Source: Candidatus Woesearchaeota archaeon (GTDB lineage Archaea; Nanobdellota; Nanobdellia; Woesearchaeales; ARS49). Taken from it: a stretch of 64,000 nucleotides of DNA. Made by a program: the position numbers and the translations under genes. The DNA lies in NCBI GenBank assembly GCA_016215315.1, contig JACRKG010000040.1, positions 3,128 to 67,127 on the forward strand, written 5' to 3'. A model generated the notes under the pieces. It saw only the letters and a list, made by a program, of their open reading frames with translations. It was not told the origin of the DNA and searched no databases. Positions 1-64,000 of the stretch are shown here, in pieces. Each line of letters starts with the position of its first letter. Positions within the stretch are counted from its first letter, which is position 1.

Positions 1-1
1 T

Positions 2-568
2 GACTTGGTAGGATATATAAAAAACAATCTTCCTCCAACATATAAAAATTTGGACGAATGTTCTGATTCATTCCATTTCTTCTTAAATGAAGACCAAATA
101 TTGCGTGAGTTTTGTGTTCAAAACTTAGCAAATTTATGTACTGAAAAAACTTTTTCTCACCAAAAAGCACTAGAAATTTGCGATAAATACTTGCAAGATT
201 ACAACCAAAAACTAGTCGATAAATGCGAAGGAAAACAATTATACTGCTGTAATTGTTATTCTGCAGGTTTTACTGAAAACAGTATTTTTGTTTACCAAAA
301 TCAAATTGTAAGTTCTCCGGAAAAATGCGAGCAAATATGCGGACAAAATTCATTCAAACTAAAACCAACAGAATATTCCTGTCATGCAGAATGTCCTGAA
401 GGAATGAACCCATTCAAAAAACAAATAAACACCGAGTATCCTGATGGAACTATAGGTCTAGAAACATACACGTTGTGCTGCCAACAAGGAACAGTATTTG
501 ATCAAAACACACAAAAATGCGAAAATTATGCTGAAAGTTCTTGTCCTATATTTATAGAAACACAATGA
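2..568 (+). CDS. 5'-truncated Cys-rich protein, probably the C-terminus of a secreted/surface protein
   Basis: Frame is open at the window edge; many Cys (CCNC, CEQIC, CHAECP, LCCQ) in 187 aa. Confidence 0.6.
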   Translation, partial: DLVGYIKNNLPPTYKNLDECSDSFHFFLNEDQILREFCVQNLANLCTEKTFSHQKALEICDKYLQDYNQKLVDKCEGKQLYCCNCYSAGFTENSIFVYQNQIVSSPEKCEQICGQNSFKLKPTEYSCHAECPEGMNPFKKQINTEYPDGTIGLETYTLCCQQGTVFDQNTQKCENYAESSCPIFIETQ

Positions 569-647
569 GGTTACTACTCTCAATTCCCCCTTTTAAACCT
601 ATTCAGTTACTTTTTTAAAGGCTCCACTCAATTAAATACTGATTTTT

Positions 648-1937
648 ATGGAAGACCTATACAAAGAATCAGAACAAATAATCAAAGGGATACAGAATGT
701 TTACAAGTTTAGATCAAGAACTAGATTAATGCCAGATGTACGCGAATTACTTAAAAATGCTGAGAAATTTTTAGAAAGATTAGAATCACAAAACACAAAT
801 AACTTAACAAGCAGTGAGAAAATCGTATTCAATGAAGTGAAAAGACAAACTAGCACTGAAGTTGAAATATTAAAAAGAGATTTTTCAGGAACTAGATTTG
901 ATTATGAAGTTGTTTTCAAAGTTTTTTCAATACCGCGAGAAGACGTCGATGAGTTAAAACCTTGGCTTGACGCAAATATTGGCAAAGTAAAAGAACTAAT
1001 TGATTCAAGCTTCAAAAATTTTGGAGAATCTGGTTTTAAAAATGATTTAAGTGTAGACATACCAGAATTAGCAGAAAGAGCAAAAAAATTCGCTCATCAA
1101 AAAATAAACAAGTATGCGTTTACAATTGCGGAATTATTGGATTCTGTTTCAAAAACAGGTGACTTGTTAAGAAAACTGAAAGTCCATCCAACAACTGAAG
1201 AAAGATCTTACATAAATTATACTTTTAAGAGGGTTGGCATATCAATAAAAGACATAACTGAAGAAACTGAAGATGGAGAATTAATTCTGAAAGAAGAAAG
1301 ATTAATTACATTACTAGGTCATGAATGTATGGGTCACGGAATGAACTTTGTTTTATCTCAAGATAAAAACCTGCCTTTTGTTTTAAGAGATGATTTAGCA
1401 AGTTCATTACCAACAATGGAATCAATAGCGCAACATTATGCTAATCTTATTTTTGAAGATTTGAAGAATCATTGTGAAGTGCAAGAAAAATTAGGTTTAA
1501 CCGAAAGATTTGAACAAATATACAAAAAACACAAAGAAGAAGAATTACTGATAGAATTCAAAAACAAAAGATACTATCACGCCTTAACAATATTAGCCGA
1601 TAAAACATTAAATACACAACAAAAAATAGAAAAAATAAACCAATTAAGCATAACTGAAGGAAGAAGCGTAGATCCATTCTTTGGACTTCAAGTAGTAATG
1701 AATCATAAAAACTCATATGACGATCAAGGTAACTTACAGTTAGGAGTATTACGCGAATTAATCTATTGCGCACGTCCAGTGAAGAAAAGTTTAGAAATGA
1801 TAAGCGCACAATTAGGACAAGACTATTACGCACAAAATAGACAAGAAGTAGACAAAATGTTCTTAACAGGATTTTATACTTCTGAAGGATTCGTTGAGAA
1901 AACACAAGAATTCATAAGAGAGAAGCGAAAAGCTTAA
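648..1937 (+). CDS. Putative zinc metallopeptidase-like protein with HExxGH motif
   Basis: LLGHECMGHG hexapeptide motif (as in M49 HELLGH) with a downstream candidate third ligand in TMESIA. Confidence 0.5.
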   Translation: MEDLYKESEQIIKGIQNVYKFRSRTRLMPDVRELLKNAEKFLERLESQNTNNLTSSEKIVFNEVKRQTSTEVEILKRDFSGTRFDYEVVFKVFSIPREDVDELKPWLDANIGKVKELIDSSFKNFGESGFKNDLSVDIPELAERAKKFAHQKINKYAFTIAELLDSVSKTGDLLRKLKVHPTTEERSYINYTFKRVGISIKDITEETEDGELILKEERLITLLGHECMGHGMNFVLSQDKNLPFVLRDDLASSLPTMESIAQHYANLIFEDLKNHCEVQEKLGLTERFEQIYKKHKEEELLIEFKNKRYYHALTILADKTLNTQQKIEKINQLSITEGRSVDPFFGLQVVMNHKNSYDDQGNLQLGVLRELIYCARPVKKSLEMISAQLGQDYYAQNRQEVDKMFLTGFYTSEGFVEKTQEFIREKRKA

Positions 1938-1975
1938 ATAATTCTAGATGATTATATATGATTATAGGGATATGT

Positions 1976-2176
1976 ATGGACTTAGTAATAACAAAACATG
2001 CTAAAGAAAGGATGGCTGAGAAAGCCATTAGTAAAGAAATGATAAAAGATGCAATAACAAAAGGAGCAAAAGTAAAGCAAACTGATGGATACTTGGCTTC
2101 TCATGGTTACATTAAAGTTGCATATAAATTAGTTGGGAAGGATTGTTATAAAATAAAGACAGTATTTGTTGAATAG
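1976..2176 (+). CDS. DUF4258/RelE-like toxin
   Basis: MDLVITKHAKERMAEKAIS...IKDAITKG pattern; abuts a Zn-ribbon antitoxin; start moved to ATG 1976. Confidence 0.75.
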   Translation: MDLVITKHAKERMAEKAISKEMIKDAITKGAKVKQTDGYLASHGYIKVAYKLVGKDCYKIKTVFVE

Positions 2177-2518
2177 GTGATGAAAATGGATCGAGAAAAA
2201 TGTGAAGAATGCGGTGGAAAAATTGTAAAAAAAGAAGTTGATTTTAGTTTATATGGCACAAGTTTAGGTAAGTTTACTGCTCAAGTATGCACTAAATGTG
2301 GCGAAGAATGTTTTGATGAAAAAACTAGCGATGAAATAGATCAAGTAGCAAAAACAAAAGGCTTGTGGGGTTTGGGAGCAAAAAGTAAAGTAGGTATTGC
2401 TGGTGATAGTTTTATAATACGGATAAATAAAAAACTTGCGGAATTTCTTCACCTAAAAAAAGGAGAAGAAGTTTTTTTACGTCCAGAAAACAAAAGCAAA
2501 TTAATTGTTGAAGTGTAA
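2177..2518 (+). CDS. YgiT/MqsA-type zinc-ribbon antitoxin with C-terminal AbrB-like domain
   Basis: CEECGG...CTKCGEE pairs; C-terminal GDSFIIRINKKLAEFLHLKKGEEV AbrB-like strand-helix pattern. Confidence 0.75.
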   Translation: MMKMDREKCEECGGKIVKKEVDFSLYGTSLGKFTAQVCTKCGEECFDEKTSDEIDQVAKTKGLWGLGAKSKVGIAGDSFIIRINKKLAEFLHLKKGEEVFLRPENKSKLIVEV

Positions 2519-2528
2519 AAAGTATTTT

Positions 2529-2684
2529 ATGAAAACTTGCTATAAATGCGAAGGAAAATTGAAAGAAGTTAAAGTAACAAAAGAAGGAATTAGGGTTAGC
2601 TGTTTTAAATGTACCAATTGTAGGAAGGAATACTTTACTTCTAGAGAATTAATAAAATTTGATGTTCTAACTGAGAGAAGATAG
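2529..2684 (+). CDS. Small (51 aa) YgiT-type zinc-ribbon protein, not in the ORF track
   Basis: Manual translation MKTCYKCEGKLKEVKVTKEGIRVSCFKCTNCRKEYFTSRELIKFDVLTERR*; two CxxC pairs. Confidence 0.7.
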   Translation: MKTCYKCEGKLKEVKVTKEGIRVSCFKCTNCRKEYFTSRELIKFDVLTERR

Positions 2685-2741
2685 GCAGTATCTTTTAGTA
2701 AGTGCTAATCTTTATATAATAGTTATATCTTGTTTATTTCT

Positions 2742-3479
2742 ATGAAAAAAGAAGTGATTTTAGTGTTGATAGTTTTAGTTCTAATTATTTCATGCAGTAA
2801 ACTAATTGAAAAAACAATCACTCAAGAACACATTAATTTGCCAGATAAAGAAAAAGAATTATCTCGCGGACTTGATATAAATGCTCCCGAATTGCAATCT
2901 TACGTTGAAGAACTAAAAAAAGAAGAATCAGTCTGGTTTAAAAAAATAAGTACTCCCGAAATTAAACTAACAATACAAAAAGGAAACCAATTCAGTCCTG
3001 AACAAAGCAAAAAAGTATGTGATAACACTTGTAATGCATGCAGTCAAAGACTAGGAAAAAACTTAGTTGGTGCTAAGTTGCAGCAAGAAAAAATAAAAGA
3101 AGACTCATGCACGTGCAGTTTTGATAAAGAAGTTAACGGTGGAGAATACTACTCCTGTCTTGATGAAGCAAACAGAGCAATTTATTCAGAATTATTTGAT
3201 GGACTAATAAAAAAAGATCCTTCCTTATTTCCAAAACTAAACCAAATGTATTTTATGTTTTCTAGTTATGATAAAGAAAAAGTAAACAATAACTTTTGTG
3301 ACAATATTTGCGGTTATTGCGCAACAAAATTCGGCCAAAAACTAGACTTTACAAGCGCACCAACAATAAATGAAGAAGGAGACCTACAATGCACTTGCCA
3401 AACAACAGACTTCAGCGTAAATTATTATCGTGTTAATTCTTGCGTAGCAGATTTGATAAGCATAATACCAAGCAAATAG
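2742..3479 (+). CDS. Secreted lipoprotein-like Cys-rich protein with internal domain duplication
   Basis: Hydrophobic N-terminus ending IISC; CDNTCNAC...CTC and CDNICGYC...CTC repeated. Confidence 0.65.
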   Translation: MKKEVILVLIVLVLIISCSKLIEKTITQEHINLPDKEKELSRGLDINAPELQSYVEELKKEESVWFKKISTPEIKLTIQKGNQFSPEQSKKVCDNTCNACSQRLGKNLVGAKLQQEKIKEDSCTCSFDKEVNGGEYYSCLDEANRAIYSELFDGLIKKDPSLFPKLNQMYFMFSSYDKEKVNNNFCDNICGYCATKFGQKLDFTSAPTINEEGDLQCTCQTTDFSVNYYRVNSCVADLISIIPSK

Positions 3480-3506
3480 TTTACAGTTTATGGTCTGGGT
3501 TTACGG
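3477..3506 (+). repeat. Heptamer (GTTTRYR-like) tandem repeat, dispersed family copy
   Basis: TAGTTTACAGTTTATGGTCTGGGTTTACGG, starting at the TAG stop codon. Confidence 0.6.
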
Positions 3507-3822
3507 TAAAATGATTTTGTTAACAACTTCAATCTTATTTTTTAATAATTTGAATTTTCCCCTAGCCGAACGCTCGCTTTTTGTGCTAGAAAAGTTTTTT
3601 CATGCTCTTAGCGTTCGGAACAGTGTGTCGATCTGCGGTCGAAAATTGATAATGAAAGATTTTTGTGAGTGCACTTATGAAACTCGTTGACTTTTTATCA
3701 TCTGTTAATGCCGCCAAAAGAAGAAAAGAACACAACTAGCACGCGATTCGGGGCGGCTGGAACTGAGAAAATTTAACAAATTAAAAGAATAAAAAGTGCA
3801 CTAAATGTTTTTCATAACTATT

Positions 3823-6800
3823 TCACTCACTAGTAATCTCTCCCTCAACATAAGGAGCAATAATTCTATTTTGAGGGTCTATGAATGCTCTTGCACTTAT
3901 TTTTAGCCTAAAATTTGTTCCTGGAATTCTAAAACTAAACCAATCAGGTCTAGAAGTTTCCATTCCTAAACCTTTAGTAAAATGCCAGTACAAATCAGGA
4001 GCTTTGCCAATAACATCAGCAACAAGAGCTCTTTTGATATCTGTTTCGTAACCTTGTTTTATCAAGTAGTCAATATCACCATAATTGACAACATCACTTG
4101 TATAGGATTCTAAACAATGAACTGGAAAATCCATTCCTGCAGTGAATGCAATCCAGTGACCAACTCTGTTTTCAAAAGAACCATCATCATTTTGTACTAA
4201 TCCTTCGTTAACTCTGCAATATAATTCTTGAGATGCTGCAAAACCTCCCAGAGTTATGCTTTCGTATTGTTTTTCTGTAAGTCGCGCGTTTTGACGTGTT
4301 AAACCTTTAAATAAACCGAGGTCTGGCATATTTTTGTTAGTAGTTAAGGTGCCAAAACCAACATTGATGCCCAGATCATATTGAGCAGCATAAGCTTCAG
4401 TAACATGCGCATGCCCTTCTTCATGATTCAAAACCATAAATATTTGCCCAAAATAATACGCAGCTAAAGATTCACCTAAATTCTGAAAACCGCCTTTTTC
4501 TTCAAATCTTTGCTCAGTAATTTTTTGAAAATTCTCAAATAAAGGTCTTAATTCTAAACTAGGCACTTCAGGTTCGGGAATTTCAAGTGAAGATTTTTCT
4601 TCAATTGTTTTCTCTTGCGTCAAATCTTTTTCTTCAGATTTTAATATTTCAGCAGACTTTTGCACAGGCTTTTGTGCAGGTTGTTCTATTTCTGGAAATT
4701 TAACCGTTGACTTTATTTTTTTAATAACTTTCAGTTCTTCTTTTTGTCCTTTCAGTCCTTCCTTGACGTCTTCTGTCTTTCGTGGTTCACTTAATGTTTC
4801 TAATTTCTTTCTTGCTCTTTCAACAATTTTAGAATTATCTTTATTATCTTTAATTATTTTTTTTATGAAAGCAACAGAATTTTCTCCTTTAATTTTTATG
4901 AGCTCATCAATAATTATGCCTATTGCGTATTCATAAGCTCCTTCTGCGTCATTCTCAAAAAGTCCTCTTTCTTTTGTTAAAGCGTTTATTACTTTATCAA
5001 ATTCTTGTTCATTCTCATAAAGTTCTTTAATGATTTGTAAAGCCACTTCATCAGGTAAATTGTTGGAAAATTCCACGTATTGAGTGATATTTGAAGGTAA
5101 GTATTTTTGTTTTGAAAATTCTAGGATTTTAGTTTTTTCTTCTTCACTTAAATCAGACCAAGCAGACTTAATTAGTTCGCCTAATAATTCTATTTCATTG
5201 CTTTGTATGCTGAATCTTACATAAGTCAGGAATTCTTTATTTCCTTCTTCAAATGCAGAATTTAATTTTTTATTTAAAACTGCATAAAGTACATCTATGA
5301 ATGCTTTGGTTGTTTCAGAATATGTTTGTTCTTGTTGTTTTTTTAATTCGACTAATTTATTCATTATCAGTTCAAAATTGAAAAATGAAAATAATTGTGC
5401 GAATTCTTCAAATGAAACAAAACTTAAAATTTGGTCATTAGATAATTTTTGGAAAAAATCATCTAACAATGGCTTATCATCGAATCCTATGCGTGCCAAA
5501 TCATAAAGGGCTGCCTTCATATCAATAACATTATCGGAAGAATATCTCTTCTCAATAAACTCTAGAATGGATTGTTTGACAAATTCTTTCTGTTCATCAG
5601 CGAGGTTTTCCAAGAAATATTTCAGTAACGAGTAAGTTTGTTCTTTTGTACTTAACTCTTTTAATGACTCTTTAAAGTATTCTAATAAAAACTCTTTTTT
5701 TGTTTGTTCATCTAATGGTAAACTGTTTATTGACTTGATTAATTGTACAAAGAATTCTTCAGGTATTTCTCTTTTTTCAAATTTATTTTGTGCTTTCAGA
5801 ATATTATTTAAAACGTCGCTTAATGCTTCTTTCTTTTTATCTAAGTTTAATTCTTCTAATTCTGGAGGGATTGAAAGCACAAAGTCGCTTATTTTGGTGA
5901 ATAATTTTGCAATTTCTATTATTCCAAAGAAATTATTTTCTCCAAACATAGCTATTTGATTCATTATGTAGACCTTTATCATTGTACGCCAATCACCAAT
6001 CATATATCCAATTCCTACCGATTCTGCACTGTTTATGTTGTCTGTTCGGAGTATTGTAGGATATTCTTTATGTTTATCTAATCCTAAAACATCAATTATT
6101 TTAACCATTTTTTCAAATTCATTAAATTCCATTTTCCAATTTACTTGAGTGTTGCTCATAATAGTAAAGAGTTCTTTGACTAAACGATAGACTGTTTCAG
6201 TTTTTTCTTTTGGGAAACCTAACGTTTCAACAACATTAAGTAATGCTGCCAACAATCTTCTGTATTCCCCTAGTTTGTTTTGATCAAGTTCATTGATTTT
6301 GTTCTGGCGAATTTTTTGTCTAGAATCTTCTATTAAGCTTCTTTTTCCGTTAGCTAATAAAATTAATATGTTGAAAAGTTCCTCCGTCTTTTCCTGTTTC
6401 ATGCTTTCAGGCAATAATTTTAATAAACTTGGAAGTTCATTGTAAAGCATTTGTTTAAAAGAGTCATCATCAGGTCTTTGAAAGTTATCCTTCATTCTTT
6501 GAAAGAAAATATTCATAAGTAATTCATACAAATCAACAGCGAGTGGTTGAAGTTCAGGTAAAGCTTCTATATCACTCATTAATTCATTGTAAAGAGGACC
6601 ATAATGTGCTCTATCAAGCATGTTCTCAGGTAATCTTTTAAGTTTAGCAACAACCATGGAATTAATTTCTTGAATTTCTTGGTTCTTATTCTCTATTTGA
6701 CTATGTATTAACAGCGTTATTAACCTCGCTCTCATCTGATAACAAGCACCCGCGTCTTGGTACTCCCATTTTGAAGTCTCTTTTTTTACTAATTCGTAAA

Positions 6801-9800
6801 CTTTCTCAGTAGCTTCTGCAGGATAACCTAACATTCTAACTAATTCTGGTAAATAATAAGTATTCCAATTTTGTTCATTTCCTTCAATCTGTGTTAGTAT
6901 TAAATCTAAAATCATTTTTACTTTCTCTATTTTTTTCTCAACTAAAAAATCCATTATTGAAGGTATTGCGTTGTTAATTATGTATTGTTCTCCTGTTTCT
7001 TTATACTGCTCAAGCAATGAATTAAATAATTGGTCTGCAAATTGTTTTTTATCATCCGGACTCATTTGATTGAAAAGATTGGTTGTGAGTGATAAATAAT
7101 TTCGTTTTACTACTTCAAAAATTTCAGGCTTACTTTCTCTGAGTTGTGTGAATTTCTTGTAAATCATTAAAGATGCTTTTTGCTGTTCTTCTTGATTGCC
7201 GTTATTTCTAAGGTCTTGTAAGTATTGGTTTATTATTTGATTAAATGCATTAAATAAACTAATTGAGTAAATTTCATTAGGAGACTGTTTTAAGAGCATT
7301 AAAAAATCATCAAACAACTTATTGACTTGTTCTTCAACATTGCTTTTTTGTTCTTCTTGTTGAGGTATTACTTGTGGTGGTTGTGGTGCAAATTGTTTTA
7401 GAATCGGTATTTGAGCTCCCATTGGTTTTTGCATTGCTAAAAATACTGGCTGTTCAAATGCTTGTTCTTTGAAGTAATTCATTGCTTGTTCATTATCGAT
7501 TTTGAATTCTCTAGGATGTAATGGGAAAAATTCTTTGTAACCTGTAGGATCTAAATCAAATTCCATAGGAATGTTTTCAACAGTTATTCTGACTCTGACC
7601 CATATGTGTCCTTCGGTTATTTTTTCTGTAAAACCATCAACGTACTTAACATCAATTCCTCGCTCTTTTAGTGCATGATATAATAGCGCTGCAAAGTCTC
7701 TGCAAACTCCGTTTCCTTTCAATAAGACTTCTTCCATGGGTTTGCAAAATTCTGAATGAAGTTCGTAAACTTTAACCATATCTTCAGCCAGGGAATAAAT
7801 TTTCATTACTAATTCGAGCTCGTTTTTTGATTCTAAATGTCTTATTTTATCAAGGAATGCTGCGGAAAGAGGTTCTTGAGGTGTGTAAGGATTTTTGTAG
7901 TCTTCATAATTAAAAGTAATAATTTTTGAAAGAGTTCTTAATAAACTACCTATAAAAGAAGATCCTTCATAAGAAAACTTATATATGTCAAATATTCCGT
8001 AAGAGTAATATTTTCTTTTTTCTAAATCTTGGACTGTTTCTAAAGACGATTTACTGTGTAGACCTGTCACCCAATCTTCTCCTTGTATTTGTTGAATAAA
8101 ATCAATAATTTTCTCACTAGATATGGCTTTATCACCAAACAGAGCAATATTATCTTTAATAAAAAGCAAAACTTGATCAATCAACACGGTGTTTTCTTCA
8201 AAATTAACAATTTCTGCTTTTTTCATTAAAATTAAAACAGTATTAGCATAATTTTTAACTGCTTCAGAACTATTTTTTGCAATTGATTCGATCAGAGCTT
8301 CAGGATTAAACCAAGGAAGGGTTTCTTTCTGAAGATTTAGAAGACTTAAGTGAGTTATTAATATTCTAATTATGTCGTCTTTATTTTCTTGAGGAATTTC
8401 TGAAGATTCTATTTGGATGAGAAAGTTGTTAACAAAAGAATCATTTCTAAAAATCTTATAATGGTTAGCAACAGCTTCAGTTAAAGTAAGTATTTCTGAA
8501 AGACTTAGTTCCCCAAAATTTCTAGTCAAAACACTAAATTTAACAGAAAAATCTAACATCCCTTCAGGATTATGTTTTATTTGACTTGCCAGAAGAACAT
8601 ATTTAACATCATCAATTTTATTATCTAATTCTTTTATTAGCTCAGCAGCCCAGTTATCATAAGTATTCTCTTCAACGCTAGTAAAATCAGGATTTTCTTT
8701 TTTTTGCTCAAAATAATCTCTCAAATAAAAAAAGAAATTTATTGATAATTTCTGAACTTCAATTCTAAAATTTTCATTTAATTCTTTATCAAGTGAAACA
8801 TTCATTAAAAAAGAGGCAATGCTTTCAGATATTTTCGGATCATCATAACCAAAATTTACGAGAAAATAAATTTCGCTAAGAGATAATTTTGTTTTATCTT
8901 CTGAATAAATTTTTTGTATTTCCGAAAAGAATACTTTAGAACCAAATTGGTAAATGTAGTGCCTAAATAAACTACCATTTGATGCATATTCACTTCTCAA
9001 TCTTTCAACAACTTTGGCAGTTAACTCTTCACTTAAGTTCTTGCCATCGCATAAATCAAGAATATCTTTGTAAAAATCTCTCTCTAAAGCTTCTCTCATT
9101 AAACTTTCTTTATCCTCTTTACATCTTCTGTTTATTTCATCAAGTGTAGGCTTTGTTTGAGTATATTTTTGTTCTTCTTGCTTAAGAATTGGTATTGATG
9201 CGCCCATTGGTTTCTGCATTGCTAAAAATCCTGGAACTTCTGTTTTGAGAATTGTACTTGATACTTCTTTAGGCTTCTCAGTTCTCATACTTGTTTCTTT
9301 AGGTATTTCACTAGCTTTTTCTGGTTCTGTGATGTATCTTTTTCCTTGCACTCCTTCATATTGCTTCCATATAGCTTCAAAAGTTTCTCTGGCTCTTTCT
9401 TCTTCAACTCCTTTAAATCTTTCATGTAGTGGGATGAATTCTCTATACCACGTAGGATCTAAATCAAACTCGACAAGTTTATTATTAACATTAATAGTTA
9501 CTGTAACCCACATATGGCCTGCGCCTTCGCCAACAGCATTTGAAGTTATAATTTTTGCATCAATACCTCTCAATTTCAATGCGTAGACAAGTAGTGGAGA
9601 GCGTTCTCTACAAACAGCCTTACCTTGTGTTATAAGCGTTTCAAAGTTTCGGCACATTACGTCACTTCTTTCGAAAATTGGCAATATCTTAGTCACGAAT
9701 TCATAAATCTTTTTGACCAGAATAAGGTCGTTATCTGCTTTAATATTATTAACAATTTCTATAAATGCTTTGGTGTTTGGTTCGTTAACAGTATAGGGAT

Positions 9801-12800
9801 CTTCAAAAGGCATGGACTGAGCCAGTCCTAAAATTTTTCTTGCAAGCACTTTAAAAAAAGATTCGTGGCCATAAGCAGCCCTCCTAAAAGCTAACTCAAT
9901 TTCATTATTTAATTCTTGTCTGTGCTTAAAATTTTCTTCTTCAGCTTGCATACCTTCTAATGAAGGGGGAATTTTGTAGCCTTCCTCAAAAACCTCAATA
10001 CTATCATCAGATTGAATCTGTTGAATCTTATCAATAATTTCCTCAGATGTAGCATCAGGATTGTCATTTAGAAATCTATTAATTGCTTCAATTAAATAAA
10101 TATTATAATCTGATTCAACTTCTCCAAAAAGTTGTTCTAAATGTTTTCTTGCTTCTTCAAATTGTTTTTCATTAGAAACATCTTCTGTCAATGTTGCTTT
10201 TTGTGGTTGTACTGATTCTTGCATTAAAATTGGTGGTGGAACGCTAACAGATTTTCTCATTGAAAGAATTCTGGGCGTTTCGGTTCTAAATACTGGCTTC
10301 TCAGTTCTCATGCTTGTTTCTTTGGGTTTTTCTTTTACTTGTTTATTTTTTGATCTAATGACCAATATTACTGTTTTTCCTTTGCCTGCAGTCGTAATAC
10401 TTTTTTCTGGAAGTCCTATCATTTCCTGGTAGTCTTCATTAAATGAAAAAAATAGATTTCCTTCGCTCGTAATGCCCCACTCAACAGAATCACTTCTTTT
10501 TATATCAACAGTGCTAGTTTCACCTTCTGGACTAGTTTCTGAATCGCCTTCAGACGCGTATGTTCCAGCGCCTCTTAGTCCAACAGCATGCTGTCCAAAT
10601 TCTTCATAACTCATTCCTTCCTCTTTTGGAACTTTCCAGGTGCCTTCTTTATGACCTTTTTCTATTTTCCAACTAATAACTTCAACTTCTAAATCATCAT
10701 CAAGAATGGATTCAATCCTTTCTTTCATTTTTTGAACTGCTTCTTCAAGAGGTAATTCCATTAATTCAATTAAGAAGTCTGCATTCATTAAACCGGTATT
10801 TTCCATCCACTCAATAATTCTATCAACATGATAATTGAAATTTTCTTTTTGAGGCATTCCTTCAGGAAAAAAAATGCCGACAGGAGTAATGAATGGAATT
10901 TGCAAAGTTGCAGCAATATAATCTAGCAAATCTTTAAAATTCTGCATTTCTTTAGGAGGTGTTTCTGAAGAAACACCCTTGCTGGGCGCTTTGGCGTGTT
11001 CTGACTTTAATATTTCATTAGCTGTATTGACAAAACCTTTAGCAACACCATCCTTGAAAATGGGGAAATGATTAATTTTGGGTTTGTCAGAAATATAAAA
11101 CAATTCTGTTGGTTGTTTAGTTTGGATTGAGCTAACTTCTTTAGGTTTTGTGTTAAATAATCTTTCTAATTCTCGTTTGGCTGCTTTTCTAACAACTTCT
11201 GATGTGTGCTTGTTTAGTTCTTCAAGCACTTTTTGTTTTCTGTGCTTAACATTTTCTTCATCAACTGTCCATTCTGGAAATAGATTGTTTATTAAAGAAT
11301 AATGCGCGGAATCTTCTGAAAAGTTGTTCACTAATTGCAATACTTTCTTGAAATCTTCTCCTGAACCGTATTTTAACAAATAATGAAGATTCTTTGTTCT
11401 AAAGTATTCACTTAAATTTTCATCAAAAATAAACTCTCGTAATGCTTTGAGTAAAACTTGTTTAACTTGTTCTTTAAAAGATTCAGAATTTGTTATTTTA
11501 ATAAGTTGATCCAGATTAAAAAATCCGTTACTTACCTCTTCAAGAGAACTTTCTTTTTTTATTTGTTCTTCAGAGAAAGCCAAATGACGTAAATCTTGTT
11601 CGGATGGTGGTTCAGTTGACGTAATCTTTTTTTCTTTTGTGGGTACTTCTTCAAAACTCATAAAGTGTTCAACGATTTTGCGGGCTGATTCTCTGATGCT
11701 AGATTCCTCTTCAGGATTATTTGCTATTTCTTCAAGAACTTTTATGGCTTTTTCGTCATTAACAGATAATGTATTGATGATAATTTCCATTATTGCTTCA
11801 TAACTTAAGCCAGAATTATTTACTGCCTGTTCTATTAAATTTTCATCGTAATAAATTCTTCTTAATTCTTCAATGGATTTTTCAAAAGGAAGAAATGCTA
11901 CAAAATTTATGAATGCCGCGAAGTATTTCGGCAGCAAGAATGATTTTGCTAGATCGTAGTATTTTGCAAGTTCTGTTTCTTCAGTAGTGGAGACTTTTTT
12001 CTCCAAAAGTTCAAGCAAATAATCTCTTGCACGATAAGAATTACTTCTTATGTTGGCATTTTCTCCAGTTTCACTCCAATAATTGAATGTATTGATTAGC
12101 AAGATAAGCGTTCCAACATCTAAATTTACCTCAGTTAATTGATTTTTAATTGATGAGTTTTTGAAAGGTTCTCTTGCTATTCTTTCTTTTAATAATTCTT
12201 CTAAAATATCTAATGCGGGGTTTGATCCTATTTTTGCTAATATTTTTATTGCTAATTCTGTTCCTAAATTTTTTATTATTAATCTATATAATTCAATACT
12301 GTCTTCTTCAGTTATAACAACTGAAAGATCTTGAACTATTAGCAATAATCTTTGTTCATATTCAACTCCTCCAGATTTATTGAATAATATTTCTTTTAAG
12401 AACGCAATTCTTTGTTCGTAAGGGAGTCGTATTAAATCTTTTACTAAAAGAGAGCTATCAAAATTTATTAAATTTGTAATGGCTAAGTCTCTTATTTCTT
12501 TTTCTAGTTCTTGATTTAATGCGATCTGCATCAGTTCAGGATAGCTAAAACCTTTAGCACCTCTGTGGAGTGCTTCTTTTTTAATATCAAGGTCTATTCT
12601 TTGGTCGAGGATTATTTCTTGAAAGAAACTTGGTGCTAGAGTGCCTAATGCTTCAATAATAGTTCTTTTTGCATAACTGCTTAATTGAGGATTTAAGAGT
12701 AATTCTTTAAATTTGTTAGTTCCTTCTTTGTTTAATAATGCTCTTATTGCGCTAGATCTAACCTCTAAAGGAACATTCGTATCTGGTACAACTGAGATTA

Positions 12801-15800
12801 ATAAGTCTATTAATTCTGGTGTGTCTAGAAGTTCTTTGGCGAGCCATAATTGCTCTGCAATCAGAATTTTATAGTATTTGTGCAGTTCGGGTATATTTAG
12901 TAGTTTTTTTAAAACTTCAAATTTGCCGTTTTCACTTAAAATTTGTATGATTTGATCATTTATTTCATATAAGTCCAAATCATACGGTCTTTGTTTTATG
13001 ATATATTCAAGTGTCGATTCAGCTTCTGGAAATGTTTTAATAATTTCTCTTTTCTCGTATTTATTTAGTCTGTTTGAATCTAATATTTTCTCTAATATTT
13101 CAGTCCTTTCAACAGGACTTAATTCATACTTCAAAATTTCTTCTTTAAAAAATTTGGCAAATGATCCTATGTTCTCAAAACTTTGCAAATTAATAATTAA
13201 ACCTATAAACCATGATAAGAATTTTCTATTTTCTTCTTTGTGTATTGCTGTTTTCAAGAAATCCAGGGCAGAATATGCAAAATCTGCTTTTACTTGTCTG
13301 AGCTTCATGATTTTTTTAATTAAATATAATTTATTTAAATCGCTAACATTCGGATTTTTAAATAATTCAAATAAATGGTTGACATCGTACCAAGATAGTA
13401 TTTCAATAAAAGCACCCTCGTTGCCTTTTGTTACTGGAGTTATCAGTTCTTTTTTTATTAATTCCATTAATTCAGAGTGCTCTTTTAAAAATTGTTGTTG
13501 ATTGAGAAAAATGTACAAATGAATTATTATTCTTAATTTTATTTCATCACTGACATTTGGATTGAATAATAATTCTTTCAAATCTTGAAAGTTTGTTTCA
13601 TCACCTTTCGGTCCTGCCAAAACGTATAATGCACTTATTTTATCTTCAAGAGTTTTATCAGGATCTAGAACTGTTTTTTTTGCATCAGACGATTCTTCTT
13701 CAGGAGATTTAACTCCTGATATCCAATCCCAAGTTCTTCCAAACCATCCTTTTTGTTCAGATTTTAGTATTGATGTTGGCTGTTTTGATGGTATTTCTTG
13801 TACTGGGTATTTTTGTTCTGATTTTACAACTTTGATTTGTTTTGTGATTTCTCTTTTTCCTTCTTCAGAAATTCCTGCTGGAATTTCTCCGGGTGATTCT
13901 TCAACTGATGCTTGAATTTTTTCTCCGAAATTCAATTTCAATAATTTTAGTAAGCTTTCTCTTAGTCCGATGTCTTCTATTCTTGAAATTAAATCATAGA
14001 ATTCTTGTGTTGGTGGAATTCTTTTTTGAACTATTAAATTAACTAGTTGTGCAAGTAATTGTTTTGTTTTGTTTACTAATTTTGGTTTTGGTGCGTAAGG
14101 ACTATCTGAATCTGGAAGTAAATCAGTTATTTTTTTGATTTCTGTTAACGCGTTTATTAAATTAATATATGTTTCTTGAGCTTGCTCAGTACTTAATTCT
14201 AGTCTTGATAAAGAATTAATTTGTTCTTGAATGTATTCTAATAATTTGGTGACTTGATCGTCAATTTGTTGACTATAAATGTTTGATGGAAGCGTTCCTT
14301 CCGAGTATTTCTCGTTAATATTTGCATGGCTTAATAGTGTTGTAAGGGTTTTTAGTAATTCTGAAACATTGAGATTTTCTCCTCTTTCAAGAGCGCTTAG
14401 CAGGTAATAAAATCCGAAATCTTTTAGCAAGAAATAAGCTTTTGTTGTTAGTTCAGGAGGGAATTTAGTCATTTCTAATAATTGGTAAATTAAGTAAGCC
14501 ACTCCAGGACTTACGTTTGGTAACGTTCTTTCCTTCAGTCCTATTTCGAGTTGTGAAAATAATTCGTTCAATATTTGTATTGCTTTCTCTTTTTTCCTGT
14601 CATCAGGCAAGTACTTAATTATTTCAAGTAATAAGCCACCTTCTTTTATTCTATCTTGGTATAATTTGTGTAATTCGGTGAAAATTAGTGAAGAATATGC
14701 TTCTTTCGTTTTTTCTGTCATTAAGCTATAGACTTCAAGCAAATATTTTTCTTTAGCTTTAAGAGGTATTTCTGATATTGATGTAAAAAGATCAAACAAG
14801 TCATACAAGTAGTTTTGTCTGTGTTCTTCAGATAATAGCTTTGCTAATTCTAGCAAGTCCAAGTGAAAGTCCATTCCTAAACTTCTTGTAAGTTTAAGTC
14901 TTGTGGGTTCTTTTGTGCATTCTTTATCCCCGCATTTAGTGAATTCAAGTGTTTCGTATTCAGTTATGATGATTGAAGTTATGAAATAATTATATCGTTT
15001 ATATAAATTTAATAACATTTCAAAATAAGCTTGAACATCTCTTTCGTTTGATAATAAACTTATTCGGTCTTTGTAGCTTTGCAATCTTCCAAGCAGTCTT
15101 CTTGCAACAAAAGTATTTAGTTTTTCTTCATCGGTTAGTTCTGGATCAAACTCAGTTAGTGCGGGGAATTCTCCGCTGTTTATTAATTCGTCCATTAATT
15201 TCTTTGCTTCTTCAGGATTGTTATAGAATGAATTAATCATTTCATCAATTTCATTAATTAGTCCGGTTAATTCTGCTTTGACTTTTTGTTCATCAACAGG
15301 TTTCACTTCTTCTTTTGTTACTTCTTCAGTTTTTAATACTTCAACAGGCTTTCTTACTGTGCCGATTTGTGTTTTGAGAATCCTGGCGGATTCTCCGGGT
15401 GTTTTTTTGTCTACTGATTCTTTTTCAGCTCTTTTATTTTTGATTTCTTCAAATAATTTTTGTAAACTAATAATTGATTTTATTTTTTCAAATTCATTAT
15501 TTGCTCGTTCTTTGACAAATTGTTTTTGATCATCAGGCAAAGTCTCGTGTTTTTCTAAATATTCATTGATTTTTTGAATAAATTTGTCTGCAAATTCATT
15601 CTTTTCATCGTTATTGAAACCACTGAAAGAATTAATAAAACTTGAAGCATGTCTTGATAGCCTGAAAAGATTTTCTGGACTCAAATTATTTATGTTTTCT
15701 AAAAAGTAATTGAGCGTTTTGATAGTTACTTGTTTTAGAACTGTTTCTTCTTGAGTGTCTTTTACAAGAAGATGATAATACAAGAAATTATCTAAAAAGT

Positions 15801-18800
15801 CTTTAACCTCTTCCTCGGAAAGACTTGAATAATTTATGGCTAATAAATCTTCGTAAAGCGCTAAAATTATTCCTTTTTCTTCATCGCTTGCAGTGTCTTT
15901 TATATCATATGATGTTTTGTAAAGTGCAAGAAGGAATTGCGTTTTTTCGCTTTCAGTCAAACTCGATTTGTTTTCCTTGAAAAATGCAAAAAGCTTCAAG
16001 GATGCTTCTCTGTTTAGTTCTGTTTTTTCTTCTTTGGTTAGAAAGTTTCCAAACAAAACTCGATCAATTAATTTGAATAATTCTGAGACTTTTTCAGTTG
16101 ATAAAGTTTTTTTGTTATTCTCAAAATGTTCCAATAGTTTTCTTGCAATTTTTTGTATTAATTGTCTTCCTTCTTCTGAAACGCGATTTTCTCCTGTAAC
16201 ATCAACTAATTCTCCTTTTTGTATTGTTTGGTATGTTGGCATTAAATTTACTGAAAGAATATCGTCTAGCATCTTTAAAAGTTCAAAATTGGAAAATAAT
16301 TCTTCTGTGTGATTATCAAAAAGTTCGTTTAGCGAGTTGACAATTCTTTGTGCTAATTGATCTTCATTTTCTATGTTAAATTTGTAAAGGACCGTGTTTA
16401 AGAGTTGTAGAATGCCTAAAGATTCGGATAATGTTAACTGATTTTTTTGTGTTTCATATTTGAGTGATAAATCTTCAAATATGAACATGATATTTTCAGG
16501 ATTCATTGCTTCTGGAGAAATATTTGTTATTGTTTCTAAAGCATATAAAATTAGGTGTGTCTCGCCTAAAGCTAATGTGTCTTTGTTGTCGATATAGATT
16601 CCTAAAATTGTTTCAGCAAGCAAGGACAAATTCATCTCGCTTAATTTAACACTTTCTTTAAATCTTAGAAGCTCTAAACCTTGAGCGATTGTTAGCAAAG
16701 ACGTAACCAATTCATTGAAAGGCTTATTTTTTTCACGAATAAAAACATTAATCAGATCTTTAACTGTTTTTGCTAAATCTGGTTCCACAACTTTTTCAGG
16801 GGGTGCTTCTGGAGCTGCACTTTTTAGTATTGAAGGCAAATTAAATGGTTCTCTTCCAATGCGTGTTGCCAAAAATGGAGAAATTGTTTCCAATTTATAA
16901 CTTGTCTTTTTTGGTTTGTACTTCTCGAGTTTTTCTAAATCTTTTTGCACTTCTGCATCTTTTTCATACGTGCTTCTCATTTCGAGTTTGTTAATGAAGT
17001 TGTCTAGTATTATCGTTTTTTGTTCTTCACCGAGTTCTGAGCCGGACAATATTTCTTCGAGAAGTTCAATGATTTCGTTTCTTAAATCTCTATTTTCTAT
17101 TTGATATAAAAGTTCTAAAGATTCTACAACTTCTTTTATTACTCCATCAGGGATATTTTTTATCAGAATTATCTCTTTTAGTGCTTCAAGTGTTCCCGAA
17201 GGAGGAACTTCATAATCAGTTACTACGCCGCTGTTTAAAATGAAATTTCTAATTAATTTAATTTTTTGTGCTTCACTTAAAGCAGGATCCTGCATTTGTT
17301 CTGTGAGTGTTGGAATAACCTCTAGTTTAATTTTTATTTTTTTCCACAAATAATAAAATGAGTCGATAACATCATCCACAATAGGTATTCTTTCACTAGT
17401 CAATATTCCCGGATTCTTTTTTTCAGGAACGACTTCTTGTCCTTTTAGTTTGTCAATGATCTTTTTAACTTTTTCAAAGTCTCCTTCTTGTAATGCTTTT
17501 GCTAGTTCTGCTTTTCTTAATTCTGGTAAAGAAAGTTGGGAGCTTACTGCAGGCATTCTTCCTGGACCACATTTTGCGCAATCAACACACGTACCTTTTT
17601 CATTCACGTATTTTGCTTGAGCTAAAGGACATTTTATGCATTTAACACTCTCCAGAACTGCGTTTAAGATGGCAACTGATGCTTTGACTCCTGATAAGGA
17701 AGCTCTAACATTTTGGTGTGCTGCATAATTAACAAAAGTATTACCAACCATTGCTTTAAAGATAGAACTTCTAATTTCTCCACCAATACTATTTGCGTGT
17801 GCTTTTGCTTGGTTAATTCCTTTTTTGAATTCTTCATCGTAAAATTTAACTAATTCAATTTCTTGCTTTGCCTTATCTAAATAATTATTAACTCCGGGGC
17901 ATGCTGCTTGAGGCATTGCTTCTAAGACAGAATTTAAAGAATCAACAAGCACTTGGTTGTTAACATTGTCGAATGTTTTAATGCTGTCTTGTAAATCATA
18001 TTTTAGATTTGTTGGAGTGATTTTGTTCATTGCTTTCTTTAAGTTTTCCAAATCCCTTGATTTTTGTTTTTCTCCTCTTTGTTTTGATTGTCTTATGGCA
18101 AAATCAGTGTCCCATCCTTCAGCGTCGAATAATTTAGAAATAAACTCTTCAGTGAATGGTGAAGCTCCATATACTAAGTGTTTGTAAGCATCATTCAAAT
18201 TGCCGTTTGCTTGATTGATTTGGTTAACGGCATTCATTAAAGCAATAATTGCAGAATCATCAGAACAAGTGCTCAAGTATTGTTTTGCTTTTTCTATTTC
18301 TGGGTCTAATGGAGGCAAGCATTGACTTATTTTGTTTATTTCACCAACAGCGTTGTTATCTTCTTGAACTTTTATTAATCCTTCAATGAAATTCATTACT
18401 CCGCCGTAAATTTGGTCAAATAACCATTTTTCAGGATCTTGCTGAGTTGCCTTGCCGGTTAAAAGATTCCTTGCGGAATCTTTATTTTTTTGTTCTTCTT
18501 CATATTCTTTTATTGCGTCAGCAATATCAATAATAATTGGTTTTTCTTTGTCTTTTTTCACGAAAGGCATTAGTGGCCATTGAGGTATTGGTGCAATAGG
18601 CCAAACGCCAGAACTTAAAATGTATTTACAATCGATTCCTTTTGGTGGCTGTGGTTTGTCCATGCAGTCGGGGCATTGTTTTAAGCAAACAAGTCCTTGT
18701 TGTAAGTTTTCTAAGAAATTCTGCGGGGAGTTTTCCTTCGGAAAACTAGCAACAGATTCAGTTGAAGGAACACAGTCCTGTTTTACTGGATCGCAACCGT

Positions 18801-19797
18801 TAGGGCAGTAAGTACTTCTTAATCTGTTAATTGTTCCTTCGCAACTAAAATGATTAAGAACTTTATCATTGCAATAATCGGGGTAACTTTCTGCTTTTGT
18901 TTGAGTGTTTCCTTTTTCATCGAGCCATACTTCTCCAATTTCGATATGTAATGGATTTTTTAGTTCAATGCAGTAATTGCTTTTTTTACTTTTATCGAAA
19001 CAATTATTTTCTAAAGAATTACAACCATACTGGCATTCAACAATTTCTGAACCTTTACAAGTAAACTTTAACAGTTGATTCCCTTGGCATTTATTTTCTT
19101 GTAATGTTTGTCTTCCGTCAGGGTAAGAATATTTAGCACCTTCAACAGTATCTTCACAACTTACTTGTCTGCAAGCTCCATCAAAACAAGAAAACTCAAC
19201 TTTCTTGCCTGGAGAAACTTCTATTTCAGGACAATAAATATTTTCCTCCTTAGAAAAACCTTTTTCATCACAAGAGTATTCTTTTAAAAAAAGATTTCCG
19301 TTTTCGTCAAATAAACATATATCTTCTTCACGAAATGGCTCGTTAGTAATAGTAACACCTGTGACCTGACCTGGCACGAGAGCAGGCATAATTTCATCTC
19401 CATCGCTATCAGTACATGTTGATTCTACTAGTTCTTGTGTTGCTTTTGGACAATCTTCAGGACAAGTGAGTTCGTTTTCTGCTGGTTTATTGTACACTCC
19501 TTCTCTATCACAGTATTTATCCCCGCAAAAGCCTGTAAGAATTAGTTCTTTTGGAGGAATTTTAGGAGGTAATGATGGTTGAGTGGGTTTTTCTTGAGGA
19601 ATTTCGTAGACTGGCTGTGGAGTGTAGTATTCAGTTGGTGGTTGTATTGTTTGTAATTCTTGGTTGGTGGGTGGTGGGTTGAAATCTGAAGGGAAATCAC
19701 TAACAGGTCTTCCTGTAATTGTGTAAGAAAGTGCGGTAGTTAAGGGTAGATTTATGAATAGTAAAATGACTAAAATAGCAAAAATTTTTTGATTCAT
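3823..19797 (-). CDS. Giant (5324 aa) secreted multidomain protein: signal peptide, Pro linker, Cys-rich repeats, helical/HEAT-like repeats, two transglutaminase-like domains, C-terminal HEEGH zincin-like domain
   Basis: Uninterrupted 15,975-nt ORF; SD GAGGT and TATA-like TTTATAAA upstream; GxxVCR..GHxW..DLDPT twice; HEEGH at 4411-4425. Confidence 0.9.
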   Translation of the reverse strand: MNQKIFAILVILLFINLPLTTALSYTITGRPVSDFPSDFNPPPTNQELQTIQPPTEYYTPQPVYEIPQEKPTQPSLPPKIPPKELILTGFCGDKYCDREGVYNKPAENELTCPEDCPKATQELVESTCTDSDGDEIMPALVPGQVTGVTITNEPFREEDICLFDENGNLFLKEYSCDEKGFSKEENIYCPEIEVSPGKKVEFSCFDGACRQVSCEDTVEGAKYSYPDGRQTLQENKCQGNQLLKFTCKGSEIVECQYGCNSLENNCFDKSKKSNYCIELKNPLHIEIGEVWLDEKGNTQTKAESYPDYCNDKVLNHFSCEGTINRLRSTYCPNGCDPVKQDCVPSTESVASFPKENSPQNFLENLQQGLVCLKQCPDCMDKPQPPKGIDCKYILSSGVWPIAPIPQWPLMPFVKKDKEKPIIIDIADAIKEYEEEQKNKDSARNLLTGKATQQDPEKWLFDQIYGGVMNFIEGLIKVQEDNNAVGEINKISQCLPPLDPEIEKAKQYLSTCSDDSAIIALMNAVNQINQANGNLNDAYKHLVYGASPFTEEFISKLFDAEGWDTDFAIRQSKQRGEKQKSRDLENLKKAMNKITPTNLKYDLQDSIKTFDNVNNQVLVDSLNSVLEAMPQAACPGVNNYLDKAKQEIELVKFYDEEFKKGINQAKAHANSIGGEIRSSIFKAMVGNTFVNYAAHQNVRASLSGVKASVAILNAVLESVKCIKCPLAQAKYVNEKGTCVDCAKCGPGRMPAVSSQLSLPELRKAELAKALQEGDFEKVKKIIDKLKGQEVVPEKKNPGILTSERIPIVDDVIDSFYYLWKKIKIKLEVIPTLTEQMQDPALSEAQKIKLIRNFILNSGVVTDYEVPPSGTLEALKEIILIKNIPDGVIKEVVESLELLYQIENRDLRNEIIELLEEILSGSELGEEQKTIILDNFINKLEMRSTYEKDAEVQKDLEKLEKYKPKKTSYKLETISPFLATRIGREPFNLPSILKSAAPEAPPEKVVEPDLAKTVKDLINVFIREKNKPFNELVTSLLTIAQGLELLRFKESVKLSEMNLSLLAETILGIYIDNKDTLALGETHLILYALETITNISPEAMNPENIMFIFEDLSLKYETQKNQLTLSESLGILQLLNTVLYKFNIENEDQLAQRIVNSLNELFDNHTEELFSNFELLKMLDDILSVNLMPTYQTIQKGELVDVTGENRVSEEGRQLIQKIARKLLEHFENNKKTLSTEKVSELFKLIDRVLFGNFLTKEEKTELNREASLKLFAFFKENKSSLTESEKTQFLLALYKTSYDIKDTASDEEKGIILALYEDLLAINYSSLSEEEVKDFLDNFLYYHLLVKDTQEETVLKQVTIKTLNYFLENINNLSPENLFRLSRHASSFINSFSGFNNDEKNEFADKFIQKINEYLEKHETLPDDQKQFVKERANNEFEKIKSIISLQKLFEEIKNKRAEKESVDKKTPGESARILKTQIGTVRKPVEVLKTEEVTKEEVKPVDEQKVKAELTGLINEIDEMINSFYNNPEEAKKLMDELINSGEFPALTEFDPELTDEEKLNTFVARRLLGRLQSYKDRISLLSNERDVQAYFEMLLNLYKRYNYFITSIIITEYETLEFTKCGDKECTKEPTRLKLTRSLGMDFHLDLLELAKLLSEEHRQNYLYDLFDLFTSISEIPLKAKEKYLLEVYSLMTEKTKEAYSSLIFTELHKLYQDRIKEGGLLLEIIKYLPDDRKKEKAIQILNELFSQLEIGLKERTLPNVSPGVAYLIYQLLEMTKFPPELTTKAYFLLKDFGFYYLLSALERGENLNVSELLKTLTTLLSHANINEKYSEGTLPSNIYSQQIDDQVTKLLEYIQEQINSLSRLELSTEQAQETYINLINALTEIKKITDLLPDSDSPYAPKPKLVNKTKQLLAQLVNLIVQKRIPPTQEFYDLISRIEDIGLRESLLKLLKLNFGEKIQASVEESPGEIPAGISEEGKREITKQIKVVKSEQKYPVQEIPSKQPTSILKSEQKGWFGRTWDWISGVKSPEEESSDAKKTVLDPDKTLEDKISALYVLAGPKGDETNFQDLKELLFNPNVSDEIKLRIIIHLYIFLNQQQFLKEHSELMELIKKELITPVTKGNEGAFIEILSWYDVNHLFELFKNPNVSDLNKLYLIKKIMKLRQVKADFAYSALDFLKTAIHKEENRKFLSWFIGLIINLQSFENIGSFAKFFKEEILKYELSPVERTEILEKILDSNRLNKYEKREIIKTFPEAESTLEYIIKQRPYDLDLYEINDQIIQILSENGKFEVLKKLLNIPELHKYYKILIAEQLWLAKELLDTPELIDLLISVVPDTNVPLEVRSSAIRALLNKEGTNKFKELLLNPQLSSYAKRTIIEALGTLAPSFFQEIILDQRIDLDIKKEALHRGAKGFSYPELMQIALNQELEKEIRDLAITNLINFDSSLLVKDLIRLPYEQRIAFLKEILFNKSGGVEYEQRLLLIVQDLSVVITEEDSIELYRLIIKNLGTELAIKILAKIGSNPALDILEELLKERIAREPFKNSSIKNQLTEVNLDVGTLILLINTFNYWSETGENANIRSNSYRARDYLLELLEKKVSTTEETELAKYYDLAKSFLLPKYFAAFINFVAFLPFEKSIEELRRIYYDENLIEQAVNNSGLSYEAIMEIIINTLSVNDEKAIKVLEEIANNPEEESSIRESARKIVEHFMSFEEVPTKEKKITSTEPPSEQDLRHLAFSEEQIKKESSLEEVSNGFFNLDQLIKITNSESFKEQVKQVLLKALREFIFDENLSEYFRTKNLHYLLKYGSGEDFKKVLQLVNNFSEDSAHYSLINNLFPEWTVDEENVKHRKQKVLEELNKHTSEVVRKAAKRELERLFNTKPKEVSSIQTKQPTELFYISDKPKINHFPIFKDGVAKGFVNTANEILKSEHAKAPSKGVSSETPPKEMQNFKDLLDYIAATLQIPFITPVGIFFPEGMPQKENFNYHVDRIIEWMENTGLMNADFLIELMELPLEEAVQKMKERIESILDDDLEVEVISWKIEKGHKEGTWKVPKEEGMSYEEFGQHAVGLRGAGTYASEGDSETSPEGETSTVDIKRSDSVEWGITSEGNLFFSFNEDYQEMIGLPEKSITTAGKGKTVILVIRSKNKQVKEKPKETSMRTEKPVFRTETPRILSMRKSVSVPPPILMQESVQPQKATLTEDVSNEKQFEEARKHLEQLFGEVESDYNIYLIEAINRFLNDNPDATSEEIIDKIQQIQSDDSIEVFEEGYKIPPSLEGMQAEEENFKHRQELNNEIELAFRRAAYGHESFFKVLARKILGLAQSMPFEDPYTVNEPNTKAFIEIVNNIKADNDLILVKKIYEFVTKILPIFERSDVMCRNFETLITQGKAVCRERSPLLVYALKLRGIDAKIITSNAVGEGAGHMWVTVTINVNNKLVEFDLDPTWYREFIPLHERFKGVEEERARETFEAIWKQYEGVQGKRYITEPEKASEIPKETSMRTEKPKEVSSTILKTEVPGFLAMQKPMGASIPILKQEEQKYTQTKPTLDEINRRCKEDKESLMREALERDFYKDILDLCDGKNLSEELTAKVVERLRSEYASNGSLFRHYIYQFGSKVFFSEIQKIYSEDKTKLSLSEIYFLVNFGYDDPKISESIASFLMNVSLDKELNENFRIEVQKLSINFFFYLRDYFEQKKENPDFTSVEENTYDNWAAELIKELDNKIDDVKYVLLASQIKHNPEGMLDFSVKFSVLTRNFGELSLSEILTLTEAVANHYKIFRNDSFVNNFLIQIESSEIPQENKDDIIRILITHLSLLNLQKETLPWFNPEALIESIAKNSSEAVKNYANTVLILMKKAEIVNFEENTVLIDQVLLFIKDNIALFGDKAISSEKIIDFIQQIQGEDWVTGLHSKSSLETVQDLEKRKYYSYGIFDIYKFSYEGSSFIGSLLRTLSKIITFNYEDYKNPYTPQEPLSAAFLDKIRHLESKNELELVMKIYSLAEDMVKVYELHSEFCKPMEEVLLKGNGVCRDFAALLYHALKERGIDVKYVDGFTEKITEGHIWVRVRITVENIPMEFDLDPTGYKEFFPLHPREFKIDNEQAMNYFKEQAFEQPVFLAMQKPMGAQIPILKQFAPQPPQVIPQQEEQKSNVEEQVNKLFDDFLMLLKQSPNEIYSISLFNAFNQIINQYLQDLRNNGNQEEQQKASLMIYKKFTQLRESKPEIFEVVKRNYLSLTTNLFNQMSPDDKKQFADQLFNSLLEQYKETGEQYIINNAIPSIMDFLVEKKIEKVKMILDLILTQIEGNEQNWNTYYLPELVRMLGYPAEATEKVYELVKKETSKWEYQDAGACYQMRARLITLLIHSQIENKNQEIQEINSMVVAKLKRLPENMLDRAHYGPLYNELMSDIEALPELQPLAVDLYELLMNIFFQRMKDNFQRPDDDSFKQMLYNELPSLLKLLPESMKQEKTEELFNILILLANGKRSLIEDSRQKIRQNKINELDQNKLGEYRRLLAALLNVVETLGFPKEKTETVYRLVKELFTIMSNTQVNWKMEFNEFEKMVKIIDVLGLDKHKEYPTILRTDNINSAESVGIGYMIGDWRTMIKVYIMNQIAMFGENNFFGIIEIAKLFTKISDFVLSIPPELEELNLDKKKEALSDVLNNILKAQNKFEKREIPEEFFVQLIKSINSLPLDEQTKKEFLLEYFKESLKELSTKEQTYSLLKYFLENLADEQKEFVKQSILEFIEKRYSSDNVIDMKAALYDLARIGFDDKPLLDDFFQKLSNDQILSFVSFEEFAQLFSFFNFELIMNKLVELKKQQEQTYSETTKAFIDVLYAVLNKKLNSAFEEGNKEFLTYVRFSIQSNEIELLGELIKSAWSDLSEEEKTKILEFSKQKYLPSNITQYVEFSNNLPDEVALQIIKELYENEQEFDKVINALTKERGLFENDAEGAYEYAIGIIIDELIKIKGENSVAFIKKIIKDNKDNSKIVERARKKLETLSEPRKTEDVKEGLKGQKEELKVIKKIKSTVKFPEIEQPAQKPVQKSAEILKSEEKDLTQEKTIEEKSSLEIPEPEVPSLELRPLFENFQKITEQRFEEKGGFQNLGESLAAYYFGQIFMVLNHEEGHAHVTEAYAAQYDLGINVGFGTLTTNKNMPDLGLFKGLTRQNARLTEKQYESITLGGFAASQELYCRVNEGLVQNDDGSFENRVGHWIAFTAGMDFPVHCLESYTSDVVNYGDIDYLIKQGYETDIKRALVADVIGKAPDLYWHFTKGLGMETSRPDWFSFRIPGTNFRLKISARAFIDPQNRIIAPYVEGEITSE

Positions 19798-19973
19798 CCA
19801 AAAACCTCTTTTATACCTGTTTTATGCAAGTTTTGTTTATAAATATTTGTGTTTAAAAGAATATTTGAGCTCACACAGTTCGCTCAAAAATATTCTTTTT
19901 GAACTGATTAGTTCTCAGATAAATACTAATATAATACTTATTAGTATTCTTTTGAGAACTAGCAATCTGTTGA

Positions 19974-21413
19974 TCAGAAGCTTTTTTCCATAATTTTAGG
20001 CTTTTTTATGCCTAAAATTTTAAGAACTGTTGGTGCAATATTATACAACGCTCCATCTTTGATTTTTTTGCATTTTTCAGTGATTATTATTGGTACTTTG
20101 CTCGTGCTGTGCGATGTAATATGGTCTCCTATCATCTTTTCAGCATTTCCATGATCTGCAGTAACAATCAAGGTGTAATTTTGTTTTTTGCATGCTTCAG
20201 AAATTTCTCCTAAACATTTATCTACAACTTCAATTCCTTCAACGGCCTTCTTAATTTTACCAGTATGACCTATCATATCAGGATTTGCAAAATTGATAAA
20301 AACAAATCCGTACTTTTTCTGATTTATTACTTCAACTGCTTTTTTAGAAATTTTAAAAGCACTCATTGCAGGAGTTTTATCATAAGTGCTTACTTTAGGA
20401 CTTGGTATCAGCAATCTTTCTTCACCTTTGAAAATTCGATCGCTTAATCCGTTAAAAAAGAATGTTACGTGAGCCCATTTTTCAGTTTCAGCCAATCGAA
20501 ATTGCTTAATTGTATGTTTGCTTAAAACTTCACCGAGTGTATTTTTGATTTCTATTGATGGAAATACCGGATTTTTTATTTTTTCGTCGTACTCAGTAAA
20601 ACAAACAAACTTAGTTTCTTTTGATAGTAATTTTGTTATTTGTCTTGCTCTATCGGCACGGTAATTAAAGAATATTATTACATCTTTTTTGTTTAATTGG
20701 TTATTATTAATGACTGAAGGAGTGATAAACTCGTCACTTTCACCACGTTTGTATGCATTTCTAACTGCACTTTCTGCACTCAAAAATTTTAGTCCTTTGC
20801 AATTCTTTATGTTTTCGTAAGCTTTTCTTGTCCTGGCCCAATTATTATTTCTATCCATTGCGTAATATCTGCCTGTAATTGTTGTTATTTTCCAATTTTT
20901 ATTGTATTTGCGTAATTCATTTTCAATCAATCTAATATATTTCAGTGCGGATTTAGGCGGAGTATCTCTTCCATCAGTTATGCAGTGAACAAATACGTTT
21001 TTTAGCTTAAATTTGCTAGCAAATTTAAGCAATGCAAACAAATGATTTATGTGAGAATGTACTCCTGCATCACTAATTAAGCCTAATAAATGTAAAGAAC
21101 TTTTCTTAACGTCATTTATTGCTTTAATAAGTGCTTTATTTATAAAAAATGAGCCATTTTTTATACTTTCATGAATTCTTGTTAAATCTTGTTTCACTAA
21201 TCTTCCAGCACCGATATGCAAGTGTCCAACTTCTGAATTACCCATAAATCCAGGCAACAAACCAACATACTCTCCAGATGCATGTAATTCTTGGTAAAAT
21301 TTTTCTTTTTTTAATTTATCAAAATTAGGAGTTTTAGCTAGCTTTACTGCATTACCTTTTGAACTATTTCTAATACCCCAACCATCAAGAACTATCAACA
21401 CCACTTTTTTCAT
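19974..21413 (-). CDS. gpmI: 2,3-bisphosphoglycerate-independent phosphoglycerate mutase
   Basis: LIVLDGWG, MGNSEVGH, HCITDGRDT, AETEKWAHVTFF, NPDMIGHTG, TADHGN motifs. Confidence 0.97.
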   Translation of the reverse strand: MKKVVLIVLDGWGIRNSSKGNAVKLAKTPNFDKLKKEKFYQELHASGEYVGLLPGFMGNSEVGHLHIGAGRLVKQDLTRIHESIKNGSFFINKALIKAINDVKKSSLHLLGLISDAGVHSHINHLFALLKFASKFKLKNVFVHCITDGRDTPPKSALKYIRLIENELRKYNKNWKITTITGRYYAMDRNNNWARTRKAYENIKNCKGLKFLSAESAVRNAYKRGESDEFITPSVINNNQLNKKDVIIFFNYRADRARQITKLLSKETKFVCFTEYDEKIKNPVFPSIEIKNTLGEVLSKHTIKQFRLAETEKWAHVTFFFNGLSDRIFKGEERLLIPSPKVSTYDKTPAMSAFKISKKAVEVINQKKYGFVFINFANPDMIGHTGKIKKAVEGIEVVDKCLGEISEACKKQNYTLIVTADHGNAEKMIGDHITSHSTSKVPIIITEKCKKIKDGALYNIAPTVLKILGIKKPKIMEKSF

Positions 21414-21509
21414 TAAAAAACACTGTGTGTTTTTCTTTTATAAATCTTTTTAGACATATCTGCTTGAAAAGCGAAATCTTTAAATAAACGTACGTGTACA
21501 CGTATATTT

Positions 21510-21749
21510 ATGGTTACTAAAACATTGACAATAATGGAAGATGTATATGGTCTTTTATTGAGAAATAAACGAGAAGAAGAAAGTTTTTCTGAAGAATTAA
21601 GAAGATTGCTTTCTGTAAAAAAAAGAGATCCTATGGAGTTATTTGGTTTGATTTCTGAGGAGCAAGGAGATAAGATGCTTGAAGATCTTAAAAGAATAAA
21701 AGAAGAAAACATAAAATTACAAAAACAGAGGCTTAAATGGAACTTTTAG
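21510..21749 (+). CDS. vapB: VapB-type antitoxin (UPF0330/DUF217-like)
   Basis: TKTLTIMEDVYGLL...ESFSEELRRLL; overlaps a PIN toxin gene. Confidence 0.75.
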   Translation: MVTKTLTIMEDVYGLLLRNKREEESFSEELRRLLSVKKRDPMELFGLISEEQGDKMLEDLKRIKEENIKLQKQRLKWNF

Positions 21750-22123
21750 ATACAACATTTTTAATAGATGTTTTGAAGGGTAAAAAAGAAACTGTGGCAC
21801 TGCTTAAAAGTGGCAAGCCTTTAATTACAACACAAATATGCATGTATGAAGTTATACGAGGAATGCTTTTAAGGGGTGAATCTCCAGATAAAATACTCAA
21901 CGCAAGAGATTTAATTGGAGACTTCAGGGTAATAAGTTTAGCTGATAATAGCATCATAAAAGCTGCTGAGATTTCTTCTGATCTCACAAAAAAAGGAAAA
22001 ATGATTTCTGATTGTGACTGTTTAATTGCAGGAATGGCTCTAGCAAACGGCATAAATAAAATAGTTACAAGAAACGTAGAACATTTTAATAGAATAAAAG
22101 GAATAGAAGTTGAAACTTATTAA
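21737..22123 (+). CDS. vapC: PIN-domain toxin VapC
   Basis: LLDTTFLID, YEVIRG, DCLIAGMAL, VTRNVEHF. Confidence 0.92.
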   Translation: MELLDTTFLIDVLKGKKETVALLKSGKPLITTQICMYEVIRGMLLRGESPDKILNARDLIGDFRVISLADNSIIKAAEISSDLTKKGKMISDCDCLIAGMALANGINKIVTRNVEHFNRIKGIEVETY

Positions 22124-22186
22124 TCAAGTTCAGTATTTATAAAATTACCCATCGATTTTATAAATAATTTTAAAAATCATACTGTG

Positions 22187-23314
22187 ATGGGTAAATTAAA
22201 TAAGGCAATTATGTGTGCTATTTTTGGACTTGGTTTAGCTGGAACTGGCATGTATTATTTTAGTAAACCCACTCGAGTTGTTCAAAGCACTCCGGCTAAA
22301 CAAATTAATTTATGGGAAGAACCAAAAAAACCTGCTTTAGATGAAGTTAAATCTTTTTTTGAAGAAGATAAAACTCCAGATAAAACAACTATTGCTCAGA
22401 TTAATGTTTGGCTTAAAAATCTTGAACCGGGAAATTATCAATTGAGTGGAGGAGAAACTCCTGCAAGAGTTGCTCAGAATGATGCTTTAGAGTTTAGTAA
22501 TCATAAAAAAATCTCTGGCAGAACTGTTTCTTTAATAAAAAATCCTTCTTGTTTGGAAAATTATGTTCGTGGATCAAGTCAAAGAATTGATGAGTTTCGT
22601 GAATGGTTAGAAAACAAAGGACTAACTATTCCTGAAGTAGTTTTTGAAATTCCAACCAATTCTGATGATTTAGTGTTTGTTCCATACAATCCCAAACTTG
22701 TTAAGATGTTCGTAGTAAACACAATGCATTCTTATGAATATTATCAAGCAGAAATGACAAAAAACACCAATGGAAAAAATAAAAAATTTTTGAAAGAAGT
22801 AACAATAGAAACTGATAAAGCAATTAATGGAGAAGTTTTTACTACACTTGTTTTCGATTATGATATGGAAAGAATAAATGGGGCGAGAGTAGAATTGTAT
22901 TTCAGTCACTTACAAGTGCCAGAAAATGAATTGGAAGGATTTTATGCAGAACTTTGCGAACCACTTCATTATCAACTCTTAAGTGCTAGATGCAGATTTT
23001 TTGAATTTTATGTTAATCAAATGGGAAATAAGAACAAATCATTTTACAATTACGCAGATGTGAACAATGTTCAGAATAATTTAGCCGAAGCAGAAGAAGG
23101 TTTTGTTCATGCAGTAGTTTTACATTATTTGAATGCGGTTAAAGGGATTAATGTTGAGAAAAAGATAGAGTTTTATACTAATCGCGATTCATCTACTAAA
23201 ATGAAGGGAATTTACAAAGCAGTACTTCCCGCACTTCAAATTATTGAAAGAAAAGGAATTGAAAAATCAATCGAAGATTATTTGGAAAGTCCTGAAGATT
23301 TTTACAATAACTAA
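22187..23314 (+). CDS. Membrane-anchored hypothetical protein
   Basis: N-terminal hydrophobic helix; long ORF; degenerate CEPLH and AEEGFVH motifs. Confidence 0.6.
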   Translation: MGKLNKAIMCAIFGLGLAGTGMYYFSKPTRVVQSTPAKQINLWEEPKKPALDEVKSFFEEDKTPDKTTIAQINVWLKNLEPGNYQLSGGETPARVAQNDALEFSNHKKISGRTVSLIKNPSCLENYVRGSSQRIDEFREWLENKGLTIPEVVFEIPTNSDDLVFVPYNPKLVKMFVVNTMHSYEYYQAEMTKNTNGKNKKFLKEVTIETDKAINGEVFTTLVFDYDMERINGARVELYFSHLQVPENELEGFYAELCEPLHYQLLSARCRFFEFYVNQMGNKNKSFYNYADVNNVQNNLAEAEEGFVHAVVLHYLNAVKGINVEKKIEFYTNRDSSTKMKGIYKAVLPALQIIERKGIEKSIEDYLESPEDFYNN

Positions 23315-23316
23315 AA

Positions 23317-24288
23317 ATGGAAAACATTTCATTCAAAAGAAAAAAAGAACAAAAAACAATTGATGTTAATAATTTAGAAAAGATTCAAGGCTTTAAGCTT
23401 GATAAAAATGTTTCTGCTTTAGAATTATTAAAAAATTACAAAACTCTTGGTTTTCAGGCGAGTCATGTTGCTAAAGCTGCAGAATTAATTCAAAAAATGA
23501 AAAAAGAAAAAGTTGATATTTATTTGACTGCAACTTCCAACATGATGAGTTCTGGATTAAGAGAAATAATTGCGCAATTAGTTAAGCACAAATTAGTGAA
23601 AGCAATAATTACTACTACTGGTTTTATTGAAGAAGATGTTATGAAAACAAAAAAAGATTTTTATTTGGGCAGTTTTGAAGTTGATGATACTGAAGTCAAA
23701 GAGAACACGCTCAATAGGATTGGTAATATTTTTGTTCCAGATGATCATTATGTTTGGTTGGAAAGCTTTCACAATAAATTTTTGGAAAAAACTTGCGCAA
23801 AAAAAAAGGTTTGGAGTCCTAGTGAATACATTCATGAATTGGGTTTAGAATTAAATGATGAAAATAGTGTTCTTTACTGGGCTTCAAAAAATAATATTCC
23901 GATATTCTCTCCCGGATTTGTCGACGGAGCAATGGGAGATCATTTCTTCTTTTTCAATGAAAAACAAAAAGAAAAATTAGTGATTGATACTGCTAAAGAC
24001 TTGACTATTTTTTATAAATTAATTCTCAACTCAGAAAAAACTGGAGGAGTATTCTTAGGTGGAAGCCTTCCCAAACATCACTTAATCGGTGCAGCAATAC
24101 TAAGAAACGGATTAGATTGCGCGGTTTACATTCAAACAGGAACTCAATATGATGGTTCTCTTTCTGGAGCACATCCTAAAGAAGCAGTTAGTTGGAATAA
24201 GCTAAAAGACGAAAAAAATAGTGTAGTTATAGAAGCTGAAGCAACAATTGTGTTTCCTTTATTGGCATTGAGTTGGATGAATAATTAA
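23317..24288 (+). CDS. dys: Deoxyhypusine synthase
   Basis: LGFQAS, TSNMMSSGLRE, GGSLPKHH, YDGSLSGA, EAVSWNK (catalytic Lys position). Confidence 0.95.
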   Translation: MENISFKRKKEQKTIDVNNLEKIQGFKLDKNVSALELLKNYKTLGFQASHVAKAAELIQKMKKEKVDIYLTATSNMMSSGLREIIAQLVKHKLVKAIITTTGFIEEDVMKTKKDFYLGSFEVDDTEVKENTLNRIGNIFVPDDHYVWLESFHNKFLEKTCAKKKVWSPSEYIHELGLELNDENSVLYWASKNNIPIFSPGFVDGAMGDHFFFFNEKQKEKLVIDTAKDLTIFYKLILNSEKTGGVFLGGSLPKHHLIGAAILRNGLDCAVYIQTGTQYDGSLSGAHPKEAVSWNKLKDEKNSVVIEAEATIVFPLLALSWMNN

Positions 24289-24557
24289 AAATTATTCAAA
24301 TCATCTTTATCTTCTTCACTTCCTAACCCTTCTTCTCCATCTTCATAATAAGCAACTTTATCATCTATTTGTCCTATGTCTTCTCCAAAAGTTTCGTTTA
24401 CTATTCTTAGAAGTCTTCTTGCCATTTTCAAGTATTCTTCCATTTCTGTACTTTCATATTGTTTTATGTATTCTGAAGTCTCGTAAGAGTATAATCCGTG
24501 TTTTTTGCTTACTTCTGAAAATTCATCAATTATTTTTTTTATTTCATCTTCTAACAT
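24285..24557 (-). CDS. Small acidic hypothetical protein, paralog of 24559-24822
   Basis: Shares KxxGLYS..EME..K..R.L..DIGxIxD..YxED with its neighbour. Confidence 0.65.
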   Translation of the reverse strand: MLEDEIKKIIDEFSEVSKKHGLYSYETSEYIKQYESTEMEEYLKMARRLLRIVNETFGEDIGQIDDKVAYYEDGEEGLGSEEDKDDLNNF

Positions 24558-24558
24558 T

Positions 24559-24822
24559 TTATGGCTCCAATCTTTTTAGTACTGATTCAACTCGTGTAGT
24601 ATCTTCATCATAAAGCGCTAAGTCTTCTATATTGCCTATGTCTCCAACATTCCAGTGCTCTGCTTTTACTCTCGCAAGAACTCGGTAAGTTTTAATCCAC
24701 CTTTCCATTTCATGAGTGAGAGTTGTGTTTGTTAAGTAATTTGATGCGGCTAAGGAATAAAGCCCGTATTCTTTGCAAATGTCTGCATATTTTACTAGTG
24801 TGTCTAAAGTTTTTTTATCCAC
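24559..24822 (-). CDS. Small hypothetical protein, paralog of 24285-24557
   Basis: GTG start; same motif set as its neighbour. Confidence 0.65.
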   Translation of the reverse strand: MDKKTLDTLVKYADICKEYGLYSLAASNYLTNTTLTHEMERWIKTYRVLARVKAEHWNVGDIGNIEDLALYDEDTTRVESVLKRLEP

Positions 24823-24899
24823 AAATATGCTTGATTTCTTAAGTATTTAATTATTATTGTATGGGAAAGTTTATAATTTAGAAAAGCATTAATTTATTC

Positions 24900-25829
24900 A
24901 TGACTAAAAATATAGTTCTTGATGGTTTATTCGGATTATGTGTGGCTGACGCATTAGGTGTGCCTGTCGAATTTGTGAGTAGAGAAAAACTAAAAAAGAA
25001 TCCCGTCAGGGATATGATTGGTTTTGGTGCTTATAATCAGCCTCCAGGTACTTGGTCTGATGATAGTTCTCTTGCTTTTTGTTTAGCTGAAAGTCTTTGT
25101 AAGGGATTTAATTTAAATAATATTGCTCAAATGTTTTGTAAGTTTTTGCATGAGGCGTACTGGACTCCTTGGAGTAAAGTGTTTGATGCAGGAGTAATTA
25201 CTAGAATTGCTATTGCAAATATTCGAAGAGGAGTGAATCCTGTGCTTGCAGGAGGTAGATCTGAAAGAGATAATGGTAACGGATCTTTGATGAGAATACT
25301 TCCAATAGTTTTTTTTGTAAAAAACAAAAAAAGTGATGACAAATTTAGGATTATTGCGCAAGTATCATCAATTACTCACGGCCATATTAGATCTATAATT
25401 TCTTGTGCAATATATGTTGAATTTGCAATAAATATTCTCAAAGGACAAGATAAAGAAGAAGCTTATGAGAACATGAAGGATGTAATAATTGATTTTTACA
25501 AAAATGAAGAAAAAGAGTTAAAAAATTTTTCCAGAATATTAAAAGATGATGTTGCGTCCTTTTCTGAAGAAGAAATTAATTCAACGGGTTATGTTGTTGA
25601 TACTTTGGAAGCAGCGTTGTGGTGTTTTCTAAATACTTCTTCATACAAGAATGCAGTTCTAACTGCAGTAAATCTTGGAAATGATACTGATACAGTTGCA
25701 GCAGTAACTGGTGGTTTAGCAGGAATTTATTATGGGTTCGAGAAAATTCCTAAAAAATGGATAAACCAGATCGCAAGAAAAGAAGATATAATAAAATTAG
25801 CTGAAAAATTAAATAAAACGCTCGAGTAA
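24900..25829 (+). CDS. ADP-ribosylglycohydrolase family protein (DraG/ARH-like)
   Basis: VADALGVP, TWSDDS, NGNGSLMRILP, SITHGH, LGNDTDTVAAVTGGLAG. Confidence 0.95.
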   Translation: MTKNIVLDGLFGLCVADALGVPVEFVSREKLKKNPVRDMIGFGAYNQPPGTWSDDSSLAFCLAESLCKGFNLNNIAQMFCKFLHEAYWTPWSKVFDAGVITRIAIANIRRGVNPVLAGGRSERDNGNGSLMRILPIVFFVKNKKSDDKFRIIAQVSSITHGHIRSIISCAIYVEFAINILKGQDKEEAYENMKDVIIDFYKNEEKELKNFSRILKDDVASFSEEEINSTGYVVDTLEAALWCFLNTSSYKNAVLTAVNLGNDTDTVAAVTGGLAGIYYGFEKIPKKWINQIARKEDIIKLAEKLNKTLE

Positions 25830-25977
25830 ACTGATAAAAGCTCAGTTTAAAGCACAAACAAGTGCAAGTATTAAATTCAGCAATATCATTCGCGACGCAG
25901 TCGCCAAAGTGTTTTGGAAAAAATAAAAAAAGCAGACAATATTTTTTATTGCTGCCGTTTACTGCTTGCTAAGTTTT

Positions 25978-26409
25978 TTACTGCGAACCGCAAACTGCAA
26001 ACTGTGAACTATGGACTGGTTCTGAGTTTCCTTCTCTAGGAAAGTTCAGTCCTCTTTGAACTACGTTTTTTTCTACTTCTCTTGCTTCAAAAGCACGGAT
26101 TAAGAATTCTGCTGCTTTCTCATAATCAAATGGTTTGCACGAGAAAATATCTATAAAAACGTAGTCTTTTTCTTGGAATGTGTGCACAGAAATATGACTT
26201 TCTGCAATTATTATCACTCCAGTTATTCCTTTATCTTCAGGAACTAATCCCGAGTAAGGAAACACAAAAGGTTGTGTTATTTTAGTCATGCCGATCATGT
26301 CAGGCAAGTTATTTAATAGTCCAAAGACAAAATCTAAGTCTTTGAGTTTTTCTTTATTGCACCCACTTAAATCAAGGGTTAGGTGCGGCCCAAAAATGTT
26401 TTGATTCAT
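25978..26409 (-). CDS. speD: S-adenosylmethionine decarboxylase proenzyme (SpeD/SpeH type)
   Basis: GPHLTLD, GITGVIIIAE-SHISVHTF pyruvoyl cleavage motif, DIFSCK. Confidence 0.92.
   Translation of the reverse strand: MNQNIFGPHLTLDLSGCNKEKLKDLDFVFGLLNNLPDMIGMTKITQPFVFPYSGLVPEDKGITGVIIIAESHISVHTFQEKDYVFIDIFSCKPFDYEKAAEFLIRAFEAREVEKNVVQRGLNFPREGNSEPVHSSQFAVCGSQ
25981..26017 (-). repeat. Heptamer tandem repeat inside the 3' end of speD
   Basis: Minus strand GTCCATA GTTCACA GTTTGCA GTTTGCG GTTCGCA. Confidence 0.6.
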
Positions 26410-26655
26410 TCTTAAAGTACACCTCCGTACTTTGAATTTTTTCCTTCGGAAAAAATTCTGAAATTATTGTTGTTTAGAATAAATGGTAAACTAGAGCTGA
26501 AACTAATTAAACTAAGAAGTATTTCTTTGCTTGTTTTTGTCGTCTGTAACATTTTTTGTTTGGAATAACTGCACCTCGCAGGAAAATTGTTTTTATTAAA
26601 GTAAAACATATTTGAGAACTTATATTTAAATATATTTATTTTGAATTTTTCTCGT

Positions 26656-27201
26656 CTATTTAGTATATTCACTTTTTAGAAGACCAAACATCAAGTCATC
26701 CAACCATTTTCCATTTTTGAAAATGTGTTTTCTGAACGTTCCTTCTTTTTTGAAATGAAATTTTTCTAAAACTTTTATTGAAGCAATATTTGGATGCATT
26801 ACCTTTGCATAAATCTTTTTAAATTTTAATTTTTTGAAACCAAAATCGAGAATTAATTTTACTGCTTCAGAAGTTATTCCTTTATTCCAGTGCTTTTTTC
26901 CCAACCAAAAACCCAGTTCTGCATTTTTACTGGTCTTATCTATCTTAAATAAAGCCACCATGCCGATTATTTTGTTAGTTTCTTTTAATTCGATTCCCAA
27001 ATCGTAAGAGGTTTTTTCTTTTTTTGTTTTTTGAGGACTTCTATGCAGATTTTTGATTAGTTCAACCGCGTGTTTTAACCTGTAAGGGCGTGGTAAAGAA
27101 GTATATTTTCCAACTATTTTGTCTTTTGCATTTTCGTAAATTGAATGTGCATCAGAATTTTTCAGGGTCCTTAATATTATTCTTGTTCCTATTAATTTCA
27201 T
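26656..27201 (-). CDS. GNAT family N-acetyltransferase (RimJ/RimL-like)
   Basis: AELGFWLGKKHWNKGITSEA, NIASIKVLEK, EGTFRKH. Confidence 0.9.
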   Translation of the reverse strand: MKLIGTRIILRTLKNSDAHSIYENAKDKIVGKYTSLPRPYRLKHAVELIKNLHRSPQKTKKEKTSYDLGIELKETNKIIGMVALFKIDKTSKNAELGFWLGKKHWNKGITSEAVKLILDFGFKKLKFKKIYAKVMHPNIASIKVLEKFHFKKEGTFRKHIFKNGKWLDDLMFGLLKSEYTK

Positions 27202-28061
27202 AATACTCTCGAAATCAGTTCAGCAACGTCAATTTTGCTTTCTTTCCTTTCAATTGTATTTGTGCAGATTACGTTTGCTCCTAGTTTTTGTAATCTTTTA
27301 ACTGCATCTAGAACGAATACTCCGTGAACTGCAATACAATAAATTTTTTTAACTCCTTTTTGTTTTAATTGTTTGATTGGTTCAATCATTGTATGACCAG
27401 TGCTAATAATGTCATCAACAACCACTACATCTTTTCCTTTCCAATCAACATCTTCTTTTACTTTAATTCTTACTGTTGTTGAATTATATCTTTTCTTTCT
27501 TAACACAACTGCATGATGATGTAATTTTTCTGCAATATGTTCAGCCCATTGATAACTTTCGCCGTCTGGACCCACAATTATTGCTTTAGGATGATTTTTC
27601 TTTATGTATTTTGCAATGTCTTCATTTGCACTTAATCTTCTTGTTTTAGTTTCAATAACTTCACCAAGTTTTTTATACCTGTGTAAGTGAGGATCAATTG
27701 TAACAACTTCATCAGCGCAACTTAATAATAATCCCATGTATCTACTTGAAACAACTTCTCCAGGACTAAATTCTTTATCCTGCCTCATATAACCCAAGTA
27801 AGGTGCAACAACAGTTACTTTCTTAGCACCAGAATCATTTGCTGCTTGAGTAGCAAAAACTAATTCAATCAAAGCATCGTTAGGATTCGGATGAAACGAA
27901 TTAACCAGAACAACATGTTGATTTTTGACGGATTTCATAAAACGCAAATGACTTTCTCCGTCGGGAAAGTTTTGAGAATTAAATTCAGAAAATTGAGCTC
28001 TAGCATGTTTAGCAATACTTTTGGCAAGCTTAACACTGTTTCTCAAACCAAATATTATCAT
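27198..28061 (-). CDS. prs: Ribose-phosphate pyrophosphokinase
   Basis: FPDGESHLR, PYLGYMRQDK, DPHLH, VGPDGES, VVDDIISTGHT. Confidence 0.95.
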   Translation of the reverse strand: MIIFGLRNSVKLAKSIAKHARAQFSEFNSQNFPDGESHLRFMKSVKNQHVVLVNSFHPNPNDALIELVFATQAANDSGAKKVTVVAPYLGYMRQDKEFSPGEVVSSRYMGLLLSCADEVVTIDPHLHRYKKLGEVIETKTRRLSANEDIAKYIKKNHPKAIIVGPDGESYQWAEHIAEKLHHHAVVLRKKRYNSTTVRIKVKEDVDWKGKDVVVVDDIISTGHTMIEPIKQLKQKGVKKIYCIAVHGVFVLDAVKRLQKLGANVICTNTIERKESKIDVAELISRVL

Positions 28062-28179
28062 TTTACCTCTTTTTACTAGTTTATGTTGTAGTTATTTATG
28101 AACTTTTCTAAATAAACTGAGTTTTTTTATTAATTCAACAACAAAAAAGATTTAAATAACGTTTAATTATTTAGTTTAC

Positions 28180-29049
28180 ATGAAAACAAAAGCACTTTTC
28201 TTAATGATTGTTGCCATATTATTAATTTCTGTTGTTTTTGCTCAGGTTGAAGTTAAACCAACAGATTCATCAAAACTTGATTCTTGTGTTAACGCTTGTC
28301 TTAGTTCTAAACGTTGCATTTTCACTCAAGAATATCCTGGGCGTGAACCTTCTCCAGCATGTTTAGAAGAAAATATTAAGAAAGTTTGCACTGATGAATG
28401 TTCTCAAAATTCTGATGCTTACAAGCCTTATGTTCCTCCAGAACAAAAACCAATTTTAATCGCTCCGCCTGGTGCTAAACTAGTTCCTGTTAATCCACAA
28501 CCCGCTTCTCCTACACCTTCTCTTATTCAGAAAAAAGTAGACGTTTTACCTCCTACAACAGAATCTTCTTCAGTAGCATCTCCTTCAGCTACAGAAACAA
28601 TTACTAGAGTAGGATCCGTAGTAGCAGCAGGGCAAGCACAAGCAAATTCTGAACAAAGACCTGCTGAAGTACCTCAAAGAGCCGAACCAGCTCAGAAAGC
28701 AGAACCTGGAGTTCCTGCGCCAAAAGTAGATGTTGACGATCAAACAACCCGATTATTGGGAATTGTTCTAAAATTAGAAGAAACTAGTATTGGTCTTGAA
28801 CAAACAGGAAAAAGATTAGACACTATAGGAATTTATTACGCTCAAAATGATCAAATGGATAAAGCAAATGCTTTCTTTGAAGCAAAAAAACAAGTCACGG
28901 AACTATCTCAAGAACTCTTAGGTTTGAAAGATCTTGTAAAAGAAAACATTGACGATCCAGAAAAAGTCTACCCATTAATTAAAGAAAGAACGCAACAATT
29001 TAAGGCAGCGTTAAAGGAAGTTGTCATACAATTACTGAAAAAAATATGA
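28180..29049 (+). CDS. Secreted hypothetical protein (Cys motif, Pro/Ala linker, helical C-terminus)
   Basis: Signal peptide MKTKALFLMIVAILLISVVFA; Cys cluster; Pro-rich linker. Confidence 0.7.
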   Translation: MKTKALFLMIVAILLISVVFAQVEVKPTDSSKLDSCVNACLSSKRCIFTQEYPGREPSPACLEENIKKVCTDECSQNSDAYKPYVPPEQKPILIAPPGAKLVPVNPQPASPTPSLIQKKVDVLPPTTESSSVASPSATETITRVGSVVAAGQAQANSEQRPAEVPQRAEPAQKAEPGVPAPKVDVDDQTTRLLGIVLKLEETSIGLEQTGKRLDTIGIYYAQNDQMDKANAFFEAKKQVTELSQELLGLKDLVKENIDDPEKVYPLIKERTQQFKAALKEVVIQLLKKI

Positions 29050-29121
29050 TTTAGTTTTTCTGCTTTCTTGAATAATAATAAAAACTTAAATTTATAAATT
29101 TATTTTCTTTTAAGGACTATA

Positions 29122-29727
29122 ATGAAAAAATTATTTTTAGGACTTGCATTATTGGCGGGTAGTTTAGGAATTGGATATGGATGTAATAATACTGGCGATG
29201 AACAAGCCAAGCTTATTGCTAAAACTAAACGGGACTACCCGGCATATGTTGTTGCAGTTAATCTTGATAATTATGTTATTTCTGAGTTAAATAGTGCTAA
29301 AGTGGATATTTCTGAATACAGAAGCGGTAAACACACTCATTGGCCTAGTCCAGATACTGCACTTGAAAGGCTAAATAACATAATGATTAACATAAATAAT
29401 GTTTCTCTAAATTCGGATCAAGATGTTAAAAATTTAGAAGGAAATCTTATTTATTTACAGAATGAACTGACAGGAATAAAAAGAAATGAATATGGATCTT
29501 ATTATGAATATCAAAGAACTGAAATCGAGGGATTAGTTTCTTCTTTTGAAGTTATAAAAAATGAAAGACTTAATGAAGTTCCTAAAGAGCTAAGAACTAA
29601 AATTGATGATTTAAACTTTAAATGGTGGAATTTATTCTTGCTAAGCTTTGCTTTTGGAATTCCTGGAGCGGGTTTTTTAGTTAGTTATTTTAATGACAGA
29701 AAAAGACGAAACTATTACAGGTACTAA
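29122..29727 (+). CDS. Hypothetical membrane protein (signal/lipobox-like N-terminus, C-terminal TM)
   Basis: GIGYGC N-terminus; WWNLFLLSFAFGIPGAGFLVSYF helix followed by a basic tail. Confidence 0.65.
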   Translation: MKKLFLGLALLAGSLGIGYGCNNTGDEQAKLIAKTKRDYPAYVVAVNLDNYVISELNSAKVDISEYRSGKHTHWPSPDTALERLNNIMININNVSLNSDQDVKNLEGNLIYLQNELTGIKRNEYGSYYEYQRTEIEGLVSSFEVIKNERLNEVPKELRTKIDDLNFKWWNLFLLSFAFGIPGAGFLVSYFNDRKRRNYYRY

Positions 29728-29730
29728 AAT

Positions 29731-30129
29731 ATGGATTTTTCTGAAATTAACGAACCTTCTTGGCCTGGAGAACCAGAATTGATTGGTTCAAAAGAAATTG
29801 CCCCAGAAGAATTCTTGCATGACTGGTGTTATACTCTTTGGAATGATAAAATGTGGTTTTGCACAGTTTACAATGGAAAAATAGACGTTACTCAAGTAAG
29901 AAATAAACCAGATGTAGAACGAGCAGTTTGGAAAAATAATTTCCTTGAAGGAATACTAAAATCTCAAATTTGCGGAAGAATAAAATTCTTTTTTGACCAA
30001 AACACAAATGTTTGCGGTGTAGAAACAGATTACAAACCAACACCAGAACACTGCATGCCTTTAGAGTACACAGATATTGCTAAAATAAGCGCTTACTTGA
30101 AATATTTAGGGTACTTGAGCGCAGTTTAA
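29731..30129 (+). CDS. Hypothetical protein
   Basis: 132-aa ATG ORF 3 nt after the previous gene. Confidence 0.55.
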   Translation: MDFSEINEPSWPGEPELIGSKEIAPEEFLHDWCYTLWNDKMWFCTVYNGKIDVTQVRNKPDVERAVWKNNFLEGILKSQICGRIKFFFDQNTNVCGVETDYKPTPEHCMPLEYTDIAKISAYLKYLGYLSAV

Positions 30130-30281
30130 CATATTATATCTTGTGAGATATCAATCGATATTCATTAAGATATATATGCCTTTGCATTGAATTATTACTT
30201 CTTTACAGTGGTAAAAACTAGAAAGATTTAAATAGTGATCAAAGTTTATAGTACTAAATTAATTTGTTTTGGGGATAAAAA

Positions 30282-30587
30282 ATGTCATTAGATACAAACG
30301 GAATCGTTAAATTAATTGTTCAGTATAAAGGTAGAAATGAAATTGATTGTTTTATGGGCTTTAGAGAGGATAAAAGCGGGTTTAGAATAGATTTTGATCC
30401 GTATGCAATTGAAGGAGATGAATTAGAAGCAAAATTGTTTTCTTTGGGTGCAGATGTAACTCAGATAAATAGAGATGGCTCTGTTTGGACATATGAGAAA
30501 CTCAGTGATGTTGCTAGAGTCATGCCAGAAAATAATAATTCAATTGCAAGAATTTTAGAATATGTTATTTTATCTAGATCGAGTTAA
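30282..30587 (+). CDS. Hypothetical protein
   Basis: 101-aa ORF with TATA-like TTTAAATA upstream. Confidence 0.55.
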   Translation: MSLDTNGIVKLIVQYKGRNEIDCFMGFREDKSGFRIDFDPYAIEGDELEAKLFSLGADVTQINRDGSVWTYEKLSDVARVMPENNNSIARILEYVILSRSS

Positions 30588-30623
30588 ATAAAAATTAAAT
30601 AAGAATTTCGGAGGAAAAATAAA

Positions 30624-31202
30624 ATGTACAAAAACGAAAAATGGAATGAATTGAGTGATGTTGTTTTAGGAGCAGGTGTTTTAACACAAAAAATGCCAGG
30701 AACTAATTTAAATATGAATTTTTCTGGCGGAAAAGCTTACGTAAATGAAACAGGTAATGTTGGTTATGTTGCTTTAGACCTTTCAGGAGTTGACGCTGTA
30801 GCAAGTGGAGAAAAAGCTTCAGGAATGATAGGCGCATTAGGAGAACAAATGAGAGAAATGTTAAATAATCCTTCAGTAAGACAGCATTTAGACCAAACAA
30901 TTAAAGGAAAACAAATGTACTTATTTGTTTCAGTAAATCAAGATGGAAGAAAAGTTATTTCTATTCCAGGAACTAATACTGGTAGCGAAGAAGATGCTTT
31001 TGAATCAGTTGTAGGAACATTAGAATGGAATAATGAAGTTCCTTCAGTAGATGCAGTTTACGCATTCCACAGTAAATTAACTGACGGAAGAGAACTACAA
31101 AGCGATAAAGCAGTAGTTTCTGCAGCAGTAAAGACTGTAGTTAGTGATGCACAAGCTGTTTATGATAAATGTTTAGAATTGGCAAAACAAAGCTGGTTCT
31201 AA
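30624..31202 (+). CDS. Hypothetical protein
   Basis: 192-aa ORF with GGAGG SD. Confidence 0.65.
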   Translation: MYKNEKWNELSDVVLGAGVLTQKMPGTNLNMNFSGGKAYVNETGNVGYVALDLSGVDAVASGEKASGMIGALGEQMREMLNNPSVRQHLDQTIKGKQMYLFVSVNQDGRKVISIPGTNTGSEEDAFESVVGTLEWNNEVPSVDAVYAFHSKLTDGRELQSDKAVVSAAVKTVVSDAQAVYDKCLELAKQSWF

Positions 31203-31272
31203 ACTCTTTTTTATTTTCTTTTTTTTAATTTTATTATGATGTGTGCACATAAATAACTTTTCAGCTATCAAG

Positions 31273-31947
31273 TCATTGCTGTTCATCAGGATTTAAGAAA
31301 TCGTATTCTCCTTCTAGAGGATTGTAAAAATATTCTTTTTTCATCATTTCTAGTACTGTGTACGTGTATAGTTTTGGATTCGTGGCGAATTCCAGTAATA
31401 ATTTATCATCTAAAGTGGGATTTTTTTCTTTTAATCTTTGGTAGAATTTTGCTTCATTTTGATCATATTCTGATTTTCTTTCTAAATTTTTTTGTTTTGC
31501 TGTTTTGAGTGATTCAAGAGCTTTTATTTTTCTTTCAAATGCAGCTAAAAGACCTTCATAACTTTTTTTAACTTCTCCGGCATTTGTTCTGATTCTTTTT
31601 AATGGAAAATAACAAAAGATATTTGCAACTTTTATTTTTTGTTTACATAATTCCATTTCTTTATATTCGTTTTTGATTTGTTCTTCGATTGGTAATTTTT
31701 GTTCTGCTTCGAATTTTTCCATTTCTTCTTTTGTTGAAATTGCAGATAATCTTGCTTTGCTAAGACAAGCTTCTTTTTTTGATTTCTGAATTTGTTCTTC
31801 GAATTTCAAATAATCTAAGTGATAATTAACCTCGTCCCTATCTGTTGAAGAAAGATTTTCATTTAGAAGTCTTTCACATAAAGATATATATCCTCTGTTA
31901 ACTTCTATGCTTTTGTTTATTTCGTTTAAATCTTTATCTTCCGTCAT
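31273..31947 (-). CDS. Coiled-coil hypothetical protein
   Basis: K/E-rich helical composition, 224 aa. Confidence 0.6.
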   Translation of the reverse strand: MTEDKDLNEINKSIEVNRGYISLCERLLNENLSSTDRDEVNYHLDYLKFEEQIQKSKKEACLSKARLSAISTKEEMEKFEAEQKLPIEEQIKNEYKEMELCKQKIKVANIFCYFPLKRIRTNAGEVKKSYEGLLAAFERKIKALESLKTAKQKNLERKSEYDQNEAKFYQRLKEKNPTLDDKLLLEFATNPKLYTYTVLEMMKKEYFYNPLEGEYDFLNPDEQQ

Positions 31948-31997
31948 TATTTAGAATATATTGAAAAACATTTATAAGACTTTCTTGCGGAGAAGAG

Positions 31998-32105
31998 CTA
32001 ATTAGTTTACAAATATTTGCGGGTAAGCACCGCAGTGCGTATCGCTCTTGAGCTGCTTGTTTTCCCCGTGGTTTTGCGCAAGCAAAAGGCCGCTGTAAAC
32101 TAATT
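31998..32105. other. GC-rich multi-hairpin intergenic element
   Basis: AGTTTACA/TGTAAACT outer stem, AAGCA/TGCTT, GCTC-TT-GAGC, TTTTGC-GCAA-GCAAAA. Confidence 0.45.
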
Positions 32106-32726
32106 TCTATCCAGCACTTGCTCAACATATTTTGTACTGCCTGTATATTGTGTTTTTAGTATTTTTTCTACTTCTTCTTTTGGTAAAGCAATTTTGTAAC
32201 TTCTAGAGCTTGTTAGTGCATCATACATGTCTGCCACGGCAATGATTTCTGCCAATTTATTAATGTCTGCTTTGCGTTTTCTTCTATCCTTATTTCTTGC
32301 TTTTTTACGTCTATCCCTTCCTTTTCTAGGATATCCTTCTTTTTTATACTCATGGTGTGCTACAATAATTGGTTTGATTAAGCCGTATTCTAATTCATCA
32401 TCAATTTCTAAGAACCCCAGTCTAGAATGACTTTTTATTACTTCTAATTCTTCACTTGTTAATTTTTCAGTTTTTGATAAAATTTCTAACGGAATTTTAA
32501 CTTTACCTACATCGTGAAGTAATCCTGAATAACCTAATAATCTTAATTCAAAGTCATTTACATGGTTTTCTAAACCTAAATCAACACTTAGCAAACCAAC
32601 ACGCATGCTATGCTCGTAAGATTCCAAATGATGGTTTTTTAGTGCTTCAAGTTGTGGAGTAATTTTGCCTTCATTAATCAAGCTGTCTAAGAATTCTTTA
32701 CTTTTTTGATAAAGTAGACTTACCAT
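32100..32726 (-). CDS. Stand-alone HD-GYP domain phosphohydrolase
   Basis: HSMRV, LLHDVGK, HHE..EGYP, AVADMYDALTSSRSYK. Confidence 0.88.
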   Translation of the reverse strand: MVSLLYQKSKEFLDSLINEGKITPQLEALKNHHLESYEHSMRVGLLSVDLGLENHVNDFELRLLGYSGLLHDVGKVKIPLEILSKTEKLTSEELEVIKSHSRLGFLEIDDELEYGLIKPIIVAHHEYKKEGYPRKGRDRRKKARNKDRRKRKADINKLAEIIAVADMYDALTSSRSYKIALPKEEVEKILKTQYTGSTKYVEQVLDRN

Positions 32727-33020
32727 ATCAAAAACAAAGGTATTTAGTATTTAAATGTTTTTGTTATGACAATTTAGTAACGATAAAAAGAGTTATTCGT
32801 AACTAATTGCCGCTAAAATATCTTTTTCTTTTAGCTCCGGATGTGCATTAAAAAGACACTTCTATTTCTATGGACTCATGATTTAGCCGCCACATACAGT
32901 AAATAACTATTTGAGCACACAATTCCCGGGCGGCCCTAGCTCAGAAAAACCAATGTATCTTAAAAGAATTAATAATGAAAACCACAATGGTCGAGAGTGT
33001 AACTCAACCGAATTGTGAAT

Positions 33021-33506
33021 TCAGAATTCTTTTGTACTTTCTTCTTTTTTCTTGTATTCACTAACTTTTTGTTTTACTAATTCAAAAACTTCTTTTATTT
33101 TGCTTCCGTGAGTGGTTCCTATTTGTTCACCAACCATGACAATTAAGGAATAAGTATCTTTTTCTACTGTTTCTCCCCATATGTTGTTTTCTTTAACATT
33201 TTCGAGTATTACATCTAAAAGGTCTATTCTTGTTTTGTAAATTTCTTGATGATTTGAGTAATAGTATGACTGTCTTTCCAATCCTTTACTTTCGGCAAAA
33301 CCTAAGGTTGGTTTGTCGCTTCTCAAAAATATTACTTTTTGATCTGATTGTTCATAATTTGTTTCAGGTTGTTTGAGTTCAATTTTTTCTTTATTAACTT
33401 TTAAAGTATAAATCCATTTGTCAGGCTCTTGTGCTTTAATTTTTGTTATTAATTCTTCTAGAAATAATTGTCCTTCTTCACCTTTGAAAAGGTTTGTTTG
33501 TGGCAT
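33021..33506 (-). CDS. Hypothetical protein
   Basis: 161-aa ATG ORF with a TATA-like element upstream. Confidence 0.55.
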   Translation of the reverse strand: MPQTNLFKGEEGQLFLEELITKIKAQEPDKWIYTLKVNKEKIELKQPETNYEQSDQKVIFLRSDKPTLGFAESKGLERQSYYYSNHQEIYKTRIDLLDVILENVKENNIWGETVEKDTYSLIVMVGEQIGTTHGSKIKEVFELVKQKVSEYKKKEESTKEF

Positions 33507-33556
33507 GGGACTACTTAAGACTGTGGATTTAAAAAATTTGTGAGCTATTATTCCGA

Positions 33557-33598
33557 AGACTGGCCGGCCAAAGTTTATATCAATCTGCCGGCCAGTCT
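33557..33598. repeat. Perfect 12-bp GC-rich inverted repeat enclosing a TATA-like loop
   Basis: AGACTGGCCGGC (33557-68) / GCCGGCCAGTCT (33587-98); loop contains AAAGTTTATAT. Confidence 0.8.
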
Positions 33599-33688
33599 GA
33601 GTGTTAATGTCCGCAGGACTGGAAACTGAGAATTATTATTAAACAAAAATATCAAACCTTTAAAATAAAACACTGAGAATTTAATCTT

Positions 33689-34039
33689 TTATTTTGCTTC
33701 AACAGCTGCTTTAAATGCGTCAGCAATTTTTTTCATGTCTTCTTGTTTTACTGTTAATACGTATGCTTGTAATGCTGATTTTACTTGTTCTGGTGTTGTT
33801 GGTTTTAAGTCGATTAATTTTGCAATTTGGCTTTCTCTTAATCTTGGTATTTTTAATTTTTCTATTTCTCCTTTTAATTCTTCAACTTGACTTTTTTTGA
33901 AATTTACAGTTGTTTCTAAGTGTTCTAGTGTTTTTTGTGCTCTAAAACTTAGTTCTCCTTGTTCTTTTTTGTTTTTTTCAAGAATTTCTTTTAGTTCAAA
34001 GCTTGTTATTGGTGTTTCTGCTAATACTTGTGGTTTCAT
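33689..34039 (-). CDS. rpo4: DNA-directed RNA polymerase subunit Rpo4 (F)
   Basis: ETPIT..ELK.IL, ELSFRAQKTLEHL, KLIDLKP; directly downstream of rpl21e as in the conserved archaeal order. Confidence 0.88.
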   Translation of the reverse strand: MKPQVLAETPITSFELKEILEKNKKEQGELSFRAQKTLEHLETTVNFKKSQVEELKGEIEKLKIPRLRESQIAKLIDLKPTTPEQVKSALQAYVLTVKQEDMKKIADAFKAAVEAK

Positions 34040-34040
34040 T

Positions 34041-34331
34041 TTATATTTTCCTCAAATGAATTGGGTGTACTATTAACATTTTTTCTTTATGTTTGTCCAT
34101 GATTGCTATTTCGTAGCACGCTCCTCTTTTACCTTTAACAACTCCTGTTCTGCTGTGAAATCTCGAATGGTATAATCCTTTCTGTACTGCAGATTCACCT
34201 GCGAGTAGAACTACGTCTGATTCTTTGAATTCTTGAAAATACTTGGAAGTTGGTATTTTTCCTTTCTGTCGAGCGTGTTTTGTGAATAAACTTCTTGACT
34301 TTCGTCTTGATCCGCCAATCTTTTGTACCAT
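34041..34331 (-). CDS. rpl21e: 50S ribosomal protein L21e
   Basis: GSRRKSR.LFTK, FHSRTGVV..KRGACYEI, IVHPIHL; start set at ATG 34331. Confidence 0.93.
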   Translation of the reverse strand: MVQKIGGSRRKSRSLFTKHARQKGKIPTSKYFQEFKESDVVLLAGESAVQKGLYHSRFHSRTGVVKGKRGACYEIAIMDKHKEKMLIVHPIHLRKI

Positions 34332-34432
34332 GTACTTACTAGAAAAAAGGGTCATTTAAAAAGGTTTTGGTGTTGGAAACAAAAAATTTAAATATGAGGT
34401 TCTTCTCTTCTCATATTAGTGAGGTGGGACAA

Positions 34433-34858
34433 TTGGCGACCGGTTTTTTTGAAAAATTAAAAAAGAAATTATCAAGTCCAGGATACGACGAACTTGAAGC
34501 AGAAGAGGGATATTTAGAGCTTGACACTAACGCTGCTGAATTAAGAGCAAAAGCAGTAGTAAGAACGTTTACTATTAACGATTTTGAAGAAATAAAATCA
34601 GTTCTTGACGCATTAAGAGAAGGAAAGACAATCGCACTCGTAAACATCAGACCTTTAAGAGAAAAGGATATTGTTGAGTTAAAAAGAGCGATTAATAAAT
34701 TAAAGAAAACTGCTGACGCTGTTAACGGAGAAATTGCAGGTTTCGGAGAAGACTATGTAATAGTTACTCCTGCTTTTGCAACAATCCACCGTGATAAAGC
34801 AACAAAAGAAGTAAAACAAGAACCAGTTCAAGGAGAATCTAATACTTCCGAAGAATGA
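34433..34858 (+). CDS. sepF: Archaeal cell division protein SepF
   Basis: LDALREGKTIALVNI...ELKRAINKLK..ADAVNGEIAG...VIVTP; TTG start inferred from GAGGTG SD. Confidence 0.85.
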   Translation: MATGFFEKLKKKLSSPGYDELEAEEGYLELDTNAAELRAKAVVRTFTINDFEEIKSVLDALREGKTIALVNIRPLREKDIVELKRAINKLKKTADAVNGEIAGFGEDYVIVTPAFATIHRDKATKEVKQEPVQGESNTSEE

Positions 34859-35682
34859 AGTTTGGTTTATTTACAGACAATCACAGCAGCAAGGTAGAAA
34901 TTGAAGAGTTGCTAATAAATTCTTTCAGGGATGTTGATGTTATAGTTAGTATTGGAGATAATGTTGAACACTCGACAAAAGAAAATTTGTGGCAAGTACT
35001 GCGTTCTTTTTGTGAAATAGGAAAACCATTCTATGCAATTCCTGGAAATTATGAAACAAAAGATATTTGGGATGGAGTTTGTGAACAATTATCAAAAAGA
35101 TACTCTAATTTTGTAAATGCTGCAGAAAAGCAAGTTTATCAGTTAAATGATCTTAATTTAATTTTTATTCCTGGAACAGAAGACGCGAGAAGAGGATTTA
35201 CCGTCAATAAGAAAGATTTAGAAAAAGTACTAAAACAAGTAAAACCATTAACTAACAAACTTTTATTCACTCATGAACCGCCCAAACAAGATTATTCTAC
35301 CGGAACAGATTTTAGTGTTCAAGCAATAAGCATAATTGACGGCTCAGTTGTTTACGGAAGGCATACTAAAGAAGCAATAGATTCGGGGTATTATAGATTA
35401 GGAGCAACCAATCAAGGTAGTGAATTAATAAGATCTTTTGTTGAATTAGCAGGAATAAATTTTGTTTTTTCAGGGCACATTCATGAAGGAATAGGCGCAG
35501 TAGATAATTTAGGAAGAAAAATAGAAGAAAACACATTCACTGAAGTGCTTTATTTAAATCCAGGCCCAGCGAAAAATGGATTAAATGCAATAATGGAAAC
35601 AAAAAATGTTGACGGAAAACTGCAAGCAAAATATTCTAGAAACTTATTGTTAGGAAGAACTTTTTACGAAGGACTGAAATAG
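34855..35682 (+). CDS. Calcineurin-like metallophosphoesterase
   Basis: DxH, GD, GNYE, THEPP, GHIHE motifs. Confidence 0.85.
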   Translation: MKFGLFTDNHSSKVEIEELLINSFRDVDVIVSIGDNVEHSTKENLWQVLRSFCEIGKPFYAIPGNYETKDIWDGVCEQLSKRYSNFVNAAEKQVYQLNDLNLIFIPGTEDARRGFTVNKKDLEKVLKQVKPLTNKLLFTHEPPKQDYSTGTDFSVQAISIIDGSVVYGRHTKEAIDSGYYRLGATNQGSELIRSFVELAGINFVFSGHIHEGIGAVDNLGRKIEENTFTEVLYLNPGPAKNGLNAIMETKNVDGKLQAKYSRNLLLGRTFYEGLK

Positions 35683-35751
35683 TTTATAGTTTGTGGTTTG
35701 GAGTTTGAAGTAACGAAAGACTACGAACCATGAACTACAAACCACAAACTA
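35680..35751. repeat. Heptamer repeat arranged as an inverted pair (hairpin)
   Basis: TAGTTTGTGGTTTG 35687-35700 / CAAACCACAAACTA 35738-35751; begins at the TAG stop. Confidence 0.8.
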
Positions 35752-35793
35752 AGATAATAATATTTATTAACTCTTACTCAAAGAGTTAAAAAT

Positions 35794-37041
35794 ATGAATT
35801 ATCACGTAAAAGATTTAAGTTTAGCAGACCAAGGATTTCTTAATATAGAATTAGCTGAGAAAAGAATGGCGTCTCTTTTGTCTGTTCGCGAGCGTTATAA
35901 AAAAGAGCAACCTTTTAGCGGACTAACAATCGGTATGGCGTTACATGTTACTAAAGAAACAGCAGTATTAGTTAGAACTTTAATTGCTGGAGGAGCAAAA
36001 GTTGCAATTGCAGGATGCAATCCTTTAAGCACTCAAGATGATGTTGCAGCTGCACTAGCAAAAGAAGGAGTTAACGTTTTTGCTTACAAAGGAGAAACTA
36101 AAGAGGACTATTATACTTTTTTACAAAATGTTATTTCATTGAAACCAAATATCACGATAGATGATGGTTGTGATCTTGTTAGTTTAATACACATGAAATA
36201 TCCTGAGCTAATAAGCACAATTATAGGTGGTTGCGAAGAAACCACAACTGGAGTAATTCGTTTAAGATCAATGGAAAAAGATCATGCACTAAAGTATCCA
36301 GTAGTTGCTGTTAATGATAATAAAACAAAACACTTGCTTGATAATTACTACGGAACAGGACAATCTACTTTAGACGGAATTATCCGAGCAACAAATATTT
36401 TGTTTGCAGGAAAAAATGTCGTTGTTTGTGGCTACGGCTCTTGTGGTAAAGGAGTTTCTTTAAGAGCAAAAGGTTTAGGCGCAATTGTCACAGTAACAGA
36501 AATAGACCCTTTTAGAGCATTACAGGCAAGACTTGATGGTTTTAATGTTGACAAAATGGAAAACGTTTCAAAACATGGAGATATCTTTATTACAGTCACC
36601 GGAAATAAACATGTTATAAGAAAAGAACACGTATTAAACATGAAAGATGGCGCAATTCTTGCAAATTCAGGACATTTTGATATAGAAATTGACGTTGCTA
36701 GCTTAAACAATCAATTTCCGAAAAGAAAAGTAAGACAATTCCTTGAAGAATATAATGTTAATGGGAAAAAGATTTATGTTTGCGGAGAAGCACGTTTAGT
36801 AAATTTAGCTGCTGCAGAAGGACACCCTAGCGAAGTCATGGCAACATCATTCTTAGGACAAACCTTGGCTTGCGAATATTTAGCAAAAAACAGAGGAAAA
36901 CTAACCAATTCAGTAATAACACTGCCTGAAGAAATTGATGATTATATCGCAAAACTACAATTAGAATCCATGGAAGTAAATATTGACAAATTAACCGAAG
37001 AACAAAAAAAATACTTAAACAGTTGGAATGAAGGAACGTAA
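35794..37041 (+). CDS. ahcY: Adenosylhomocysteinase
   Basis: CNPLSTQDDVAAAL, EETTTGV, DNYYGTGQS, GYGSCGKG, GHFDIEI, EGHPSEVM. Confidence 0.97.
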   Translation: MNYHVKDLSLADQGFLNIELAEKRMASLLSVRERYKKEQPFSGLTIGMALHVTKETAVLVRTLIAGGAKVAIAGCNPLSTQDDVAAALAKEGVNVFAYKGETKEDYYTFLQNVISLKPNITIDDGCDLVSLIHMKYPELISTIIGGCEETTTGVIRLRSMEKDHALKYPVVAVNDNKTKHLLDNYYGTGQSTLDGIIRATNILFAGKNVVVCGYGSCGKGVSLRAKGLGAIVTVTEIDPFRALQARLDGFNVDKMENVSKHGDIFITVTGNKHVIRKEHVLNMKDGAILANSGHFDIEIDVASLNNQFPKRKVRQFLEEYNVNGKKIYVCGEARLVNLAAAEGHPSEVMATSFLGQTLACEYLAKNRGKLTNSVITLPEEIDDYIAKLQLESMEVNIDKLTEEQKKYLNSWNEGT

Positions 37042-37092
37042 CTTAGTTAAAAAGAATTATTTATATATCTATTTCTTTATTTTTGTTTTATT

Positions 37093-38373
37093 ATGTTATT
37101 TATTGATAAGTTATTAAGCTTGCCTTTGCCTGTTTTGAATCATTGGGGTTATTGGATTATTTTACTTGCATCCCTGCTTGAAGCAACGCCCATTTTTGGC
37201 TTGCTCGCTCCAGGACAATTAATGGTTATTTTAGGAGGGTTTCTAGCAAAACAAGGTATTTTAGATATTGGTGATGTTATTTTTGTTGCAATTGTTGGAG
37301 CTATTTTGGGAGATTTAATGGGTTATGTGTTAGGTAAGAAGTATGGATATTCTTTTATCACGAGGTTTGGAAGATATTTCTTTTTTAAAAAAGAACATTT
37401 TGATAAAACAAAAAAATTAATGAATCAGCATACTGGAAAAACGTTAGTTATTGGCAGATTTAATTCCCTGACCAGAGCTTTTGGTCCTTTTATTGCTGGT
37501 TCAACAAAAATCCCTTTTATGAAATTCTTAACATACAATATTGTCGGGGGTGTTTGTTGGGCAGTTTCATTTGTCCTGCTTGGTTATATTTTTGGCAAAA
37601 GCTATGAAGTAGCCTCAAAATATCTTGGAAAATTTATTCTTATTGCAATCATTTTAAGTCTAATAATTATTTATTTGTATCGGTTCGTGAATAAAAGAAA
37701 ACACATATTTTCAAAGTATCATCTTTATGCTTTAATCCTTAACATTTCTTCATTATACTTATTTTCTAAGATGATCGAAGATATTGTTGAAAAAGAGTTT
37801 GTTACAAAATTAGATGTTTGGATTAACACAAAAATAACGCTTTTATGGAACCCCTGGCTAAATAAAATGATGATTTTTATTACAAATATTGTCAGTCCAA
37901 CTAACTTATTTATTTTATCAATTCTGTTATCTGTTGTTCTCATATACAAAAAGAAATGGTATTACTTCCTGCTTTTTTTATTCAGTATGATTGGAGGGTT
38001 GTTATTTGAAGTAATTATAAAATTAATTGCTCACAGAGCAAGACCCTCAAATGCTTTAATTAAATTAGCAGATTATAGTTTTCCAAGCGGTCATGCAACG
38101 ATGGCAATAATTTTCTTTTCCCTTTTGCTTTACTCATTCAAAGACGACATAAAGAATAAAATATTAAAAAACAGTTTTATTGTGGGTAATATCGCTCTTT
38201 TTTTACTAGTGGGCTTCAGCAGAATATACTTGAATGTTCACTGGTTCAGTGATGTTATCGCCGGATTTTCTTTAGGTCTATTCTGGATAACATTATTAAT
38301 ACTGGTCTTTAAAGCAATCGCTGCTTTGTCAAAGAAGACTTTAGATTTAATATTAAAGTTCCTAAAAGGTTAA
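37093..38373 (+). CDS. DedA family / PAP2 phosphatase fusion membrane protein
   Basis: DedA motifs (PGQLMVILGG, GDLMGY, GRFNSLTR); PAP2 motifs (HRARP, FPSGHA, SRIYLNVHWFSDV). Confidence 0.9.
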   Translation: MLFIDKLLSLPLPVLNHWGYWIILLASLLEATPIFGLLAPGQLMVILGGFLAKQGILDIGDVIFVAIVGAILGDLMGYVLGKKYGYSFITRFGRYFFFKKEHFDKTKKLMNQHTGKTLVIGRFNSLTRAFGPFIAGSTKIPFMKFLTYNIVGGVCWAVSFVLLGYIFGKSYEVASKYLGKFILIAIILSLIIIYLYRFVNKRKHIFSKYHLYALILNISSLYLFSKMIEDIVEKEFVTKLDVWINTKITLLWNPWLNKMMIFITNIVSPTNLFILSILLSVVLIYKKKWYYFLLFLFSMIGGLLFEVIIKLIAHRARPSNALIKLADYSFPSGHATMAIIFFSLLLYSFKDDIKNKILKNSFIVGNIALFLLVGFSRIYLNVHWFSDVIAGFSLGLFWITLLILVFKAIAALSKKTLDLILKFLKG

Positions 38374-38380
38374 TTTACGA

Positions 38381-38797
38381 TCAATCAGCCCATCCTGCGT
38401 GTTGAACTGTGATAAGGTTTAATCCTGGCGGATTGTTTTCTTTAAGAAATACTACTTTGTACAAAATATCTTTGTCTTTAAGAAGCAGTTCTAAACACTT
38501 TTCCTTTGCTTTTTGCTCACCTAAATCTCCTCCTTCAAGTCCAATTAAATCTGAATGAATATACTGTGTGAGCGGAGTATTTTCATCTAAAGCTTGGTCA
38601 GGTCCATAACCGTAGTTATCTTTGAAAAAAAAGAAATGATCTAATTTTTTTTCAAATCTATAACCTAAATTTGGGCTTTTACAAACTTGATCAATAATAT
38701 TTTGCACTGAATTAATCTTAAAATAGTCGTAAATGTAACATGCAAGATAACCATCATTATTTTCAATTAATATTGTAGCACTATTAGGTTTGCTCAT
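38381..38797 (-). CDS. Hypothetical protein
   Basis: 138-aa ATG ORF. Confidence 0.55.
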   Translation of the reverse strand: MSKPNSATILIENNDGYLACYIYDYFKINSVQNIIDQVCKSPNLGYRFEKKLDHFFFFKDNYGYGPDQALDENTPLTQYIHSDLIGLEGGDLGEQKAKEKCLELLLKDKDILYKVVFLKENNPPGLNLITVQHAGWAD

Positions 38798-38927
38798 ATA
38801 AAATTATCTTTATTTCTTTTATTTAAATATTTAATGACTTATAAGAAGAATTTACCAAAACATTTATATATCTATAGTGTTTCATACACACTAATTAAGG
38901 TGAAATACTTTTTACGAGGCAAATAAA

Positions 38928-39656
38928 ATGAGTTCAACGTTTGATAATGAAGTAAATAAAGCACTTGAGGACTTGAAAACTAAAGAAGATTTTAAGCACT
39001 ATTTTGAGGCAGAATTAATTAATGAAGAGGATCCATATTCTTTTAGCAAGCATTTTCAAGATAATGGAAGAGGCGGAGCACTGTATTGTCCTGGAGTAGG
39101 CATAAGTGAAATATATCTTTCTCTTTCACACCCTGATGCACCACGACAAATTAATATTTCTTCTGAAGAAATTTCTAAACGATTGGCAGCATTTTTAGAT
39201 GCTGTGGTAGATTGTTTAACAGATGCAAACTTGTTTTATAAAAAAACGGAAAAAAAATTTCTAGGGCCCGGAGCCAAGACCGGTCTTTTTGGGATTGACT
39301 TGTGGAGAGAGTTATATTTCGGAAACAAAAATGAACAAGTTGCACAAAAATTATTTTCACTTATTTTATTCGAAGACATGATTAATCAAAAAATGAATGA
39401 AAAATCTCCTAATTTTGAACAACAATATTATTTGATGCGAACTTATTTTGATTTGTTGCCTGTTGAGAATTATGATTTCGAAATGATAGAAAAATTAAGT
39501 TTGAACCCTTCGCTCAGTTCAGGTATGTTTCAAGTTTTATTAGAGGTAGATCGAAAAAAAGCAAAGGATTTAGCATTATCCGCAATAGCAAAAGGAGTTA
39601 AAAGCAAAGATTTAGAATTGTCATTAAAAGATTATTTTCCTGGGATAAAATTCTAA
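38928..39656 (+). CDS. Hypothetical protein
   Basis: 242-aa ATG ORF with GAGG SD. Confidence 0.6.
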   Translation: MSSTFDNEVNKALEDLKTKEDFKHYFEAELINEEDPYSFSKHFQDNGRGGALYCPGVGISEIYLSLSHPDAPRQINISSEEISKRLAAFLDAVVDCLTDANLFYKKTEKKFLGPGAKTGLFGIDLWRELYFGNKNEQVAQKLFSLILFEDMINQKMNEKSPNFEQQYYLMRTYFDLLPVENYDFEMIEKLSLNPSLSSGMFQVLLEVDRKKAKDLALSAIAKGVKSKDLELSLKDYFPGIKF

Positions 39657-39736
39657 GTATGGATCTTTTTTTCTAAAAGATCGCAAGATTTAAATATGTC
39701 TAATGCTTAATTAAGCATTAAGCATGGAGGTAAAAA

Positions 39737-39970
39737 ATGATAGTATCTGTAAGTAAGGGGCTTCAAATCACTATACCTTCTTTAATAAGAGAAGAATTAG
39801 GTTTGATTGTTGGAAGTAAAGTTGACATAAATGTCAAAAATAAAGAGATAATTTTAAAACCAATTGGTGATGATCTTGAGAAAGTTTTCAAAGAAACGGA
39901 ACACATAAAGCCTAAACATAAATTAACTGCAAAACAAATGGATGAAATTAATGAGAAGATGTTCAGATGA
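39737..39970 (+). CDS. AbrB/MazE-type antitoxin
   Basis: VSKGLQITIPSLIREELGL..GSKV; ATGA overlap with a PIN gene. Confidence 0.85.
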   Translation: MIVSVSKGLQITIPSLIREELGLIVGSKVDINVKNKEIILKPIGDDLEKVFKETEHIKPKHKLTAKQMDEINEKMFR

Positions 39971-40344
39971 ATTATATAGATAGTAATGTAATAGCGTATG
40001 CTTTTTATGAAAATGAATTCCGAGATTCTTGTAGAAATGTTTTAAGATCTGGCGGATTAATAAATACAATTAATCTTGTTGAGGCATTTAACATAATCGA
40101 GTTACAAACGTCTAGAGAGACGGCTGTTAAAGCTATAAAAGGTTTAATTAAATCTAACATTATTATTTTAGATGTAGATTTTAATATTATTTTTGAAGCA
40201 CTTAAAAGAGCAGAAAAATACACCAAATTAACTTTTTTGGATTTAGTGCATTATACTTCGGCGTTATTAAATAATTGCAACTCAATAATTAGTTACGATA
40301 AAGATTTTGATGATCTCGAAATTATTAGAAAGGAAAAGTTATGA
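39967..40344 (+). CDS. vapC: PIN-domain toxin VapC
   Basis: YIDSNVIAY, LVEAF, DLVHYTSA, ISYDKDFD. Confidence 0.88.
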   Translation: MNYIDSNVIAYAFYENEFRDSCRNVLRSGGLINTINLVEAFNIIELQTSRETAVKAIKGLIKSNIIILDVDFNIIFEALKRAEKYTKLTFLDLVHYTSALLNNCNSIISYDKDFDDLEIIRKEKL

Positions 40345-40352
40345 CTCCTTAT

Positions 40353-40958
40353 TTATTTCTCAAGAATCTGTTTAACCATTAAAAAATCTTTTTCCAGTTC
40401 TTGCGTCAGTGATCTTTTATACAGCGTTGCTGCAGGATGATACATAGGTATTACTAAGAACTTTGTTCCATCTAATTCTTTTTCTACTGGTTTGCCGTGC
40501 AGGCTTGTTATGCCTTCTATTTTTTTCATTCCTTCAACACTAAAACCGCCTAAAACAAATTTTGTAGAAAAATTACCTAAAGTAAGGATTATTTTAGGTT
40601 TAATTATTTTTATTTGTTCTATTAAAAATGGTGTGTGAGTTCTTATTTCTTCATCGTTAGGATTGCGATTATCTGGAGGCCTATACTTTAGAATGTTTGC
40701 TATGTAAACGTCGTCAATGCATAAATTGATCATGTGAAGAAAGTTATCTAATTGTTTTCCTGCTGCACCAACAAATGGCAAGCCTTGCAAATCTTCGTTG
40801 GCTCCTGCTGCTTCTCCAATTATCATTATGTTTGCGCATGAATTCCCTTTCCCAAATACTAAATTAGTTGCGCTTTCATGAAGGGGAAGTTTCGCAATAA
40901 TTATTCTTTTTTTAACTTCTTCTAATTTTCTCTCTCTTTCTTCAACTGAGCACTCCAC
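40353..40958 (-). CDS. udg: Uracil-DNA glycosylase, family 4
   Basis: IGEAAGANED..G.PFVGAAG, ANILKYRPPDNRNP, MYHPAA. Confidence 0.92.
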   Translation of the reverse strand: MECSVEERERKLEEVKKRIIIAKLPLHESATNLVFGKGNSCANIMIIGEAAGANEDLQGLPFVGAAGKQLDNFLHMINLCIDDVYIANILKYRPPDNRNPNDEEIRTHTPFLIEQIKIIKPKIILTLGNFSTKFVLGGFSVEGMKKIEGITSLHGKPVEKELDGTKFLVIPMYHPAATLYKRSLTQELEKDFLMVKQILEK

Positions 40959-40980
40959 ACAATCAATTAATTAGTGCCTA

Positions 40981-41895
40981 TTAATATTGTTTTCTATTAA
41001 ATACTCTTTTTTTCCACTCTTCAGAGCCTCTTTTTGATAATTTTCTAACATTAGCGTTATTTAACCAACGATATATTGTAGAAATACTAACATTGAATTC
41101 TTTTGCAATTTTTTGTGGAAGAATGCGCTTTGAATACAATCTAGTTTCTAATAAAATTTTCATAGAAGTATTAAACTTTTTTTCTACATTTCTAACCTTT
41201 TTTGGTACTTTCCTTTTTAAGATTGTTTCTTCATGATATTTTCTTGCTTTTAATTGCTTCTGATACTTTCTTTCAAGAAGCAAGTCATTTTTTTTTAAAT
41301 CATCATATAGAAATTTTATGACATTCATTGCATTATTTGAATAAAAATCTAGTTGATAACATATGGCCCTGATTCCTCTTTTTGTAATTTTTATTCTTTT
41401 TCTAAGATTGAAATGACTTATTTTAACATTTTCATTTAACTTAATTTTTAGTTCTTTCATGAAATGTAGACTTCCATTAACAAAACCAACAGATATTTCT
41501 TTTGATCTTCTTTTAGTTTGTGCAATTATCCATCCATCACCATCAAGAAAACCTCTAATAAAATCTCTCAAAAATATTGTTTGAACTGGAGGAAATTTTA
41601 AAATTTTCTTTTTGTTTGGAATCACGCCCAACTTCTTAATATCTGTCAAGATCTTTTTATTAGATATTCTGAGCCTGTAAGAATTTTCTCTTTTTTTAAT
41701 AGGATAATTAGAGCTCATCACTTGATTGAAGCTTTTCAATAGTTTAAGATTTGAACTGTGTTTATTTGTTAAATCCCAAGATAATGTTGGGCCATAAACA
41801 TTGCCATCTGCACAAGTAAAACCCAGAATGTATGCCATATTTGAACTCCAAGTTCTGAAAAAATTTTCATTTATTTGATACTTGTATCTGCTCAT
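40981..41895 (-). CDS. Free-standing two-motif LAGLIDADG endonuclease-like protein with C-terminal HTH
   Basis: YILGFTCADG and FIRGFLDGDG motifs; IAKEFNVSISTIYRWL HTH. Confidence 0.85.
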   Translation of the reverse strand: MSRYKYQINENFFRTWSSNMAYILGFTCADGNVYGPTLSWDLTNKHSSNLKLLKSFNQVMSSNYPIKKRENSYRLRISNKKILTDIKKLGVIPNKKKILKFPPVQTIFLRDFIRGFLDGDGWIIAQTKRRSKEISVGFVNGSLHFMKELKIKLNENVKISHFNLRKRIKITKRGIRAICYQLDFYSNNAMNVIKFLYDDLKKNDLLLERKYQKQLKARKYHEETILKRKVPKKVRNVEKKFNTSMKILLETRLYSKRILPQKIAKEFNVSISTIYRWLNNANVRKLSKRGSEEWKKRVFNRKQY

Positions 41896-41937
41896 ATGCT
41901 ATTTTTAGAATGATAGTTTAAATACTCTGTGCGTAAA

Positions 41938-42049
41938 TGTCCAGTGTCCAGTGAGCCCAAAAAATGGGAAATTTTCCCAACTTTTTTGCAAAAAATGGCT
42001 TTATACGGTCTATAAACGCAAAATAGGTTTTAGAAAGAGGTGTCCAGTG
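41938..42049. repeat. Three TGTCCAGTG direct repeats plus two palindromes
   Basis: TGTCCAGTG at 41938, 41945, 42041; GGGAAA-T-TTTCCC 41966-78; TTTTTTGCAAAAAA 41982-95. Confidence 0.65.
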
Positions 42050-42075
42050 AACTTTAGGTAAATCAACCTTAATTA

Positions 42076-42480
42076 TCAATCGATCTCAGGTCTTGAAATG
42101 ATTCTATCATAAGTTACTTCTTTGTCTACTTTTTGAGTTTTTACTATATGATATGGCGCGGTTAATACTGCTGCTGTTTGTTCTTCTGGATCTGGGTAAC
42201 TATGAATCACACTTACAACTAATTCTTTGTCTGTTTCAAGAACTTTTTCTATAGAAATGTTACGCCCGCTTCTTTTTGTCTCACCAAAATAAACTGCAAA
42301 TATCATTTCAGTGCTGAAGTCAACTTCAGGTAATTCTGGCATCGGTAACGTCTTTGAATGTGTTGTTCTCCAGAGATTATTCCAAGTTATAAAATCAGTT
42401 ATTACGTAATATTCTCCCCAATTATGCCCTGAATAGATATCTTTTGATATTTCTTCTAATTTTAGTTCTTTTGTTACCAT
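42076..42480 (-). CDS. PrcB C-terminal-like domain protein
   Basis: PEVDFSTEMIFAVYFGE..SG..ISIEKV...TAPYHIVK. Confidence 0.75.
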   Translation of the reverse strand: MVTKELKLEEISKDIYSGHNWGEYYVITDFITWNNLWRTTHSKTLPMPELPEVDFSTEMIFAVYFGETKRSGRNISIEKVLETDKELVVSVIHSYPDPEEQTAAVLTAPYHIVKTQKVDKEVTYDRIISRPEID

Positions 42481-42550
42481 AACTAGCAATAAATAAAGAA
42501 CAGGTTAAAAGCTTTATTGTAATAGAAAGAATAAGAAAAATAAAAAAGAA

Positions 42551-42931
42551 TTAAGTGTATTTGAATAATAATTCTTTATTACTCTTTGCTGTTTTTACTA
42601 TGTGGTATGGCTTTGTTATTGCCATTGTGGTCATCATTCCCGGTTTTCTGTTTACTTCTTTAACTAGAATTTCTAATCTTTCTTCGGTTTCTACAATTTT
42701 TTCAATTGTTATGTTGTAACCACCACTGCTTTTTGCGCCCATGTAAACTGCTAGTACCATTTCAGTGCTGAAATCAACTGAAGGAACTGCAGGTATGGAT
42801 GAGCAATTAGCGAATGTTTTAGTCCAAACTTTGTTCCAAGTTACATTATCACTTATTTTGTAGTGTGTTCTTTCGTTATGAGCTGAATGAGCTCCTTTTG
42901 ATATTTCTTCCAAACTTATTGTTTTTTCCAT
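42551..42931 (-). CDS. PrcB C-terminal-like domain protein (tandem paralog)
   Basis: PSVDFSTEMVLAVYMGAKSSGGYNITIEKI...TKPYHIVK. Confidence 0.78.
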   Translation of the reverse strand: MEKTISLEEISKGAHSAHNERTHYKISDNVTWNKVWTKTFANCSSIPAVPSVDFSTEMVLAVYMGAKSSGGYNITIEKIVETEERLEILVKEVNRKPGMMTTMAITKPYHIVKTAKSNKELLFKYT

Positions 42932-43056
42932 AAAAATAGAGTAATCAGCGGAAATTTAAATAGCTAACTGTGTACTAGTACACAAAAATGAACTAATAAT
43001 AAAAAGTTAGTTTTAAAAGATTTACCTTCTTATTATGTTAAATTAGAGGTAAAAAA

Positions 43057-43416
43057 ATGAAACATGAATTAAAAACACTTGCAGATTTAGCAAAATTAGA
43101 AAATGGTAGTTTAGTATCAGTAAAAGGTATGGCCAGAGGTTTAGATCAATTAGGAGCCTATCACATCTTCTTTTTAGAGAGTGAAGGAGGATTTGTTTCT
43201 TCAGAAGAAACCCCGGTAGTACTTGCAATGATGCTAAATGAAAAATATGATAATGATTACTTAGTTAAGCCAATATTAAAAGCTTCTTCAGAAGGAAATC
43301 TTGGCATAATTGTTGATGCAAAAGTAAGCAACCGTGGTGGAAGTCTCTCACTTGAAGTTGAAACGTTATACTTAGGCAATTATTCAGTTACTGCAAAATC
43401 TAGAGGCATGAGATAA
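43057..43416 (+). CDS. Hypothetical protein (possible OB-like beta fold)
   Basis: GAGGT SD; alternating beta-strand pattern. Confidence 0.55.
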   Translation: MKHELKTLADLAKLENGSLVSVKGMARGLDQLGAYHIFFLESEGGFVSSEETPVVLAMMLNEKYDNDYLVKPILKASSEGNLGIIVDAKVSNRGGSLSLEVETLYLGNYSVTAKSRGMR

Positions 43417-43420
43417 AAAG

Positions 43421-43723
43421 ATGGTAGAATTAAAATTAATGGGCAATGAAAGAACTGAATTGTACGATTTATTAGATGAAGAAATATCAGAAGGCACAGA
43501 TTATCAATCTTTGGAAGGAATCCAAACTAAACTTCAATCGAAATCAATGTTTCCGCCCGATTTAACTGCTGAGGAAGCTTCAGAATTAACTGATTTATTG
43601 GGTGATAAATTACAAGATTTAGTTGATGATGAAGAAACTGCAACATTGTTTAATGGTATTTACAAGCAATTAGTTGGCAGAGATCACGGCAAATATGAAT
43701 CAGTTTATGGGAGTGATGAGTGA
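43421..43723 (+). CDS. Acidic hypothetical protein with internal helical repeat
   Basis: E.TELYDLLDE..LEGI..KL versus EASELTDLLGD..FNGI.KQL. Confidence 0.55.
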   Translation: MVELKLMGNERTELYDLLDEEISEGTDYQSLEGIQTKLQSKSMFPPDLTAEEASELTDLLGDKLQDLVDDEETATLFNGIYKQLVGRDHGKYESVYGSDE

Positions 43724-44001
43724 TGACAGAATTCAGTTTAGACTTGGATGGTGTTGTTAAAATAAATTTAACTTATAATCGTCAAGGTGTCCTAGATGAA
43801 ATACTAGACAGTAATGGTTATGATGTTAGAGGATTTGGTATGCAAGTTGAACTTGAAGGTCGCATGTTTTCTTTCGGTGCTGATGAAGTTATTGTTACTC
43901 GTGATGGTAAGGCAGTAAAATATCGCAAAACTAAAGATGTTATTAGCAACCCTAATTCTCCTCTTAGAATATTTAGAAATTTAGAGTATCAAAGAAAGTA
44001 A
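43720..44001 (+). CDS. Hypothetical protein
   Basis: Overlaps the previous stop; 93 aa. Confidence 0.55.
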   Translation: MMTEFSLDLDGVVKINLTYNRQGVLDEILDSNGYDVRGFGMQVELEGRMFSFGADEVIVTRDGKAVKYRKTKDVISNPNSPLRIFRNLEYQRK

Positions 44002-44028
44002 ATTAGGCATAAATCTAAAACACAAATA

Positions 44029-44238
44029 TTATTCTTTTTCAGCGCTAAACCATAATAATCCTGCAAGTACTAAAGCTACTACAAATCCTATCCAGCTTGC
44101 CCACATTGGAAACATTCTTCCGCCGAGAATTAATGGCAAATTAAGAAGTATTCTTACTAAATGAACTAAAGCAGCTATTGCTAATATTCCTGCAACACTG
44201 TAATGAAGCCATGCATGTTGTTTTGTCAATTTAAACAC
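44029..44238 (-). CDS. Small membrane protein (two TM helices)
   Basis: GTG start; ALVHLVRI..LPLILGG..PMWASWIG hydrophobic pattern. Confidence 0.7.
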   Translation of the reverse strand: MFKLTKQHAWLHYSVAGILAIAALVHLVRILLNLPLILGGRMFPMWASWIGFVVALVLAGLLWFSAEKE

Positions 44239-44246
44239 CTCGTTTT

Positions 44247-44300
44247 TAGTTTATAGTTTGAAGTTTATGGTTTATAGGACGTACTATGAACCATGAACTA
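44247..44300. repeat. Heptamer repeat with inverted arm
   Basis: TAGTTTATAGTTTGAAGTTTATGGTTTATAGGACGTACTATGAACCATGAACTA. Confidence 0.75.
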
Positions 44301-44338
44301 ATTCAGGTTTTGTTATTTTTAATTGTTTCGCAATTTTA

Positions 44339-45010
44339 TTAGACCAATCTGAGTATCTCTTCCGCGCTATCAACTATATGTTCTGGATTTTCTTTTAGTA
44401 ATTTTTCTTTTGTTGTGAAACCATAAGTTACTGCTATTGTTGGTATTGAAGTTATTCTGTACTCTCTAACTCTTTTTGCTGCAATGATATCTGTAGGAGA
44501 ATCTCCGATGTAAACAGAATCGTATGGTGAAACGTCTAATTTATTCAATGCAACAAGTAAACATTTAGGATGCGGTTTTAGTAAGACTTCTTCACCGTTT
44601 GTAACATCTTCTTTTCCTACAATGATGCTGAAATAACTTTCTAAATTATGATCTTTTAATTGTTTATTTATCGCTGAGTGTGTGTTTGATGAAGCTATTG
44701 CTAATTTTTTCTTTTTTTCAGTTAATTTTTTTAGTACATCTTCTATTCCTTTACATAAATCAATTTTTGAATTGGCTTTGTGATTGTTATATTCTTTCCA
44801 AATAATATCTTTTTCTTTCTCCCAATCAAATCCTAATTTTGAATACATGTCAGGATAAACTGGCTCTTTGTAATCTTCTCTAAATTCCTCAATTGTTTTG
44901 TAAGAAAACTTTTTATCAAGAACATCACAGATATGATTAAACCATTTATATTGGTCTGGAAATGTATCTATGATTACACCATCAAAATCAAAAATCACCG
45001 CTTTGAACAC
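44339..45010 (-). CDS. HAD-superfamily hydrolase (phosphoglycolate phosphatase-like)
   Basis: FDFDGVIIDT, IASSN, KPHP, YIGDSPTDIIAA. Confidence 0.9.
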   Translation of the reverse strand: MFKAVIFDFDGVIIDTFPDQYKWFNHICDVLDKKFSYKTIEEFREDYKEPVYPDMYSKLGFDWEKEKDIIWKEYNNHKANSKIDLCKGIEDVLKKLTEKKKKLAIASSNTHSAINKQLKDHNLESYFSIIVGKEDVTNGEEVLLKPHPKCLLVALNKLDVSPYDSVYIGDSPTDIIAAKRVREYRITSIPTIAVTYGFTTKEKLLKENPEHIVDSAEEILRLV

Positions 45011-45114
45011 AACATAATTCCAATTGTTTCATTTAAAAGAATTATTGCACTGAATTGATGTTATTAAAATATGTAGTTTATATTAACTTTAGTAAAATAA
45101 AATAAAAAATAGAA

Positions 45115-45642
45115 TTATGCTGCCACTTGTGCTGTTTGTTTTTCTAACTTTTCTAGCTCTGCTTTAATTTTTGCTTCGCCTTTCTTTACTGCGGGATCTT
45201 TATTTTTTTGTTTTGCTACATCTTTTACTTTTTCTTCAACGCTTTTTTCTTTCTTAGGCTTAGCAGCTATTTTTGGTTCTTCTTTTTTCACTTCAGCTTT
45301 TTGTGCTGGTTTGTCCTCTTTTTTGTGTTCTTCTTTCTTTGGTTTTTCTTTTTTTGGTTCAGCTTTAGCTTCGGTAGTGAATTTTTGTCCAAATAATTCT
45401 GCAGTAACTATTCCTTTATCATCTTTTACAGCATCAACTTTTACTTTTGATGGTGGATTTCTTATTCCGTGCTTCCATATTTCTTCGTTAAGAGCTTTAC
45501 CTACTTTTATATTTTCATCTCTTACTCTGAAATGTCTTGTTAAGAATCTTCTAAGTCCTATTACTGCTTTTTTAGCTCTTTTGTACTTTGGTACTTTAAG
45601 CCATTCTTTCCTTAATGGAATCACATATGTTCTTTCAACCAT
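45115..45642 (-). CDS. rpl31e: 50S ribosomal protein L31e with a long K/E/A/P-rich C-terminal extension
   Basis: ERTYVIPLRK...KRAKKAV..LRRFL.RH, LNEEIWKHGIRNPP. Confidence 0.95.
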   Translation of the reverse strand: MVERTYVIPLRKEWLKVPKYKRAKKAVIGLRRFLTRHFRVRDENIKVGKALNEEIWKHGIRNPPSKVKVDAVKDDKGIVTAELFGQKFTTEAKAEPKKEKPKKEEHKKEDKPAQKAEVKKEEPKIAAKPKKEKSVEEKVKDVAKQKNKDPAVKKGEAKIKAELEKLEKQTAQVAA

Positions 45643-45653
45643 AATTATTCACC

Positions 45654-45827
45654 TTAAACGTTTGTTTTTGTTCTTCTCCAGTGTCTTTTGACTGCTGTAT
45701 GCCTTCCTGGATGTACTCTTCTTCCTTTACCGTAAATTTTAGGAACAGTCCAAATAGGAGCCCACCTAGTTTGTGAAGCTTTCTTAGCTAATCTCTTCTT
45801 CCTTGCGGGATGTTTGTACCTAGCCAT
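45654..45827 (-). CDS. rpl39e: 50S ribosomal protein L39e (57 aa, not in the ORF track)
   Basis: Manual translation MARYKHPARKKRLAKKASQTRWAPIWTVPKIYGKGRRVHPGRHTAVKRHWRRTKTNV*; lies between rps19e and rpl31e. Confidence 0.9.
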   Translation of the reverse strand: MARYKHPARKKRLAKKASQTRWAPIWTVPKIYGKGRRVHPGRHTAVKRHWRRTKTNV

Positions 45828-46251
45828 TTTTTGGAGTTAAAGCATTACTTACTTTGCCTAATAAAGATAATCCTTTAGGAGTTATTACTCTACCTTTTCT
45901 GATACCTTTTTCTACTTGCTTTGCAAGACCTGCTTTTTCTAATTGTTGTAAAATCTTTCTAATTATATTAGCGCTACCTTTGTAAACATGTGATGGTTTA
46001 TGACCTTTATTTTTTCTGCTACCATATTTTTTTCTTAATTTAGAAACACCAACTGGACCTAACTTGTCAAGTTTAGCTAATACTGCTGCTGCTCTAACAT
46101 GCCACCAATCTTTTCTAACAGGAGGTCTTTCTTTGCTCATTCCTGTTTTAACAAAAGGAGCCCATGCTGGTGGAGCGATTTCTTTTAAGTTTTTCAACTC
46201 CTCAGCTGCTTTTTCTATGAGTTTTGTTTTTTGAACGTCATTTAATGCCAT
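45820..46251 (-). CDS. rps19e: 30S ribosomal protein S19e
   Basis: PAWAPFVKTGMSKERPP...WWHVRAAAVL, IIRKILQQLEKAGL. Confidence 0.96.
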   Translation of the reverse strand: MALNDVQKTKLIEKAAEELKNLKEIAPPAWAPFVKTGMSKERPPVRKDWWHVRAAAVLAKLDKLGPVGVSKLRKKYGSRKNKGHKPSHVYKGSANIIRKILQQLEKAGLAKQVEKGIRKGRVITPKGLSLLGKVSNALTPKNG

Positions 46252-46305
46252 GAAACCTCCGAAGAAGTAAGTACAGAAACACAGGGTTATTTAAAAAGGT
46301 TTCTA

Positions 46306-46359
46306 TCAAACTTTAGCAAAGTTTGAGCAAAACAGCGGGGGTGCGCTAACGCTTACCCC
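46306..46359. repeat. Two intergenic hairpins between divergent promoters
   Basis: TCAAACTTT-AGC-AAAGTTTGA (46306-26) and GGGGTGCG-CTAA-CGC(TT)ACCCC (46338-59). Confidence 0.6.
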
Positions 46360-46456
46360 ACTAAAAAAACGACTGAAATGAGTTCGGAGATTCTGTAATA
46401 ATAAACAGATATGTTTAAAAAATATTAACACGATATTACTTTGTTGATTTTGAAAA

Positions 46457-47428
46457 ATGGATTTAAACACAATTGTTTATGGAGTAGGGCATTCTAGAGA
46501 AAATGCAGAAAGCGTGATTGAGTTAGTTTCTAAAGACATTCAAAAAGAAGATAAAATAGGTATTGAAGTAACTCCCAAAGATATCAAGTTCTATGAGCAA
46601 ATTAGTAAAGAAGGACTAACAATAAAAGAAGCTGAAGAAAGATTGGCAAATATTTTATTCAAAGAAAGTTCAAACTTCAGATATGATAAAACCCAAGAAT
46701 CGCTCGATTACTTTCTTTCAGGTCACGGTTTTTTCTTAAGAGTTTATCAAGCTTTAAGTCCACTATGTTCAAACATTTGCGGTTTAGATAGTCAAAGAAG
46801 TAATTTTCTAAGACTTGCAAGCAAAATGTATGATTTAGAAAGTTTTCATCTGCTCTTAAAAGCATATGGTTGCAATGAATTAGAACTAAAAAAAGTACAA
46901 AAATGTAGCTGGCCAACTCTTGTTGAAATTTTAAGAAATACTCACGCAAATAATCACTTTGTTAAAAAAATTCAAGAAGAAAAATGCACCAAAGCAATAC
47001 TTGGATTTGCTCATACAATTGATATCAAAGCAATATCTAATTTTAAAATAGTTTATTCATGGGAACATGCACAAAAATATGAAGCAGAATTAACCAAAAG
47101 TCAGGCTGAGTTAAGAAAAAAATATACAGAATACGGTTTTCTTCCAGATTTAACAGACAAACTTGAAGACGCGGATAAAATTAAAGACATACCTTTTGGC
47201 GCAGAAGAAGAATTAACGCCGGGAGATGAGAAAGAAATAGAAATCTTGCAAGGCTACGTAAAACTTCTAAGAGAACAAGGCCCTGAAGGAAAAGACGTTG
47301 TTGCATATGAAGAAAAACACAAAAATGAAAAATTACACGGACAACCCGCAATCAGAATGTTCTATGCAACAAAAATTATGGTACGCGCGATGGACTTGTT
47401 AAAAGAAAAAAAGCCACAAAAAGAGTGA
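46457..47428 (+). CDS. Hypothetical protein
   Basis: 323-aa ATG ORF. Confidence 0.65.
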   Translation: MDLNTIVYGVGHSRENAESVIELVSKDIQKEDKIGIEVTPKDIKFYEQISKEGLTIKEAEERLANILFKESSNFRYDKTQESLDYFLSGHGFFLRVYQALSPLCSNICGLDSQRSNFLRLASKMYDLESFHLLLKAYGCNELELKKVQKCSWPTLVEILRNTHANNHFVKKIQEEKCTKAILGFAHTIDIKAISNFKIVYSWEHAQKYEAELTKSQAELRKKYTEYGFLPDLTDKLEDADKIKDIPFGAEEELTPGDEKEIEILQGYVKLLREQGPEGKDVVAYEEKHKNEKLHGQPAIRMFYATKIMVRAMDLLKEKKPQKE

Positions 47429-47439
47429 AATTTTTAGCA

Positions 47440-47472
47440 GACCATAAACTATAAACTCCAAACTGTAAACCA
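47440..47472 (-). repeat. Heptamer tandem repeat, dispersed family copy
   Basis: Minus strand TGGTTTACAGTTTGGAGTTTATAGTTTATGGTC immediately after the Lrp gene stop. Confidence 0.7.
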
Positions 47473-47473
47473 G

Positions 47474-48457
47474 TTACCACATTCCTTTAGGATAAGAGAA
47501 TCTTCTCAAATTTTCAAGAACTATTGAGAAAGAATATTGCTTTAAGTCTTCTTTGAAATATGCTCTTAAATCTGTGAATTGTACATCGAACTCTCTTTGA
47601 TCTTTAGCAATAATTAATATTTTGATATCATAATTTCCCAACAATCTTTCTGCATGAAGAATATTATTCTGTGTTTTCAAGAATTCAGAAATTTTTCTTC
47701 TTTTTTCATTAGAAAATTTGTTAATTTTTAAGAGCAAAACATAAGTTTGCAAACCAAACTTTTCATAATTAATAATTGCTTTAGCCTTAGTTATTACCCC
47801 TGTTGTTACAAGTTTGTTAAATCTTGAAGTGCAAGAGTCGATGCTTAAATTAGTAATTTGCGCTAGTTTAGCCATATTAATATTGGCTTTGTTTGACAAG
47901 GTGTTCAATATTCTTCTATCTTTTCCTTCCAAAACTATTTTTCCGTAATATCTCTCAGGCCATTTAGGTCTGTAATCCATATTTGCAAGAAAATTAAGTC
48001 TTTCATGCTTCATAGGAATTGTATTTGAAAGAATTTGGTTTTCAGCAATGTTATCTCCAAATTTATCATTTAACTCGTCGATAAAATCTGCCAAACCGAA
48101 CTTATCTCTGACTGCAACAGTAATAATAAAATCCCAATCACCGCTGCATCTATCAAGATATTTGATATTTTTGTGTGTTTTCAAAAAAGAACACATTTCA
48201 TTTAAAACTTCATTGGTTATTTTTTGTAATTTGAGTGTTATAACATACGTATCAAAATTGAGTTTTCTATTACTTATTACTAGATTTATTCCTGTGATAT
48301 ATTTTTCTTTTATCAGTTTTTTAATCCTATAAGCAACTAGCTCTCTGGAAAGATGGATTAATTTAGAAATTCTCGTCTGAGACAGCCTTCCATCTTCGTT
48401 AAGCAAATACAGTATTTGTTTATCCTTTTTATCTATGGATTTAACATTTTTAGGCAT
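47474..48457 (-). CDS. Tandem (double) Lrp/AsnC-family transcriptional regulator
   Basis: Two wHTH+RAM units: DKKDKQILYLLNEDGR...RIKKL...SGDWDF and KDRRILNTL...RFNKL...LGNYDI. Confidence 0.88.
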   Translation of the reverse strand: MPKNVKSIDKKDKQILYLLNEDGRLSQTRISKLIHLSRELVAYRIKKLIKEKYITGINLVISNRKLNFDTYVITLKLQKITNEVLNEMCSFLKTHKNIKYLDRCSGDWDFIITVAVRDKFGLADFIDELNDKFGDNIAENQILSNTIPMKHERLNFLANMDYRPKWPERYYGKIVLEGKDRRILNTLSNKANINMAKLAQITNLSIDSCTSRFNKLVTTGVITKAKAIINYEKFGLQTYVLLLKINKFSNEKRRKISEFLKTQNNILHAERLLGNYDIKILIIAKDQREFDVQFTDLRAYFKEDLKQYSFSIVLENLRRFSYPKGMW

Positions 48458-48524
48458 ATTATTTACTAAAATTGGACTAAATATATAAATTTTACCTAGA
48501 AAAGTAAAAAATAAAAACTTAAAT

Positions 48525-48532
48525 TTTATATT
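48525..48532 (+). promoter_or_regulatory. Candidate archaeal TATA box for the RNA array/Ro60 transcript
   Basis: TTTATATT about 26-30 nt upstream of the first stem-loop unit; an opposite-strand TATA at 48482-89 fits the Lrp gene. Confidence 0.5.
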
Positions 48533-48557
48533 AAAGCTTGCTTTTCTTTCTTTTTAT

Positions 48558-48620
48558 GAGGTGGAGGAAAGGTTACTCCGGCTTAAAACCGAACAATTAT
48601 TACCTTTTCTCTTAGTCCTC
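48558..48620 (+). ncRNA. Candidate minimal Y RNA, class 1 copy a
   Basis: GAGG/CCTC ends; 10-bp GAGGAAAGGT/ACCTTTTCTC stem; GTTACTCCGG and TAGTCCTC motifs shared with 48708-48792. Confidence 0.6.
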
Positions 48621-48634
48621 AAAACGCACACAAA

Positions 48635-48703
48635 ATGTGGGAATCATAGCCAGGTATCAAACGGATATCAAAACAATACTTGGTATCAGAGAATCCTATT
48701 CAT
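48635..48703 (+). ncRNA. Candidate structured RNA, class 2 copy a (boundaries uncertain)
   Basis: TGGGA/TCCTA and CCAGGTAT/ATACTTGG stems; GGTATCAAACGGAT and GAGAATCC motifs. Confidence 0.45.
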
Positions 48704-48707
48704 TTTC

Positions 48708-48792
48708 GAGGTGCTGGAGAAGTTACTTCGGTCAACGCGCTAATAACGCTAACGGTTCAAATCCGTGATCTTCTCCGATAGTCCTCGAGCAC
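48708..48792 (+). ncRNA. YrlA-like Y RNA with a tRNA T-arm mimic, class 1 copy b
   Basis: GTGCT/AGCAC and GGAGAAG/CTTCTCC stems; ACGG-TTCAAAT-CCGT T-arm; GCG-CTAATAA-CGC 7-nt-loop arm; directly upstream of Ro60. Confidence 0.72.
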
Positions 48793-48808
48793 AATCACCA
48801 GTCAAACT

Positions 48809-48872
48809 GACTTCAAAAGGTATCAAAGGATGTCCAGGGCTTCTTGAGAATCGCTTGATGTCACGTGAAGTC
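48809..48872 (+). ncRNA. Candidate structured RNA, class 2 copy b (boundaries uncertain)
   Basis: GACTTCA/TGAAGTC closing stem; GGTATCAAAGGAT and GAGAATCG motifs. Confidence 0.45.
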
Positions 48873-48886
48873 TTTTGATATCAAAA
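48873..48886. promoter_or_regulatory. Perfect 14-bp palindrome upstream of the Ro60 start
   Basis: TTTTGATATCAAAA. Confidence 0.4.
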
Positions 48887-48919
48887 AATTCCCCGCAATT
48901 AGTTGGGGTGGAGGTAAAA

Positions 48920-50485
48920 ATGAAAGCACAAATAAAAAAACTATTTGAAAAATATAGAATATACAAGGATGCAACACTAGTAAATTACGAAGGAAATGTT
49001 GCTTTTGAATTAAGCGATGAAGACTTGTTCATGCAAACATTACTAACAAACACTTGTTCAAATACTTTTTACGCTGATAAAGAAGAATTAGTGAAAGAAA
49101 GCATAGAAGTGCATAAAAAAATGCTTGCAAAAGATCCTAAATTTTACGCGCAAGCATTAGTTTACGCAAGAACTAAAGGATTCATGAGATTACAACCAGT
49201 GTTAGGACTAGTTTTCTTGTCAACAATAACAGATAAGAGTTATTTCAGAAGTACTTTCAAAAGAGTAGTTCTTACACCTAGCGATTTAGAATCTTTCTTA
49301 GATTTGTGCAGATCAAAATCTGTAAGACAAGGTCTTGGAAGAAGCATAAAAACTGAAATAATCAGTTATCTAAAAGAAAAATTAACTGAATACTACGCAA
49401 TAAAGTACAAGAAAGCACTAAAAGATGCAGTGAAATTAAGCAGGCCAAATGCTAAAGCATTTGGTGACGTTAAAAAAGCAATTGTCGAATACATAATGAG
49501 AGGAGAACTTACTGAAGATCTTAAGCAAGCAAAAGCAGTGGAAAAATTAAAGACAATGAATCCCGCAAATGATGAAACAGAAATTATAAAATTAATAGAA
49601 GAAGGAAGACTACCTTACGAAGCAGTAGTTGGAGCAATAACACCAACACAAAAAATCTGGGAAGCACTATTGTACCAAATGCCAATATTTGCAACGCTAA
49701 GACAAATTAACACAATGGCTAGAAATAAAGTATTTGAGTCAGAAAAAGCAGTAAATTATGTTTGCGAGAAATTACAACACGTTGAAGAAAGCAAAATATT
49801 ACCTTTTAGATTTTATACAGCGATAAATAGTTTAGATATTTCAGTGCCTAACAAAGTAAAGGATGCAATAGTTGATGCTCTAGAAAAAAGCTTTGTCAAC
49901 ATGCCAGAAATAAAAGGAAAAACATGCATAGCTCCTGATGTAAGTGGAAGTATGTGTTCAGGAAAACCTAGAAATGTAGACATAGCAGGAATATTCAGTG
50001 CCGCATTAATGAAGAAAACAAAAGATTGTATGATATTACCAGTAGACACAGCAATACACCCACACACTTGCAGCACTAGAGACAGTATAATGAGTAACGC
50101 AGAAAAGTTAGCAAAACTAGGTGGCGGAGGTACAGAATTAGACCTTCCCATAATTTACTTGCTAGACAATAAAATAAAAGTAGACAACTACATATGCATT
50201 ACTGACAGCGAGGAATGGTACAGTGATAAAAGATACTTTTGGAACACAAAATCAAGCACAGATAGAGGTTTTTATCAAGCACTAAGAGACTACAAAAATA
50301 AAATCAATCCAAACCTGAAAGTATTTTACATAAGAATAGCACCTTACAAGCATAGCACTGCTCCAGCAAAAGAACCAAACTTGTACAACATAGAAGGCTG
50401 GTCAAACACAGTACTAGACTTTATATCAACAATCAGTAACTTAGGAAAAGACCAAATCGATGCAGTGAAGGCAGTGGAGATATAG
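48920..50485 (+). CDS. rsr: Ro60/TROVE-domain RNA-binding protein with C-terminal vWA (MIDAS) domain
   Basis: NTFYA..EEL, DPKFYAQALVYARTKGFMR, GLGRSIK, WEALLYQMP..ATLRQ, ILPFRF, DVSGSM, TDSE, IEGWS; GGAGGT SD before ATG 48920 (521 aa). Confidence 0.92.
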   Translation: MKAQIKKLFEKYRIYKDATLVNYEGNVAFELSDEDLFMQTLLTNTCSNTFYADKEELVKESIEVHKKMLAKDPKFYAQALVYARTKGFMRLQPVLGLVFLSTITDKSYFRSTFKRVVLTPSDLESFLDLCRSKSVRQGLGRSIKTEIISYLKEKLTEYYAIKYKKALKDAVKLSRPNAKAFGDVKKAIVEYIMRGELTEDLKQAKAVEKLKTMNPANDETEIIKLIEEGRLPYEAVVGAITPTQKIWEALLYQMPIFATLRQINTMARNKVFESEKAVNYVCEKLQHVEESKILPFRFYTAINSLDISVPNKVKDAIVDALEKSFVNMPEIKGKTCIAPDVSGSMCSGKPRNVDIAGIFSAALMKKTKDCMILPVDTAIHPHTCSTRDSIMSNAEKLAKLGGGGTELDLPIIYLLDNKIKVDNYICITDSEEWYSDKRYFWNTKSSTDRGFYQALRDYKNKINPNLKVFYIRIAPYKHSTAPAKEPNLYNIEGWSNTVLDFISTISNLGKDQIDAVKAVEI

Positions 50486-50513
50486 TTTGGGGTTTATTGT
50501 TTGGAGTTTGTGG
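50483..50513 (+). repeat. Heptamer tandem repeat, dispersed family copy
   Basis: TAGTTTGGGGTTTATTGTTTGGAGTTTGTGG starting at the TAG stop of Ro60. Confidence 0.65.
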
Positions 50514-50537
50514 TGACTAACATTGTTTTTTTATTTT

Positions 50538-50639
50538 TTATCTATTATTTTTGTCCAATATGTTACTAATTTCTTTAAAGAATCTTCTTGCTCTTTCAAG
50601 CGAAGTATTTGCTTTATTTTTTTGAGTATCATCCAACAT
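50538..50639 (-). pseudogene. Probable HEPN remnant (33 aa, internal deletion)
   Basis: MLDDTQKNKANTSLERARRFFKEISNILDKNNR*; overlaps the MNT stop; resembles the terminal HEPN helix but lacks Rx4-6H. Confidence 0.45.
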
Positions 50640-51243
50640 AGTATTGCCTCAATATATTTAAGAAATATTCGGCGCCATATAAAACTACATGGTTTTTTAA
50701 TATTTCATTACCTACATTAAATTTATTTGGTGTTTTCCACATTTCAAGCATGCCTTTTTCTGTAACAATATTAATATCACAATTATAACCAACTAAACTA
50801 TCTTTTACTAAGCTTTCGAACTTCGCATAATTGTACTCTTCAGGAATAATAAACAGTAAATCAATATCTGAAGTTTCATTTGGTTTATTTGCTTGACTTC
50901 CAAATAGTATGCAAATAAAATTTTTATTCATTCCTTTGATGCTCTTTCTTACAACATTAAGAGTAGTATTAATACAAACATCATCCGCTCTCTCCATTTC
51001 AACAAAAACTTGATTAGTGCTAGGTTTTTTCAAATTTGGCCTTATAACTTTGCTATTTCCTACTTTTTCAATAATAACGTCTTCTTTCTTAGCCAAACTA
51101 TGCACGCTTTGATGAACTTGAAAATAGCCTCGTCTTAAAATTCTAGTTATATCACTTATCGTGAGATTTTTGCTTAAGTCTTTAAATAACAGCTTCAATG
51201 TCCTTAATTCATCTTTTTTTAGCATATATTTTGAAAATAACAA
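50629..51243 (-). CDS. wHTH + minimal nucleotidyltransferase (MNT) domain protein
   Basis: ILFGSQA...SDIDLLFI motif; N-terminal wHTH. Confidence 0.85.
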   Translation of the reverse strand: MLFSKYMLKKDELRTLKLLFKDLSKNLTISDITRILRRGYFQVHQSVHSLAKKEDVIIEKVGNSKVIRPNLKKPSTNQVFVEMERADDVCINTTLNVVRKSIKGMNKNFICILFGSQANKPNETSDIDLLFIIPEEYNYAKFESLVKDSLVGYNCDINIVTEKGMLEMWKTPNKFNVGNEILKNHVVLYGAEYFLNILRQYYVG

Positions 51244-51330
51244 TATAAATTTTTATTGATAGATATATCAATATTAATTGATATTTAAACTTTTCGGTTT
51301 TAAACAGAATAAGGACTACTTTTTTTCTTG

Positions 51331-52485
51331 TTAGCTAGTTGTATACTTTCTAATAGCTCTCAAAATAGTTTCTGTGTCTACGGCAGGCATGTGTTTCTCT
51401 TGTCTTTCTGAGTTAATGTTTGTATTTAATTCTTCAAATAACATATTGATTAGAGGTTCAGAAATTTTTGTTCTTGTTGAATGATCAGCATAGTCTACGG
51501 CAATACAATTATCTGGCAAAAAATCATGCATTACGGTATAATAAACTTTCCAGAGAAGTCTTGAAAGTTCCTTGTTAATTTCTGGCAAAATTTCTCCTCT
51601 TAGCTCTGCCGCCCATTCAACAACCCCCAACTGACTTCCACCCAAACTATACATCATTGGTAATGATAATTCAACAGATTCTTTTCTTAGGAAAAGATTA
51701 TTTGCTTTAATATCTATCTGTAATCTTGAACCTTTCTTTAAAGCTTCTTGCTCTAGATGTCTGGCAATAAATTCCTTATCTCGGGATATTTTACCTTGAA
51801 ATGGATTATATTTAGTCTCTCCATGTCCAAGAATAAGAGCTCCATGAGCTGCAATTAAGCCTCCTTCTTTTAAATTTCGGTATGCTTGTTTTAAAACATT
51901 GTATCTCATGTAATCTGGGTCTATATAGCATAAGGCCATGTCAGAAAATATTAAATCAAATCCGTTCAAAGTTTCTTCATGTAAAATTTGATCAAGATGT
52001 CTCATATCCCCTACAAGATATTTTATTCCTCTCGTTGCAAGCAGGTCTCTTGTTGAATGTCTTTTTTGCTCACTAAAGTAATTGTCACGTAGATCTGCAA
52101 TAGATAGGCCAACCAGCACTAAATTATTTTTAACTGCTTCAATACCATATCTTTTTTCTAATTCATGATACAAATCCAGTAAAAATTCTGCTCGTCCACA
52201 TCCAAGATCTAGAATTCTAAACTTCTCACCGCGTTCAAGACAACCATTAAAACCTTCTATAACAATATCTAATAGTGGTTTTTCTTTCGGATTATCTGAG
52301 GTAGATAAATCAATTGGAAAATTCATGAAATCTTCACTGTACTTATCAAGTCCTCTATCTATTACATACTTAACTTGCTCAGAATCTCCATATCTGCGTT
52401 GATCATTAGCGCCAGGGTTACCTAGGTTGATCATGTATCTGAGAAATTCACTTTCCGATTCTAACATATCTAATAAATTTGTCAT
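51331..52485 (-). CDS. Class I SAM-dependent methyltransferase
   Basis: RILDLGCGRA, GDM, FDLIFS, LKEGG. Confidence 0.8.
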   Translation of the reverse strand: MTNLLDMLESESEFLRYMINLGNPGANDQRRYGDSEQVKYVIDRGLDKYSEDFMNFPIDLSTSDNPKEKPLLDIVIEGFNGCLERGEKFRILDLGCGRAEFLLDLYHELEKRYGIEAVKNNLVLVGLSIADLRDNYFSEQKRHSTRDLLATRGIKYLVGDMRHLDQILHEETLNGFDLIFSDMALCYIDPDYMRYNVLKQAYRNLKEGGLIAAHGALILGHGETKYNPFQGKISRDKEFIARHLEQEALKKGSRLQIDIKANNLFLRKESVELSLPMMYSLGGSQLGVVEWAAELRGEILPEINKELSRLLWKVYYTVMHDFLPDNCIAVDYADHSTRTKISEPLINMLFEELNTNINSERQEKHMPAVDTETILRAIRKYTTS

Positions 52486-52494
52486 TTTATTTTT

Positions 52495-53400
52495 TTATTT
52501 GTATCCCAATGCTTTGACTTGTAAAACTTCAGGACACCACGCAAGTACTCGTTCACTTTTAATTTCAAAAACTTTTCCATGCATTTCAAATCTTCCTTGT
52601 TCATCTGCTAAACTTTTAAGCATTCCCATAAATGGAATAAATTTTGAAATATATTTCCCGAAAACTCCTTGGTACACTTCACCAGCTCTTTTTGATGTTT
52701 CTGGACAAGTGTAAACAAAATCTTCAAGACCTAATCTTTCTTGTAAAATGACTTCGTTGCTACTTGTTTTCAAATTGTTTGTTCCATAGAATAAATTGCC
52801 GTCTGGCGCTAAAACTCTTAAAGCTTCATTAAACGCTCTGTTTTGATCCCAAAAATACATTGATGCTTCAAAACAAGTTACTAAATCAAACTTATCAGTC
52901 CACTCTTCAGGCAATACTTCTGCTATAGACAATCTAAAATTAATTGTATCTCTTACGTTTTGTTTTTGATTAGAAACTGCATGACCAACTATAGGAGTTC
53001 CTAATTTGTCTTGAATTTCTCTTAAAAAAACTGCTTGTCCACAACCAATATCTAACAATTCTACATTATCTTTCTTTTTTAATTTAGCATTAATTATTTC
53101 CACTAGAGGAGCGCCTGCCATCTTAGAGTACTCTTCTATTCCTCTATCCCAAGTACCGCTTTCTTCAAGAAAAAATCGCTGAGTTTCTTCATCAGACATT
53201 TTTGCAAGCTCTTCCGAATTTACTTTTTCATAACCACTGATAAGCGTTGCAGTCCAATAAATAGCAAGTTCTCTTAGTTCTTCCTCGCTTAATTTTCGAC
53301 TTCCAAGTGATTTTAGTAATTGTTTTTGCAAATAACTCTGCATTACATCCACAAGCCTATTCATTTCTGTTTTTGGAAGTTGATAAAAATGGGTTGTCAT
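52495..53400 (-). CDS. Class I SAM-dependent methyltransferase
   Basis: LLDIGCGQA, FDLVTC, RVLAPDG. Confidence 0.82.
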   Translation of the reverse strand: MTTHFYQLPKTEMNRLVDVMQSYLQKQLLKSLGSRKLSEEELRELAIYWTATLISGYEKVNSEELAKMSDEETQRFFLEESGTWDRGIEEYSKMAGAPLVEIINAKLKKKDNVELLDIGCGQAVFLREIQDKLGTPIVGHAVSNQKQNVRDTINFRLSIAEVLPEEWTDKFDLVTCFEASMYFWDQNRAFNEALRVLAPDGNLFYGTNNLKTSSNEVILQERLGLEDFVYTCPETSKRAGEVYQGVFGKYISKFIPFMGMLKSLADEQGRFEMHGKVFEIKSERVLAWCPEVLQVKALGYK

Positions 53401-53504
53401 AACGAGAGTAATACTATCACTAGTATTTAAATGTTTCTATTTTTAACCACTTGACAGTGATAAAAAAGAAAAACTCATAAATATGTGTTAATTATAACAC
53501 CACT

Positions 53505-53951
53505 ATGTGGCAAATAGATAAATTAGTTAAAATAGGTACAAGAGAATTAGCAGAAAATTTCGGCAAAGATATGGCCGGAGTAATTCTAGAACCAGATAGA
53601 GCGCCACATCATTGGATTAATTTAGATTGTTTGCTTCCTGGTGATGCGCCTTTTAATTTTTATATTGTTGGAAAGAATGATTTTTCTGGCTATGAAACCA
53701 TGAATGAATACATGGGACAAGTTTTAGTTCGAGATGGACACGTTCAATTTTATGATCGATATCCTGTTGGTGGAGGACCTTTTGAAGTGAAAGATTTTAA
53801 AAGTCCTGATTTTAGAAGAAGAGCAGAATTAATTGTTCAAAATATAGATCAACTTCTTGGTTATGATGGAAAAGAAGCTGCTTTTGATGTAAAGAAAGAT
53901 GAAAACGTTAAACAAGCACGTCTTCAAGAGCCTAAAAAATACGACGTTTAA
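53505..53951 (+). CDS. Hypothetical protein
   Basis: 148-aa ATG ORF. Confidence 0.55.
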   Translation: MWQIDKLVKIGTRELAENFGKDMAGVILEPDRAPHHWINLDCLLPGDAPFNFYIVGKNDFSGYETMNEYMGQVLVRDGHVQFYDRYPVGGGPFEVKDFKSPDFRRRAELIVQNIDQLLGYDGKEAAFDVKKDENVKQARLQEPKKYDV

Positions 53952-53975
53952 AATTTAAATCCCTCAAATTAACAA

Positions 53976-55346
53976 TCACAAAGTTGTTGTGAATTCAGAT
54001 AGCAAAAACAACCATGCAGGAATATAATTTATTGTTGTTTTTTTTATTTTTTCAACTTTAAAATAATCTTTCGTGATGATAATTCCTTCATCTAGATTGT
54101 TATCTTCTATGAAGCTAAAGAATTCTTTATTCACTTCAGGTTGTGAAGAATATTTTACTTCAACAGGAATTATTTTTTCATTTAAAAAAACGAAGTCTAT
54201 TTCTCCATTTCTTCTAAAATAAAATGTTTTTCCTCGCAAAGCAAGATGCACTCCAATTAGATTTTCCATTATAAATCCTTCATTTTCAAATTTGATTTCG
54301 TAGTCTTTAACAATTGCATTCCTTAATCCTTGGTCTATGCATAAATATTTTTTTTTAGATTTAATCTGCTCTTTCACACTTTTTGCAAATTTATGAATCT
54401 CTATTATGAGATAAGAACTTTTGAGGTATTCAATATAATTAAGAAGAATGCTCCTATGAAGACCTGCTATTTCATTGATACTCTCATAACTTAAAATTTT
54501 AGATTGATTTTCCATGATAAAAGTAAAAATGTTTTCAAGGGTTTTAGGACTTCGTATGTTAAACTGGTTAGATACATCTTCATATATTGCTTTTTTTGGA
54601 ATGTCATTTCTGATTGTTTCAAACCATTTGCTGGTTTCTTTTATTGAAAACCACTCGGGAAATCCTCCAACCAAAACATAGCTGCGAAATAAATCAATAA
54701 CCGTTTCTCTTATTTTACTAACTCCAATTGAATCCATTTTTTTAATTTCTTTAATCGTGAAAAGCTTAATTTCAACGTTATTAAATTTTAGAAATTCGTG
54801 AAATGAAAGCGGATAAATAGTAAAGTCAAATGATCTTCCTCTTAAATATAAATTAGCATCTCTTTGAAGAACCAGGCTTGAAGAACCAGTTATTACAAAC
54901 TTTACTTTTTCAGAATATTTGTCAAAAAAAGATTTCATCCATACGTGCCAGTCTTTGCAAGTATGCACTTCATCAAAAAAAACATATTTTTTTCCTTCAA
55001 CTGCAATATTCTCAAGAAAAAAATCAAGAATATCTTTGAATAAAGAATCTGTATGAATAGCCAAAACAGGATCATCAAAAGAGTAATAAAGTATATTTCT
55101 TGGATTAATTTTTTTAAGCAAAAAAGAGATTGTTTGCTTTATTAATGTTGTTTTTCCTGAACGTCTAGGCCCTAAAATTTGAATAATTCTTCTCGTTTCA
55201 AGTTCTTCAGTTAGTTTACTAAATATATCTCGTTCAACAAATTTAGATAAATCCAATTTGTCACTTATCCACCAAGGATTTAATTTTTCGAGTTCTTTTC
55301 CAAATAATGCTAAGTTTTTTATCATATTATACATCTCATTGTTCAA
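53976..55346 (-). CDS. AAA+ ATPase (AAA_14 + DUF4143 type)
   Basis: NPWW, GPRRSGKTT, FFDEVH, TGSSS, GGFPE, DQGLRN, EIDFV, PVEVK. Confidence 0.9.
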   Translation of the reverse strand: MNNEMYNMIKNLALFGKELEKLNPWWISDKLDLSKFVERDIFSKLTEELETRRIIQILGPRRSGKTTLIKQTISFLLKKINPRNILYYSFDDPVLAIHTDSLFKDILDFFLENIAVEGKKYVFFDEVHTCKDWHVWMKSFFDKYSEKVKFVITGSSSLVLQRDANLYLRGRSFDFTIYPLSFHEFLKFNNVEIKLFTIKEIKKMDSIGVSKIRETVIDLFRSYVLVGGFPEWFSIKETSKWFETIRNDIPKKAIYEDVSNQFNIRSPKTLENIFTFIMENQSKILSYESINEIAGLHRSILLNYIEYLKSSYLIIEIHKFAKSVKEQIKSKKKYLCIDQGLRNAIVKDYEIKFENEGFIMENLIGVHLALRGKTFYFRRNGEIDFVFLNEKIIPVEVKYSSQPEVNKEFFSFIEDNNLDEGIIITKDYFKVEKIKKTTINYIPAWLFLLSEFTTTL

Positions 55347-55437
55347 TATTTATAAATCTTTCTATAGTGTAGTGTGCAATATTTATTAATTATCGTATAC
55401 TATAATATACAAAAAATAGCAATTGTAATAGAATTGC

Positions 55438-55980
55438 TTACCAGGCAGTTCCAGAGGTAGTTTCTTTATCTGATCTCCATTTTTTTAAATCGTCTTTCCA
55501 TTTTCTGTTTTTCTCTTCTTCCTCATAGTGTTTATCGATCATTTTTTGAAGAGTTTTTTCTATGTTTTTATCTGAATATTGGTTTTTTGTGGTCTCTTGT
55601 ATTTGAATAAGGCATTTTTTTGCTAAATCACATTCTGTATTTGTTTTTTCTAATTGTTCTTCAAGTCTTTTTTTGTGATCTATTTTCTTATTTATTTTTG
55701 CAGTAGCATTAACCAAAGTCGCAAAAGATAGAATTGCTGCAGCAGTAAAAGCCACGACAGTATATACCGCTTTTTCGAGATTTGCCGGTTCATACAATGA
55801 AACACTAGGCAGTACAAATAATGTAAGTAAAGATGCGGGTGCTGTAATAACAGTACTTACAAAAGCAGAATACTGTGAAAAATATTCTGTTCTGGTTGGT
55901 TCAGGAGCATTTCTTAGTTCTTCTTCCAATTGTGCTATTTTTTTCTGGTATTTTTCATTTAGTTTTTCTTCGTTAAACAT
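55438..55980 (-). CDS. Hypothetical membrane protein (two TM helices plus coiled coil)
   Basis: Two hydrophobic segments flanked by K/E-rich helices. Confidence 0.6.
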   Translation of the reverse strand: MFNEEKLNEKYQKKIAQLEEELRNAPEPTRTEYFSQYSAFVSTVITAPASLLTLFVLPSVSLYEPANLEKAVYTVVAFTAAAILSFATLVNATAKINKKIDHKKRLEEQLEKTNTECDLAKKCLIQIQETTKNQYSDKNIEKTLQKMIDKHYEEEEKNRKWKDDLKKWRSDKETTSGTAW

Positions 55981-56152
55981 TTTTTATTTTCTCCGCGTTT
56001 AGAGTCTGCATGACTTCTGAATCATTGCAGCCTTGGAGGTATTTTTACTTATTGCACTAAATATGGGATATTATACAAGATTTAACGTTTAATTGGGATT
56101 TTAACTGTTAAAAATAGAAAAGTTTAAATATTGTCTTTATTTATGTTGCAGT

Positions 56153-56614
56153 ATGGCGGATGAAATAGACAAACAAATATTGATTGAGCTTCAGAAAGAT
56201 GCTGACAGACGAATGTATCAGCTAGAAAAAATTACGAAAATACCAAGATCAACGATCCATAACAGAATTCAAAAGCTCAAGAAAGATAAAATAATCACGC
56301 AAATAAAAGCAGTTGTTGACCCAGAAAAAATAAACCTTAATGTCTGCGCACTTATTCATATTGTTGTATCATTCAAAAAAGGAGTTCACGTAATAGCTCA
56401 AAGGCTTGCTAATTTAAAAAATGTTGAAGAAGTCTATATTACTGCAGGAGTATTTGATGTTATAGCAAAAGTAAGATTCAAAAGCAACAAAGAACTCTCA
56501 GATTTCATTTTCAACGACAAAACAGGAATAAAAATCTGGGATGGTGTTGAACGAACAGAAAGCATGATTTGTTTAGAAACAATAAAAGAAAACGGAGTGT
56601 TGGAGACGCCTTGA
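56153..56614 (+). CDS. Lrp/AsnC family transcriptional regulator
   Basis: DEIDKQIL.EL, STIHNRIQKL, TAGVFDVI. Confidence 0.9.
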   Translation: MADEIDKQILIELQKDADRRMYQLEKITKIPRSTIHNRIQKLKKDKIITQIKAVVDPEKINLNVCALIHIVVSFKKGVHVIAQRLANLKNVEEVYITAGVFDVIAKVRFKSNKELSDFIFNDKTGIKIWDGVERTESMICLETIKENGVLETP

Positions 56615-56622
56615 AAAAACCA

Positions 56623-57276
56623 ATGGATTTGTTTGGTGAAGCACTTTATGCGTATTGGAAAGGCGATAGAAAATCTAAACTTTTCATGATATTTATATCT
56701 GGAAAAGAATGCTGCTCTCTAAATTTAAAAGTTTACTTTAGAAAACACAACCAATTAACAACGCTTGAAAAAAAATTAATTTCGTTAGCAAGGGGGAATA
56801 TTCTCGATGTTGGATGTGCAACGGGCTATTATATACCTTCACTCATGAAAAAAGGCAAAACTGAGGGAATAGATATTTCTGAAAAAGCAATAAAAGTAGC
56901 TAAAGAAATGGGACTAAACAATTGTCATGTTGCGAATATTTTTCATTTTCCTACTAATAAAAAATATGATACGATTACTTTACTGCAAAATAATCTTGGC
57001 ATGGCTGAAACTTTACCAAATGCAAAAAGAATGCTCAAGATATTATGCGATTTATTAAAAAATGAAGGACAAATTCTAGTAATACATCGAAAAACTCAAG
57101 GAAAATATAATGCAAGTAAAAGAAAATTCAAGTGGAACAATAAAATCAGTTCAAAATTCAGTTGGATTAACATTAATACAAAATTCTTATCCAAACTATG
57201 CGATGATGTTGAATTAAAAATAGAAATAATTGGTAAGAACAATCAGCATGACTTAATTAGAATCGTGAAGAAATGA
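56623..57276 (+). CDS. Class I SAM-dependent methyltransferase
   Basis: MDLFGEALYAY, ILDVGCATG, GIDIS, YDTITLLQNNLG; start moved to ATG 56623. Confidence 0.85.
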   Translation: MDLFGEALYAYWKGDRKSKLFMIFISGKECCSLNLKVYFRKHNQLTTLEKKLISLARGNILDVGCATGYYIPSLMKKGKTEGIDISEKAIKVAKEMGLNNCHVANIFHFPTNKKYDTITLLQNNLGMAETLPNAKRMLKILCDLLKNEGQILVIHRKTQGKYNASKRKFKWNNKISSKFSWININTKFLSKLCDDVELKIEIIGKNNQHDLIRIVKK

Positions 57277-57313
57277 CTGTCTGAGCGAGACCTTAAAACT
57301 AAATAGAGGCACT

Positions 57314-58390
57314 CTATCTATCAAATAATTCTGCTGCAGATTTGAGCAAGGTAATTTTCTTCTTCTTTGAATATTGAATAATTTGTTTTAATCTCTTGCC
57401 GACAATATTGGACTTTTTTCTTGCTTCTAGAACTGTTTTGCCCTCTCTTTCTATCAACGCCTGTAAAAATCCGCCGCAGTTTAACACAAAATCAGGAATA
57501 TATGTGATTCCTTTTTTTAATAATATTTTTTCATCATCGAATTCATTCTCAAGAGGATTATTCGCTCCTCCAGCAATGATTTTACATTTCAATTTTGGCA
57601 ATGTCTTTTCATTAATTACTGCACCCAACGCACATGGAGCAAGTATGTCAACTTTCTGAAAAAGTATTTTTTTGGGAGGTATAATCTTTACGCCTATTTT
57701 TCTTGCTTTTTTGTAATTTGATTTTATTACATCTGCTGCCATAACATCACAGCCTTTTTTGACTAGTAATTGTGCGAGGGGGAAACCTACTGCTCCAAGT
57801 CCTTGTATTGCAACACTACATTTTTGCAAAGGTTTATTTAAAATTTCTTCACAAATAACTTCAAATCCGTGAATCATACCTTCTGCAGTATTTTCTCCAG
57901 TACTTCCCAATCCTTTTTCTAAGTGAGATAATGAATCAACATGATCTGTTTTTGAGGCTATTTGTTTTCCATCTTTCATAACAAACCCTAAATCAATTGC
58001 TGTTTTGAATAATCCTTTATGCATCTGAATGAAATCTCCTATTGATTGTAAAAAAAGAGTATTTTTCTTCTGATTTGCCAATACAACTGCTTTACATCCG
58101 CCTTCATTTACTCCTAGAACATTAGCTTTTCTAGTCATTGCTCTTGCTAATTTTAGAGCATCTTGCAAAGCAATGTCTGCGTCTTGATGGGCAAATCTAG
58201 TTCCTCCAGAAGCAGAAACATTTTTGCTTAATTTTCCTGATTTTTCTCTTTTTTCGGGGATAGAATCAACAACCCAAACTAATTTAAGATCTGTTTTAGG
58301 ATTATAGTGAAACGTGATTTGCCTACAACCCTCTTTCTTTAGTATTTTAAAAACGTCTTTTGCGGTTTTAACATGCCATCTCTGTTTCAT
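57314..58390 (-). CDS. Glu/Leu/Phe/Val dehydrogenase (leucine dehydrogenase-like)
   Basis: GGTRF, LARAMTRK, GGCKAV, IQGLGAVG, PCALGA, GGANN, PDFVLNCGG. Confidence 0.9.
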   Translation of the reverse strand: MKQRWHVKTAKDVFKILKKEGCRQITFHYNPKTDLKLVWVVDSIPEKREKSGKLSKNVSASGGTRFAHQDADIALQDALKLARAMTRKANVLGVNEGGCKAVVLANQKKNTLFLQSIGDFIQMHKGLFKTAIDLGFVMKDGKQIASKTDHVDSLSHLEKGLGSTGENTAEGMIHGFEVICEEILNKPLQKCSVAIQGLGAVGFPLAQLLVKKGCDVMAADVIKSNYKKARKIGVKIIPPKKILFQKVDILAPCALGAVINEKTLPKLKCKIIAGGANNPLENEFDDEKILLKKGITYIPDFVLNCGGFLQALIEREGKTVLEARKKSNIVGKRLKQIIQYSKKKKITLLKSAAELFDR

Positions 58391-58412
58391 ATTTGATAAA
58401 ATATATTAAATA

Positions 58413-59681
58413 TTATATAAACTTTTGTGAATGCCTGTTTTTATTCTTCATTTGTCCTTCTATTTCTTTGATTAATTTTTCCGCAATATCATTTTTATCA
58501 TGTGCTTCAATTATTTCCCCTCCCATACTTTCGGATTTTACTATGTATGCTGTATGCGCATCTTTCATGTCTTCATTTCTATTAGCAACAACGATTTGAT
58601 AATGCTTAGCTCTTTCTCTTGCAACGCTTAACAAATCTTCTTGACTTATTTTTGCCATTAGCTTGAACGTCACCATGAATAAATCAGGATTTAGTTCTCT
58701 GACTTCATTAATTATTTTCTTCGTTTGCTTGAATTTTATTTCTAATTCACCTAATGAAGGAATTTTACCGTCAAATTTTTGCACTGGTGTGTAATCTGCT
58801 ACTGCTGCGCTAAAAATTGCAGCATTATAACTTGTGTTACTCAATTCTTTGAATACATTGTCTCTGTATTCATCATAGTCTTCATGATAAATTGTTTTCA
58901 AGTAAGAAGGTGCTTTTAGCCCTGTCTTTCCTAGCAATAAAGTAACATCATGCCCTCGGTGATATGCTTCTTTAGCAATTTCAACAGCTAAAGCTCCTTT
59001 GAATTTATTTGTTATGATTCGTACGTCATCTATTTTCACCGGTGTTGCGCCGCCAGTTACTAAAATTTTTGAAGGTTTTTTGTTTAGGATATTGCAAGTT
59101 TCTGCAACAATATCTTCTATTTTAGGAATTTTTGCTTTATGTTCTTCAAGTCTTGGTTCTATTATGTGAATTCCGTAATCAGAGTTAAGCTCATTACTGA
59201 GATTCTTTTGTAAAAAAGGATTTTCGTAAAGGGATTCATGCATTGTTGGGGCTAAAATAGCAGGTTTTAATTTTTCTGTTCCAGAAAAATCGGGATTTAC
59301 TTGATTTGAATAAATTTTGTTAGTTCCTAAAGCGCTAGCAATTAAAGTTGTAACAGGATCATCTGCTATTCCTGAATATATTTTGTTAATAGTGTTTAGT
59401 GTTGCCGGAGCAACTAAAACAATATCTTCACTACAAATATGTTCTGCTAAACCGCTTAATTCTTTAACAACTGGTTTGCCCGTAGCCCATTCTAATGCTG
59501 TTTCTCCAATGAATTTTAGTGCAGAAGAAGTAACATAAGCAGTAACCTTAGCACCATAACGACGCAAATGTCTTGCTATTTTTGGTGTTTCAATTGCAGC
59601 AATACCTCCAGTAACACATAAAGCCACTTTTTTCCCTTCCAAATAATTTCCTAAATTTTTAACTTGTAAGTCTTGGTTCAT
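58413..59681 (-). CDS. coaBC: CoaBC-like bifunctional flavoprotein (HFCD decarboxylase + PPC synthetase domains)
   Basis: CVTGGIAA, APATLNTINK, PTMH, EEHKAK, LVTGGAT...DDVR.ITN, SAAVADY, FK. Confidence 0.8.
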   Translation of the reverse strand: MNQDLQVKNLGNYLEGKKVALCVTGGIAAIETPKIARHLRRYGAKVTAYVTSSALKFIGETALEWATGKPVVKELSGLAEHICSEDIVLVAPATLNTINKIYSGIADDPVTTLIASALGTNKIYSNQVNPDFSGTEKLKPAILAPTMHESLYENPFLQKNLSNELNSDYGIHIIEPRLEEHKAKIPKIEDIVAETCNILNKKPSKILVTGGATPVKIDDVRIITNKFKGALAVEIAKEAYHRGHDVTLLLGKTGLKAPSYLKTIYHEDYDEYRDNVFKELSNTSYNAAIFSAAVADYTPVQKFDGKIPSLGELEIKFKQTKKIINEVRELNPDLFMVTFKLMAKISQEDLLSVARERAKHYQIVVANRNEDMKDAHTAYIVKSESMGGEIIEAHDKNDIAEKLIKEIEGQMKNKNRHSQKFI

Positions 59682-59693
59682 TTTTCCCTCCTT

Positions 59694-60590
59694 CTAGCTA
59701 CAAAAATCTTCATAGCTATCATATGCTTCATACCAACTACTACAACCACAGTCATCATAATAGCTGTAAAGTGGTGAGATTCTTTTTCTTTCATTTGAAA
59801 GAATTAATTTCTTTGCGTTTTTGTAATAAACTTGTTTTTTATCCTTTTCAGAAAAATCTTTCATTGCGTTTTCAATTACAAAAATAGAATCCTCATATGT
59901 TTCAACAGGAAAGTCGGTGCCAAATAATAATTTCTCAGGACCACACTCATTCAGGAATTCTTTTGTCAAGTCAACATGAGATTTAAGTAGCGCACTGGAA
60001 TCTGCATAAATTGTTTTATTTCTTTTCACAACTTCAATGAGCTCCTCAGTAAAAGGTCTTGCGAGGTGACAAAGAATCATCTTTTGTCCATTTTGTGCAA
60101 TAAACTCGAGTTCCGAAGGTTTAACTTCTCCAGCAATAAAACGGTTATCTTTTCTACCGTGCGTGTAACCCATGTGAAACATTAAAGGTAAATTATATTT
60201 TTCTGTTAGTTTTAGGACTTGTTTGAAGTTTTCTCCGTGTAAATCAATGTGTTGATAGCTTGTGTAAATTTTTATTCCGCTTAATTCATTTCTTTCAGCT
60301 AATTCTTCTAATTCGTTATAACCTTGGTAAAAATATTTTTCAAAGTCAAGGCTTCCAAAAAGTAGAAATTCATGAAATGGAGTTTCCAAATTATAATTTT
60401 TTATCCAATCTAGCATTCGGAAATTACTAATGCCTGTGCCTTTGTGAGGGAAATAAGTTGCCAGTAAAACGGTTTTTTCAACGTGATGTTTTATCATTTC
60501 TTGTTCTAAAGTTTTGATTGTTGCATCTTTGTAAGTAATTCCTTCAACGGGTCTGTTTGTTACATGTGCATGGATGTCTATTTTTATCAT
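59694..60590 (-). CDS. Amidohydrolase (TIM-barrel, amidohydrolase_2-like) with an aromatic/acidic C-terminal tail
   Basis: DIHAH, FHMG, CHL, LFGTDFP, NAKKL. Confidence 0.82.
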   Translation of the reverse strand: MIKIDIHAHVTNRPVEGITYKDATIKTLEQEMIKHHVEKTVLLATYFPHKGTGISNFRMLDWIKNYNLETPFHEFLLFGSLDFEKYFYQGYNELEELAERNELSGIKIYTSYQHIDLHGENFKQVLKLTEKYNLPLMFHMGYTHGRKDNRFIAGEVKPSELEFIAQNGQKMILCHLARPFTEELIEVVKRNKTIYADSSALLKSHVDLTKEFLNECGPEKLLFGTDFPVETYEDSIFVIENAMKDFSEKDKKQVYYKNAKKLILSNERKRISPLYSYYDDCGCSSWYEAYDSYEDFCS

Positions 60591-61651
60591 TCTAAGTAAC
60601 CTCCGTGTATTTCTGGAATCATTCTTGGAAAATACTGAATATTTTCTAATTTAGCAAGATTATTTGCTAACACCAGCGATCCATGACCTCTTAAGTTAAC
60701 TGCAAAATTTGTTTTAGTTTTATTGGGAAAAAGCTTAACAACTTCATCAAATTCTTCTAATGCACCACAAGGAACTATGTTGTCAGTAAAAGGAGCATCT
60801 TTAACGTAAACATGCGCATGAAGCATATAATTAACATTATTATAGTGCTCGTAAAGTTTAACTTGTATTGGTGTATCAACAGAAGGCTTGTTTTCACCTT
60901 GGTATTGCACAGGTAATTCTATTTTTACTGGAACAAATGATAAAGCGCTTATTTCTCTTTTGTCAACATTTCTTTTTGAAACAAAAATTATCTTATCTTT
61001 TCTAAAAGAAGGAAACCCATTCTCACATCTGAAAGAAGCATTACCAAAAAATCTATTTACCGCCTCAGGATGTGCATGAATTAATTCATGAAATTTAGTT
61101 GCATAATTTTTTACTAACGTAAAAAATTCAGTTTCATTTGGTGTTTTTATTTCTCCATTTACTTGTTCACTTTGAACTCTGCTAAAATTAAGCAATTCTT
61201 GTGTTCTTTTCTTCAAGGCTTTACCAACCAAATTGAAATCTTTAGAATAATCAAGGAAAACATTGCCTAAAGGGTCAGCAACTCTTCCTCTGTAGCGGTC
61301 ATTTAATTGGGAGAATTCAACAAATAAATTGCTTTTATTGTCTAAAGCGCGATAAATTAGATCAGCAAAAGAATATTCACCGTTGTTTCTCTTTGAAGTT
61401 ACTAGTATGCACTCTTTATTTTTCTCTTTTATTTCTTTTATTAATTTAGGTTTCTCATTATCGACATCAGCAAACCAGTAAATAAGTTTGAAATCAGTAA
61501 CTGATTCAAGAATTTTTTCTAAATCACTGAAGCTGCCTCCATTAATGTACTGCATTTCTTCTGTTTTTACTTGTTCATATATTTGCGCAGCGATCTTTGA
61601 AGGTCTTCCATTATTATCATCAAATTTTCCCGCAATGTATAAAGTTTTCAT
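60587..61651 (-). CDS. Class II aldolase/adducin domain protein with an unknown N-terminal domain
   Basis: GNASFRC, SVDTP, MLHAHVY, NLRGHGSLV. Confidence 0.75.
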   Translation of the reverse strand: MKTLYIAGKFDDNNGRPSKIAAQIYEQVKTEEMQYINGGSFSDLEKILESVTDFKLIYWFADVDNEKPKLIKEIKEKNKECILVTSKRNNGEYSFADLIYRALDNKSNLFVEFSQLNDRYRGRVADPLGNVFLDYSKDFNLVGKALKKRTQELLNFSRVQSEQVNGEIKTPNETEFFTLVKNYATKFHELIHAHPEAVNRFFGNASFRCENGFPSFRKDKIIFVSKRNVDKREISALSFVPVKIELPVQYQGENKPSVDTPIQVKLYEHYNNVNYMLHAHVYVKDAPFTDNIVPCGALEEFDEVVKLFPNKTKTNFAVNLRGHGSLVLANNLAKLENIQYFPRMIPEIHGGYLE

Positions 61652-61732
61652 AACATACAGTAATCGGTATATTAATATAAACTATTTCTATAAATCTTTA
61701 AACTTCTATAAATCTTAGAAAAGCTTAAATAC

Positions 61733-61786
61733 TAGTTTATAGTTTACAGGACGTACTATAAACTTTAAACCATAAACTATAAACTT
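61733..61786. repeat. Heptamer repeat arranged as a hairpin
   Basis: AGTTTATAGTTTA / TAAACTATAAACT 13-bp inverted repeat around CAGGACGTACTAT. Confidence 0.8.
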
Positions 61787-61803
61787 AATGAGGATTAATT
61801 ATT

Positions 61804-62613
61804 ATGAAGGTAATCGAACGCAGCTTACAAGAAATAGGCCAATCTTTGCTAGTTACTTTGCCTAAATCTTGGACTAAAACACTTAATTTGAAGAAAGGTT
61901 CGCCAATTAAGATGACTATTTCGGAAGCAGGCAACTTGTTGATTGCTCCTGAGTTTGTTAAAAAAGAAGAAAAGAAAGAAACTACCATCCCTTTTGATGA
62001 TTTCTTTTCTAAACGATTTTTTAGCGCTTATTTTGAAGGTAACGAAAAAATAACTATTACTTTTGATAAAGAAGCCAGAATTCATTAGTTTTTGAACAAA
62101 TTCATGAATGTACAAATAATTGAGGAGACGAGCAACAAAATTGTTGTTAAAGTATTCAAAATTGATGAGTTAAGCATTGAGGAGTGCTTGAAAAGAATGT
62201 TTCATTTATCTCTCAACATGTTTGATGAAGTAGGAAATAATAACAGATTAAAAGAATTAAAAAATTCATTAGTTAAATTCTATTACTTGCTAGTTATGCA
62301 GATTAGAAGATTTCTGGCTGAAGGCAAATATACTGAAGAAAACCAAATTTCACTGTTAAGAGCAATGGATTGCAGAATGATTGCTGAAAAGATGGAAAAA
62401 ATAAGCGATATTTTTTTTCTCACAGAAAAAAATAAGTTGATGAAAGAAATTAAGGAATTTTACTCAAAAGCGTTTAATAACTGTTTTAATAATGAATTTG
62501 TAAAATCATTAGAGTTAATGAAAGAAAAAAAAGAATTGTTTAAAAAAACTAAAGATAAAGATATGCTCTTGCTGCTTTCATATGCAAATGATATTGGAAT
62601 GCTTACAAAATAG
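61804..62613 (+). pseudogene. AbrB + PhoU-like phosphate uptake regulator split by an in-frame TAG
   Basis: RSLQEIGQSLLVTLPKSW AbrB N-terminus; TAG at 62086-88 with the same frame continuing FLNKFMNVQIIEETSNKIVVK. Confidence 0.7.
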
Positions 62614-62644
62614 TTTATAGTTTGTGGTTCATGGTTTGTAGTTT
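62611..62644 (+). repeat. Heptamer tandem repeat, dispersed family copy
   Basis: TAGTTTATAGTTTGTGGTTCATGGTTTGTAG starting at a TAG stop. Confidence 0.7.
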
Positions 62645-62666
62645 TTTGAAAGGAGAGGTAAATAAA

Positions 62667-63161
62667 ATGAAAGAAAAAGAGAAAGAACAAATTATGACGT
62701 CAATTAAACATATTTTGGAACAAAATATGCTATTAACTTTGTCAACTCTCGATAAAAAGAACAATCAACCTTGTTCTTCAACCGCTTACTACGTTTTTGA
62801 CAATGATCTTAATTTGTACTTCTGGACTAGCTCTAATGCTATTCATTCAAAGAATATTAAACAAAATCCTAAAGTTGCAGTAAACATTTTTGATTCATCC
62901 CAAAAATGGGGTACTTTGCTTAAAGGATTGCAAATGTTTGGCAAATGCAGACCCGTCAATAATAAAGAGTTGCTGTTTGGCGGAGCTCTTTACTTGAAAA
63001 GATTTCCTAAAGTAATTCAATTTGTTAAGAAGATTTTCGATTTCAATTCAAAAAAGTTAGAAACAAAAATGTACAAAATCACTATCAATAAAATAAAGGT
63101 TTTTGATGAAAAAGTGTTTGGAAAGGAGGAGTTTAGGGAAATAATCATAAACAATGGTTGA
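62667..63161 (+). CDS. Pyridoxamine 5'-phosphate oxidase-like FMN-binding protein (YhbP-like)
   Basis: LTLST, FWTSSNAIHSKNIKQNPKVAVNI, GLQMFG; GAGGT SD before ATG 62667. Confidence 0.8.
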   Translation: MKEKEKEQIMTSIKHILEQNMLLTLSTLDKKNNQPCSSTAYYVFDNDLNLYFWTSSNAIHSKNIKQNPKVAVNIFDSSQKWGTLLKGLQMFGKCRPVNNKELLFGGALYLKRFPKVIQFVKKIFDFNSKKLETKMYKITINKIKVFDEKVFGKEEFREIIINNG

Positions 63162-63297
63162 GTATTAATACTAAAAAAGAGTTTTTTAGCTCTCACAGTA
63201 AAGACTTTAAGAAGTGGTTTATGAAACGTATTTCTGAAAAATCTCAAAATATTTAATTCAAGAATTTATGGCAATTATTGTGAAATTTAAGCTTTAT

Positions 63298-63735
63298 TTA
63301 CAACAATCTCCATCTTCTTTTTCCTTTGTAAGAATATTCTTGTGCTTTTCCTTGTTCAACTAGTTTTTCCCAAACTCTTATTGCTTCATTGTTATTACAA
63401 GTTCCTGAATGCAAAGGAGTTCCATAATTAAATATGTAATACTCGTTAGCGAAGTTTACTAACTTACCTGCAATCTTTCTACCACGGTGTTCTTCGTTTA
63501 CGCTCATAAAAAACAAATAAGGTCTAGGTCTAGAAGGATTAAAATCATGATCTGTAAAGAAAGGATCTTTTAGTTCTGTTTCATTTGGTCTGATAAATCT
63601 ATCAACAACAACATATCCAATTTCTTCATTATCAATGAGTGCTTTGAATACTGTCTCTTCAACTCTATTAACATATTCTTCAGTCATTTTTGGCTTTCTT
63701 TGTTGTACAATGAATTCTAATTTTTTAAACATCAT
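63298..63735 (-). CDS. GNAT family acetyltransferase
   Basis: MSVNEEHRGRKIAGKLV, NNEAIRVWEKL. Confidence 0.78.
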   Translation of the reverse strand: MMFKKLEFIVQQRKPKMTEEYVNRVEETVFKALIDNEEIGYVVVDRFIRPNETELKDPFFTDHDFNPSRPRPYLFFMSVNEEHRGRKIAGKLVNFANEYYIFNYGTPLHSGTCNNNEAIRVWEKLVEQGKAQEYSYKGKRRWRLL

Positions 63736-63754
63736 TTTAACCTCGATTAAATCA

Positions 63755-64000
63755 TTAATTAATAACAGCTCCTTTTCCAGAATTGTTATCGTATAATTTT
63801 CTCAATCCTTTTCCTTCCATGATTGCTAAGAATGCTTCTTCTTGATCAATACGTCCTTTTCTTACTTCTTCTAAAAGTTTTGGTATGTGTTGATTGAGTT
63901 GTATTCCTGCAATTACAAATTCCATTATATGGATTGCAGCATTCTTTTTTCCTTCATTTATTGCAAGATGAACATCTTCTTGGTCTAGAAGTCCTGAATC
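63755..64000 (-). CDS. 5'-truncated hypothetical protein with an internal repeat
   Basis: Frame open at the window edge; GLLDQEDVHLAINEGK versus GRIDQEEAFLAIMEGK. Confidence 0.55.
   Translation of the reverse strand, partial: DSGLLDQEDVHLAINEGKKNAAIHIMEFVIAGIQLNQHIPKLLEEVRKGRIDQEEAFLAIMEGKGLRKLYDNNSGKGAVIN

What the first reader, a model, noticed from the sequence alone, without database searches (positions are those of the whole stretch)
3823..19797. 5,324-aa giant secreted protein with several catalytic modules
Seen: one ORF occupying a quarter of the window, with a signal peptide, Pro linker, Cys-rich repeats (~18630-19530), thousands of helical residues including HEAT-like repeats (~11170-12900), two transglutaminase-like domains and a terminal zincin-like motif. 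Established: very large surface proteins occur in DPANN and CPR symbionts and are proposed to act in host contact. Inference: an extended enzymatic surface appendage or secreted polyprotein acting on host envelopes.
Basis: partly seen in the sequence, partly recalled or inferred. Interest (0 to 1): 0.82.

Follow-up and report, generated by a model that had tools for sequence, protein, structure and literature searches.

The report
Giant modular secreted archaeal protein
A tiny-celled groundwater archaeon carries a dispensable 5,324-residue secreted protein built from interchangeable modules, including two transglutaminase-like enzymes, that are separated by linkers sharing a short I-L-K-S/T-E motif, which may mark it as a self-processing multi-enzyme tool for contact with a host cell.

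Summary
Window 3823..19797 (-) is one uninterrupted 5,324-codon ORF. It has an N-terminal signal-like segment, a Pro-rich spacer and a 26-Cys head of three 6-Cys repeats. It also has long helical modules (Pfam HEAT_2 passes its cut-off for aa 2300-2700), two paralogous transglutaminase-core modules with intact Cys-His-Asp, and a C-terminal HEEGH domain.

New findings:
- Modules are separated by Pro/Lys/Glu-rich linkers that carry I-L-K-[S/T/Q]-(E). A regex found 9 IL[KM][STQ] sites against 0.8 expected; two variants (ILTSE, VLKTE) were added by eye. Codons vary synonymously.
- A related groundwater MAG has the same modules in a different order, with three of four breakpoint flanks at the motif.
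- A closer syntenic relative lacks the gene at this locus.
- The C-terminal domain belongs to a tiny family of otherwise stand-alone secreted proteins or lipoproteins. It resembles site-2 (M50) proteases only faintly, and HExxH is not strictly conserved in the family.

About 85% of the protein matches nothing known. An independent assembly confirms aa 1-3868.

Best reading: an accessory beads-on-a-string exoprotein of a DPANN-type archaeon, probably cut at the linker motif. Action on host envelopes is untested. It is a new variant of a known kind, of moderate to high interest.

The parts
3823..19797 (-). Whole ORF, 5,324 aa plus stop codon
   Evidence: An identical 5,324-aa protein is in the public collection on a 69,254-bp NCBI contig.
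19798..19850 (-). Upstream region with a TATA-like TTTATAAA (19836-19843) and a GAGG Shine-Dalgarno-like site (19804-19810)
   Evidence: Read from the sequence. The region 19677-19847 is 78% identical to the region upstream of the relative's gene in L003. Promoter function is inferred.
19729..19797 (-). Signal-peptide-like N-terminus, aa 1-23, with a possible cleavage site TTA|LS
   Evidence: It is the only Kyte-Doolittle window above 1.6 in the protein. It is conserved in the relative. No SignalP-type tool was available.
19537..19728 (-). Pro-rich spacer, aa 24-87
   Evidence: Its length and sequence vary in the relative.
18622..19536 (-). Cys-rich head, aa 88-392: a CGDxYCD...CPEDC cap, three 6-Cys repeats, and a 4-Cys tail
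   Evidence: It holds 26 Cys. All Cys are conserved in L003 at 54% overall identity. No Pfam match.
16870..18621 (-). Helical module H1, aa 393-976. Its first 400 aa are 72% identical to the relative. It contains a CxxC...CxxCxxC cluster at aa 720-743.
   Evidence: No Pfam family passes its cut-off.
17392..17406 (-). Linker motif ILTSE, aa 798
   Evidence: The relative has the motif at this position and switches modules just after it. This variant was added by eye and is not counted in the regex test.
16816..16830 (-). Linker motif ILKSA, aa 990
15418..16785 (-). Helical module H2, aa 1005-1460
   Evidence: No Pfam match.
15325..15381 (-). Linker with motifs ILKTQ (aa 1473) and VLKTE (aa 1487)
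   Evidence: VLKTE was added by eye and is not counted in the regex test.
13894..15300 (-). Helical module H3, aa 1500-1968
   Evidence: No significant Pfam match.
13756..13770 (-). Linker motif ILKSE, aa 2010, followed by the conserved QKGWFG
11044..13743 (-). Helical module H4, aa 2019-2918, with HEAT repeats at about aa 2306-2540 (window 12178-12882)
   Evidence: HEAT_2 scores E 1.1e-6 and 29.3 bits, above the cut-off of 27.7. Its start is 41-44% identical to the relative.
10999..11013 (-). Linker motif ILKSE, aa 2929
10363..10917 (-). Small mixed alpha/beta module M6, aa 2961-3145, of unknown fold
   Evidence: No family match. The AF2 model was unreliable.
10216..10230 (-). Linker motif ILMQE, aa 3190
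9361..10146 (-). Transglutaminase-like module 1, aa 3218-3479, with Cys3396, His3428 and Asp in FDLDPT (aa 3444-3449)
   Evidence: PF01841 scores 24.1 bits against a cut-off of 23, E 4.7e-5. The triad is shown.
9175..9252 (-). Linker with motifs ILKTE (aa 3516) and ILKQE (aa 3537), including the tail FLAMQKPMGAxIPILKQ that follows both TGase modules
7456..9165 (-). Transglutaminase-like module 2, aa 3545-4114: a helical N-part plus a core with Cys4032, His4064 and Asp in FDLDPT (aa 4080-4085)
   Evidence: PF01841 scores 32 bits, E 1.6e-7, and PF04473 scores 20.7 bits against a cut-off of 20.5. aa 3833-4134 are 81% identical to a cassette placed elsewhere in the relative.
7390..7404 (-). Linker motif ILKQF, aa 4132
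   Evidence: This is a module-switch point in the relative.
4753..7320 (-). Helical module H5, aa 4160-5015
   Evidence: The only outside relative is a 117-aa Nanoarchaeota MAG protein that matches aa 4884-4999 (E 5.7e-4).
4633..4647 (-). Linker motif ILKSE, aa 5051
3826..4488 (-). C-terminal domain, aa 5104-5324, with HEEGH (aa 5125-5129, window 4411-4425) and an invariant Asp5223
   Evidence: Stand-alone homologues score E 6.5e-33 to 5.5e-5. The AF2 model has pLDDT 77. There are faint matches to site-2 proteases.

Best explanation
This is an accessory, fast-evolving exoprotein of a DPANN-type (Woesearchaeota-like) groundwater archaeon, organised as beads on a string.

Layout:
- A Sec-type N-terminal signal takes it out of the cell.
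- A Pro-rich spacer and a disulfide-rich triple-repeat head follow.
- Next come five long HEAT-like helical scaffolds and a small alpha/beta module.
- Then come two paralogous transglutaminase-fold Cys-His-Asp enzyme modules.
- The last module is a C-terminal H-E-x-x-H...D domain whose relatives are otherwise stand-alone secreted proteins.

Every module border is a flexible Pro/Lys/Glu-rich linker carrying the peptide motif I-L-K-[S/T/Q]-(E).

Most likely mechanism (inferred, not shown): the motif is a recognition site at which the chain is cut, with Leu at P2 and Lys at P1. The cut would be made by one of the protein's own hydrolase modules. The transglutaminase/papain-like Cys modules are the first candidate and the C-terminal metal-site domain the second. 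One gene would then deliver a set of separate binding and enzyme modules to the cell surface or the symbiont-host interface. Cassettes could be swapped at the motif without breaking the processing scheme.

Shown: the ORF, the export-type N-terminus, the module map, the two transglutaminase cores with intact triads, the HEAT match, the motif enrichment and its placement, the module reshuffling in one relative, and the absence of the gene from the syntenic locus in another relative.

Inferred: secretion, cleavage, which module is the protease, and any action on a host.
For: Export:
- The N-terminus is the only hydrophobic segment and is conserved in the relative.
- A Cys-rich head with fully conserved Cys fits an extracellular protein.
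- All five stand-alone homologues of the C-terminal domain start with a signal peptide or lipobox.

Enzymes:
- PF01841 passes its cut-off for both modules, and both keep Cys/His/Asp.

Motif:
- IL[KM][STQ] occurs 9 times against 0.8 expected, and 0 of 5,000 shuffles reach 9.
- Its density is 1.69 per 1,000 aa, against 0.15 per 1,000 aa in the other ORFs of the window.
- All sites lie in hydrophilic linkers between modules.
- Codons differ synonymously between sites, so the conservation is at peptide level.
- The motif is kept at both linker sites seen in the relative while neighbouring linker residues diverge.

Modularity:
- In L003 the order is aa 22-803, then 3833-4134, then 2002-2392, in one frame.
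- Three of the four breakpoint flanks fall at a motif.
- Identity varies from 41% to 81% between modules.

Accessory status:
- The syntenic relative L004 (72-91% nucleotide identity over aligned blocks, 84-91% over most) goes from iPGM straight to sequence that lies downstream of the giant gene in the window.

General knowledge: papain-like Cys peptidases select mainly on a hydrophobic P2 residue. Transglutaminase-fold proteases such as LapG cut giant adhesins.
Against: - No direct evidence of cleavage exists. The motif could equally be a docking site, a hinge or a cross-linking site.
- Transglutaminase-fold domains can be cross-linkers, amidases or inactive, and the fold could not be modelled (pLDDT 40).
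- One clear linker (aa 2702-2748) lacks the motif, and one site has Ala and one Phe instead of Glu after it.
- The left edge of the TGase-2 cassette (aa about 3836) is not at a motif in the window protein.
- Only one relative carrying the giant gene was found, so the reshuffling rests on a single comparison with a contig-end-truncated gene.
- aa 3869-5324 are not confirmed by the independent assembly.
- The signal peptide was judged by eye, not by a predictor.
Confidence: 0.42

Rival explanations
1. It is an uncut surface fibre or adhesin. The N-terminal hydrophobic segment stays as a membrane anchor and the Pro-rich spacer spans the envelope. The whole chain of about 610 kDa then projects from the cell as a flexible chain of scaffolds and enzymes. 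The ILK motif would be a hinge cap or a docking site for a partner protein.
For: - There is a single N-terminal hydrophobic segment directly followed by a 64-aa Pro-rich spacer.
- HEAT-like scaffolds suit protein binding.
- Giant DPANN proteins such as SPEARE were detected mostly in gel fractions above 315 kDa (PMC6642349).
Against: - The c-region T-T-A followed by L-S looks like a normal signal-peptidase site and is conserved.
- No adhesin-type domain was detected.
- This reading does not explain why a five-residue peptide is held constant in otherwise diverging linkers, or why cassettes switch there.
Confidence: 0.3
2. It is a self-cross-linking matrix protein. The two transglutaminase modules act as true transglutaminases. 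They join Lys and Gln residues of the K/Q-rich linkers (ILKQ, ILMQ, AMQKP) to each other or to host surface proteins. The result would be a covalent attachment plaque or sheath.
For: - Both TGase cores have intact triads.
- Linkers are rich in Lys and Gln, and three motif copies have Gln right after Lys/Met, preceded by hydrophobic residues. From general knowledge this resembles the context favoured by microbial transglutaminase Q-substrates.
- The tail FLAMQKPMGAxIPILKQ follows both TGase modules.
Against: - Most motif copies have Ser or Thr, not Gln, so Gln is not the conserved element.
- In the relative the MQKPMG tail has diverged to TRLPTSPP while ILK is kept.
- From general knowledge, most prokaryotic PF01841 proteins with known activity are hydrolases.
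Confidence: 0.15
3. It is an assembly chimera. Two or more large genes of related strains were joined in frame, most likely in or after the TGase-2 cassette, so the 5,324-aa chain does not exist.
For: - The independent Logan contig stops at window 8194, about 100 nt from the point where the relative switches modules (8292).
- The guessed continuation product was not on record.
- The module order differs in the relative.
Against: - The Logan contig is 100% identical to the window over 9974-27440 and, by its record length, reaches about 8194. It runs through the relative's junction at 8292, so the window's arrangement there is independently assembled.
- The TGase-2 cassette is contiguous across the contig end in the relative (aa 3833-4134).
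- There are no long exact repeats or tandem repeats, and GC is uniform.
- The C-terminal part keeps the same linker motif and style (sites 4132 and 5051).
Confidence: 0.06

Closest known systems
SPEARE proteins of Nanohaloarchaeota (Hamm et al. 2019, PMC6642349)
   Same: They are very long (3,300-8,550 aa), mostly extracytoplasmic multi-domain proteins of DPANN episymbionts. They carry a protease module and are proposed to act at the host contact.
   Different: SPEARE proteins are defined by serine-protease, laminin-G/adhesion and type III restriction-enzyme domains, plus a transmembrane segment near one end. None of these was found here. There is no sequence relation.
Large murein-transglycosylase-domain proteins of Woesearchaeota and Pacearchaeota (fam00969, Castelle et al. 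2021, PMC8204110)
   Same: They are large extracellular enzymes, up to about 3,000 aa, in small-genome DPANN lineages, and are proposed to bind or degrade host walls.
   Different: No lytic transglycosylase domain was detected here. The enzyme modules here are transglutaminase-fold.
MARTX toxins of Vibrio and relatives (own knowledge; an analogy, not homology)
   Same: They are secreted proteins of 3,500-5,300 aa whose effector modules are separated by unstructured linkers. An internal cysteine protease cuts at a short Leu-containing site, and modules are swapped between strains by recombination.
   Different: They are bacterial and exported by type I secretion. They have RTX repeats and a clan-CD C80 protease activated by inositol hexakisphosphate. 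None of these features is present. Here the candidate protease has a transglutaminase fold and the signal is Sec-type.
LapG / LapA (bacterial transglutaminase-like cysteine protease and its giant adhesin substrate; own knowledge)
   Same: A transglutaminase-fold Cys-His-Asp protease cuts a giant surface protein at a short linker motif.
   Different: LapG is a separate periplasmic protein that cuts at a di-alanine site. The NCBIfam LapG model matches only at E 0.072, so membership is not supported.
Site-2 proteases, peptidase family M50 (MJ0392, PDB 3b4r; SpoIVFB)
   Same: The C-terminal domain has an H-E-x-x-H helix followed by a beta-sheet, and a later helix with an invariant G-x-D. M50 proteins are the top hit in three independent but non-significant searches.
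   Different: - M50 enzymes are multi-pass membrane proteins, whereas this domain has no hydrophobic helices.
- TM-scores are 0.3-0.39 and E-values 0.08-2.3.
- No Pfam peptidase model matches.
- Three of six family members have an extra residue inside the motif.
Giant proteins of Omnitrophota ('Archaeovorins', West-Roberts et al. 2023 preprint, doi 10.1101/2023.11.21.568195)
   Same: They are giant multi-enzyme proteins of ultra-small predatory or symbiotic cells. Internal peptidase domains there prompted the same question of whether the chain is cut into several products.
   Different: They are bacterial, exceed 10,000-85,000 aa, have many transmembrane segments, and carry different domains (glycosyl hydrolases and transferases, C39/S8 peptidases). 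No cleavage motif has been defined there.

Membership tests
Transglutaminase-like superfamily (Pfam PF01841) | HMM match above the curated cut-off | tested here: met
   Module 1 scores 24.1 bits and module 2 scores 32.0 bits against a cut-off of 23. Together they give E 7.8e-13.
Transglutaminase-like superfamily (Pfam PF01841) | Catalytic Cys, His and Asp in the conserved motifs and order | tested here: met
   GxxVC(R), GH(I/M)WV and FDLDPT are present in both modules and in the relative.
Transglutaminase-like superfamily (Pfam PF01841) | Papain-like alpha+beta core fold | tested here: inconclusive
   The AF2 model of aa 2960-3545 has pLDDT 40, and its Foldseek matches are meaningless. The profile search against PDB gave an arylamine N-acetyltransferase as best hit at the Cys motif, at only E 0.036; from own knowledge that enzyme shares the Cys-His-Asp fold.
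Transglutaminase-like superfamily (Pfam PF01841) | Enzymatic activity (protease, amidase or cross-linker) | not testable with these tools
   This needs recombinant protein.
Zincin / HExxH metallopeptidases | HExxH with fixed spacing, conserved across the family | tested here: not met
   HEEGH is present in the window protein. Among its 5 homologues, three read HESNGH, HEGNGH or HDLAGH (one extra residue, and one Asp in place of Glu).
Zincin / HExxH metallopeptidases | Match to a curated peptidase family model | tested here: not met
   No Pfam or NCBIfam family matched the domain or any of its homologues.
Site-2 protease family M50 | HExxH helix plus a downstream Asp-containing (LDG-type) helix as the metal site | tested here: inconclusive
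   His5125, Gly5128, His5129, Gly5221 and Asp5223 are invariant in 6 sequences. The order helix, sheet, helix, helix in the model fits. The metal-site geometry could not be inspected.
Site-2 protease family M50 | Significant sequence or structure similarity | tested here: inconclusive
   3b4r_A is the top hit by profile (E 2.3) and by Foldseek (E 0.077, prob 0.91, TM 0.34-0.39). A SpoIVFB-like phage protein is top in BFVD (E 0.13). The three agree, but none is significant.
Site-2 protease family M50 | Multi-pass membrane-embedded core | tested here: not met
   No hydrophobic window above 1.6 occurs anywhere after aa 25.
HEAT repeat proteins (Pfam PF13646) | HMM match above the cut-off, in several repeats | tested here: met
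   aa 2300-2700 score E 1.1e-6 and 29.3 bits against 27.7, with two stretches. HEAT_PBS is weak. This was not shown for the other four helical modules.
SPEARE proteins | Serine protease, laminin-G/adhesion and restriction-endonuclease domains, plus a transmembrane segment near one end | tested here: not met
   No such Pfam hits and no second hydrophobic segment. The definition is taken from PMC6642349.
DPANN fam00969 large lytic-transglycosylase proteins | Murein-like lytic transglycosylase domain | tested here: not met
   No SLT-type match in Pfam or NCBIfam. The definition is taken from PMC8204110.
Autoprocessing polyprotein (functional class) | Recurrent short motif at every module border | tested here: met
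   There are eleven sites in linkers: nine regex hits (0.8 expected by chance) plus two by-eye variants. Conservation is at peptide level.
Autoprocessing polyprotein (functional class) | Demonstrated cleavage products | not testable with these tools
   No proteomic data are at hand.

The most novel reading that the evidence does not exclude
This would be the first archaeal secreted, self-processing polyprotein. A single 16-kb gene would export a chain that is cut at a dedicated I-L-K|[S/T]-E site by its own transglutaminase-fold (or M50-like) protease. The cuts would release a kit of binding scaffolds and enzymes at the symbiont-host interface. Cassettes would be exchanged between strains at the cleavage motif. 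This would be an archaeal counterpart of MARTX-type modular toxins, arisen independently.
Probability: 0.3. Interest if true: 0.8.

Novelty: new variant of a known kind. Interest (0 to 1): 0.62.

Why it matters
DPANN archaea depend on hosts, yet the molecules that make contact with those hosts are almost unknown. Giant genes are the main candidates, but they have been hard to dissect because module borders and processing sites were undefined.

- Borders: this protein comes with its own border marker, a short conserved linker peptide. The marker splits 5,324 residues into about ten units that can be expressed and tested one by one.
- Exchange: a natural comparison shows that these units are swapped as cassettes.
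- Testability: if the motif is a cleavage site, the open question 'one giant protein or many products?' becomes directly testable for an archaeal case. A new specificity would also be assigned to transglutaminase-fold enzymes.
- C-terminal family: the C-terminal domain defines a small uncharacterised family of secreted proteins with an invariant His/Gly-His/Asp site.
- Accessory role: because a close relative lacks the gene at this locus, the gene appears to be accessory. That would fit a role in host range or in an arms race.

Tried and rejected
Homology searches for the giant protein:
- Word-indexed searches with aa 4133-5324 and aa 2933-4132 found nothing, not even the known relative. That database evidently lacks contig-end fragments of giant genes, so 'no homologue' there is weak evidence.
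- A profile search with the C-terminal family returned only one member already known.
- PDB sequence searches with 5,000 aa and with the N-terminal 600 aa gave nothing.
- NCBIfam, PHROGs and PADLOC gave nothing significant, so a phage or defence-system origin is rejected.

Searches for related loci:
- Two JGI metagenome scans (N-terminal and HEAT-start alignments) found no relative.
- One viral-contig scan (TGase alignment) found no relative.
- The C-terminal alignment was too divergent to scan with.

Structure prediction:
- The model of aa 2960-3545 was unreliable and its fold search was uninformative.

Other checks:
- A guess at the adjoining Logan contig product was not on record.
- The neighbouring 429-aa ORF with HECMGH is not related to the C-terminal domain (hhalign probability 2.8%).
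- Genes next to a stand-alone C-terminal-domain homologue in a Woesearchaeota MAG are unrelated to the giant's modules.
- The intergenic elements downstream of the gene match no Rfam family and fold no better than shuffles.
- A class III (pilin-type) signal was considered and rejected, because there is no Gly or Ala before the hydrophobic stretch.
- SRR12113407 is not mentioned in the paper library.
Full report
1. THE OBSERVATION

The window holds a single ORF at 3823..19797 on the minus strand, 5,324 aa, starting with ATG. The next-longest ORF in the 64 kb is 536 aa. At about 31% GC roughly 8% of random codons are stops, so an open frame of this length is not a chance event. GC is even along the gene (0.29-0.345, like the rest of the window). 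There are no tandem repeats. The only internal DNA repeats are diverged pairs of about 100 nt (70-72% identity) that belong to the two paralogous enzyme modules. Upstream lie a TATA-like TTTATAAA and a GAGG site. This region is 78% identical to the one in front of the relative's gene.

- The only strongly hydrophobic stretch of the protein is aa 1-25, MNQKIFAILVILLFINLPLTTA|LS.
- aa 24-87 are Pro-rich.
- aa 88-392 (window 18622-19536) hold 26 of the 45 Cys. They are arranged as a CGDxYCD...CPEDC cap, three 6-Cys repeats and a 4-Cys tail.
- Pfam HEAT_2 passes its cut-off when aa 2300-2700 are scored alone (E 1.1e-6, 29.3 bits against 27.7).
- Both transglutaminase cores pass PF01841's cut-off on their own (24.1 and 32.0 bits against 23). 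Both keep Cys, His and Asp.
- HEEGH occurs once, at aa 5125.

2. ORGANISM AND ASSEMBLY

The window encodes archaeal markers: ribosomal proteins L21e, S19e and L31e, Rpo4, deoxyhypusine synthase and SepF. The identical 5,324-aa protein is in NCBI nr on a 69,254-bp contig.

An independent single-run assembly (Logan, SRR12113407) is 100% identical to window 9974-27440. By its record length it continues to about 8194, which covers aa 1-3868. A second Logan contig covers the downstream flank up to 3584. The stretch 3584-8194 (aa 3869-5324) has no independent confirmation that I could reach.

The only relative of the gene found in 185,579 species genomes is contig JACRAI010000012.1, 'MAG: archaeon isolate NC_groundwater_1589_Pr3_B-0.1um_32_8'. 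It comes from the groundwater CPR/DPANN survey of He et al. 2021 (PMC7906910). Homologues of single modules that carry a name come from Ca. Woesearchaeota and Nanoarchaeota MAGs. I therefore read the host as a DPANN-type archaeon. Its exact lineage was not determined.

3. ANATOMY

Linker composition, the linker motif, internal paralogy and family matches give this map.

| Residues | Element |
|---|---|
| aa 1-23 | signal-like segment |
| aa 24-87 | Pro-rich spacer |
| aa 88-392 | Cys-rich head |
| aa 393-976 | helical module H1 |
| aa 1005-1460 | helical module H2 |
| aa 1500-1968 | helical module H3 |
| aa 2019-2918 | helical module H4, with HEAT repeats |
| aa 2961-3145 | small alpha/beta module M6 |
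| aa 3218-3479 | TGase module 1 |
| aa 3545-4114 | TGase module 2 |
| aa 4160-5015 | helical module H5 |
| aa 5104-5324 | C-terminal domain |

The two TGase modules are paralogues (aa 3306-3540 against 3940-4135, 35% identity, E 1.6e-37). The helical modules show alpha-helical hydrophobic periodicity above shuffled controls and low Pro+Gly. That is only crude support. Apart from PF01841, PF04473 and HEAT_2, no Pfam, NCBIfam, PHROG or PADLOC family passes its cut-off. No PDB sequence matches. About 85% of the chain is therefore without annotation.

4. THE LINKER MOTIF (NEW)

Between modules lie hydrophilic Pro/Lys/Glu/Thr/Ser-rich linkers. Each carries I-L-K-[S/T/Q], usually followed by Glu. 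The sites are at aa 798 (ILTSE), 990, 1473, 1487 (VLKTE), 2010, 2929, 3190 (ILMQE), 3516, 3537, 4132 and 5051. The variants at 798 and 1487 were added by eye. The statistics below count only the nine sites that match the regex IL[KM][STQ].
- It occurs 9 times against 0.8 expected, and none of 5,000 shuffles reaches 9.
- Its density is 1.69 per 1,000 aa, against 0.15 per 1,000 aa in the other ORFs of the window.
- The codons that encode it differ synonymously from site to site. The peptide is what is conserved, not a DNA repeat.
- One clear linker (aa 2702-2748) lacks it.

5. CASSETTE EXCHANGE AND DISPENSABILITY (NEW)

In the relative (L003) one continuous frame encodes, in this order:
- the counterparts of aa 22-431 (54% identity);
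- aa 442-803 (72%);
- aa 3833-4134, the TGase-2 cassette (81% amino-acid, 89% nucleotide identity);
- aa 2002-2392 (41%).
The contig then ends.

The first switch follows the motif. The relative reads ...GQEVVPKEKTSEILTTEQEKP|IESIAKN..., and the window reads ...GQEVVPEKKNPGILTSER|IPIV.... The second switch lies inside the motif. The relative's ...PVPILKTEQKGWFG... is a hybrid of the window's ...IPILKQ (aa 4132) and ...SILKSEQKGWFG (aa 2010). Three of the four breakpoint flanks are thus at a motif. The fourth, the start of the cassette at aa about 3836, lies within a helical region in the window protein.

A closer relative is GCA_053530895.1, contig JAIYRY010000035.1 (72-91% nucleotide identity over aligned syntenic blocks, 84-91% over most). 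It is collinear with the window up to the iPGM gene. It then continues with sequence that lies just downstream of the giant gene in the window. It therefore lacks the 16-kb gene at this locus. The rest of that genome was not examined. Toxin-antitoxin genes flank the region in both genomes. The gene is accessory and mosaic.

6. THE C-TERMINAL DOMAIN

An exhaustive HMMER scan of 1.84 billion representative proteins with aa 4133-5324 found the protein itself. It also found five small proteins (237-370 aa) that align only to aa about 5070-5322 (E 6.5e-33 to 5.5e-5), and a 117-aa protein that matches aa 4884-4999. All five small proteins begin with a signal peptide or lipobox. One cluster includes MBS3158038.1 from Ca. 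Woesearchaeota.

Invariant residues are His5125, Gly5128, His5129, Gly5185, Tyr5193, Gly5221 and Asp5223. Three of the six sequences have an extra residue inside 'HExxH', and one has Asp in place of Glu. No Pfam family matches any member.

An AF2 model from this alignment is fairly confident (pLDDT 77, pTM 0.76). Its elements run in this order: a long helix bearing HEEGH, a three-stranded sheet, helices bearing the invariant Gly and G-x-D, and a C-terminal beta-hairpin.

The best structural matches are weak:
- The site-2 protease MJ0392 (3b4r_A) is the top Foldseek hit against PDB (E 0.077, prob 0.91, TM 0.34-0.39), and SpoIVFB ranks fourth.
- A phage SpoIVFB-like protein is top in BFVD (E 0.13).
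- The profile search against PDB sequences also puts 3b4r_A first (E 2.3), at the HExxH helix.

Three non-significant searches agree, so this is a lead and not a membership. The domain has no membrane helices, which is a defining feature of M50. Genes next to the Woesearchaeota stand-alone homologue are unrelated to the giant's other modules.

7. MECHANISM

Shown:
- an export-type N-terminus;
- an extracellular-style disulfide-rich head;
- two Cys-His-Asp cores and one His/His/Asp candidate metal site;
- motif-delimited, exchangeable modules;
- accessory status.

Inferred: the chain is secreted and the motif is a recognition site. I favour proteolytic processing at I-L-K|[S/T/Q]-E. The first reason is that a five-residue peptide held constant in otherwise diverging, disordered linkers at every module border is what polyprotein cleavage sites look like. 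The second is that cassette exchange at the motif would preserve such sites. The third is that the last module exists elsewhere as an independent secreted protein. The fourth is that the protein carries its own candidate proteases. The transglutaminase fold is papain-like, papain-like enzymes select on a hydrophobic P2 (here Leu), and LapG shows that this fold can trim giant surface proteins (general knowledge).

The rivals are an uncut, N-terminally anchored fibre with the motif as a docking or hinge element, and true transglutaminase cross-linking of the Lys/Gln-rich linkers. The second is weakened because Gln is not the conserved position and the MQKPMG tail diverges in the relative while ILK stays. 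A chimeric assembly is unlikely but is not excluded for the last 27% of the gene.

Nothing tested here shows action on a host envelope.

8. COMPARISON AND NOVELTY

Giant extracytoplasmic proteins are a known feature of DPANN and other ultra-small symbionts. Examples are SPEARE proteins (PMC6642349), lytic-transglycosylase proteins of Woesearchaeota and Pacearchaeota (PMC8204110), and Omnitrophota giants (doi 10.1101/2023.11.21.568195). This protein shares none of their defining domains and has no detectable sequence relatives among them.

By logic it resembles MARTX-type autoprocessing modular toxins and the LapG/LapA pair, but it fails their membership features. I rate it a new variant of a known kind.

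New here are the motif-delimited architecture, the natural cassette shuffling, the dual transglutaminase modules and the orphan C-terminal family. I found none of these described in the papers searched.

9. VERDICT

Interest is 0.62. The decisive tests are read mapping or long reads across 3584-8194, non-tryptic N-terminomics for termini at the motif, and cleavage and cross-linking assays of the recombinant modules with active-site mutants.

Noticed in passing
window 3485-3680 and 3690-3775 (between the giant gene's stop codon and ORF 2730-3479): There are two conserved non-coding elements here. The first, with a conserved 9-bp stem CCGAACGCT...AGCGTTCGG, recurs in inverted orientation right after iPGM in the relative L004 (19314-19499, 72% identity). 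The second, with a GCCGCC...GGCGGC stem, recurs elsewhere in L004 (1961-2041, 78% identity). Neither matches an Rfam family, and neither folds better than shuffles.
   Followed up: partly
window 8194 against 8292: The independent Logan contig ends at 8194. That is about 100 nt from the point (8292) where the relative L003 switches from module H1 to the TGase-2 cassette. This cassette is also the most similar part between the two genomes (89% nucleotide identity). Co-occurring strain variants that share the cassette could explain the contig break.
   Followed up: partly
window 9610-9666 and 7702-7758 (aa 3382/3396 and aa 4018/4032): In both TGase modules and in the relative, a second Cys lies exactly 14 residues (13 intervening) before the catalytic Cys. 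The spacing C-x13-C is invariant in the three sequences. It could be a redox switch that masks the active site. This was not tested.
   Followed up: no
window 48875-50485 (+): A 536-aa ORF has a TROVE domain and a Ro60-type vWA domain (E 5.6e-12 and 7.2e-15). It is a Ro60-like RNA-binding protein in an archaeal genome. No Y-RNA-like Rfam match was found in the window.
   Followed up: no
window 648-1937 (+): A 429-aa ORF without any Pfam family carries an HECMGH motif. It is not related to the giant's C-terminal domain (hhalign probability 2.8%).
   Followed up: yes
window 5-568, 2730-3479, 28180-29049, 29122-29727 (+): Several small ORFs around the giant gene have signal-like or lipobox-like N-termini and are Cys-rich or Pro-rich. 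None matches a Pfam family. They may be further exported proteins of the same variable region.
   Followed up: no
window 21510-22123 (VapB/PIN), 2177-2518 (MqsA/MazE-like); L002 110-738; L004 11656-12158, 14234-14676, 20211-20870: Toxin-antitoxin and AbiEii genes are dense around the giant gene and at the same place in the relative. This fits a variable genomic region.
   Followed up: no
window 40981-41895 (-): A free-standing LAGLIDADG-like ORF with a C-terminal HTH domain is also present in the syntenic relative's region (blastn block).
   Followed up: no
L007 11211-11765: The gene next to the stand-alone C-terminal-domain homologue in a Woesearchaeota MAG looks by eye like a type I signal peptidase (SMDP...GD...HR...GDN motifs). 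It has no Pfam hit on record.
   Followed up: no

What the first reader, a model, noticed from the sequence alone, without database searches (positions are those of the whole stretch)
47474..50485. Ro60 (TROVE-vWA) locus with a multi-unit Y RNA array in a DPANN-like archaeon
Seen: a complete 521-aa Ro60 gene preceded by ~315 nt of highly structured non-coding DNA (four stem-loops), a TATA element placed to start transcription at the first unit, and a divergent tandem Lrp regulator. Established: bacterial Ro60 (Rsr) genes usually lie next to their Y RNAs, and in Deinococcus a Y RNA tethers Rsr to PNPase; the system is characterised in animals and bacteria. Inference: this is an archaeal Ro60-Y RNA system with several RNA partners. 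Archaea lack PNPase and no rtcB is in the window, so the effector partner may be different (exosome or unknown nuclease). To my knowledge this arrangement is not characterised in DPANN.
Basis: partly seen in the sequence, partly recalled or inferred. Interest (0 to 1): 0.92.

Follow-up and report, generated by a model that had tools for sequence, protein, structure and literature searches.

The report
Archaeal Ro60 gene with Y RNAs
A tiny (DPANN, Woesearchaeota-like) archaeon carries a full Ro60 RNA-quality-control protein gene preceded by two small structured RNAs of the Y RNA type, a protein-RNA partnership so far studied only in animals, bacteria and phages.

Summary
Window 48920-50485(+) encodes a complete 521-aa Ro60 (TROVE + Ro60-type vWA, intact MIDAS; the AF2 model matches solved Ro60 rings at TM 0.75).

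The 462-nt upstream spacer holds a GC-rich block (42-46% GC against 19-27% in other spacers). Two of its elements, A (48557-48621) and B (48707-48787), are real Y-RNA-like units:
- Each has a 5-bp outer helix, an invariant GGUG with a small bulge, a variable 8-bp inner helix, a near-invariant UUACUUCG, then a variable apical insert.
- Unit B carries a tRNA T-arm mimic.
- A covariance model built without the window's sequences finds only these two units in the 64 kb (E 6e-8 and 2e-5).
- In about 20 other loci it hits only next to Ro60 homologues, on the same strand.
- The stems covary strongly.

The other two "stem-loops" (48632-48706, 48801-48879) fold moderately well. They are missing from the nearest relative and are not Y-type by the model, so the array has two units, not four.

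The tandem Lrp gene, the TATA box and the DPANN origin are all supported.

This is a new, archaeal member of a known kind. The layout mirrors Mycobacterium smegmatis and Thermus phage phiLo. The effector in an archaeon, which should lack PNPase, is unknown. Expression and binding are untested.

The parts
47474..48457 (-). Tandem (two-module) Lrp/AsnC-family transcription regulator, divergent from the Y RNA/Ro60 unit
   Evidence: Pfam HTH_24 and HTH_AsnC-type (2 stretches each) plus AsnC_trans_reg. NCBIfam Lrp/AsnC/LysM models hit both halves. It is 46% identical over its full length to the gene at the same divergent position in L001.
48482..48489 (-). Putative TATA box of the Lrp gene (TTTATATA on the minus strand), about 25-30 nt from its ATG; implies a leaderless mRNA
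   Evidence: Read from the sequence. It forms one arm of inverted repeat I4, 48483-48494 / 48520-48531. Inference only.
48524..48531 (+). Putative TATA box (TTTTATAT) of the Y RNA-Ro60 transcription unit
   Evidence: It ends 26 nt before the first base of unit A. The same TTTTATATT lies about 34 nt before the GAGG of the first unit in L001, against 35 nt in the window, and TTTATATAT lies about 30 nt before the first unit in L007. Function inferred.
48557..48621 (+). Y-RNA-like unit A (65 nt): outer helix UGAGG/CCUCA, GGUG, inner helix AGGAAAGG/CCUUUUCU, UUACUCCG, and a 30-nt apical loop with a small CGG/CCG hairpin
   Evidence: Leave-out model R2: 31.0 bits, E 1.8e-5. R1: 33.2 bits. MFE fold matches, z -1.85. 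Parse.
48632..48706 (+). Spacer hairpin C, nature unverified; contains three GRTRTCA heptamers
   Evidence: Fold z -2.29 on the plus strand and +0.43 on the minus strand. No counterpart in L001. Not hit by R1 or R2. Heptamer cluster.
48707..48787 (+). Y-RNA-like unit B (81 nt): outer helix CGAGG/CCUCG, GGUG, inner helix UGGAGAAG/CUUCUCCG, UUACUUCG, and an apical insert holding a 3-bp hairpin with a 7-nt loop plus a T-arm mimic
   Evidence: Leave-out model R2: 40.9 bits, E 5.8e-8. R1: 43.6 bits. Fold.
48752..48766 (+). tRNA T-arm mimic inside unit B (ACGG-UUCAAAU-CCGU)
   Evidence: GGTTCRANYCC occurs once in the 64 kb, which holds no tRNA gene, against 0.14 expected. The same kind of T-arm is present in 9 of 29 parsed units from other Ro60 loci.
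48801..48879 (+). Spacer hairpin D, a long imperfect hairpin (about 27 bp, GCUU loop), nature unverified; contains GRTRTCA heptamers
   Evidence: Fold z -2.11 on the plus strand and +0.85 on the minus strand. No counterpart in L001. Not hit by R1 or R2. Partly homologous to the spacer after unit A.
48910..48915 (+). Shine-Dalgarno-like GGAGGU, 4 nt before the Ro60 ATG
   Evidence: Read from the sequence. GAGGTG also sits before the start codon in L001, L002, L003 and L007.
48920..50485 (+). Ro60 (TROVE + Ro60-type vWA), 521 aa, MIDAS D340/S342/S344/T405/D429
50526..50539 (+). T7 + T6 runs after the Ro60 stop codon, a likely archaeal oligo-T terminator. No run of 5 or more T lies between 48557 and 48919.
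   Evidence: Read from the sequence. Inference.

Best explanation
The locus is a Ro60-Y RNA ribonucleoprotein cassette in a Woesearchaeota-like DPANN archaeon.

Transcription. One unit starts at the TATA box at 48524-48531 and runs through two Y-type RNAs (A, 65 nt; B, 81 nt) into the Ro60 mRNA. It ends at the oligo-T runs after 50485. The two RNAs are probably cut out of this leader, as in M. smegmatis.

RNA structure. Each RNA closes on itself through a short outer helix, an invariant GGUG with a 2-nt 3' bulge, and a variable 8-bp inner helix.

Binding and function (inferred). This basal module most likely docks on the outer surface of the Ro60 ring, as the GGUCCGA / GNCGAA stems of known Y RNAs do. 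The conserved UUACUUCG plus the variable apical part (a tRNA T-arm mimic in B) would gate the Ro60 cavity and/or recruit a partner enzyme. In an archaeon that partner is probably the PNPase-like exosome (S1/KH cap) or a tRNA-handling/RNA-repair enzyme. The divergent tandem Lrp regulator shares the promoter region and probably controls expression.

Shown: protein identity; RNA conservation, covariation and co-location with Ro60; cassette synteny with L001.

Inferred: transcription start, co-transcription and processing, Ro60 binding, the effector, and regulation by Lrp.
For: Protein:
- Pfam TROVE and vWA_Ro60 above their cut-offs.
- Full-length matches to human and Xenopus Ro60, Rsr and phiLo Ro60.
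- AF2 and Foldseek TM about 0.75 to Ro60 rings.
- MIDAS residues invariant.

RNA:
- The signature GGUG-N9-10-UUACUUCG ... complement ... CC recurs next to Ro60 homologues in L001, L002, L003, L007, L014-L016, L019, L031, L041 and L046.
- 25 distinct inner 5' strands occur among 29 parsed units.
- 96.6% of cells pair, against 68% in shuffles and 48-61% with partners slid. There are 108 double-change cells against 33, and the covariation score is 0.80 against 0.23.
- RNAalifold on real sequences recovers both helices, with 10 of 14 pairs showing compensatory changes.
- Model R2, built without the window, finds only units B and A in the 64 kb (E 5.8e-8 and 1.8e-5).
- All 26 R1 hits at E<=0.1 across 88 Ro60 loci, including 10 untrained hits in 8 loci, lie on the Ro60 strand within about 1 kb of the gene.
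- The last units of the L003 and L002 arrays hit Rfam YrlA at 42.5 and 40.7 bits. This ties the class to known bacterial Y RNAs.
- T-arm mimic in unit B.

Cassette: the Lrp-units-Ro60 order and the TATA spacing are conserved in L001.

Precedent: in M. smegmatis, YrlA and YrlB lie upstream of rsr and come from one precursor (PMC4201824).
Against: - There are no expression, processing or binding data.
- The window units fail every Rfam Y RNA/YrlA model.
- They lack the literal GNCGAAN0-1G / GGUCCGA motif.
- Unit A (65 nt) is below the usual 80-130 nt.
- Only one independent archaeal chromosomal relative with its upstream region exists (L001 = L067).
- The 3' partners used for the covariation table were chosen by complementarity. 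Swapped or shuffled 5' strands still parse in 23-33% of trials, so that table overstates the case. The leave-out model and the co-location evidence do not share this bias.
- NCBIfam Rsr scores only 70 bits against a 900-bit cut-off.
- No effector gene is nearby.
Confidence: 0.75

Rival explanations
1. The units act only in cis. They would be Ro60-binding operator structures in the 5' leader of the Ro60 mRNA, giving autoregulation of translation or stability. On this reading they do not accumulate as free trans-acting Y RNAs.
For: There is no run of 5 or more T and no clear second promoter between unit A and the ATG. In L001 the second unit ends only about 35 nt before the ATG, so co-transcription is almost forced. 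The Ro60 ribosome-binding region (UGGGGUGGAGGUAA) resembles the 5' strand of unit A (repeat D4).
Against: In L041 the units lie downstream of Ro60. Arrays of 5-9 different units with diverse apical modules, including tRNA-like ones, are hard to explain as operators. In bacteria, co-transcribed Y RNAs are processed into stable Ro60-bound RNAs (PMC4201824). The two roles do not exclude each other.
Confidence: 0.12
2. The cassette is a recently acquired piece of a virus or mobile element. Its role would be in host-virus conflict, either hijacking RNA decay or repairing RNA after nuclease attack, not housekeeping RNA quality control.
For: - Distribution is patchy. Relatives with 93% identical DHS exist, yet the nearest Ro60 is only 62% identical.
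- Two relatives with 74-75% identical S19e have no Ro60 next to S19e.
- The next-closest Ro60s (43-46%) sit in contigs dense with small ORFs, alongside Cas4, RNA ligase and Band-7 genes.
- HGTV-1 pairs a TROVE protein with an RlaP RNA-repair nucleotidyltransferase.
- The window neighbourhood holds a Pol-beta nucleotidyltransferase and a PDC-S01 candidate-defence ATPase.
Against: Ro60 matches nothing in PADLOC. The window shows no integrase or viral structural genes near the cassette. GC content is like the rest of the contig. The cassette sits 1.2 kb from ribosomal protein genes. This rival concerns origin and role, not the molecular nature of the parts.
Confidence: 0.25
3. The upstream structures are chance hairpins or an unrelated non-coding RNA, or the 60-aa ORF 48561-48743 is a real gene. 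On any of these readings they have no relation to Ro60.
For: There is no Rfam hit. Fold z-scores are only about -2.
Against: The leave-out model gives E-values of 6e-8 and 2e-5. Hits lie strictly beside Ro60 on the same strand across loci. Stems show compensatory changes. Unit lengths differ between loci by amounts that are not multiples of three, which does not fit a coding region.
Confidence: 0.03

Closest known systems
Mycobacterium smegmatis Rsr with YrlA and YrlB (Chen et al. 2014, PMC4201824)
   Same: Two Y RNAs are encoded upstream of the Ro60 gene on the same strand and come from a single precursor. One RNA carries tRNA-like features, and YrlB has a possible T-arm.
   Different: The host here is an archaeon with a TATA promoter. 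The 5' motif is GGUG, not GNCGAAN0-1G. Neither window unit has the full permuted tRNA domain (T arm, capped acceptor stem, D arm).
Bacterial YrlA family (Rfam RF02553; structure 6cu1, 10.1101/312249)
   Same: Both have a basal stem formed by the 5' and 3' ends, an internal loop, then an effector module. Sister arrays (L003 3599-3730, L002 3505-3633) align end to end with RF02553 at 41-43 bits.
   Different: The window units give no RF02553 hit even at E<=10. The sister hits fall below the 69-bit gathering score. The near-invariant UUACUUCG is not part of the published YrlA description.
Deinococcus radiodurans Rsr-Yrn1-PNPase (RYPER)
   Same: Both have a Ro60 ring with Y RNAs encoded upstream. 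Yrn1 carries a T stem-loop, and unit B's order (small hairpin, then T-arm) follows the non-permuted orientation that PMC4201824 contrasts with YrlA.
   Different: Archaea are not known to have PNPase (established knowledge). Any tethered nuclease would have to be another enzyme, such as the exosome.
Thermus phage phiLo Ro60 with Yrl1 and Yrl2 (PMC12135203; PDB 9KOP, 9L5Y)
   Same: Two Y-like RNAs lie directly upstream of the Ro60 gene. The protein matches by fold (Foldseek TM 0.64-0.75).
   Different: That system belongs to a bacterial virus. Its motif is CGAA in an internal bulge, and it binds host PNPase.
TROVE/Ro60 proteins of archaeal viruses and elements (HGTV-1 gp129; Asgard 'Nidhogg' viruses, 10.1101/2021.07.29.454249; Borgs, PMC11208441)
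   Same: These are Ro60-family proteins in the archaeal world.
   Different: They are viral or extrachromosomal, and HGTV-1 gp129 is only 27% identical. Those papers describe no Y RNAs. My model and Rfam found none beside HGTV-1 gp129.

Membership tests
Ro60 / TROVE-vWA protein | TROVE domain | tested here: met
   PF05731: 46.2 bits against a cut-off of 23.
Ro60 / TROVE-vWA protein | Ro60-type vWA domain with a MIDAS motif (DxSxS...T...D) | tested here: met
   PF25045: 55.8 bits against a cut-off of 27.7. D340, S342, S344, T405 and D429 are invariant in 14 homologues.
Ro60 / TROVE-vWA protein | Ring of HEAT-like repeats closed by the vWA domain | tested here: met
   AF2 model with pLDDT 83.4 and pTM 0.78. 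The top 13 Foldseek PDB hits are all Ro60/Rsr/phiLo Ro60, with TM 0.64-0.76 over the full length.
Ro60 / TROVE-vWA protein | Orthology to bacterial Rsr (NCBIfam NF041674 equivalog cut-off) | tested here: not met
   70 bits against a cut-off of 900. It is a homologue, not an Rsr equivalog.
Ro60 / TROVE-vWA protein | Binds Y RNA on the outer surface and misfolded RNA 3' ends in the cavity | not testable with these tools
   Needs biochemistry.
Y RNA (general) | Encoded next to the Ro60 gene | tested here: met
   The units lie 133-363 nt upstream on the same strand. The same holds for every model hit in other loci.
Y RNA (general) | 5' and 3' ends pair into a stem with a bulge or internal loop, supported by covariation | tested here: met
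   Caveat on how partners were selected.
Y RNA (general) | Conserved 5'-strand Ro60 recognition motif (GGUCCGA in animals, GNCGAAN0-1G in bacteria; PMC4201824) | tested here: not met
   The invariant motif here is GGUG (GAGGUGG in A, GAGGUGC in B). It aligns with the ggCga segment of RF02553 but does not match it literally.
Y RNA (general) | Length 80-130 nt | tested here: inconclusive
   Predicted unit A is 65 nt and unit B is 81 nt. The true ends are unknown.
Y RNA (general) | Bound by Ro60 and dependent on it for stability | not testable with these tools
   Needs immunoprecipitation or EMSA.
YrlA (tRNA-like Y RNA, RF02553) | Permuted tRNA domain: T arm, capped acceptor stem, D arm | tested here: not met
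   Unit B has only a T-arm mimic and unit A has none. ARAGORN finds nothing.
YrlA (tRNA-like Y RNA, RF02553) | Score at or above the Rfam gathering threshold | tested here: not met
   No hit in the window at gathering, and none in the spacer at E<=10. Sister arrays score 41-43 bits against 69.
Lrp/AsnC regulator | N-terminal HTH_AsnC plus a C-terminal RAM/AsnC ligand domain | tested here: met
   Two HTH stretches and an AsnC_trans_reg domain. NCBIfam Lrp-type models hit residues 3-130 and 177-316.

The most novel reading that the evidence does not exclude
This would be the first cellular archaeal Ro60-Y RNA particle. Its RNAs would belong to a Y RNA subclass that current Rfam models do not capture, defined by GGUG, a bulged helix and UUACUUCG. 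That subclass would span DPANN archaea, virus-like elements with arrays of up to 8-9 units, and Chloroflexi/CPR bacteria. In archaea the particle would couple Ro60 to a non-PNPase effector, such as the exosome cap, aRNase J or a tRNA/RNA-repair enzyme. Hairpins C and D, rich in GRTRTCA, would be further non-canonical partner RNAs or regulator sites.
Probability: 0.3. Interest if true: 0.72.

Novelty: new member of a known kind. Interest (0 to 1): 0.58.

Why it matters
Ro60-Y RNA particles are a conserved but poorly understood RNA surveillance system and a major human autoantigen. Their mechanism is understood best where a Y RNA tethers Ro60 to PNPase.

An archaeal cellular example with identifiable Y RNAs asks what Ro60 is coupled to when PNPase is absent. 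It offers small RNAs of 65 and 81 nt and one protein for reconstitution. It also gives a sequence signature and a covariance model that find Y-type RNAs which Rfam currently misses, next to Ro60 genes in archaea, viruses, Chloroflexi and CPR.

It further suggests that Ro60 cassettes move between viruses and very small symbiotic cells.

Tried and rejected
- Rfam at gathering threshold on the whole window, and at E<=10 on the spacer. Only chance-level hits to snoRNA, sRNA41 and tmRNA fragments appeared, none to Y RNA or YrlA.
- ARAGORN finds no tRNA or tmRNA in the window.
- MAFFT alignment of full-length units put the 3' strands out of register. I replaced it with a structure-guided 42-nt core alignment and by Infernal alignment.
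- Filters-off cmsearch on the spacer returned only fragmentary low scores and no additional unit in hairpins C or D.
- The metagenome scan for close relatives gave only L067, which is the same sequence as L001. L008, labelled a Methanosarcinales MAG and 59% identical, is cut at the 5' end and has no upstream region.
- HGTV-1 has no Y-like element near its TROVE gene.
- The downstream nucleotidyltransferase is not an orthologue of the one in L001 or of HGTV-1 RlaP.
- The sigma-70 promoter and intrinsic-terminator scan was uninformative, as expected for an archaeon.
- The 60-aa ORF 48561-48743 and the TTG-extended 536-aa Ro60 start were rejected. The RNA covariation, the Shine-Dalgarno plus ATG at 48920, and the homologue N-termini all argue against them.
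- The reviews by Sim et al. 2020 and Boccitto & Wolin 2019, and Burroughs & Aravind 2016, are not held in the library. Whether they mention archaeal Ro60 could not be checked.


Full report
**What is there**

The stretch 47474-50485 contains three things:
- a 327-aa gene on the minus strand (47474-48457);
- a 462-nt spacer;
- a 521-aa gene on the plus strand (ATG 48920, stop 50485), preceded by GGAGGT at 48910-48915.

The 521-aa protein is a Ro60:
- It matches Pfam TROVE (46 bits) and the Ro60-specific vWA domain (56 bits), both above their cut-offs.
- It aligns over nearly its full length with human and Xenopus Ro60, D. radiodurans Rsr and Thermus phage phiLo Ro60.
- An AlphaFold2 model (pLDDT 83, pTM 0.78) has as its 13 best PDB matches only Ro60-family rings, at TM 0.64-0.76.
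- The MIDAS residues D340, S342, S344, T405 and D429 are invariant among 14 homologues.
- It is not an equivalog of bacterial Rsr (70 bits against NCBIfam's 900-bit cut-off).

The minus-strand gene is a tandem Lrp/AsnC regulator with two HTH modules.

**Whose genome**

The window carries the archaeal ribosomal proteins L31e, L39e and S19e only 1.2 kb from the cassette, plus deoxyhypusine synthase. The best named relatives of DHS and S19e are Candidatus Woesearchaeota (74% and 66-68%). Diapherotrites, Nanoarchaeota and Micrarchaeota follow. "DPANN-like archaeon" is therefore supported.

Ro60 is patchy in this lineage. Organisms with 93% identical DHS are in the database, but the nearest Ro60 is only 62% identical (P0002). 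Two relatives with 74-75% identical S19e have other genes where the window has the cassette.

**The non-coding block**

Positions 48557 to about 48880 reach 42-46% GC, in a genome whose other spacers are 19-27% GC. The plus strand folds better than shuffles (366 nt, z -1.96) and the minus strand does not (z +0.26). Folded piecewise, four plus-strand stem-loops appear, each with z between -1.7 and -2.3:
- A, 48557-48621;
- C, 48632-48706;
- B, 48707-48787;
- D, 48801-48879.

Energy alone is weak evidence, so I turned to comparison.

**Comparative evidence**

The closest Ro60 locus is L001, from a groundwater metagenome. It has the same cassette: a divergent tandem Lrp (46% identical), a TTTTATATT element, two short units, then Ro60.

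Next-closest Ro60 genes (43-46% identical) sit behind longer arrays: 3 units in L002, 5 in L007, and 8-9 in L003/L004.

Every unit has the same anatomy:
- a 5-bp outer helix ending in GG/CC;
- an invariant U-G, which in the archaeal/virus-like group can pair with a conserved A-Y opposite a 2-nt bulge;
- an 8-bp inner helix of free sequence;
- a near-invariant (G)UUACUUCG;
- a variable insert of 17-107 nt;
- the return strands.

Chloroflexi and some viral Ro60 loci carry the same signature.

The helices covary:
- 25 distinct inner 5' strands occur among 29 parsed units.
- 96.6% of cells are paired, against 68% after shuffling partners and 48-61% with partners slid.
- There are 108 cells with changes on both sides, against 33.

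A caveat applies. I chose the 3' partners by complementarity, and swapped or shuffled 5' strands can still be "parsed" in 23-33% of trials. That table is therefore inflated.

Three lines of evidence are free of this bias:
1. A covariance model built without the window's sequences (R2) finds exactly two hits in the whole 64 kb, at E<=10. They are 48707-48787 (40.9 bits, E 5.8e-8) and 48557-48621 (31.0 bits, E 1.8e-5).
2. Across 88 Ro60-containing loci (552 kb, both strands), all 26 model hits at E<=0.1 lie on the Ro60 strand within about 1 kb of the gene. These include 10 hits in 8 loci that were not used for training. Most sit 50-300 nt upstream.
3. RNAalifold, run on the Infernal alignment of real sequences, predicts the same two helices, with compensatory changes at 10 of 14 pairs.

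**Link to known Y RNAs**

The last units of the L003 and L002 arrays contain a T arm, a capped acceptor-like hairpin and a D arm in the permuted order of bacterial YrlA. They align end to end with Rfam RF02553 at 42.5 and 40.7 bits (E 8.5e-8 and 1.4e-5), below the 69-bit gathering score. In that alignment GGUG occupies the place of the ggCga of YrlA. That segment is the GNCGAAN0-1G motif, which Chen et al. relate to the GGUCCGA contacted by Xenopus Ro60 (PMC4201824).

Nine of 29 units carry a 4-bp T-arm with a UUCRANY loop. [quoted passage not shown]

In the window, unit B has such a T-arm (48752-48766). It is the only GGTTCRANYCC in 64 kb, in a window without tRNA genes, against 0.14 expected. 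It is preceded by a 3-bp hairpin with a 7-nt loop. Unit A has only a small apical hairpin.

Neither window unit is a YrlA in the strict sense, and no Rfam model sees them. They are best described as YrlB/Yrn-like short Y RNAs of a divergent subclass.

**Hairpins C and D**

They are not detected by the models and have no counterpart in L001, where the spacers are 12 and about 35 nt. The segment after unit A is partly homologous to the segment after unit B, so A+C and B+D look like a duplicated module. The homologous bases take different structural roles in the two predicted folds.

The two hairpins contain a striking cluster of the heptamer GRTRTCA: 7 of the window's 19 matches fall within 230 nt. 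This is unexplained. [quoted passage not shown] That is reminiscent of the "long hairpin" Y RNAs (Yrn2, YrlB) in PMC4201824, but the resemblance is not evidence. I count two supported Y-type units, not four.

**Transcription (inferred from sequence)**

- TTTTATAT at 48524-48531 ends 26 nt before unit A.
- Its inverted copy on the other strand (48482-48489) lies about 25-30 nt from the Lrp ATG. This gives two divergent archaeal promoters, the Lrp one leaderless.
- The same TATA-to-unit spacing occurs in L001 and L007.
- Between 48557 and 48919 there is no run of five or more T. T7 and T6 runs follow the Ro60 stop codon (50526-50539).
- In L001 the last unit ends about 35 nt before the ATG.

The simplest reading is one transcript, unit A-unit B-Ro60, from which the RNAs are excised. 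M. smegmatis YrlA and YrlB are made this way (PMC4201824).

**Mechanism**

By analogy with solved and characterised systems, the basal bulged stem docks on the Ro60 ring. The apical module either gates the cavity or recruits a partner.

PNPase is not known in archaea. The archaeal exosome has the same ring architecture, with S1/KH cap proteins, and is the obvious candidate. tRNA-handling or RNA-repair enzymes are alternatives suggested by the T-arm and by the genes in sister loci: RNA ligase in L003, Band-7 in L002, and the RlaP nucleotidyltransferase next to the TROVE gene of haloarchaeal virus HGTV-1.

The window itself has no rtcB, ligase or exosome gene. It has only a generic Pol-beta nucleotidyltransferase downstream, which is not orthologous to those elsewhere. 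All of this paragraph is inference.

**Novelty**

Already described:
- Ro60 with adjacent Y RNAs, in more than 250 bacteria and phages (PMC4201824).
- Two upstream Y-like RNAs in phage phiLo (PMC12135203).
- Ro60/TROVE proteins in Asgard viruses, Borgs and HGTV-1 (10.1101/2021.07.29.454249; PMC11208441).

I found no report of Y RNAs in any archaeon or archaeal virus, nor of Ro60 in DPANN.

The finding is a new, archaeal chromosomal member of a known kind, with a variant recognition motif shared with bacterial and virus-like relatives. It is interesting mainly because it poses the effector question in a PNPase-free lineage, and because the signature and model recover Y-type RNAs that Rfam misses.

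Noticed in passing
window 48653-48883: The heptamer GRTRTCA (GGTATCA / GATATCA / GATGTCA) occurs 7 times in 230 nt, inside spacer hairpins C and D. The whole 64 kb has only 19 matches, so about 0.07 would be expected here. It is absent from the equivalent spacer of L001. It could be regulator (Lrp?) sites, an RNA motif, or a relic of duplication.
   Followed up: partly
L003 2820-3730 (= L004, L005, L006); L007 930-1536; L002 3297-3629: Ro60 homologues 43-46% identical sit behind arrays of 8-9, 5 and 3 Y-like units, each with a different apical insert. In L002, L003 and L007 most units are preceded by a conserved CATAATC-type spacer motif. The contigs are dense in small ORFs (virus- or element-like) and carry Cas4, RNA ligase, Band-7 and a thermosome gene.
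   Followed up: partly
L016 1510-2940, L020 1520-2880, L031 2210-2840 (Chloroflexi MAGs): Upstream of these bacterial Ro60 genes, true tRNA genes and tRNA-like hits are interleaved with GGUG...UUACUUCG units. One tRNA-model hit (L016 1622-1690) lies inside a unit's stem. None reaches the Rfam YrlA gathering score.
   Followed up: no
L096 (Halovirus HGTV-1, NC_021328 62277-70571): The TROVE-domain gp129 lies three genes from gp126, which matches Pfam RlaP (the RNA-repair-pathway Pol-beta nucleotidyltransferase). No Y-like RNA was found nearby with my model or Rfam.
   Followed up: partly
window 53976-55346 (-): An AAA_14/DUF4143 ATPase matches the PADLOC candidate defence family PDC-S01 at 264 bits. 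Together with two SAM methyltransferases (51331-53400) and a Pol-beta nucleotidyltransferase (50629-51243), the region downstream of Ro60 looks like variable, accessory DNA.
   Followed up: no
window 3823-19797 (-): A single 5324-aa ORF, of the giant-protein kind often seen in DPANN/CPR genomes. Not examined.
   Followed up: no
window 48904-48917 vs 48557-48570: The Ro60 ribosome-binding region (TGGGGTGGAGGTAA) is 86% identical to the 5' strand of unit A (TGAGGTGGAGGAAA). GAGGTG also precedes the Ro60 start codon in L001, L002, L003 and L007. It may be a coincidence of Shine-Dalgarno-like sequence, or a hint of cis regulation.
   Followed up: no
L007 1440-1545: The 3' outer-helix strand of the last two units (CCTTAC) can alternatively pair with a GTAAGG just downstream, giving small hairpins that overlap the unit end.
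   Followed up: no
L008 (CAZXRI010000074.1): A Ro60 59% identical to the window's sits on a 6-kb contig binned as 'uncultured Methanosarcinales archaeon'. It is followed by a 195-aa minus-strand ORF, of the same length and position as the one downstream of Ro60 in L001. The two ORFs were not compared, and neither has a Pfam hit. The contig may come from a different organism than its bin label says.
   Followed up: no

What the first reader, a model, noticed from the sequence alone, without database searches (positions are those of the whole stretch)
48558..48872. Alternating two-class architecture of the RNA array (1a-2a-1b-2b)
Seen: units 48558-48620 and 48708-48792 share GAGGTG..GGAG..GTTACTYCGG at the 5' side and TTCTC..TAGTCCTC at the 3' side. 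Units 48635-48703 and 48809-48872 instead share GGTATCAAA(C)GGAT and GAGAATC. Each unit closes its own stem, with short spacers between. Inference: an ancestral two-RNA cassette was duplicated and diverged, or a polycistronic precursor is processed into two functional classes of Ro-binding RNA. Class 2 is not a family I can name, and its boundaries are uncertain.
Basis: seen in the sequence. Interest (0 to 1): 0.78.

Follow-up and report, generated by a model that had tools for sequence, protein, structure and literature searches.

The report
Archaeal Y RNAs plus two orphan hairpins
Upstream of a Ro60 gene in a DPANN archaeon lie two genuine Y-RNA-like RNAs of the bacterial YrlA/YrlB kind, while the two "class 2" hairpins interleaved with them occur only in this genome and show no sign of being a second class of Ro60-binding RNA.

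Summary

**Class 1 (48558-48620 and 48708-48786) is real and conserved.**
- A covariance model built without 1b finds only 1a and 1b in the 64 kb window.
- It finds 25 units next to Ro60 genes in 17 loci, with strong covariation.
- The same 5' motif (GRGGYG...GUUACUUCG) heads canonical YrlA-shaped RNAs in bacteria.
- 1a is a simple hairpin. 1b carries an anticodon-arm-like hairpin and a T-arm.
- Both have orthologues in the two closest relatives (Ro60 62% and 64% identical), behind one conserved TATA-like promoter.

**Class 2 (about 48632-48706 and 48801-48880) is weakly supported.**
- 2a and 2b resemble each other only modestly (about 1% of shuffles score as well).
- They lack the Ro motif and score nothing with the class-1 model.
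- They are absent from about 150 other Ro60 loci. In the two closest relatives the spacer between the Y RNAs is 14-18 nt, against 87 nt here.

The conserved pair in this lineage is therefore 1a-type plus 1b-type, not class 1 plus class 2. The class-2 hairpins are lineage-specific trailers of unknown role. This is a new archaeal member of a known kind.

The parts
47474..48457 (-). Divergently transcribed Lrp/AsnC-type regulator with two HTH domains (327 aa); a candidate regulator of the operon
   Evidence: Pfam HTH_24, HTH_AsnC-type and AsnC_trans_reg. The same divergent arrangement occurs in L001 and L174 (homologue 59% identical).
48504..48513 (+). Conserved upstream element GTAAAAAATA(G/A)A, function unknown
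   Evidence: Invariant across the window, L001 and L174 in alignment A11.
48524..48532 (+). TATA-like box TTTTATATT, about 30 nt upstream of unit 1a; the only such element in 48440-48930
   Evidence: Conserved in sequence and spacing in L001 and L174. The TATA-like scan is. Promoter function is inferred.
48558..48620 (+). Unit 1a: A-type Y-RNA-like hairpin. P1 is GAGG/CCUC, the internal loop is UG against UUAGU, P2 is about 10 bp, followed by UUACUCCGG and a small hairpin with a 7-nt loop CUUAAAA (48579-48591)
   Evidence: Fold. R1 seed, 69 bits. Orthologues at L001 3151-3213 and L174 3900-3828. Covariation.
48632..48706 (+). Unit 2a: hairpin specific to this lineage, filling the 87-nt spacer between 1a and 1b. 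It has three GRTATCA copies, ends in U4, and has background G+C (33%)
   Evidence: Folds (z about -1.9). Absent from L001 and L174 and from all other loci. R1 gives 1.2 bits, E=4.
48708..48786 (+). Unit 1b: B-type Y-RNA-like RNA with the same P1, loop, P2 and UUACUUCGG. It also carries an anticodon-arm-like hairpin GCG-CUAAUAA-CGC (48737-48749) and a T-arm ACGG-UUCAAAU-CCGU (48752-48766). There is no D-arm and no acceptor-like stem
   Evidence: R1 gives 37.7 bits, E 1.7e-6, and 1b was not in the seed. ARAGORN calls 48708-48776 tRNA-like only at an 80% threshold. Orthologues at L001 3228-3278 and L174 3809-3716, the latter with a T-arm and an acceptor-like hairpin.
48801..48880 (+). Unit 2b: a stable 80-nt irregular hairpin between 1b and the Ro60 ribosome-binding site. 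It contains a U4 run in its 3' arm
   Evidence: Fold z=-3.4, 0 of 200 shuffles. Not found elsewhere.
48873..48886 (.). Perfect 14-nt palindrome TTTTGATATCAAAA, overlapping the 3' end of 2b
   Evidence: repeats D6, I1, I9. Function unknown. Absent from L001 and L174.
48891..48915 (+). Leader hairpin CCCC...GGGG, followed by UG and the Shine-Dalgarno sequence GGAGGU
   Evidence: Conserved in L174, and in L001 with a compensatory CCUC/GAGG change.
48920..50485 (+). Ro60 orthologue (521 aa; TROVE and Ro60-type vWA domains)
   Evidence: Pfam PF05731 and PF25045. 402 homologues at E<=1e-10. 64% identical to the L174 Ro60.

Best explanation
The region is a Y-RNA/Ro60 operon of a DPANN (Woesearchaeota-like) archaeon.

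One TATA-type promoter at about 48524-48532 most likely drives a single transcript. It carries two Y-RNA-like RNAs and then the Ro60 mRNA.
- 1a is an A-type simple hairpin.
- 1b is a B-type RNA with an anticodon-arm-like hairpin and a T-arm.

Both Y RNAs use the same module. A 4-bp terminal helix (GRGG/CCYC) is followed by an asymmetric internal loop (5' UG against 3' NNAKU), a covarying 9-10 bp helix, and the conserved sequence UUACUYCG. This module is the counterpart of the Ro60-binding stem of bacterial YrlA/YrlB RNAs. By homology, Ro60 binds it. The apical tRNA-like parts then act as the effector or gating module.

The two class-2 hairpins are not a conserved second RNA class. They are trailers found only in this lineage, each placed 11-14 nt after a Y RNA. 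My best guess, at about 40%, is that they act in cis on the precursor. They would protect or define Y-RNA 3' ends and, through their U4 runs, reduce read-through into the next unit and into Ro60.

Shown: family membership, covariation, synteny, and absence of class 2 elsewhere. Inferred: co-transcription, processing, Ro60 binding, and any role of class 2.
For: Host and gene:
- Ro60 gene with TROVE and vWA domains.
- Archaeal context from S19e and L31e. The best named S19e hits are Woesearchaeota and Nanoarchaeia at 62-68% identity.

Class 1:
- The 5' motif occurs about 97 times in the first 144 loci plus the window, 55 of 149 loci carry it, and 29 carry two or more copies on one strand.
- R1 finds only 1a and 1b in the window and 25 units in 17 loci.
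- In that alignment 96.6% of cells are paired. 94 cells changed on both sides, against 24 in shuffles. The covariation score is 0.76, against 0.13-0.24 for slid controls.
- L006 2315-2440 has the full YrlA layout behind the same motif: 5' strand, T-arm, acceptor-like hairpin, D-arm, 3' strand.
- Mycobacteriophage Bxz1, from a phage group where YrlA was reported, has three tandem units upstream of Ro60 with GGCCGAAGG...CGGUUAYC. Chen et al. 2014 (PMC4201824) describe GNCGAAN0-1G plus YUAY, at least two Y RNAs per species (one tRNA-like, one hairpin), and processing of both from one precursor in M. smegmatis.
- A and B types are orthologous across the window, L001 and L174, with a conserved promoter.

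Class 2:
- Absent from all other loci. Viral-contig matches are chance hits.
- No similarity to class 1 (z about 0).
- U-runs or spacer hairpins follow Y units in L174, L145 and L037.
Against: - There are no expression data, so transcript ends, processing and Ro60 binding are untested.
- The 5' motif here (GRGGUG) is not literally the published GNCGAAN0-1G.
- 1b lacks the D-arm and acceptor-like stem that define YrlA.
- No Rfam family matches.
- For class 2, a cis role is a guess. U4 is a weak archaeal termination signal, the terminator scan found nothing, and 2a has background G+C and an unremarkable folding energy.
- The 2a/2b similarity (p about 0.01) and the local GRTATCA enrichment remain unexplained by this account.
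Confidence: 0.7

Rival explanations
1. Class 2 is a second functional class of Ro60-associated RNA. The array arose by duplication of a two-RNA cassette (1+2) and is processed into four RNAs.
For: 2a and 2b resemble each other more than shuffles do. An end-to-end alignment of the two cassettes is roughly colinear, and repeats D1-D3 and D5 are spaced 137-166 nt apart. Both fold as long irregular hairpins, the general shape of a Y RNA.
Against: Class 2 lacks the GRGGYG and UUAC motifs, and R1 gives 1.2 bits or nothing. It is absent from about 150 Ro60 loci, including the 62% and 64% relatives, which nevertheless keep orthologues of both 1a and 1b. The similarity is weak, and the shared motifs map to different positions in the two folds.
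Confidence: 0.1
2. Each class-1 unit and its following class-2 hairpin form one bipartite RNA of about 150-170 nt, ending at the U4 run. Class 1 would be the Ro60-binding module. Class 2 would be a 3' effector module specific to this lineage.
For: The first T-runs of 4 or more after 1a and after 1b lie at 48703 and 48873, the 3' ends of 2a and 2b. Y units in L174, L145 and L037 are followed closely by U-runs. Y RNAs are known to be modular (bioRxiv 10.1101/312249).
Against: No relative has such an extension. U4 is a weak signal. 2a shows no compositional or thermodynamic sign of selection.
Confidence: 0.12
3. Class 2 has no function. It is spacer expansion from a local insertion and partial duplication in this lineage, and its hairpin potential is incidental.
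For: It is present in this genome only. 2a has background G+C and z about -1.9. The 2a/2b similarity is only at the p about 0.01 level.
Against: 2b is markedly more stable than shuffles (0 of 200). Both insertions sit at equivalent positions after a Y unit. GRTATCA is enriched.
Confidence: 0.25
4. The repeated GRTATCA(A) motifs and the palindrome TTTTGATATCAAAA act at the DNA level. They would be operators for the divergent Lrp/AsnC-type regulator, or weak internal promoters for 1b and Ro60.
For: Five plus-strand GRTATCA copies lie within 230 bp. A perfect 14-bp palindrome lies 34 nt upstream of the Ro60 start. An Lrp/AsnC-type gene is conserved next door.
Against: L001 and L174 keep the regulator but lack these motifs. 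The motifs lie inside the presumed transcript. They are poor matches to the conserved TATA of this operon.
Confidence: 0.08
5. The whole 360-nt region is only a cis-regulatory 5' UTR. Ro60 would bind the class-1 sites in its own mRNA to autoregulate, and no free Y RNAs would be released.
For: Same strand, one promoter, and no strong terminator before Ro60. The Ro60 ribosome-binding-site hairpin itself resembles the class-1 P1 helix plus UG.
Against: In L174 an RNA ligase gene separates units A and B from Ro60. Related units occur in arrays of up to five (L145) and interleaved with tRNAs (L105). Bacterial homologues are stable trans-acting RNAs (PMC4201824).
Confidence: 0.1

Closest known systems
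Bacterial YrlA/YrlB Y-RNA-like RNAs (Salmonella, M. smegmatis; Chen et al. 2013 and 2014, PMC4201824)
   Same: They lie next to Ro60. The 5' and 3' ends pair into a stem with a conserved 5'-strand motif followed by YUAY (UUAC here). There are at least two RNAs per locus, one with tRNA-like elements and one simple hairpin. In M. smegmatis both lie upstream of rsr and come from one precursor. The same GRGGYG...GUUACUUCG motif heads canonical YrlA-shaped RNAs in Chloroflexota and Firmicutes loci.
   Different: The host is archaeal (DPANN). The motif is GRGGUG rather than GNCGAAN0-1G. The 3' strand is also conserved (NNAKUCCYC). 1b has only a T-arm and an anticodon-arm-like hairpin, with no D-arm and no acceptor-like stem. 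A divergent Lrp/AsnC-type gene takes the place of RtcR/sigma-54 control. The extra class-2 hairpins have no counterpart.
Deinococcus radiodurans Yrn1/Yrn2
   Same: Yrn1 is described with a T stem-loop and a possible anticodon arm but no full D-arm, and with both strands of the Ro-binding helix conserved (PMC4201824). This resembles 1b.
   Different: The known effector, PNPase, is a bacterial enzyme; whether this genome encodes one was not checked.
Phage Yrl arrays (mycobacteriophage Bxz1; Thermus phage phiLo Yrl1/Yrl2, PMC12135203)
   Same: Two or three tandem Y-like RNAs lie immediately upstream of Ro60. The next-nearest Ro60 relatives of the window protein (about 45% identical) sit on virus-like contigs that also carry class-1 units (L141, L144, L145).
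   Different: The window is a cellular context, with ribosomal protein genes and mixed strands. The motif variant differs.
Metazoan Y RNAs (Rfam RF00019)
   Same: A terminal stem with an internal loop or bulge binds Ro60, and the architecture is modular.
   Different: There is no detectable sequence or covariance-model similarity. The metazoan motif GGUCCGA with a bulged C is not present.

Membership tests
Y RNA-like (YrlA/YrlB) - units 1a and 1b | Encoded within about 4 kb of a Ro60/TROVE gene, usually adjacent | tested here: met
   1b ends 133 nt upstream of the Ro60 start codon, on the same strand.
Y RNA-like (YrlA/YrlB) - units 1a and 1b | The 5' and 3' ends pair to form the long stem that holds the Ro60 site | tested here: met
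   P1 and P2 fold. Across 25 homologues 96.6% of cells are paired and 10 of 13 pairs changed on both sides.
Y RNA-like (YrlA/YrlB) - units 1a and 1b | Conserved 5'-strand motif GNCGAAN0-1G | tested here: inconclusive
   The window has GRGGUG(G/C)(A/U)G, which matches the pattern only loosely. The same variant precedes canonical YrlA-shaped RNAs (L006). Bxz1 has GGCCGAAGG at the equivalent place.
Y RNA-like (YrlA/YrlB) - units 1a and 1b | Conserved YUAY after the 5' strand | tested here: met
   UUAC is present in both units and in about 97 related units.
YrlA proper (tRNA-like subfamily) - unit 1b | tRNA-like domain with a T-arm, a D-arm and an acceptor-like stem-loop | tested here: not met
   The T-arm is present (ACGG-UUCAAAU-CCGU, 48752-48766) but there is no D-arm and no acceptor-like stem. 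ARAGORN calls it tRNA-like only at an 80% threshold. 1b is therefore Y-RNA-like but not a full YrlA.
Y RNA-like (YrlA/YrlB) - units 1a and 1b | Physical association with Ro60, and dependence on it for stability | not testable with these tools
   This needs RIP, EMSA or a knockout.
Y RNA-like - units 2a and 2b | Ro60-binding 5' motif and stem | tested here: not met
   R1 with filters off gives 1.2 bits (E=4) for 2a and nothing for 2b. Alignment with class 1 gives z about 0.
Y RNA-like - units 2a and 2b | Recurrence next to Ro60 genes in other genomes | tested here: not met
   0 of about 150 loci, including the closest relatives L001 and L174.
tRNA - units 2a and 2b (a tRNA fills this position in L105) | Cloverleaf detectable by a tRNA model | tested here: not met
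   No ARAGORN call on 2a or 2b, even at a 70% threshold. No Rfam tRNA hit at E<=10.
Metazoan Y_RNA and other Rfam families - whole region | Match to the covariance model | tested here: not met
   No hit at gathering score in the window. At E<=10 only chance-level hits appear.

The most novel reading that the evidence does not exclude
The class-2 hairpins could be a new accessory RNA module specific to this lineage. They would be either separate RNAs or 3' extensions of the Y RNAs, recruiting a partner other than Ro60 or base-pairing with other parts of the precursor. Together with a Ro60 ribosome-binding-site hairpin that mimics the Y-RNA binding site, this would form an autoregulatory RNP circuit not described in bacteria or animals.
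Probability: 0.1. Interest if true: 0.6.

Novelty: new member of a known kind. Interest (0 to 1): 0.35.

Why it matters
Y RNAs have been characterised in animals, bacteria and phages. In the literature I could search, Ro60 is noted in archaeal viruses and Borg elements, but no archaeal Y RNA is described.

This locus and its relatives give a well-supported archaeal Y-RNA family:
- a covarying Ro-binding stem;
- two orthologous types, A and B;
- a conserved promoter;
- a conserved neighbouring regulator gene.

That gives a concrete starting point for asking what Ro60 does in archaea. Its best-known bacterial partner is PNPase, and I did not check whether these genomes encode one.

The specific claim of the finding, a second RNA class alternating with the first, does not hold up as a conserved architecture.

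Tried and rejected
- **Rfam.** No hit at gathering score in the whole window. At E<=10 on 48300-49100 there are only chance-level hits, including a minus-strand C/D-box snoRNA match at E=0.11.
- **tRNA search.** Nothing at default settings. At lowered thresholds only 1b is called.
- **Class 2 as decayed class 1.** The model's alignment of 2a (AAUG-UG...UAUU-CAUU) is suggestive, but at 1.2 bits it is not significant.
- **A shared helix GGUAUCAA/UUGRURUC in 2a and 2b.** It is possible on paper. In 2a it has probability 0.0, against 0.99 for the alternative CCAGGUAU/AUACUUGG helix.
- **Class 2 as a repeated mobile element.** There is no other copy in the window or in 176 loci.
- **Class 2 in viral contigs.** The 23 matches all lie in unrelated sequence, with no GAGAATC and no class-1 unit nearby.
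- **Class 2 as a duplicated Ro60 leader or 5' coding remnant.** No similarity above shuffles.
- **Bacterial-type terminators.** None found.
- **Supplementary YrlA alignments and two reviews.** Not held in the library.

Full report
**Context**

The window has 31% G+C. It carries archaeal-type ribosomal protein genes for S19e and L31e. The best named S19e relatives are Woesearchaeota and Nanoarchaeia at 62-68% identity, so the host is a DPANN archaeon.

The ORF at 48920-50485 is a Ro60 orthologue with TROVE and Ro60-type vWA domains. An Lrp/AsnC-type regulator with two HTH domains is transcribed divergently at 47474-48457. The 462-nt gap between the two genes holds the four units of the finding. 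No Rfam family and no tRNA is detected in the window.

**The observation**

In the fold of the whole 396-nt region, each of the four units closes its own hairpin.

Units 1a and 1b are clearly related: global alignment gives z=6.6, with 0 of 1500 shuffles as good.

Units 2a and 2b share AGGTATCAAA(C)GGATRTC and GAGAATC, but the statistics are modest:
- The local score is reached by 21 of 2000 shuffles and by 21 of 2968 random genomic windows.
- The global alignment gives z=3.1, 11 of 1500.
- blastn does not list the pair.
- GRTATCA is locally enriched, with 5 plus-strand copies in 230 nt.
- The shared motifs occupy different positions in the two minimum-energy folds. A common helix that can be drawn on paper has zero ensemble probability in 2a.
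- Only 2b is clearly more stable than shuffles (z=-3.4). 2a has background G+C of 33%.

**What class 1 is**

The 5' motif GRGGYG-N7-9-GUUACUUCG occurs about 97 times in the first 144 loci fetched around Ro60 homologues. It is nearly always on the Ro60 strand and upstream, and 29 loci carry two or more copies.

I built covariance model R1 from five simple hairpins: a 4-bp P1 plus a 9-bp P2.
- It finds only 1a (a seed sequence) and 1b (not a seed; 37.7 bits, E 1.7e-6) in the 64 kb window.
- It finds 25 units in 17 loci.
- In that alignment 96.6% of cells pair.
- 94 cells changed on both sides, against 24 in shuffles.
- The covariation score is 0.76, against 0.13-0.24 when the partners are slid.

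The alignment was fitted to the model. The compensatory P2 variants are nonetheless obvious by eye, for example GAGGAAAGG/CCUUUUCUC against UGUAGGUAG/CUACCUACA.

The link to known Y RNAs is direct:
- L006 (Chloroflexota) 2315-2440 has the same 5' motif followed by a T-arm, an acceptor-like hairpin, a D-arm and a 3' strand. That is the YrlA layout of Chen et al. 2014 (PMC4201824).
- Mycobacteriophage Bxz1 has three tandem units upstream of its Ro60 with GGCCGAAGG...CGGUUAYC. This places the published GNCGAAN0-1G and YUAY motifs where GRGGYG and UUAC lie here.
- Chen et al. also report at least two Y RNAs per species, one tRNA-like and one hairpin. In M. smegmatis both lie upstream of rsr and are cut from one precursor.

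Unit 1a is the simple type. After UUACUCCGG it has a 3-bp hairpin with the 7-nt loop CUUAAAA.

Unit 1b has the homologous hairpin (GCG-CUAAUAA-CGC) plus a T-arm with a canonical T-loop (ACGG-UUCAAAU-CCGU). It has no D-arm and no acceptor-like stem. ARAGORN calls 1b tRNA-like only at an 80% threshold. 1b is therefore Y-RNA-like but not a full YrlA.

**The closest relatives settle the class-2 question**

Two relatives share the divergent Lrp/AsnC-Ro60 arrangement:
- L001: Ro60 62% identical, from a groundwater metagenome.
- L174: Ro60 64% identical, found through the regulator's homologue.

All three genomes share a TATA-like box (AAATTTTATAT) about 30 nt upstream of the first unit, and an upstream GTAAAAAATAGA element. 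All three have an A-type unit (GAGGUG-RAGRAAAGG-UUAC) followed by a B-type unit (GRGGUGC-GRAGGAG-UUACUUCGG). In L174 the B unit has a T-arm and an acceptor-like hairpin. An RNA ligase gene and a third unit then precede Ro60.

The A-to-B spacer is 14 nt in L001, 18 nt in L174 and 87 nt in the window, where it is unit 2a. Unit 2b likewise has no counterpart in either relative.

Class-2 sequence was found nowhere else:
- 0 of about 150 Ro60 loci.
- No further copy in the window.
- Only chance matches in viral contigs.

It also shows no similarity to class 1, and none to the Ro60 leader or 5' coding region. It does not resemble a tRNA, although a tRNA-Ala fills the equivalent position in L105.

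The conserved pair in this lineage is therefore A-type plus B-type Y RNA. The class-2 hairpins are additions specific to the window's lineage.

**How it most likely works**

Shown: class-1 family membership, covariation, synteny, orthology of the A and B types, and absence of class 2 elsewhere.

Inferred:
- A single promoter produces a precursor. It is the only TATA-like element in 48440-48930, and no terminator was detected.
- 1a and 1b are released from that precursor and bind Ro60 through P1, the UG/NNAKU loop and P2.
- The tRNA-like apical parts serve as the effector or gating module, as in bacteria.

For class 2 I commit, at about 40%, to a cis role. The hairpins would act as structured trailers that define or protect Y-RNA 3' ends. 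Through their U4 runs at 48703 and 48873, they would limit read-through into the next unit and into Ro60. Related arrays place U-runs or small hairpins after each unit (L174, L145, L037).

The rivals are:
- neutral spacer expansion (0.25);
- bipartite Y RNAs with a 3' module (0.12);
- a true second class of Ro60-associated RNA (0.10);
- the whole region as an autoregulatory UTR (0.10);
- DNA-level operators or promoters (0.08).

**Novelty and verdict**

Class 1 is a new archaeal member of a known kind. In the searchable literature, Ro60 is mentioned for Asgard viruses and Borg elements, but no archaeal Y RNA is described.

The alternating two-class architecture is an accurate description of this one locus. 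It is not a conserved design, and class 2 as a Ro-binding RNA is unsupported. Interest is moderate to low for the finding as stated. The archaeal Y-RNA family itself, and the tRNA-shaped variants noted in passing, are the more valuable leads.

Noticed in passing
L037 2580-2709; L035 about 2327-2449; L139 725-851; also L118 and L137. Rfam tRNA hits with a roughly 40-nt insert at L023 2733-2840 and L015 2735-2841: These are tRNA-shaped relatives of YrlA with normal tRNA topology. The order is acceptor 5' strand, D-arm, class-1 3' strand, loop, class-1 5' strand (so the Ro stem is closed by a loop), UUACUUCG, a hairpin with an anticodon-like loop (CUUGUAA), T-arm, acceptor 3' strand. This is a circular permutation of canonical YrlA. 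It occurs in ANME-1/Methanosarcinales MAGs and, apparently, in Herpetosiphon. I found no description of it in the papers I read.
   Followed up: partly
window 48891-48915; L174 2452-2412 (minus strand); L001 3285-3306: The Ro60 ribosome-binding site sits in a small hairpin, CCYC-loop-GRGG, followed by UG and GAGG. It has a compensatory CCCC/GGGG to CCUC/GAGG change between genomes. It resembles the class-1 P1 helix plus the UG loop: window 48904-48917 is 86% identical to the 5' strand of 1a. This could allow Ro60 to autoregulate by mimicry.
   Followed up: partly
window 47474-48457 and 48504-48513; L001 2056-3051; L174 4001-4984: A two-HTH Lrp/AsnC-type regulator gene is conserved divergently from the Y-RNA/Ro60 operon in three genomes. 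An invariant GTAAAAAATAGA element lies between the two. Homologues of the regulator without a Ro60 neighbour also exist (L172, L176).
   Followed up: partly
L174 2529-3584 (minus strand); L141 7873-8934: RNA ligase genes (PF09414) lie inside or near archaeal and virus-like Y-RNA/Ro60 loci. This echoes the bacterial rsr-yrl-rtcB linkage, but with a different ligase family.
   Followed up: no
L105 53-287; L146 187-1487; L145 920-1535: Related arrays vary widely. L105 has a tRNA-Ala sandwiched between two Y units. L146 has nine tRNA genes upstream of Ro60. L145 has five tandem Y units with conserved AUCAUAAUYWAGGUG junctions and small U-rich spacer hairpins. L141, L144 and L145 look viral, with many short ORFs.
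   Followed up: partly
window 48873-48886: A perfect 14-nt palindrome, TTTTGATATCAAAA, lies 34 nt upstream of the Ro60 start. It contains a copy of the GATATCAAAA found in the apical loop of 2a, and is 10 nt complementary to that loop. It is absent from L001 and L174.
   Followed up: no
window 48579-48591 and 48737-48749; many loci: The conserved UUACUUCG is followed in many units by a short hairpin with a 7-nt loop of the form CUNNNAA, which looks like an anticodon loop. The stems differ by compensatory changes between 1a (CGG/CCG) and 1b (GCG/CGC).
   Followed up: partly
window 3823-19797 (minus strand): A giant ORF of 5324 aa. It was not examined.
   Followed up: no
phage record KC292026.1 (L171 2444-3973): The haloarchaeal virus HGTV-1 encodes the best phage match to this Ro60 (26.6% identity; annotated as a hypothetical protein with a TROVE domain). 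Its flanks were not examined for Y-like RNAs.
   Followed up: no
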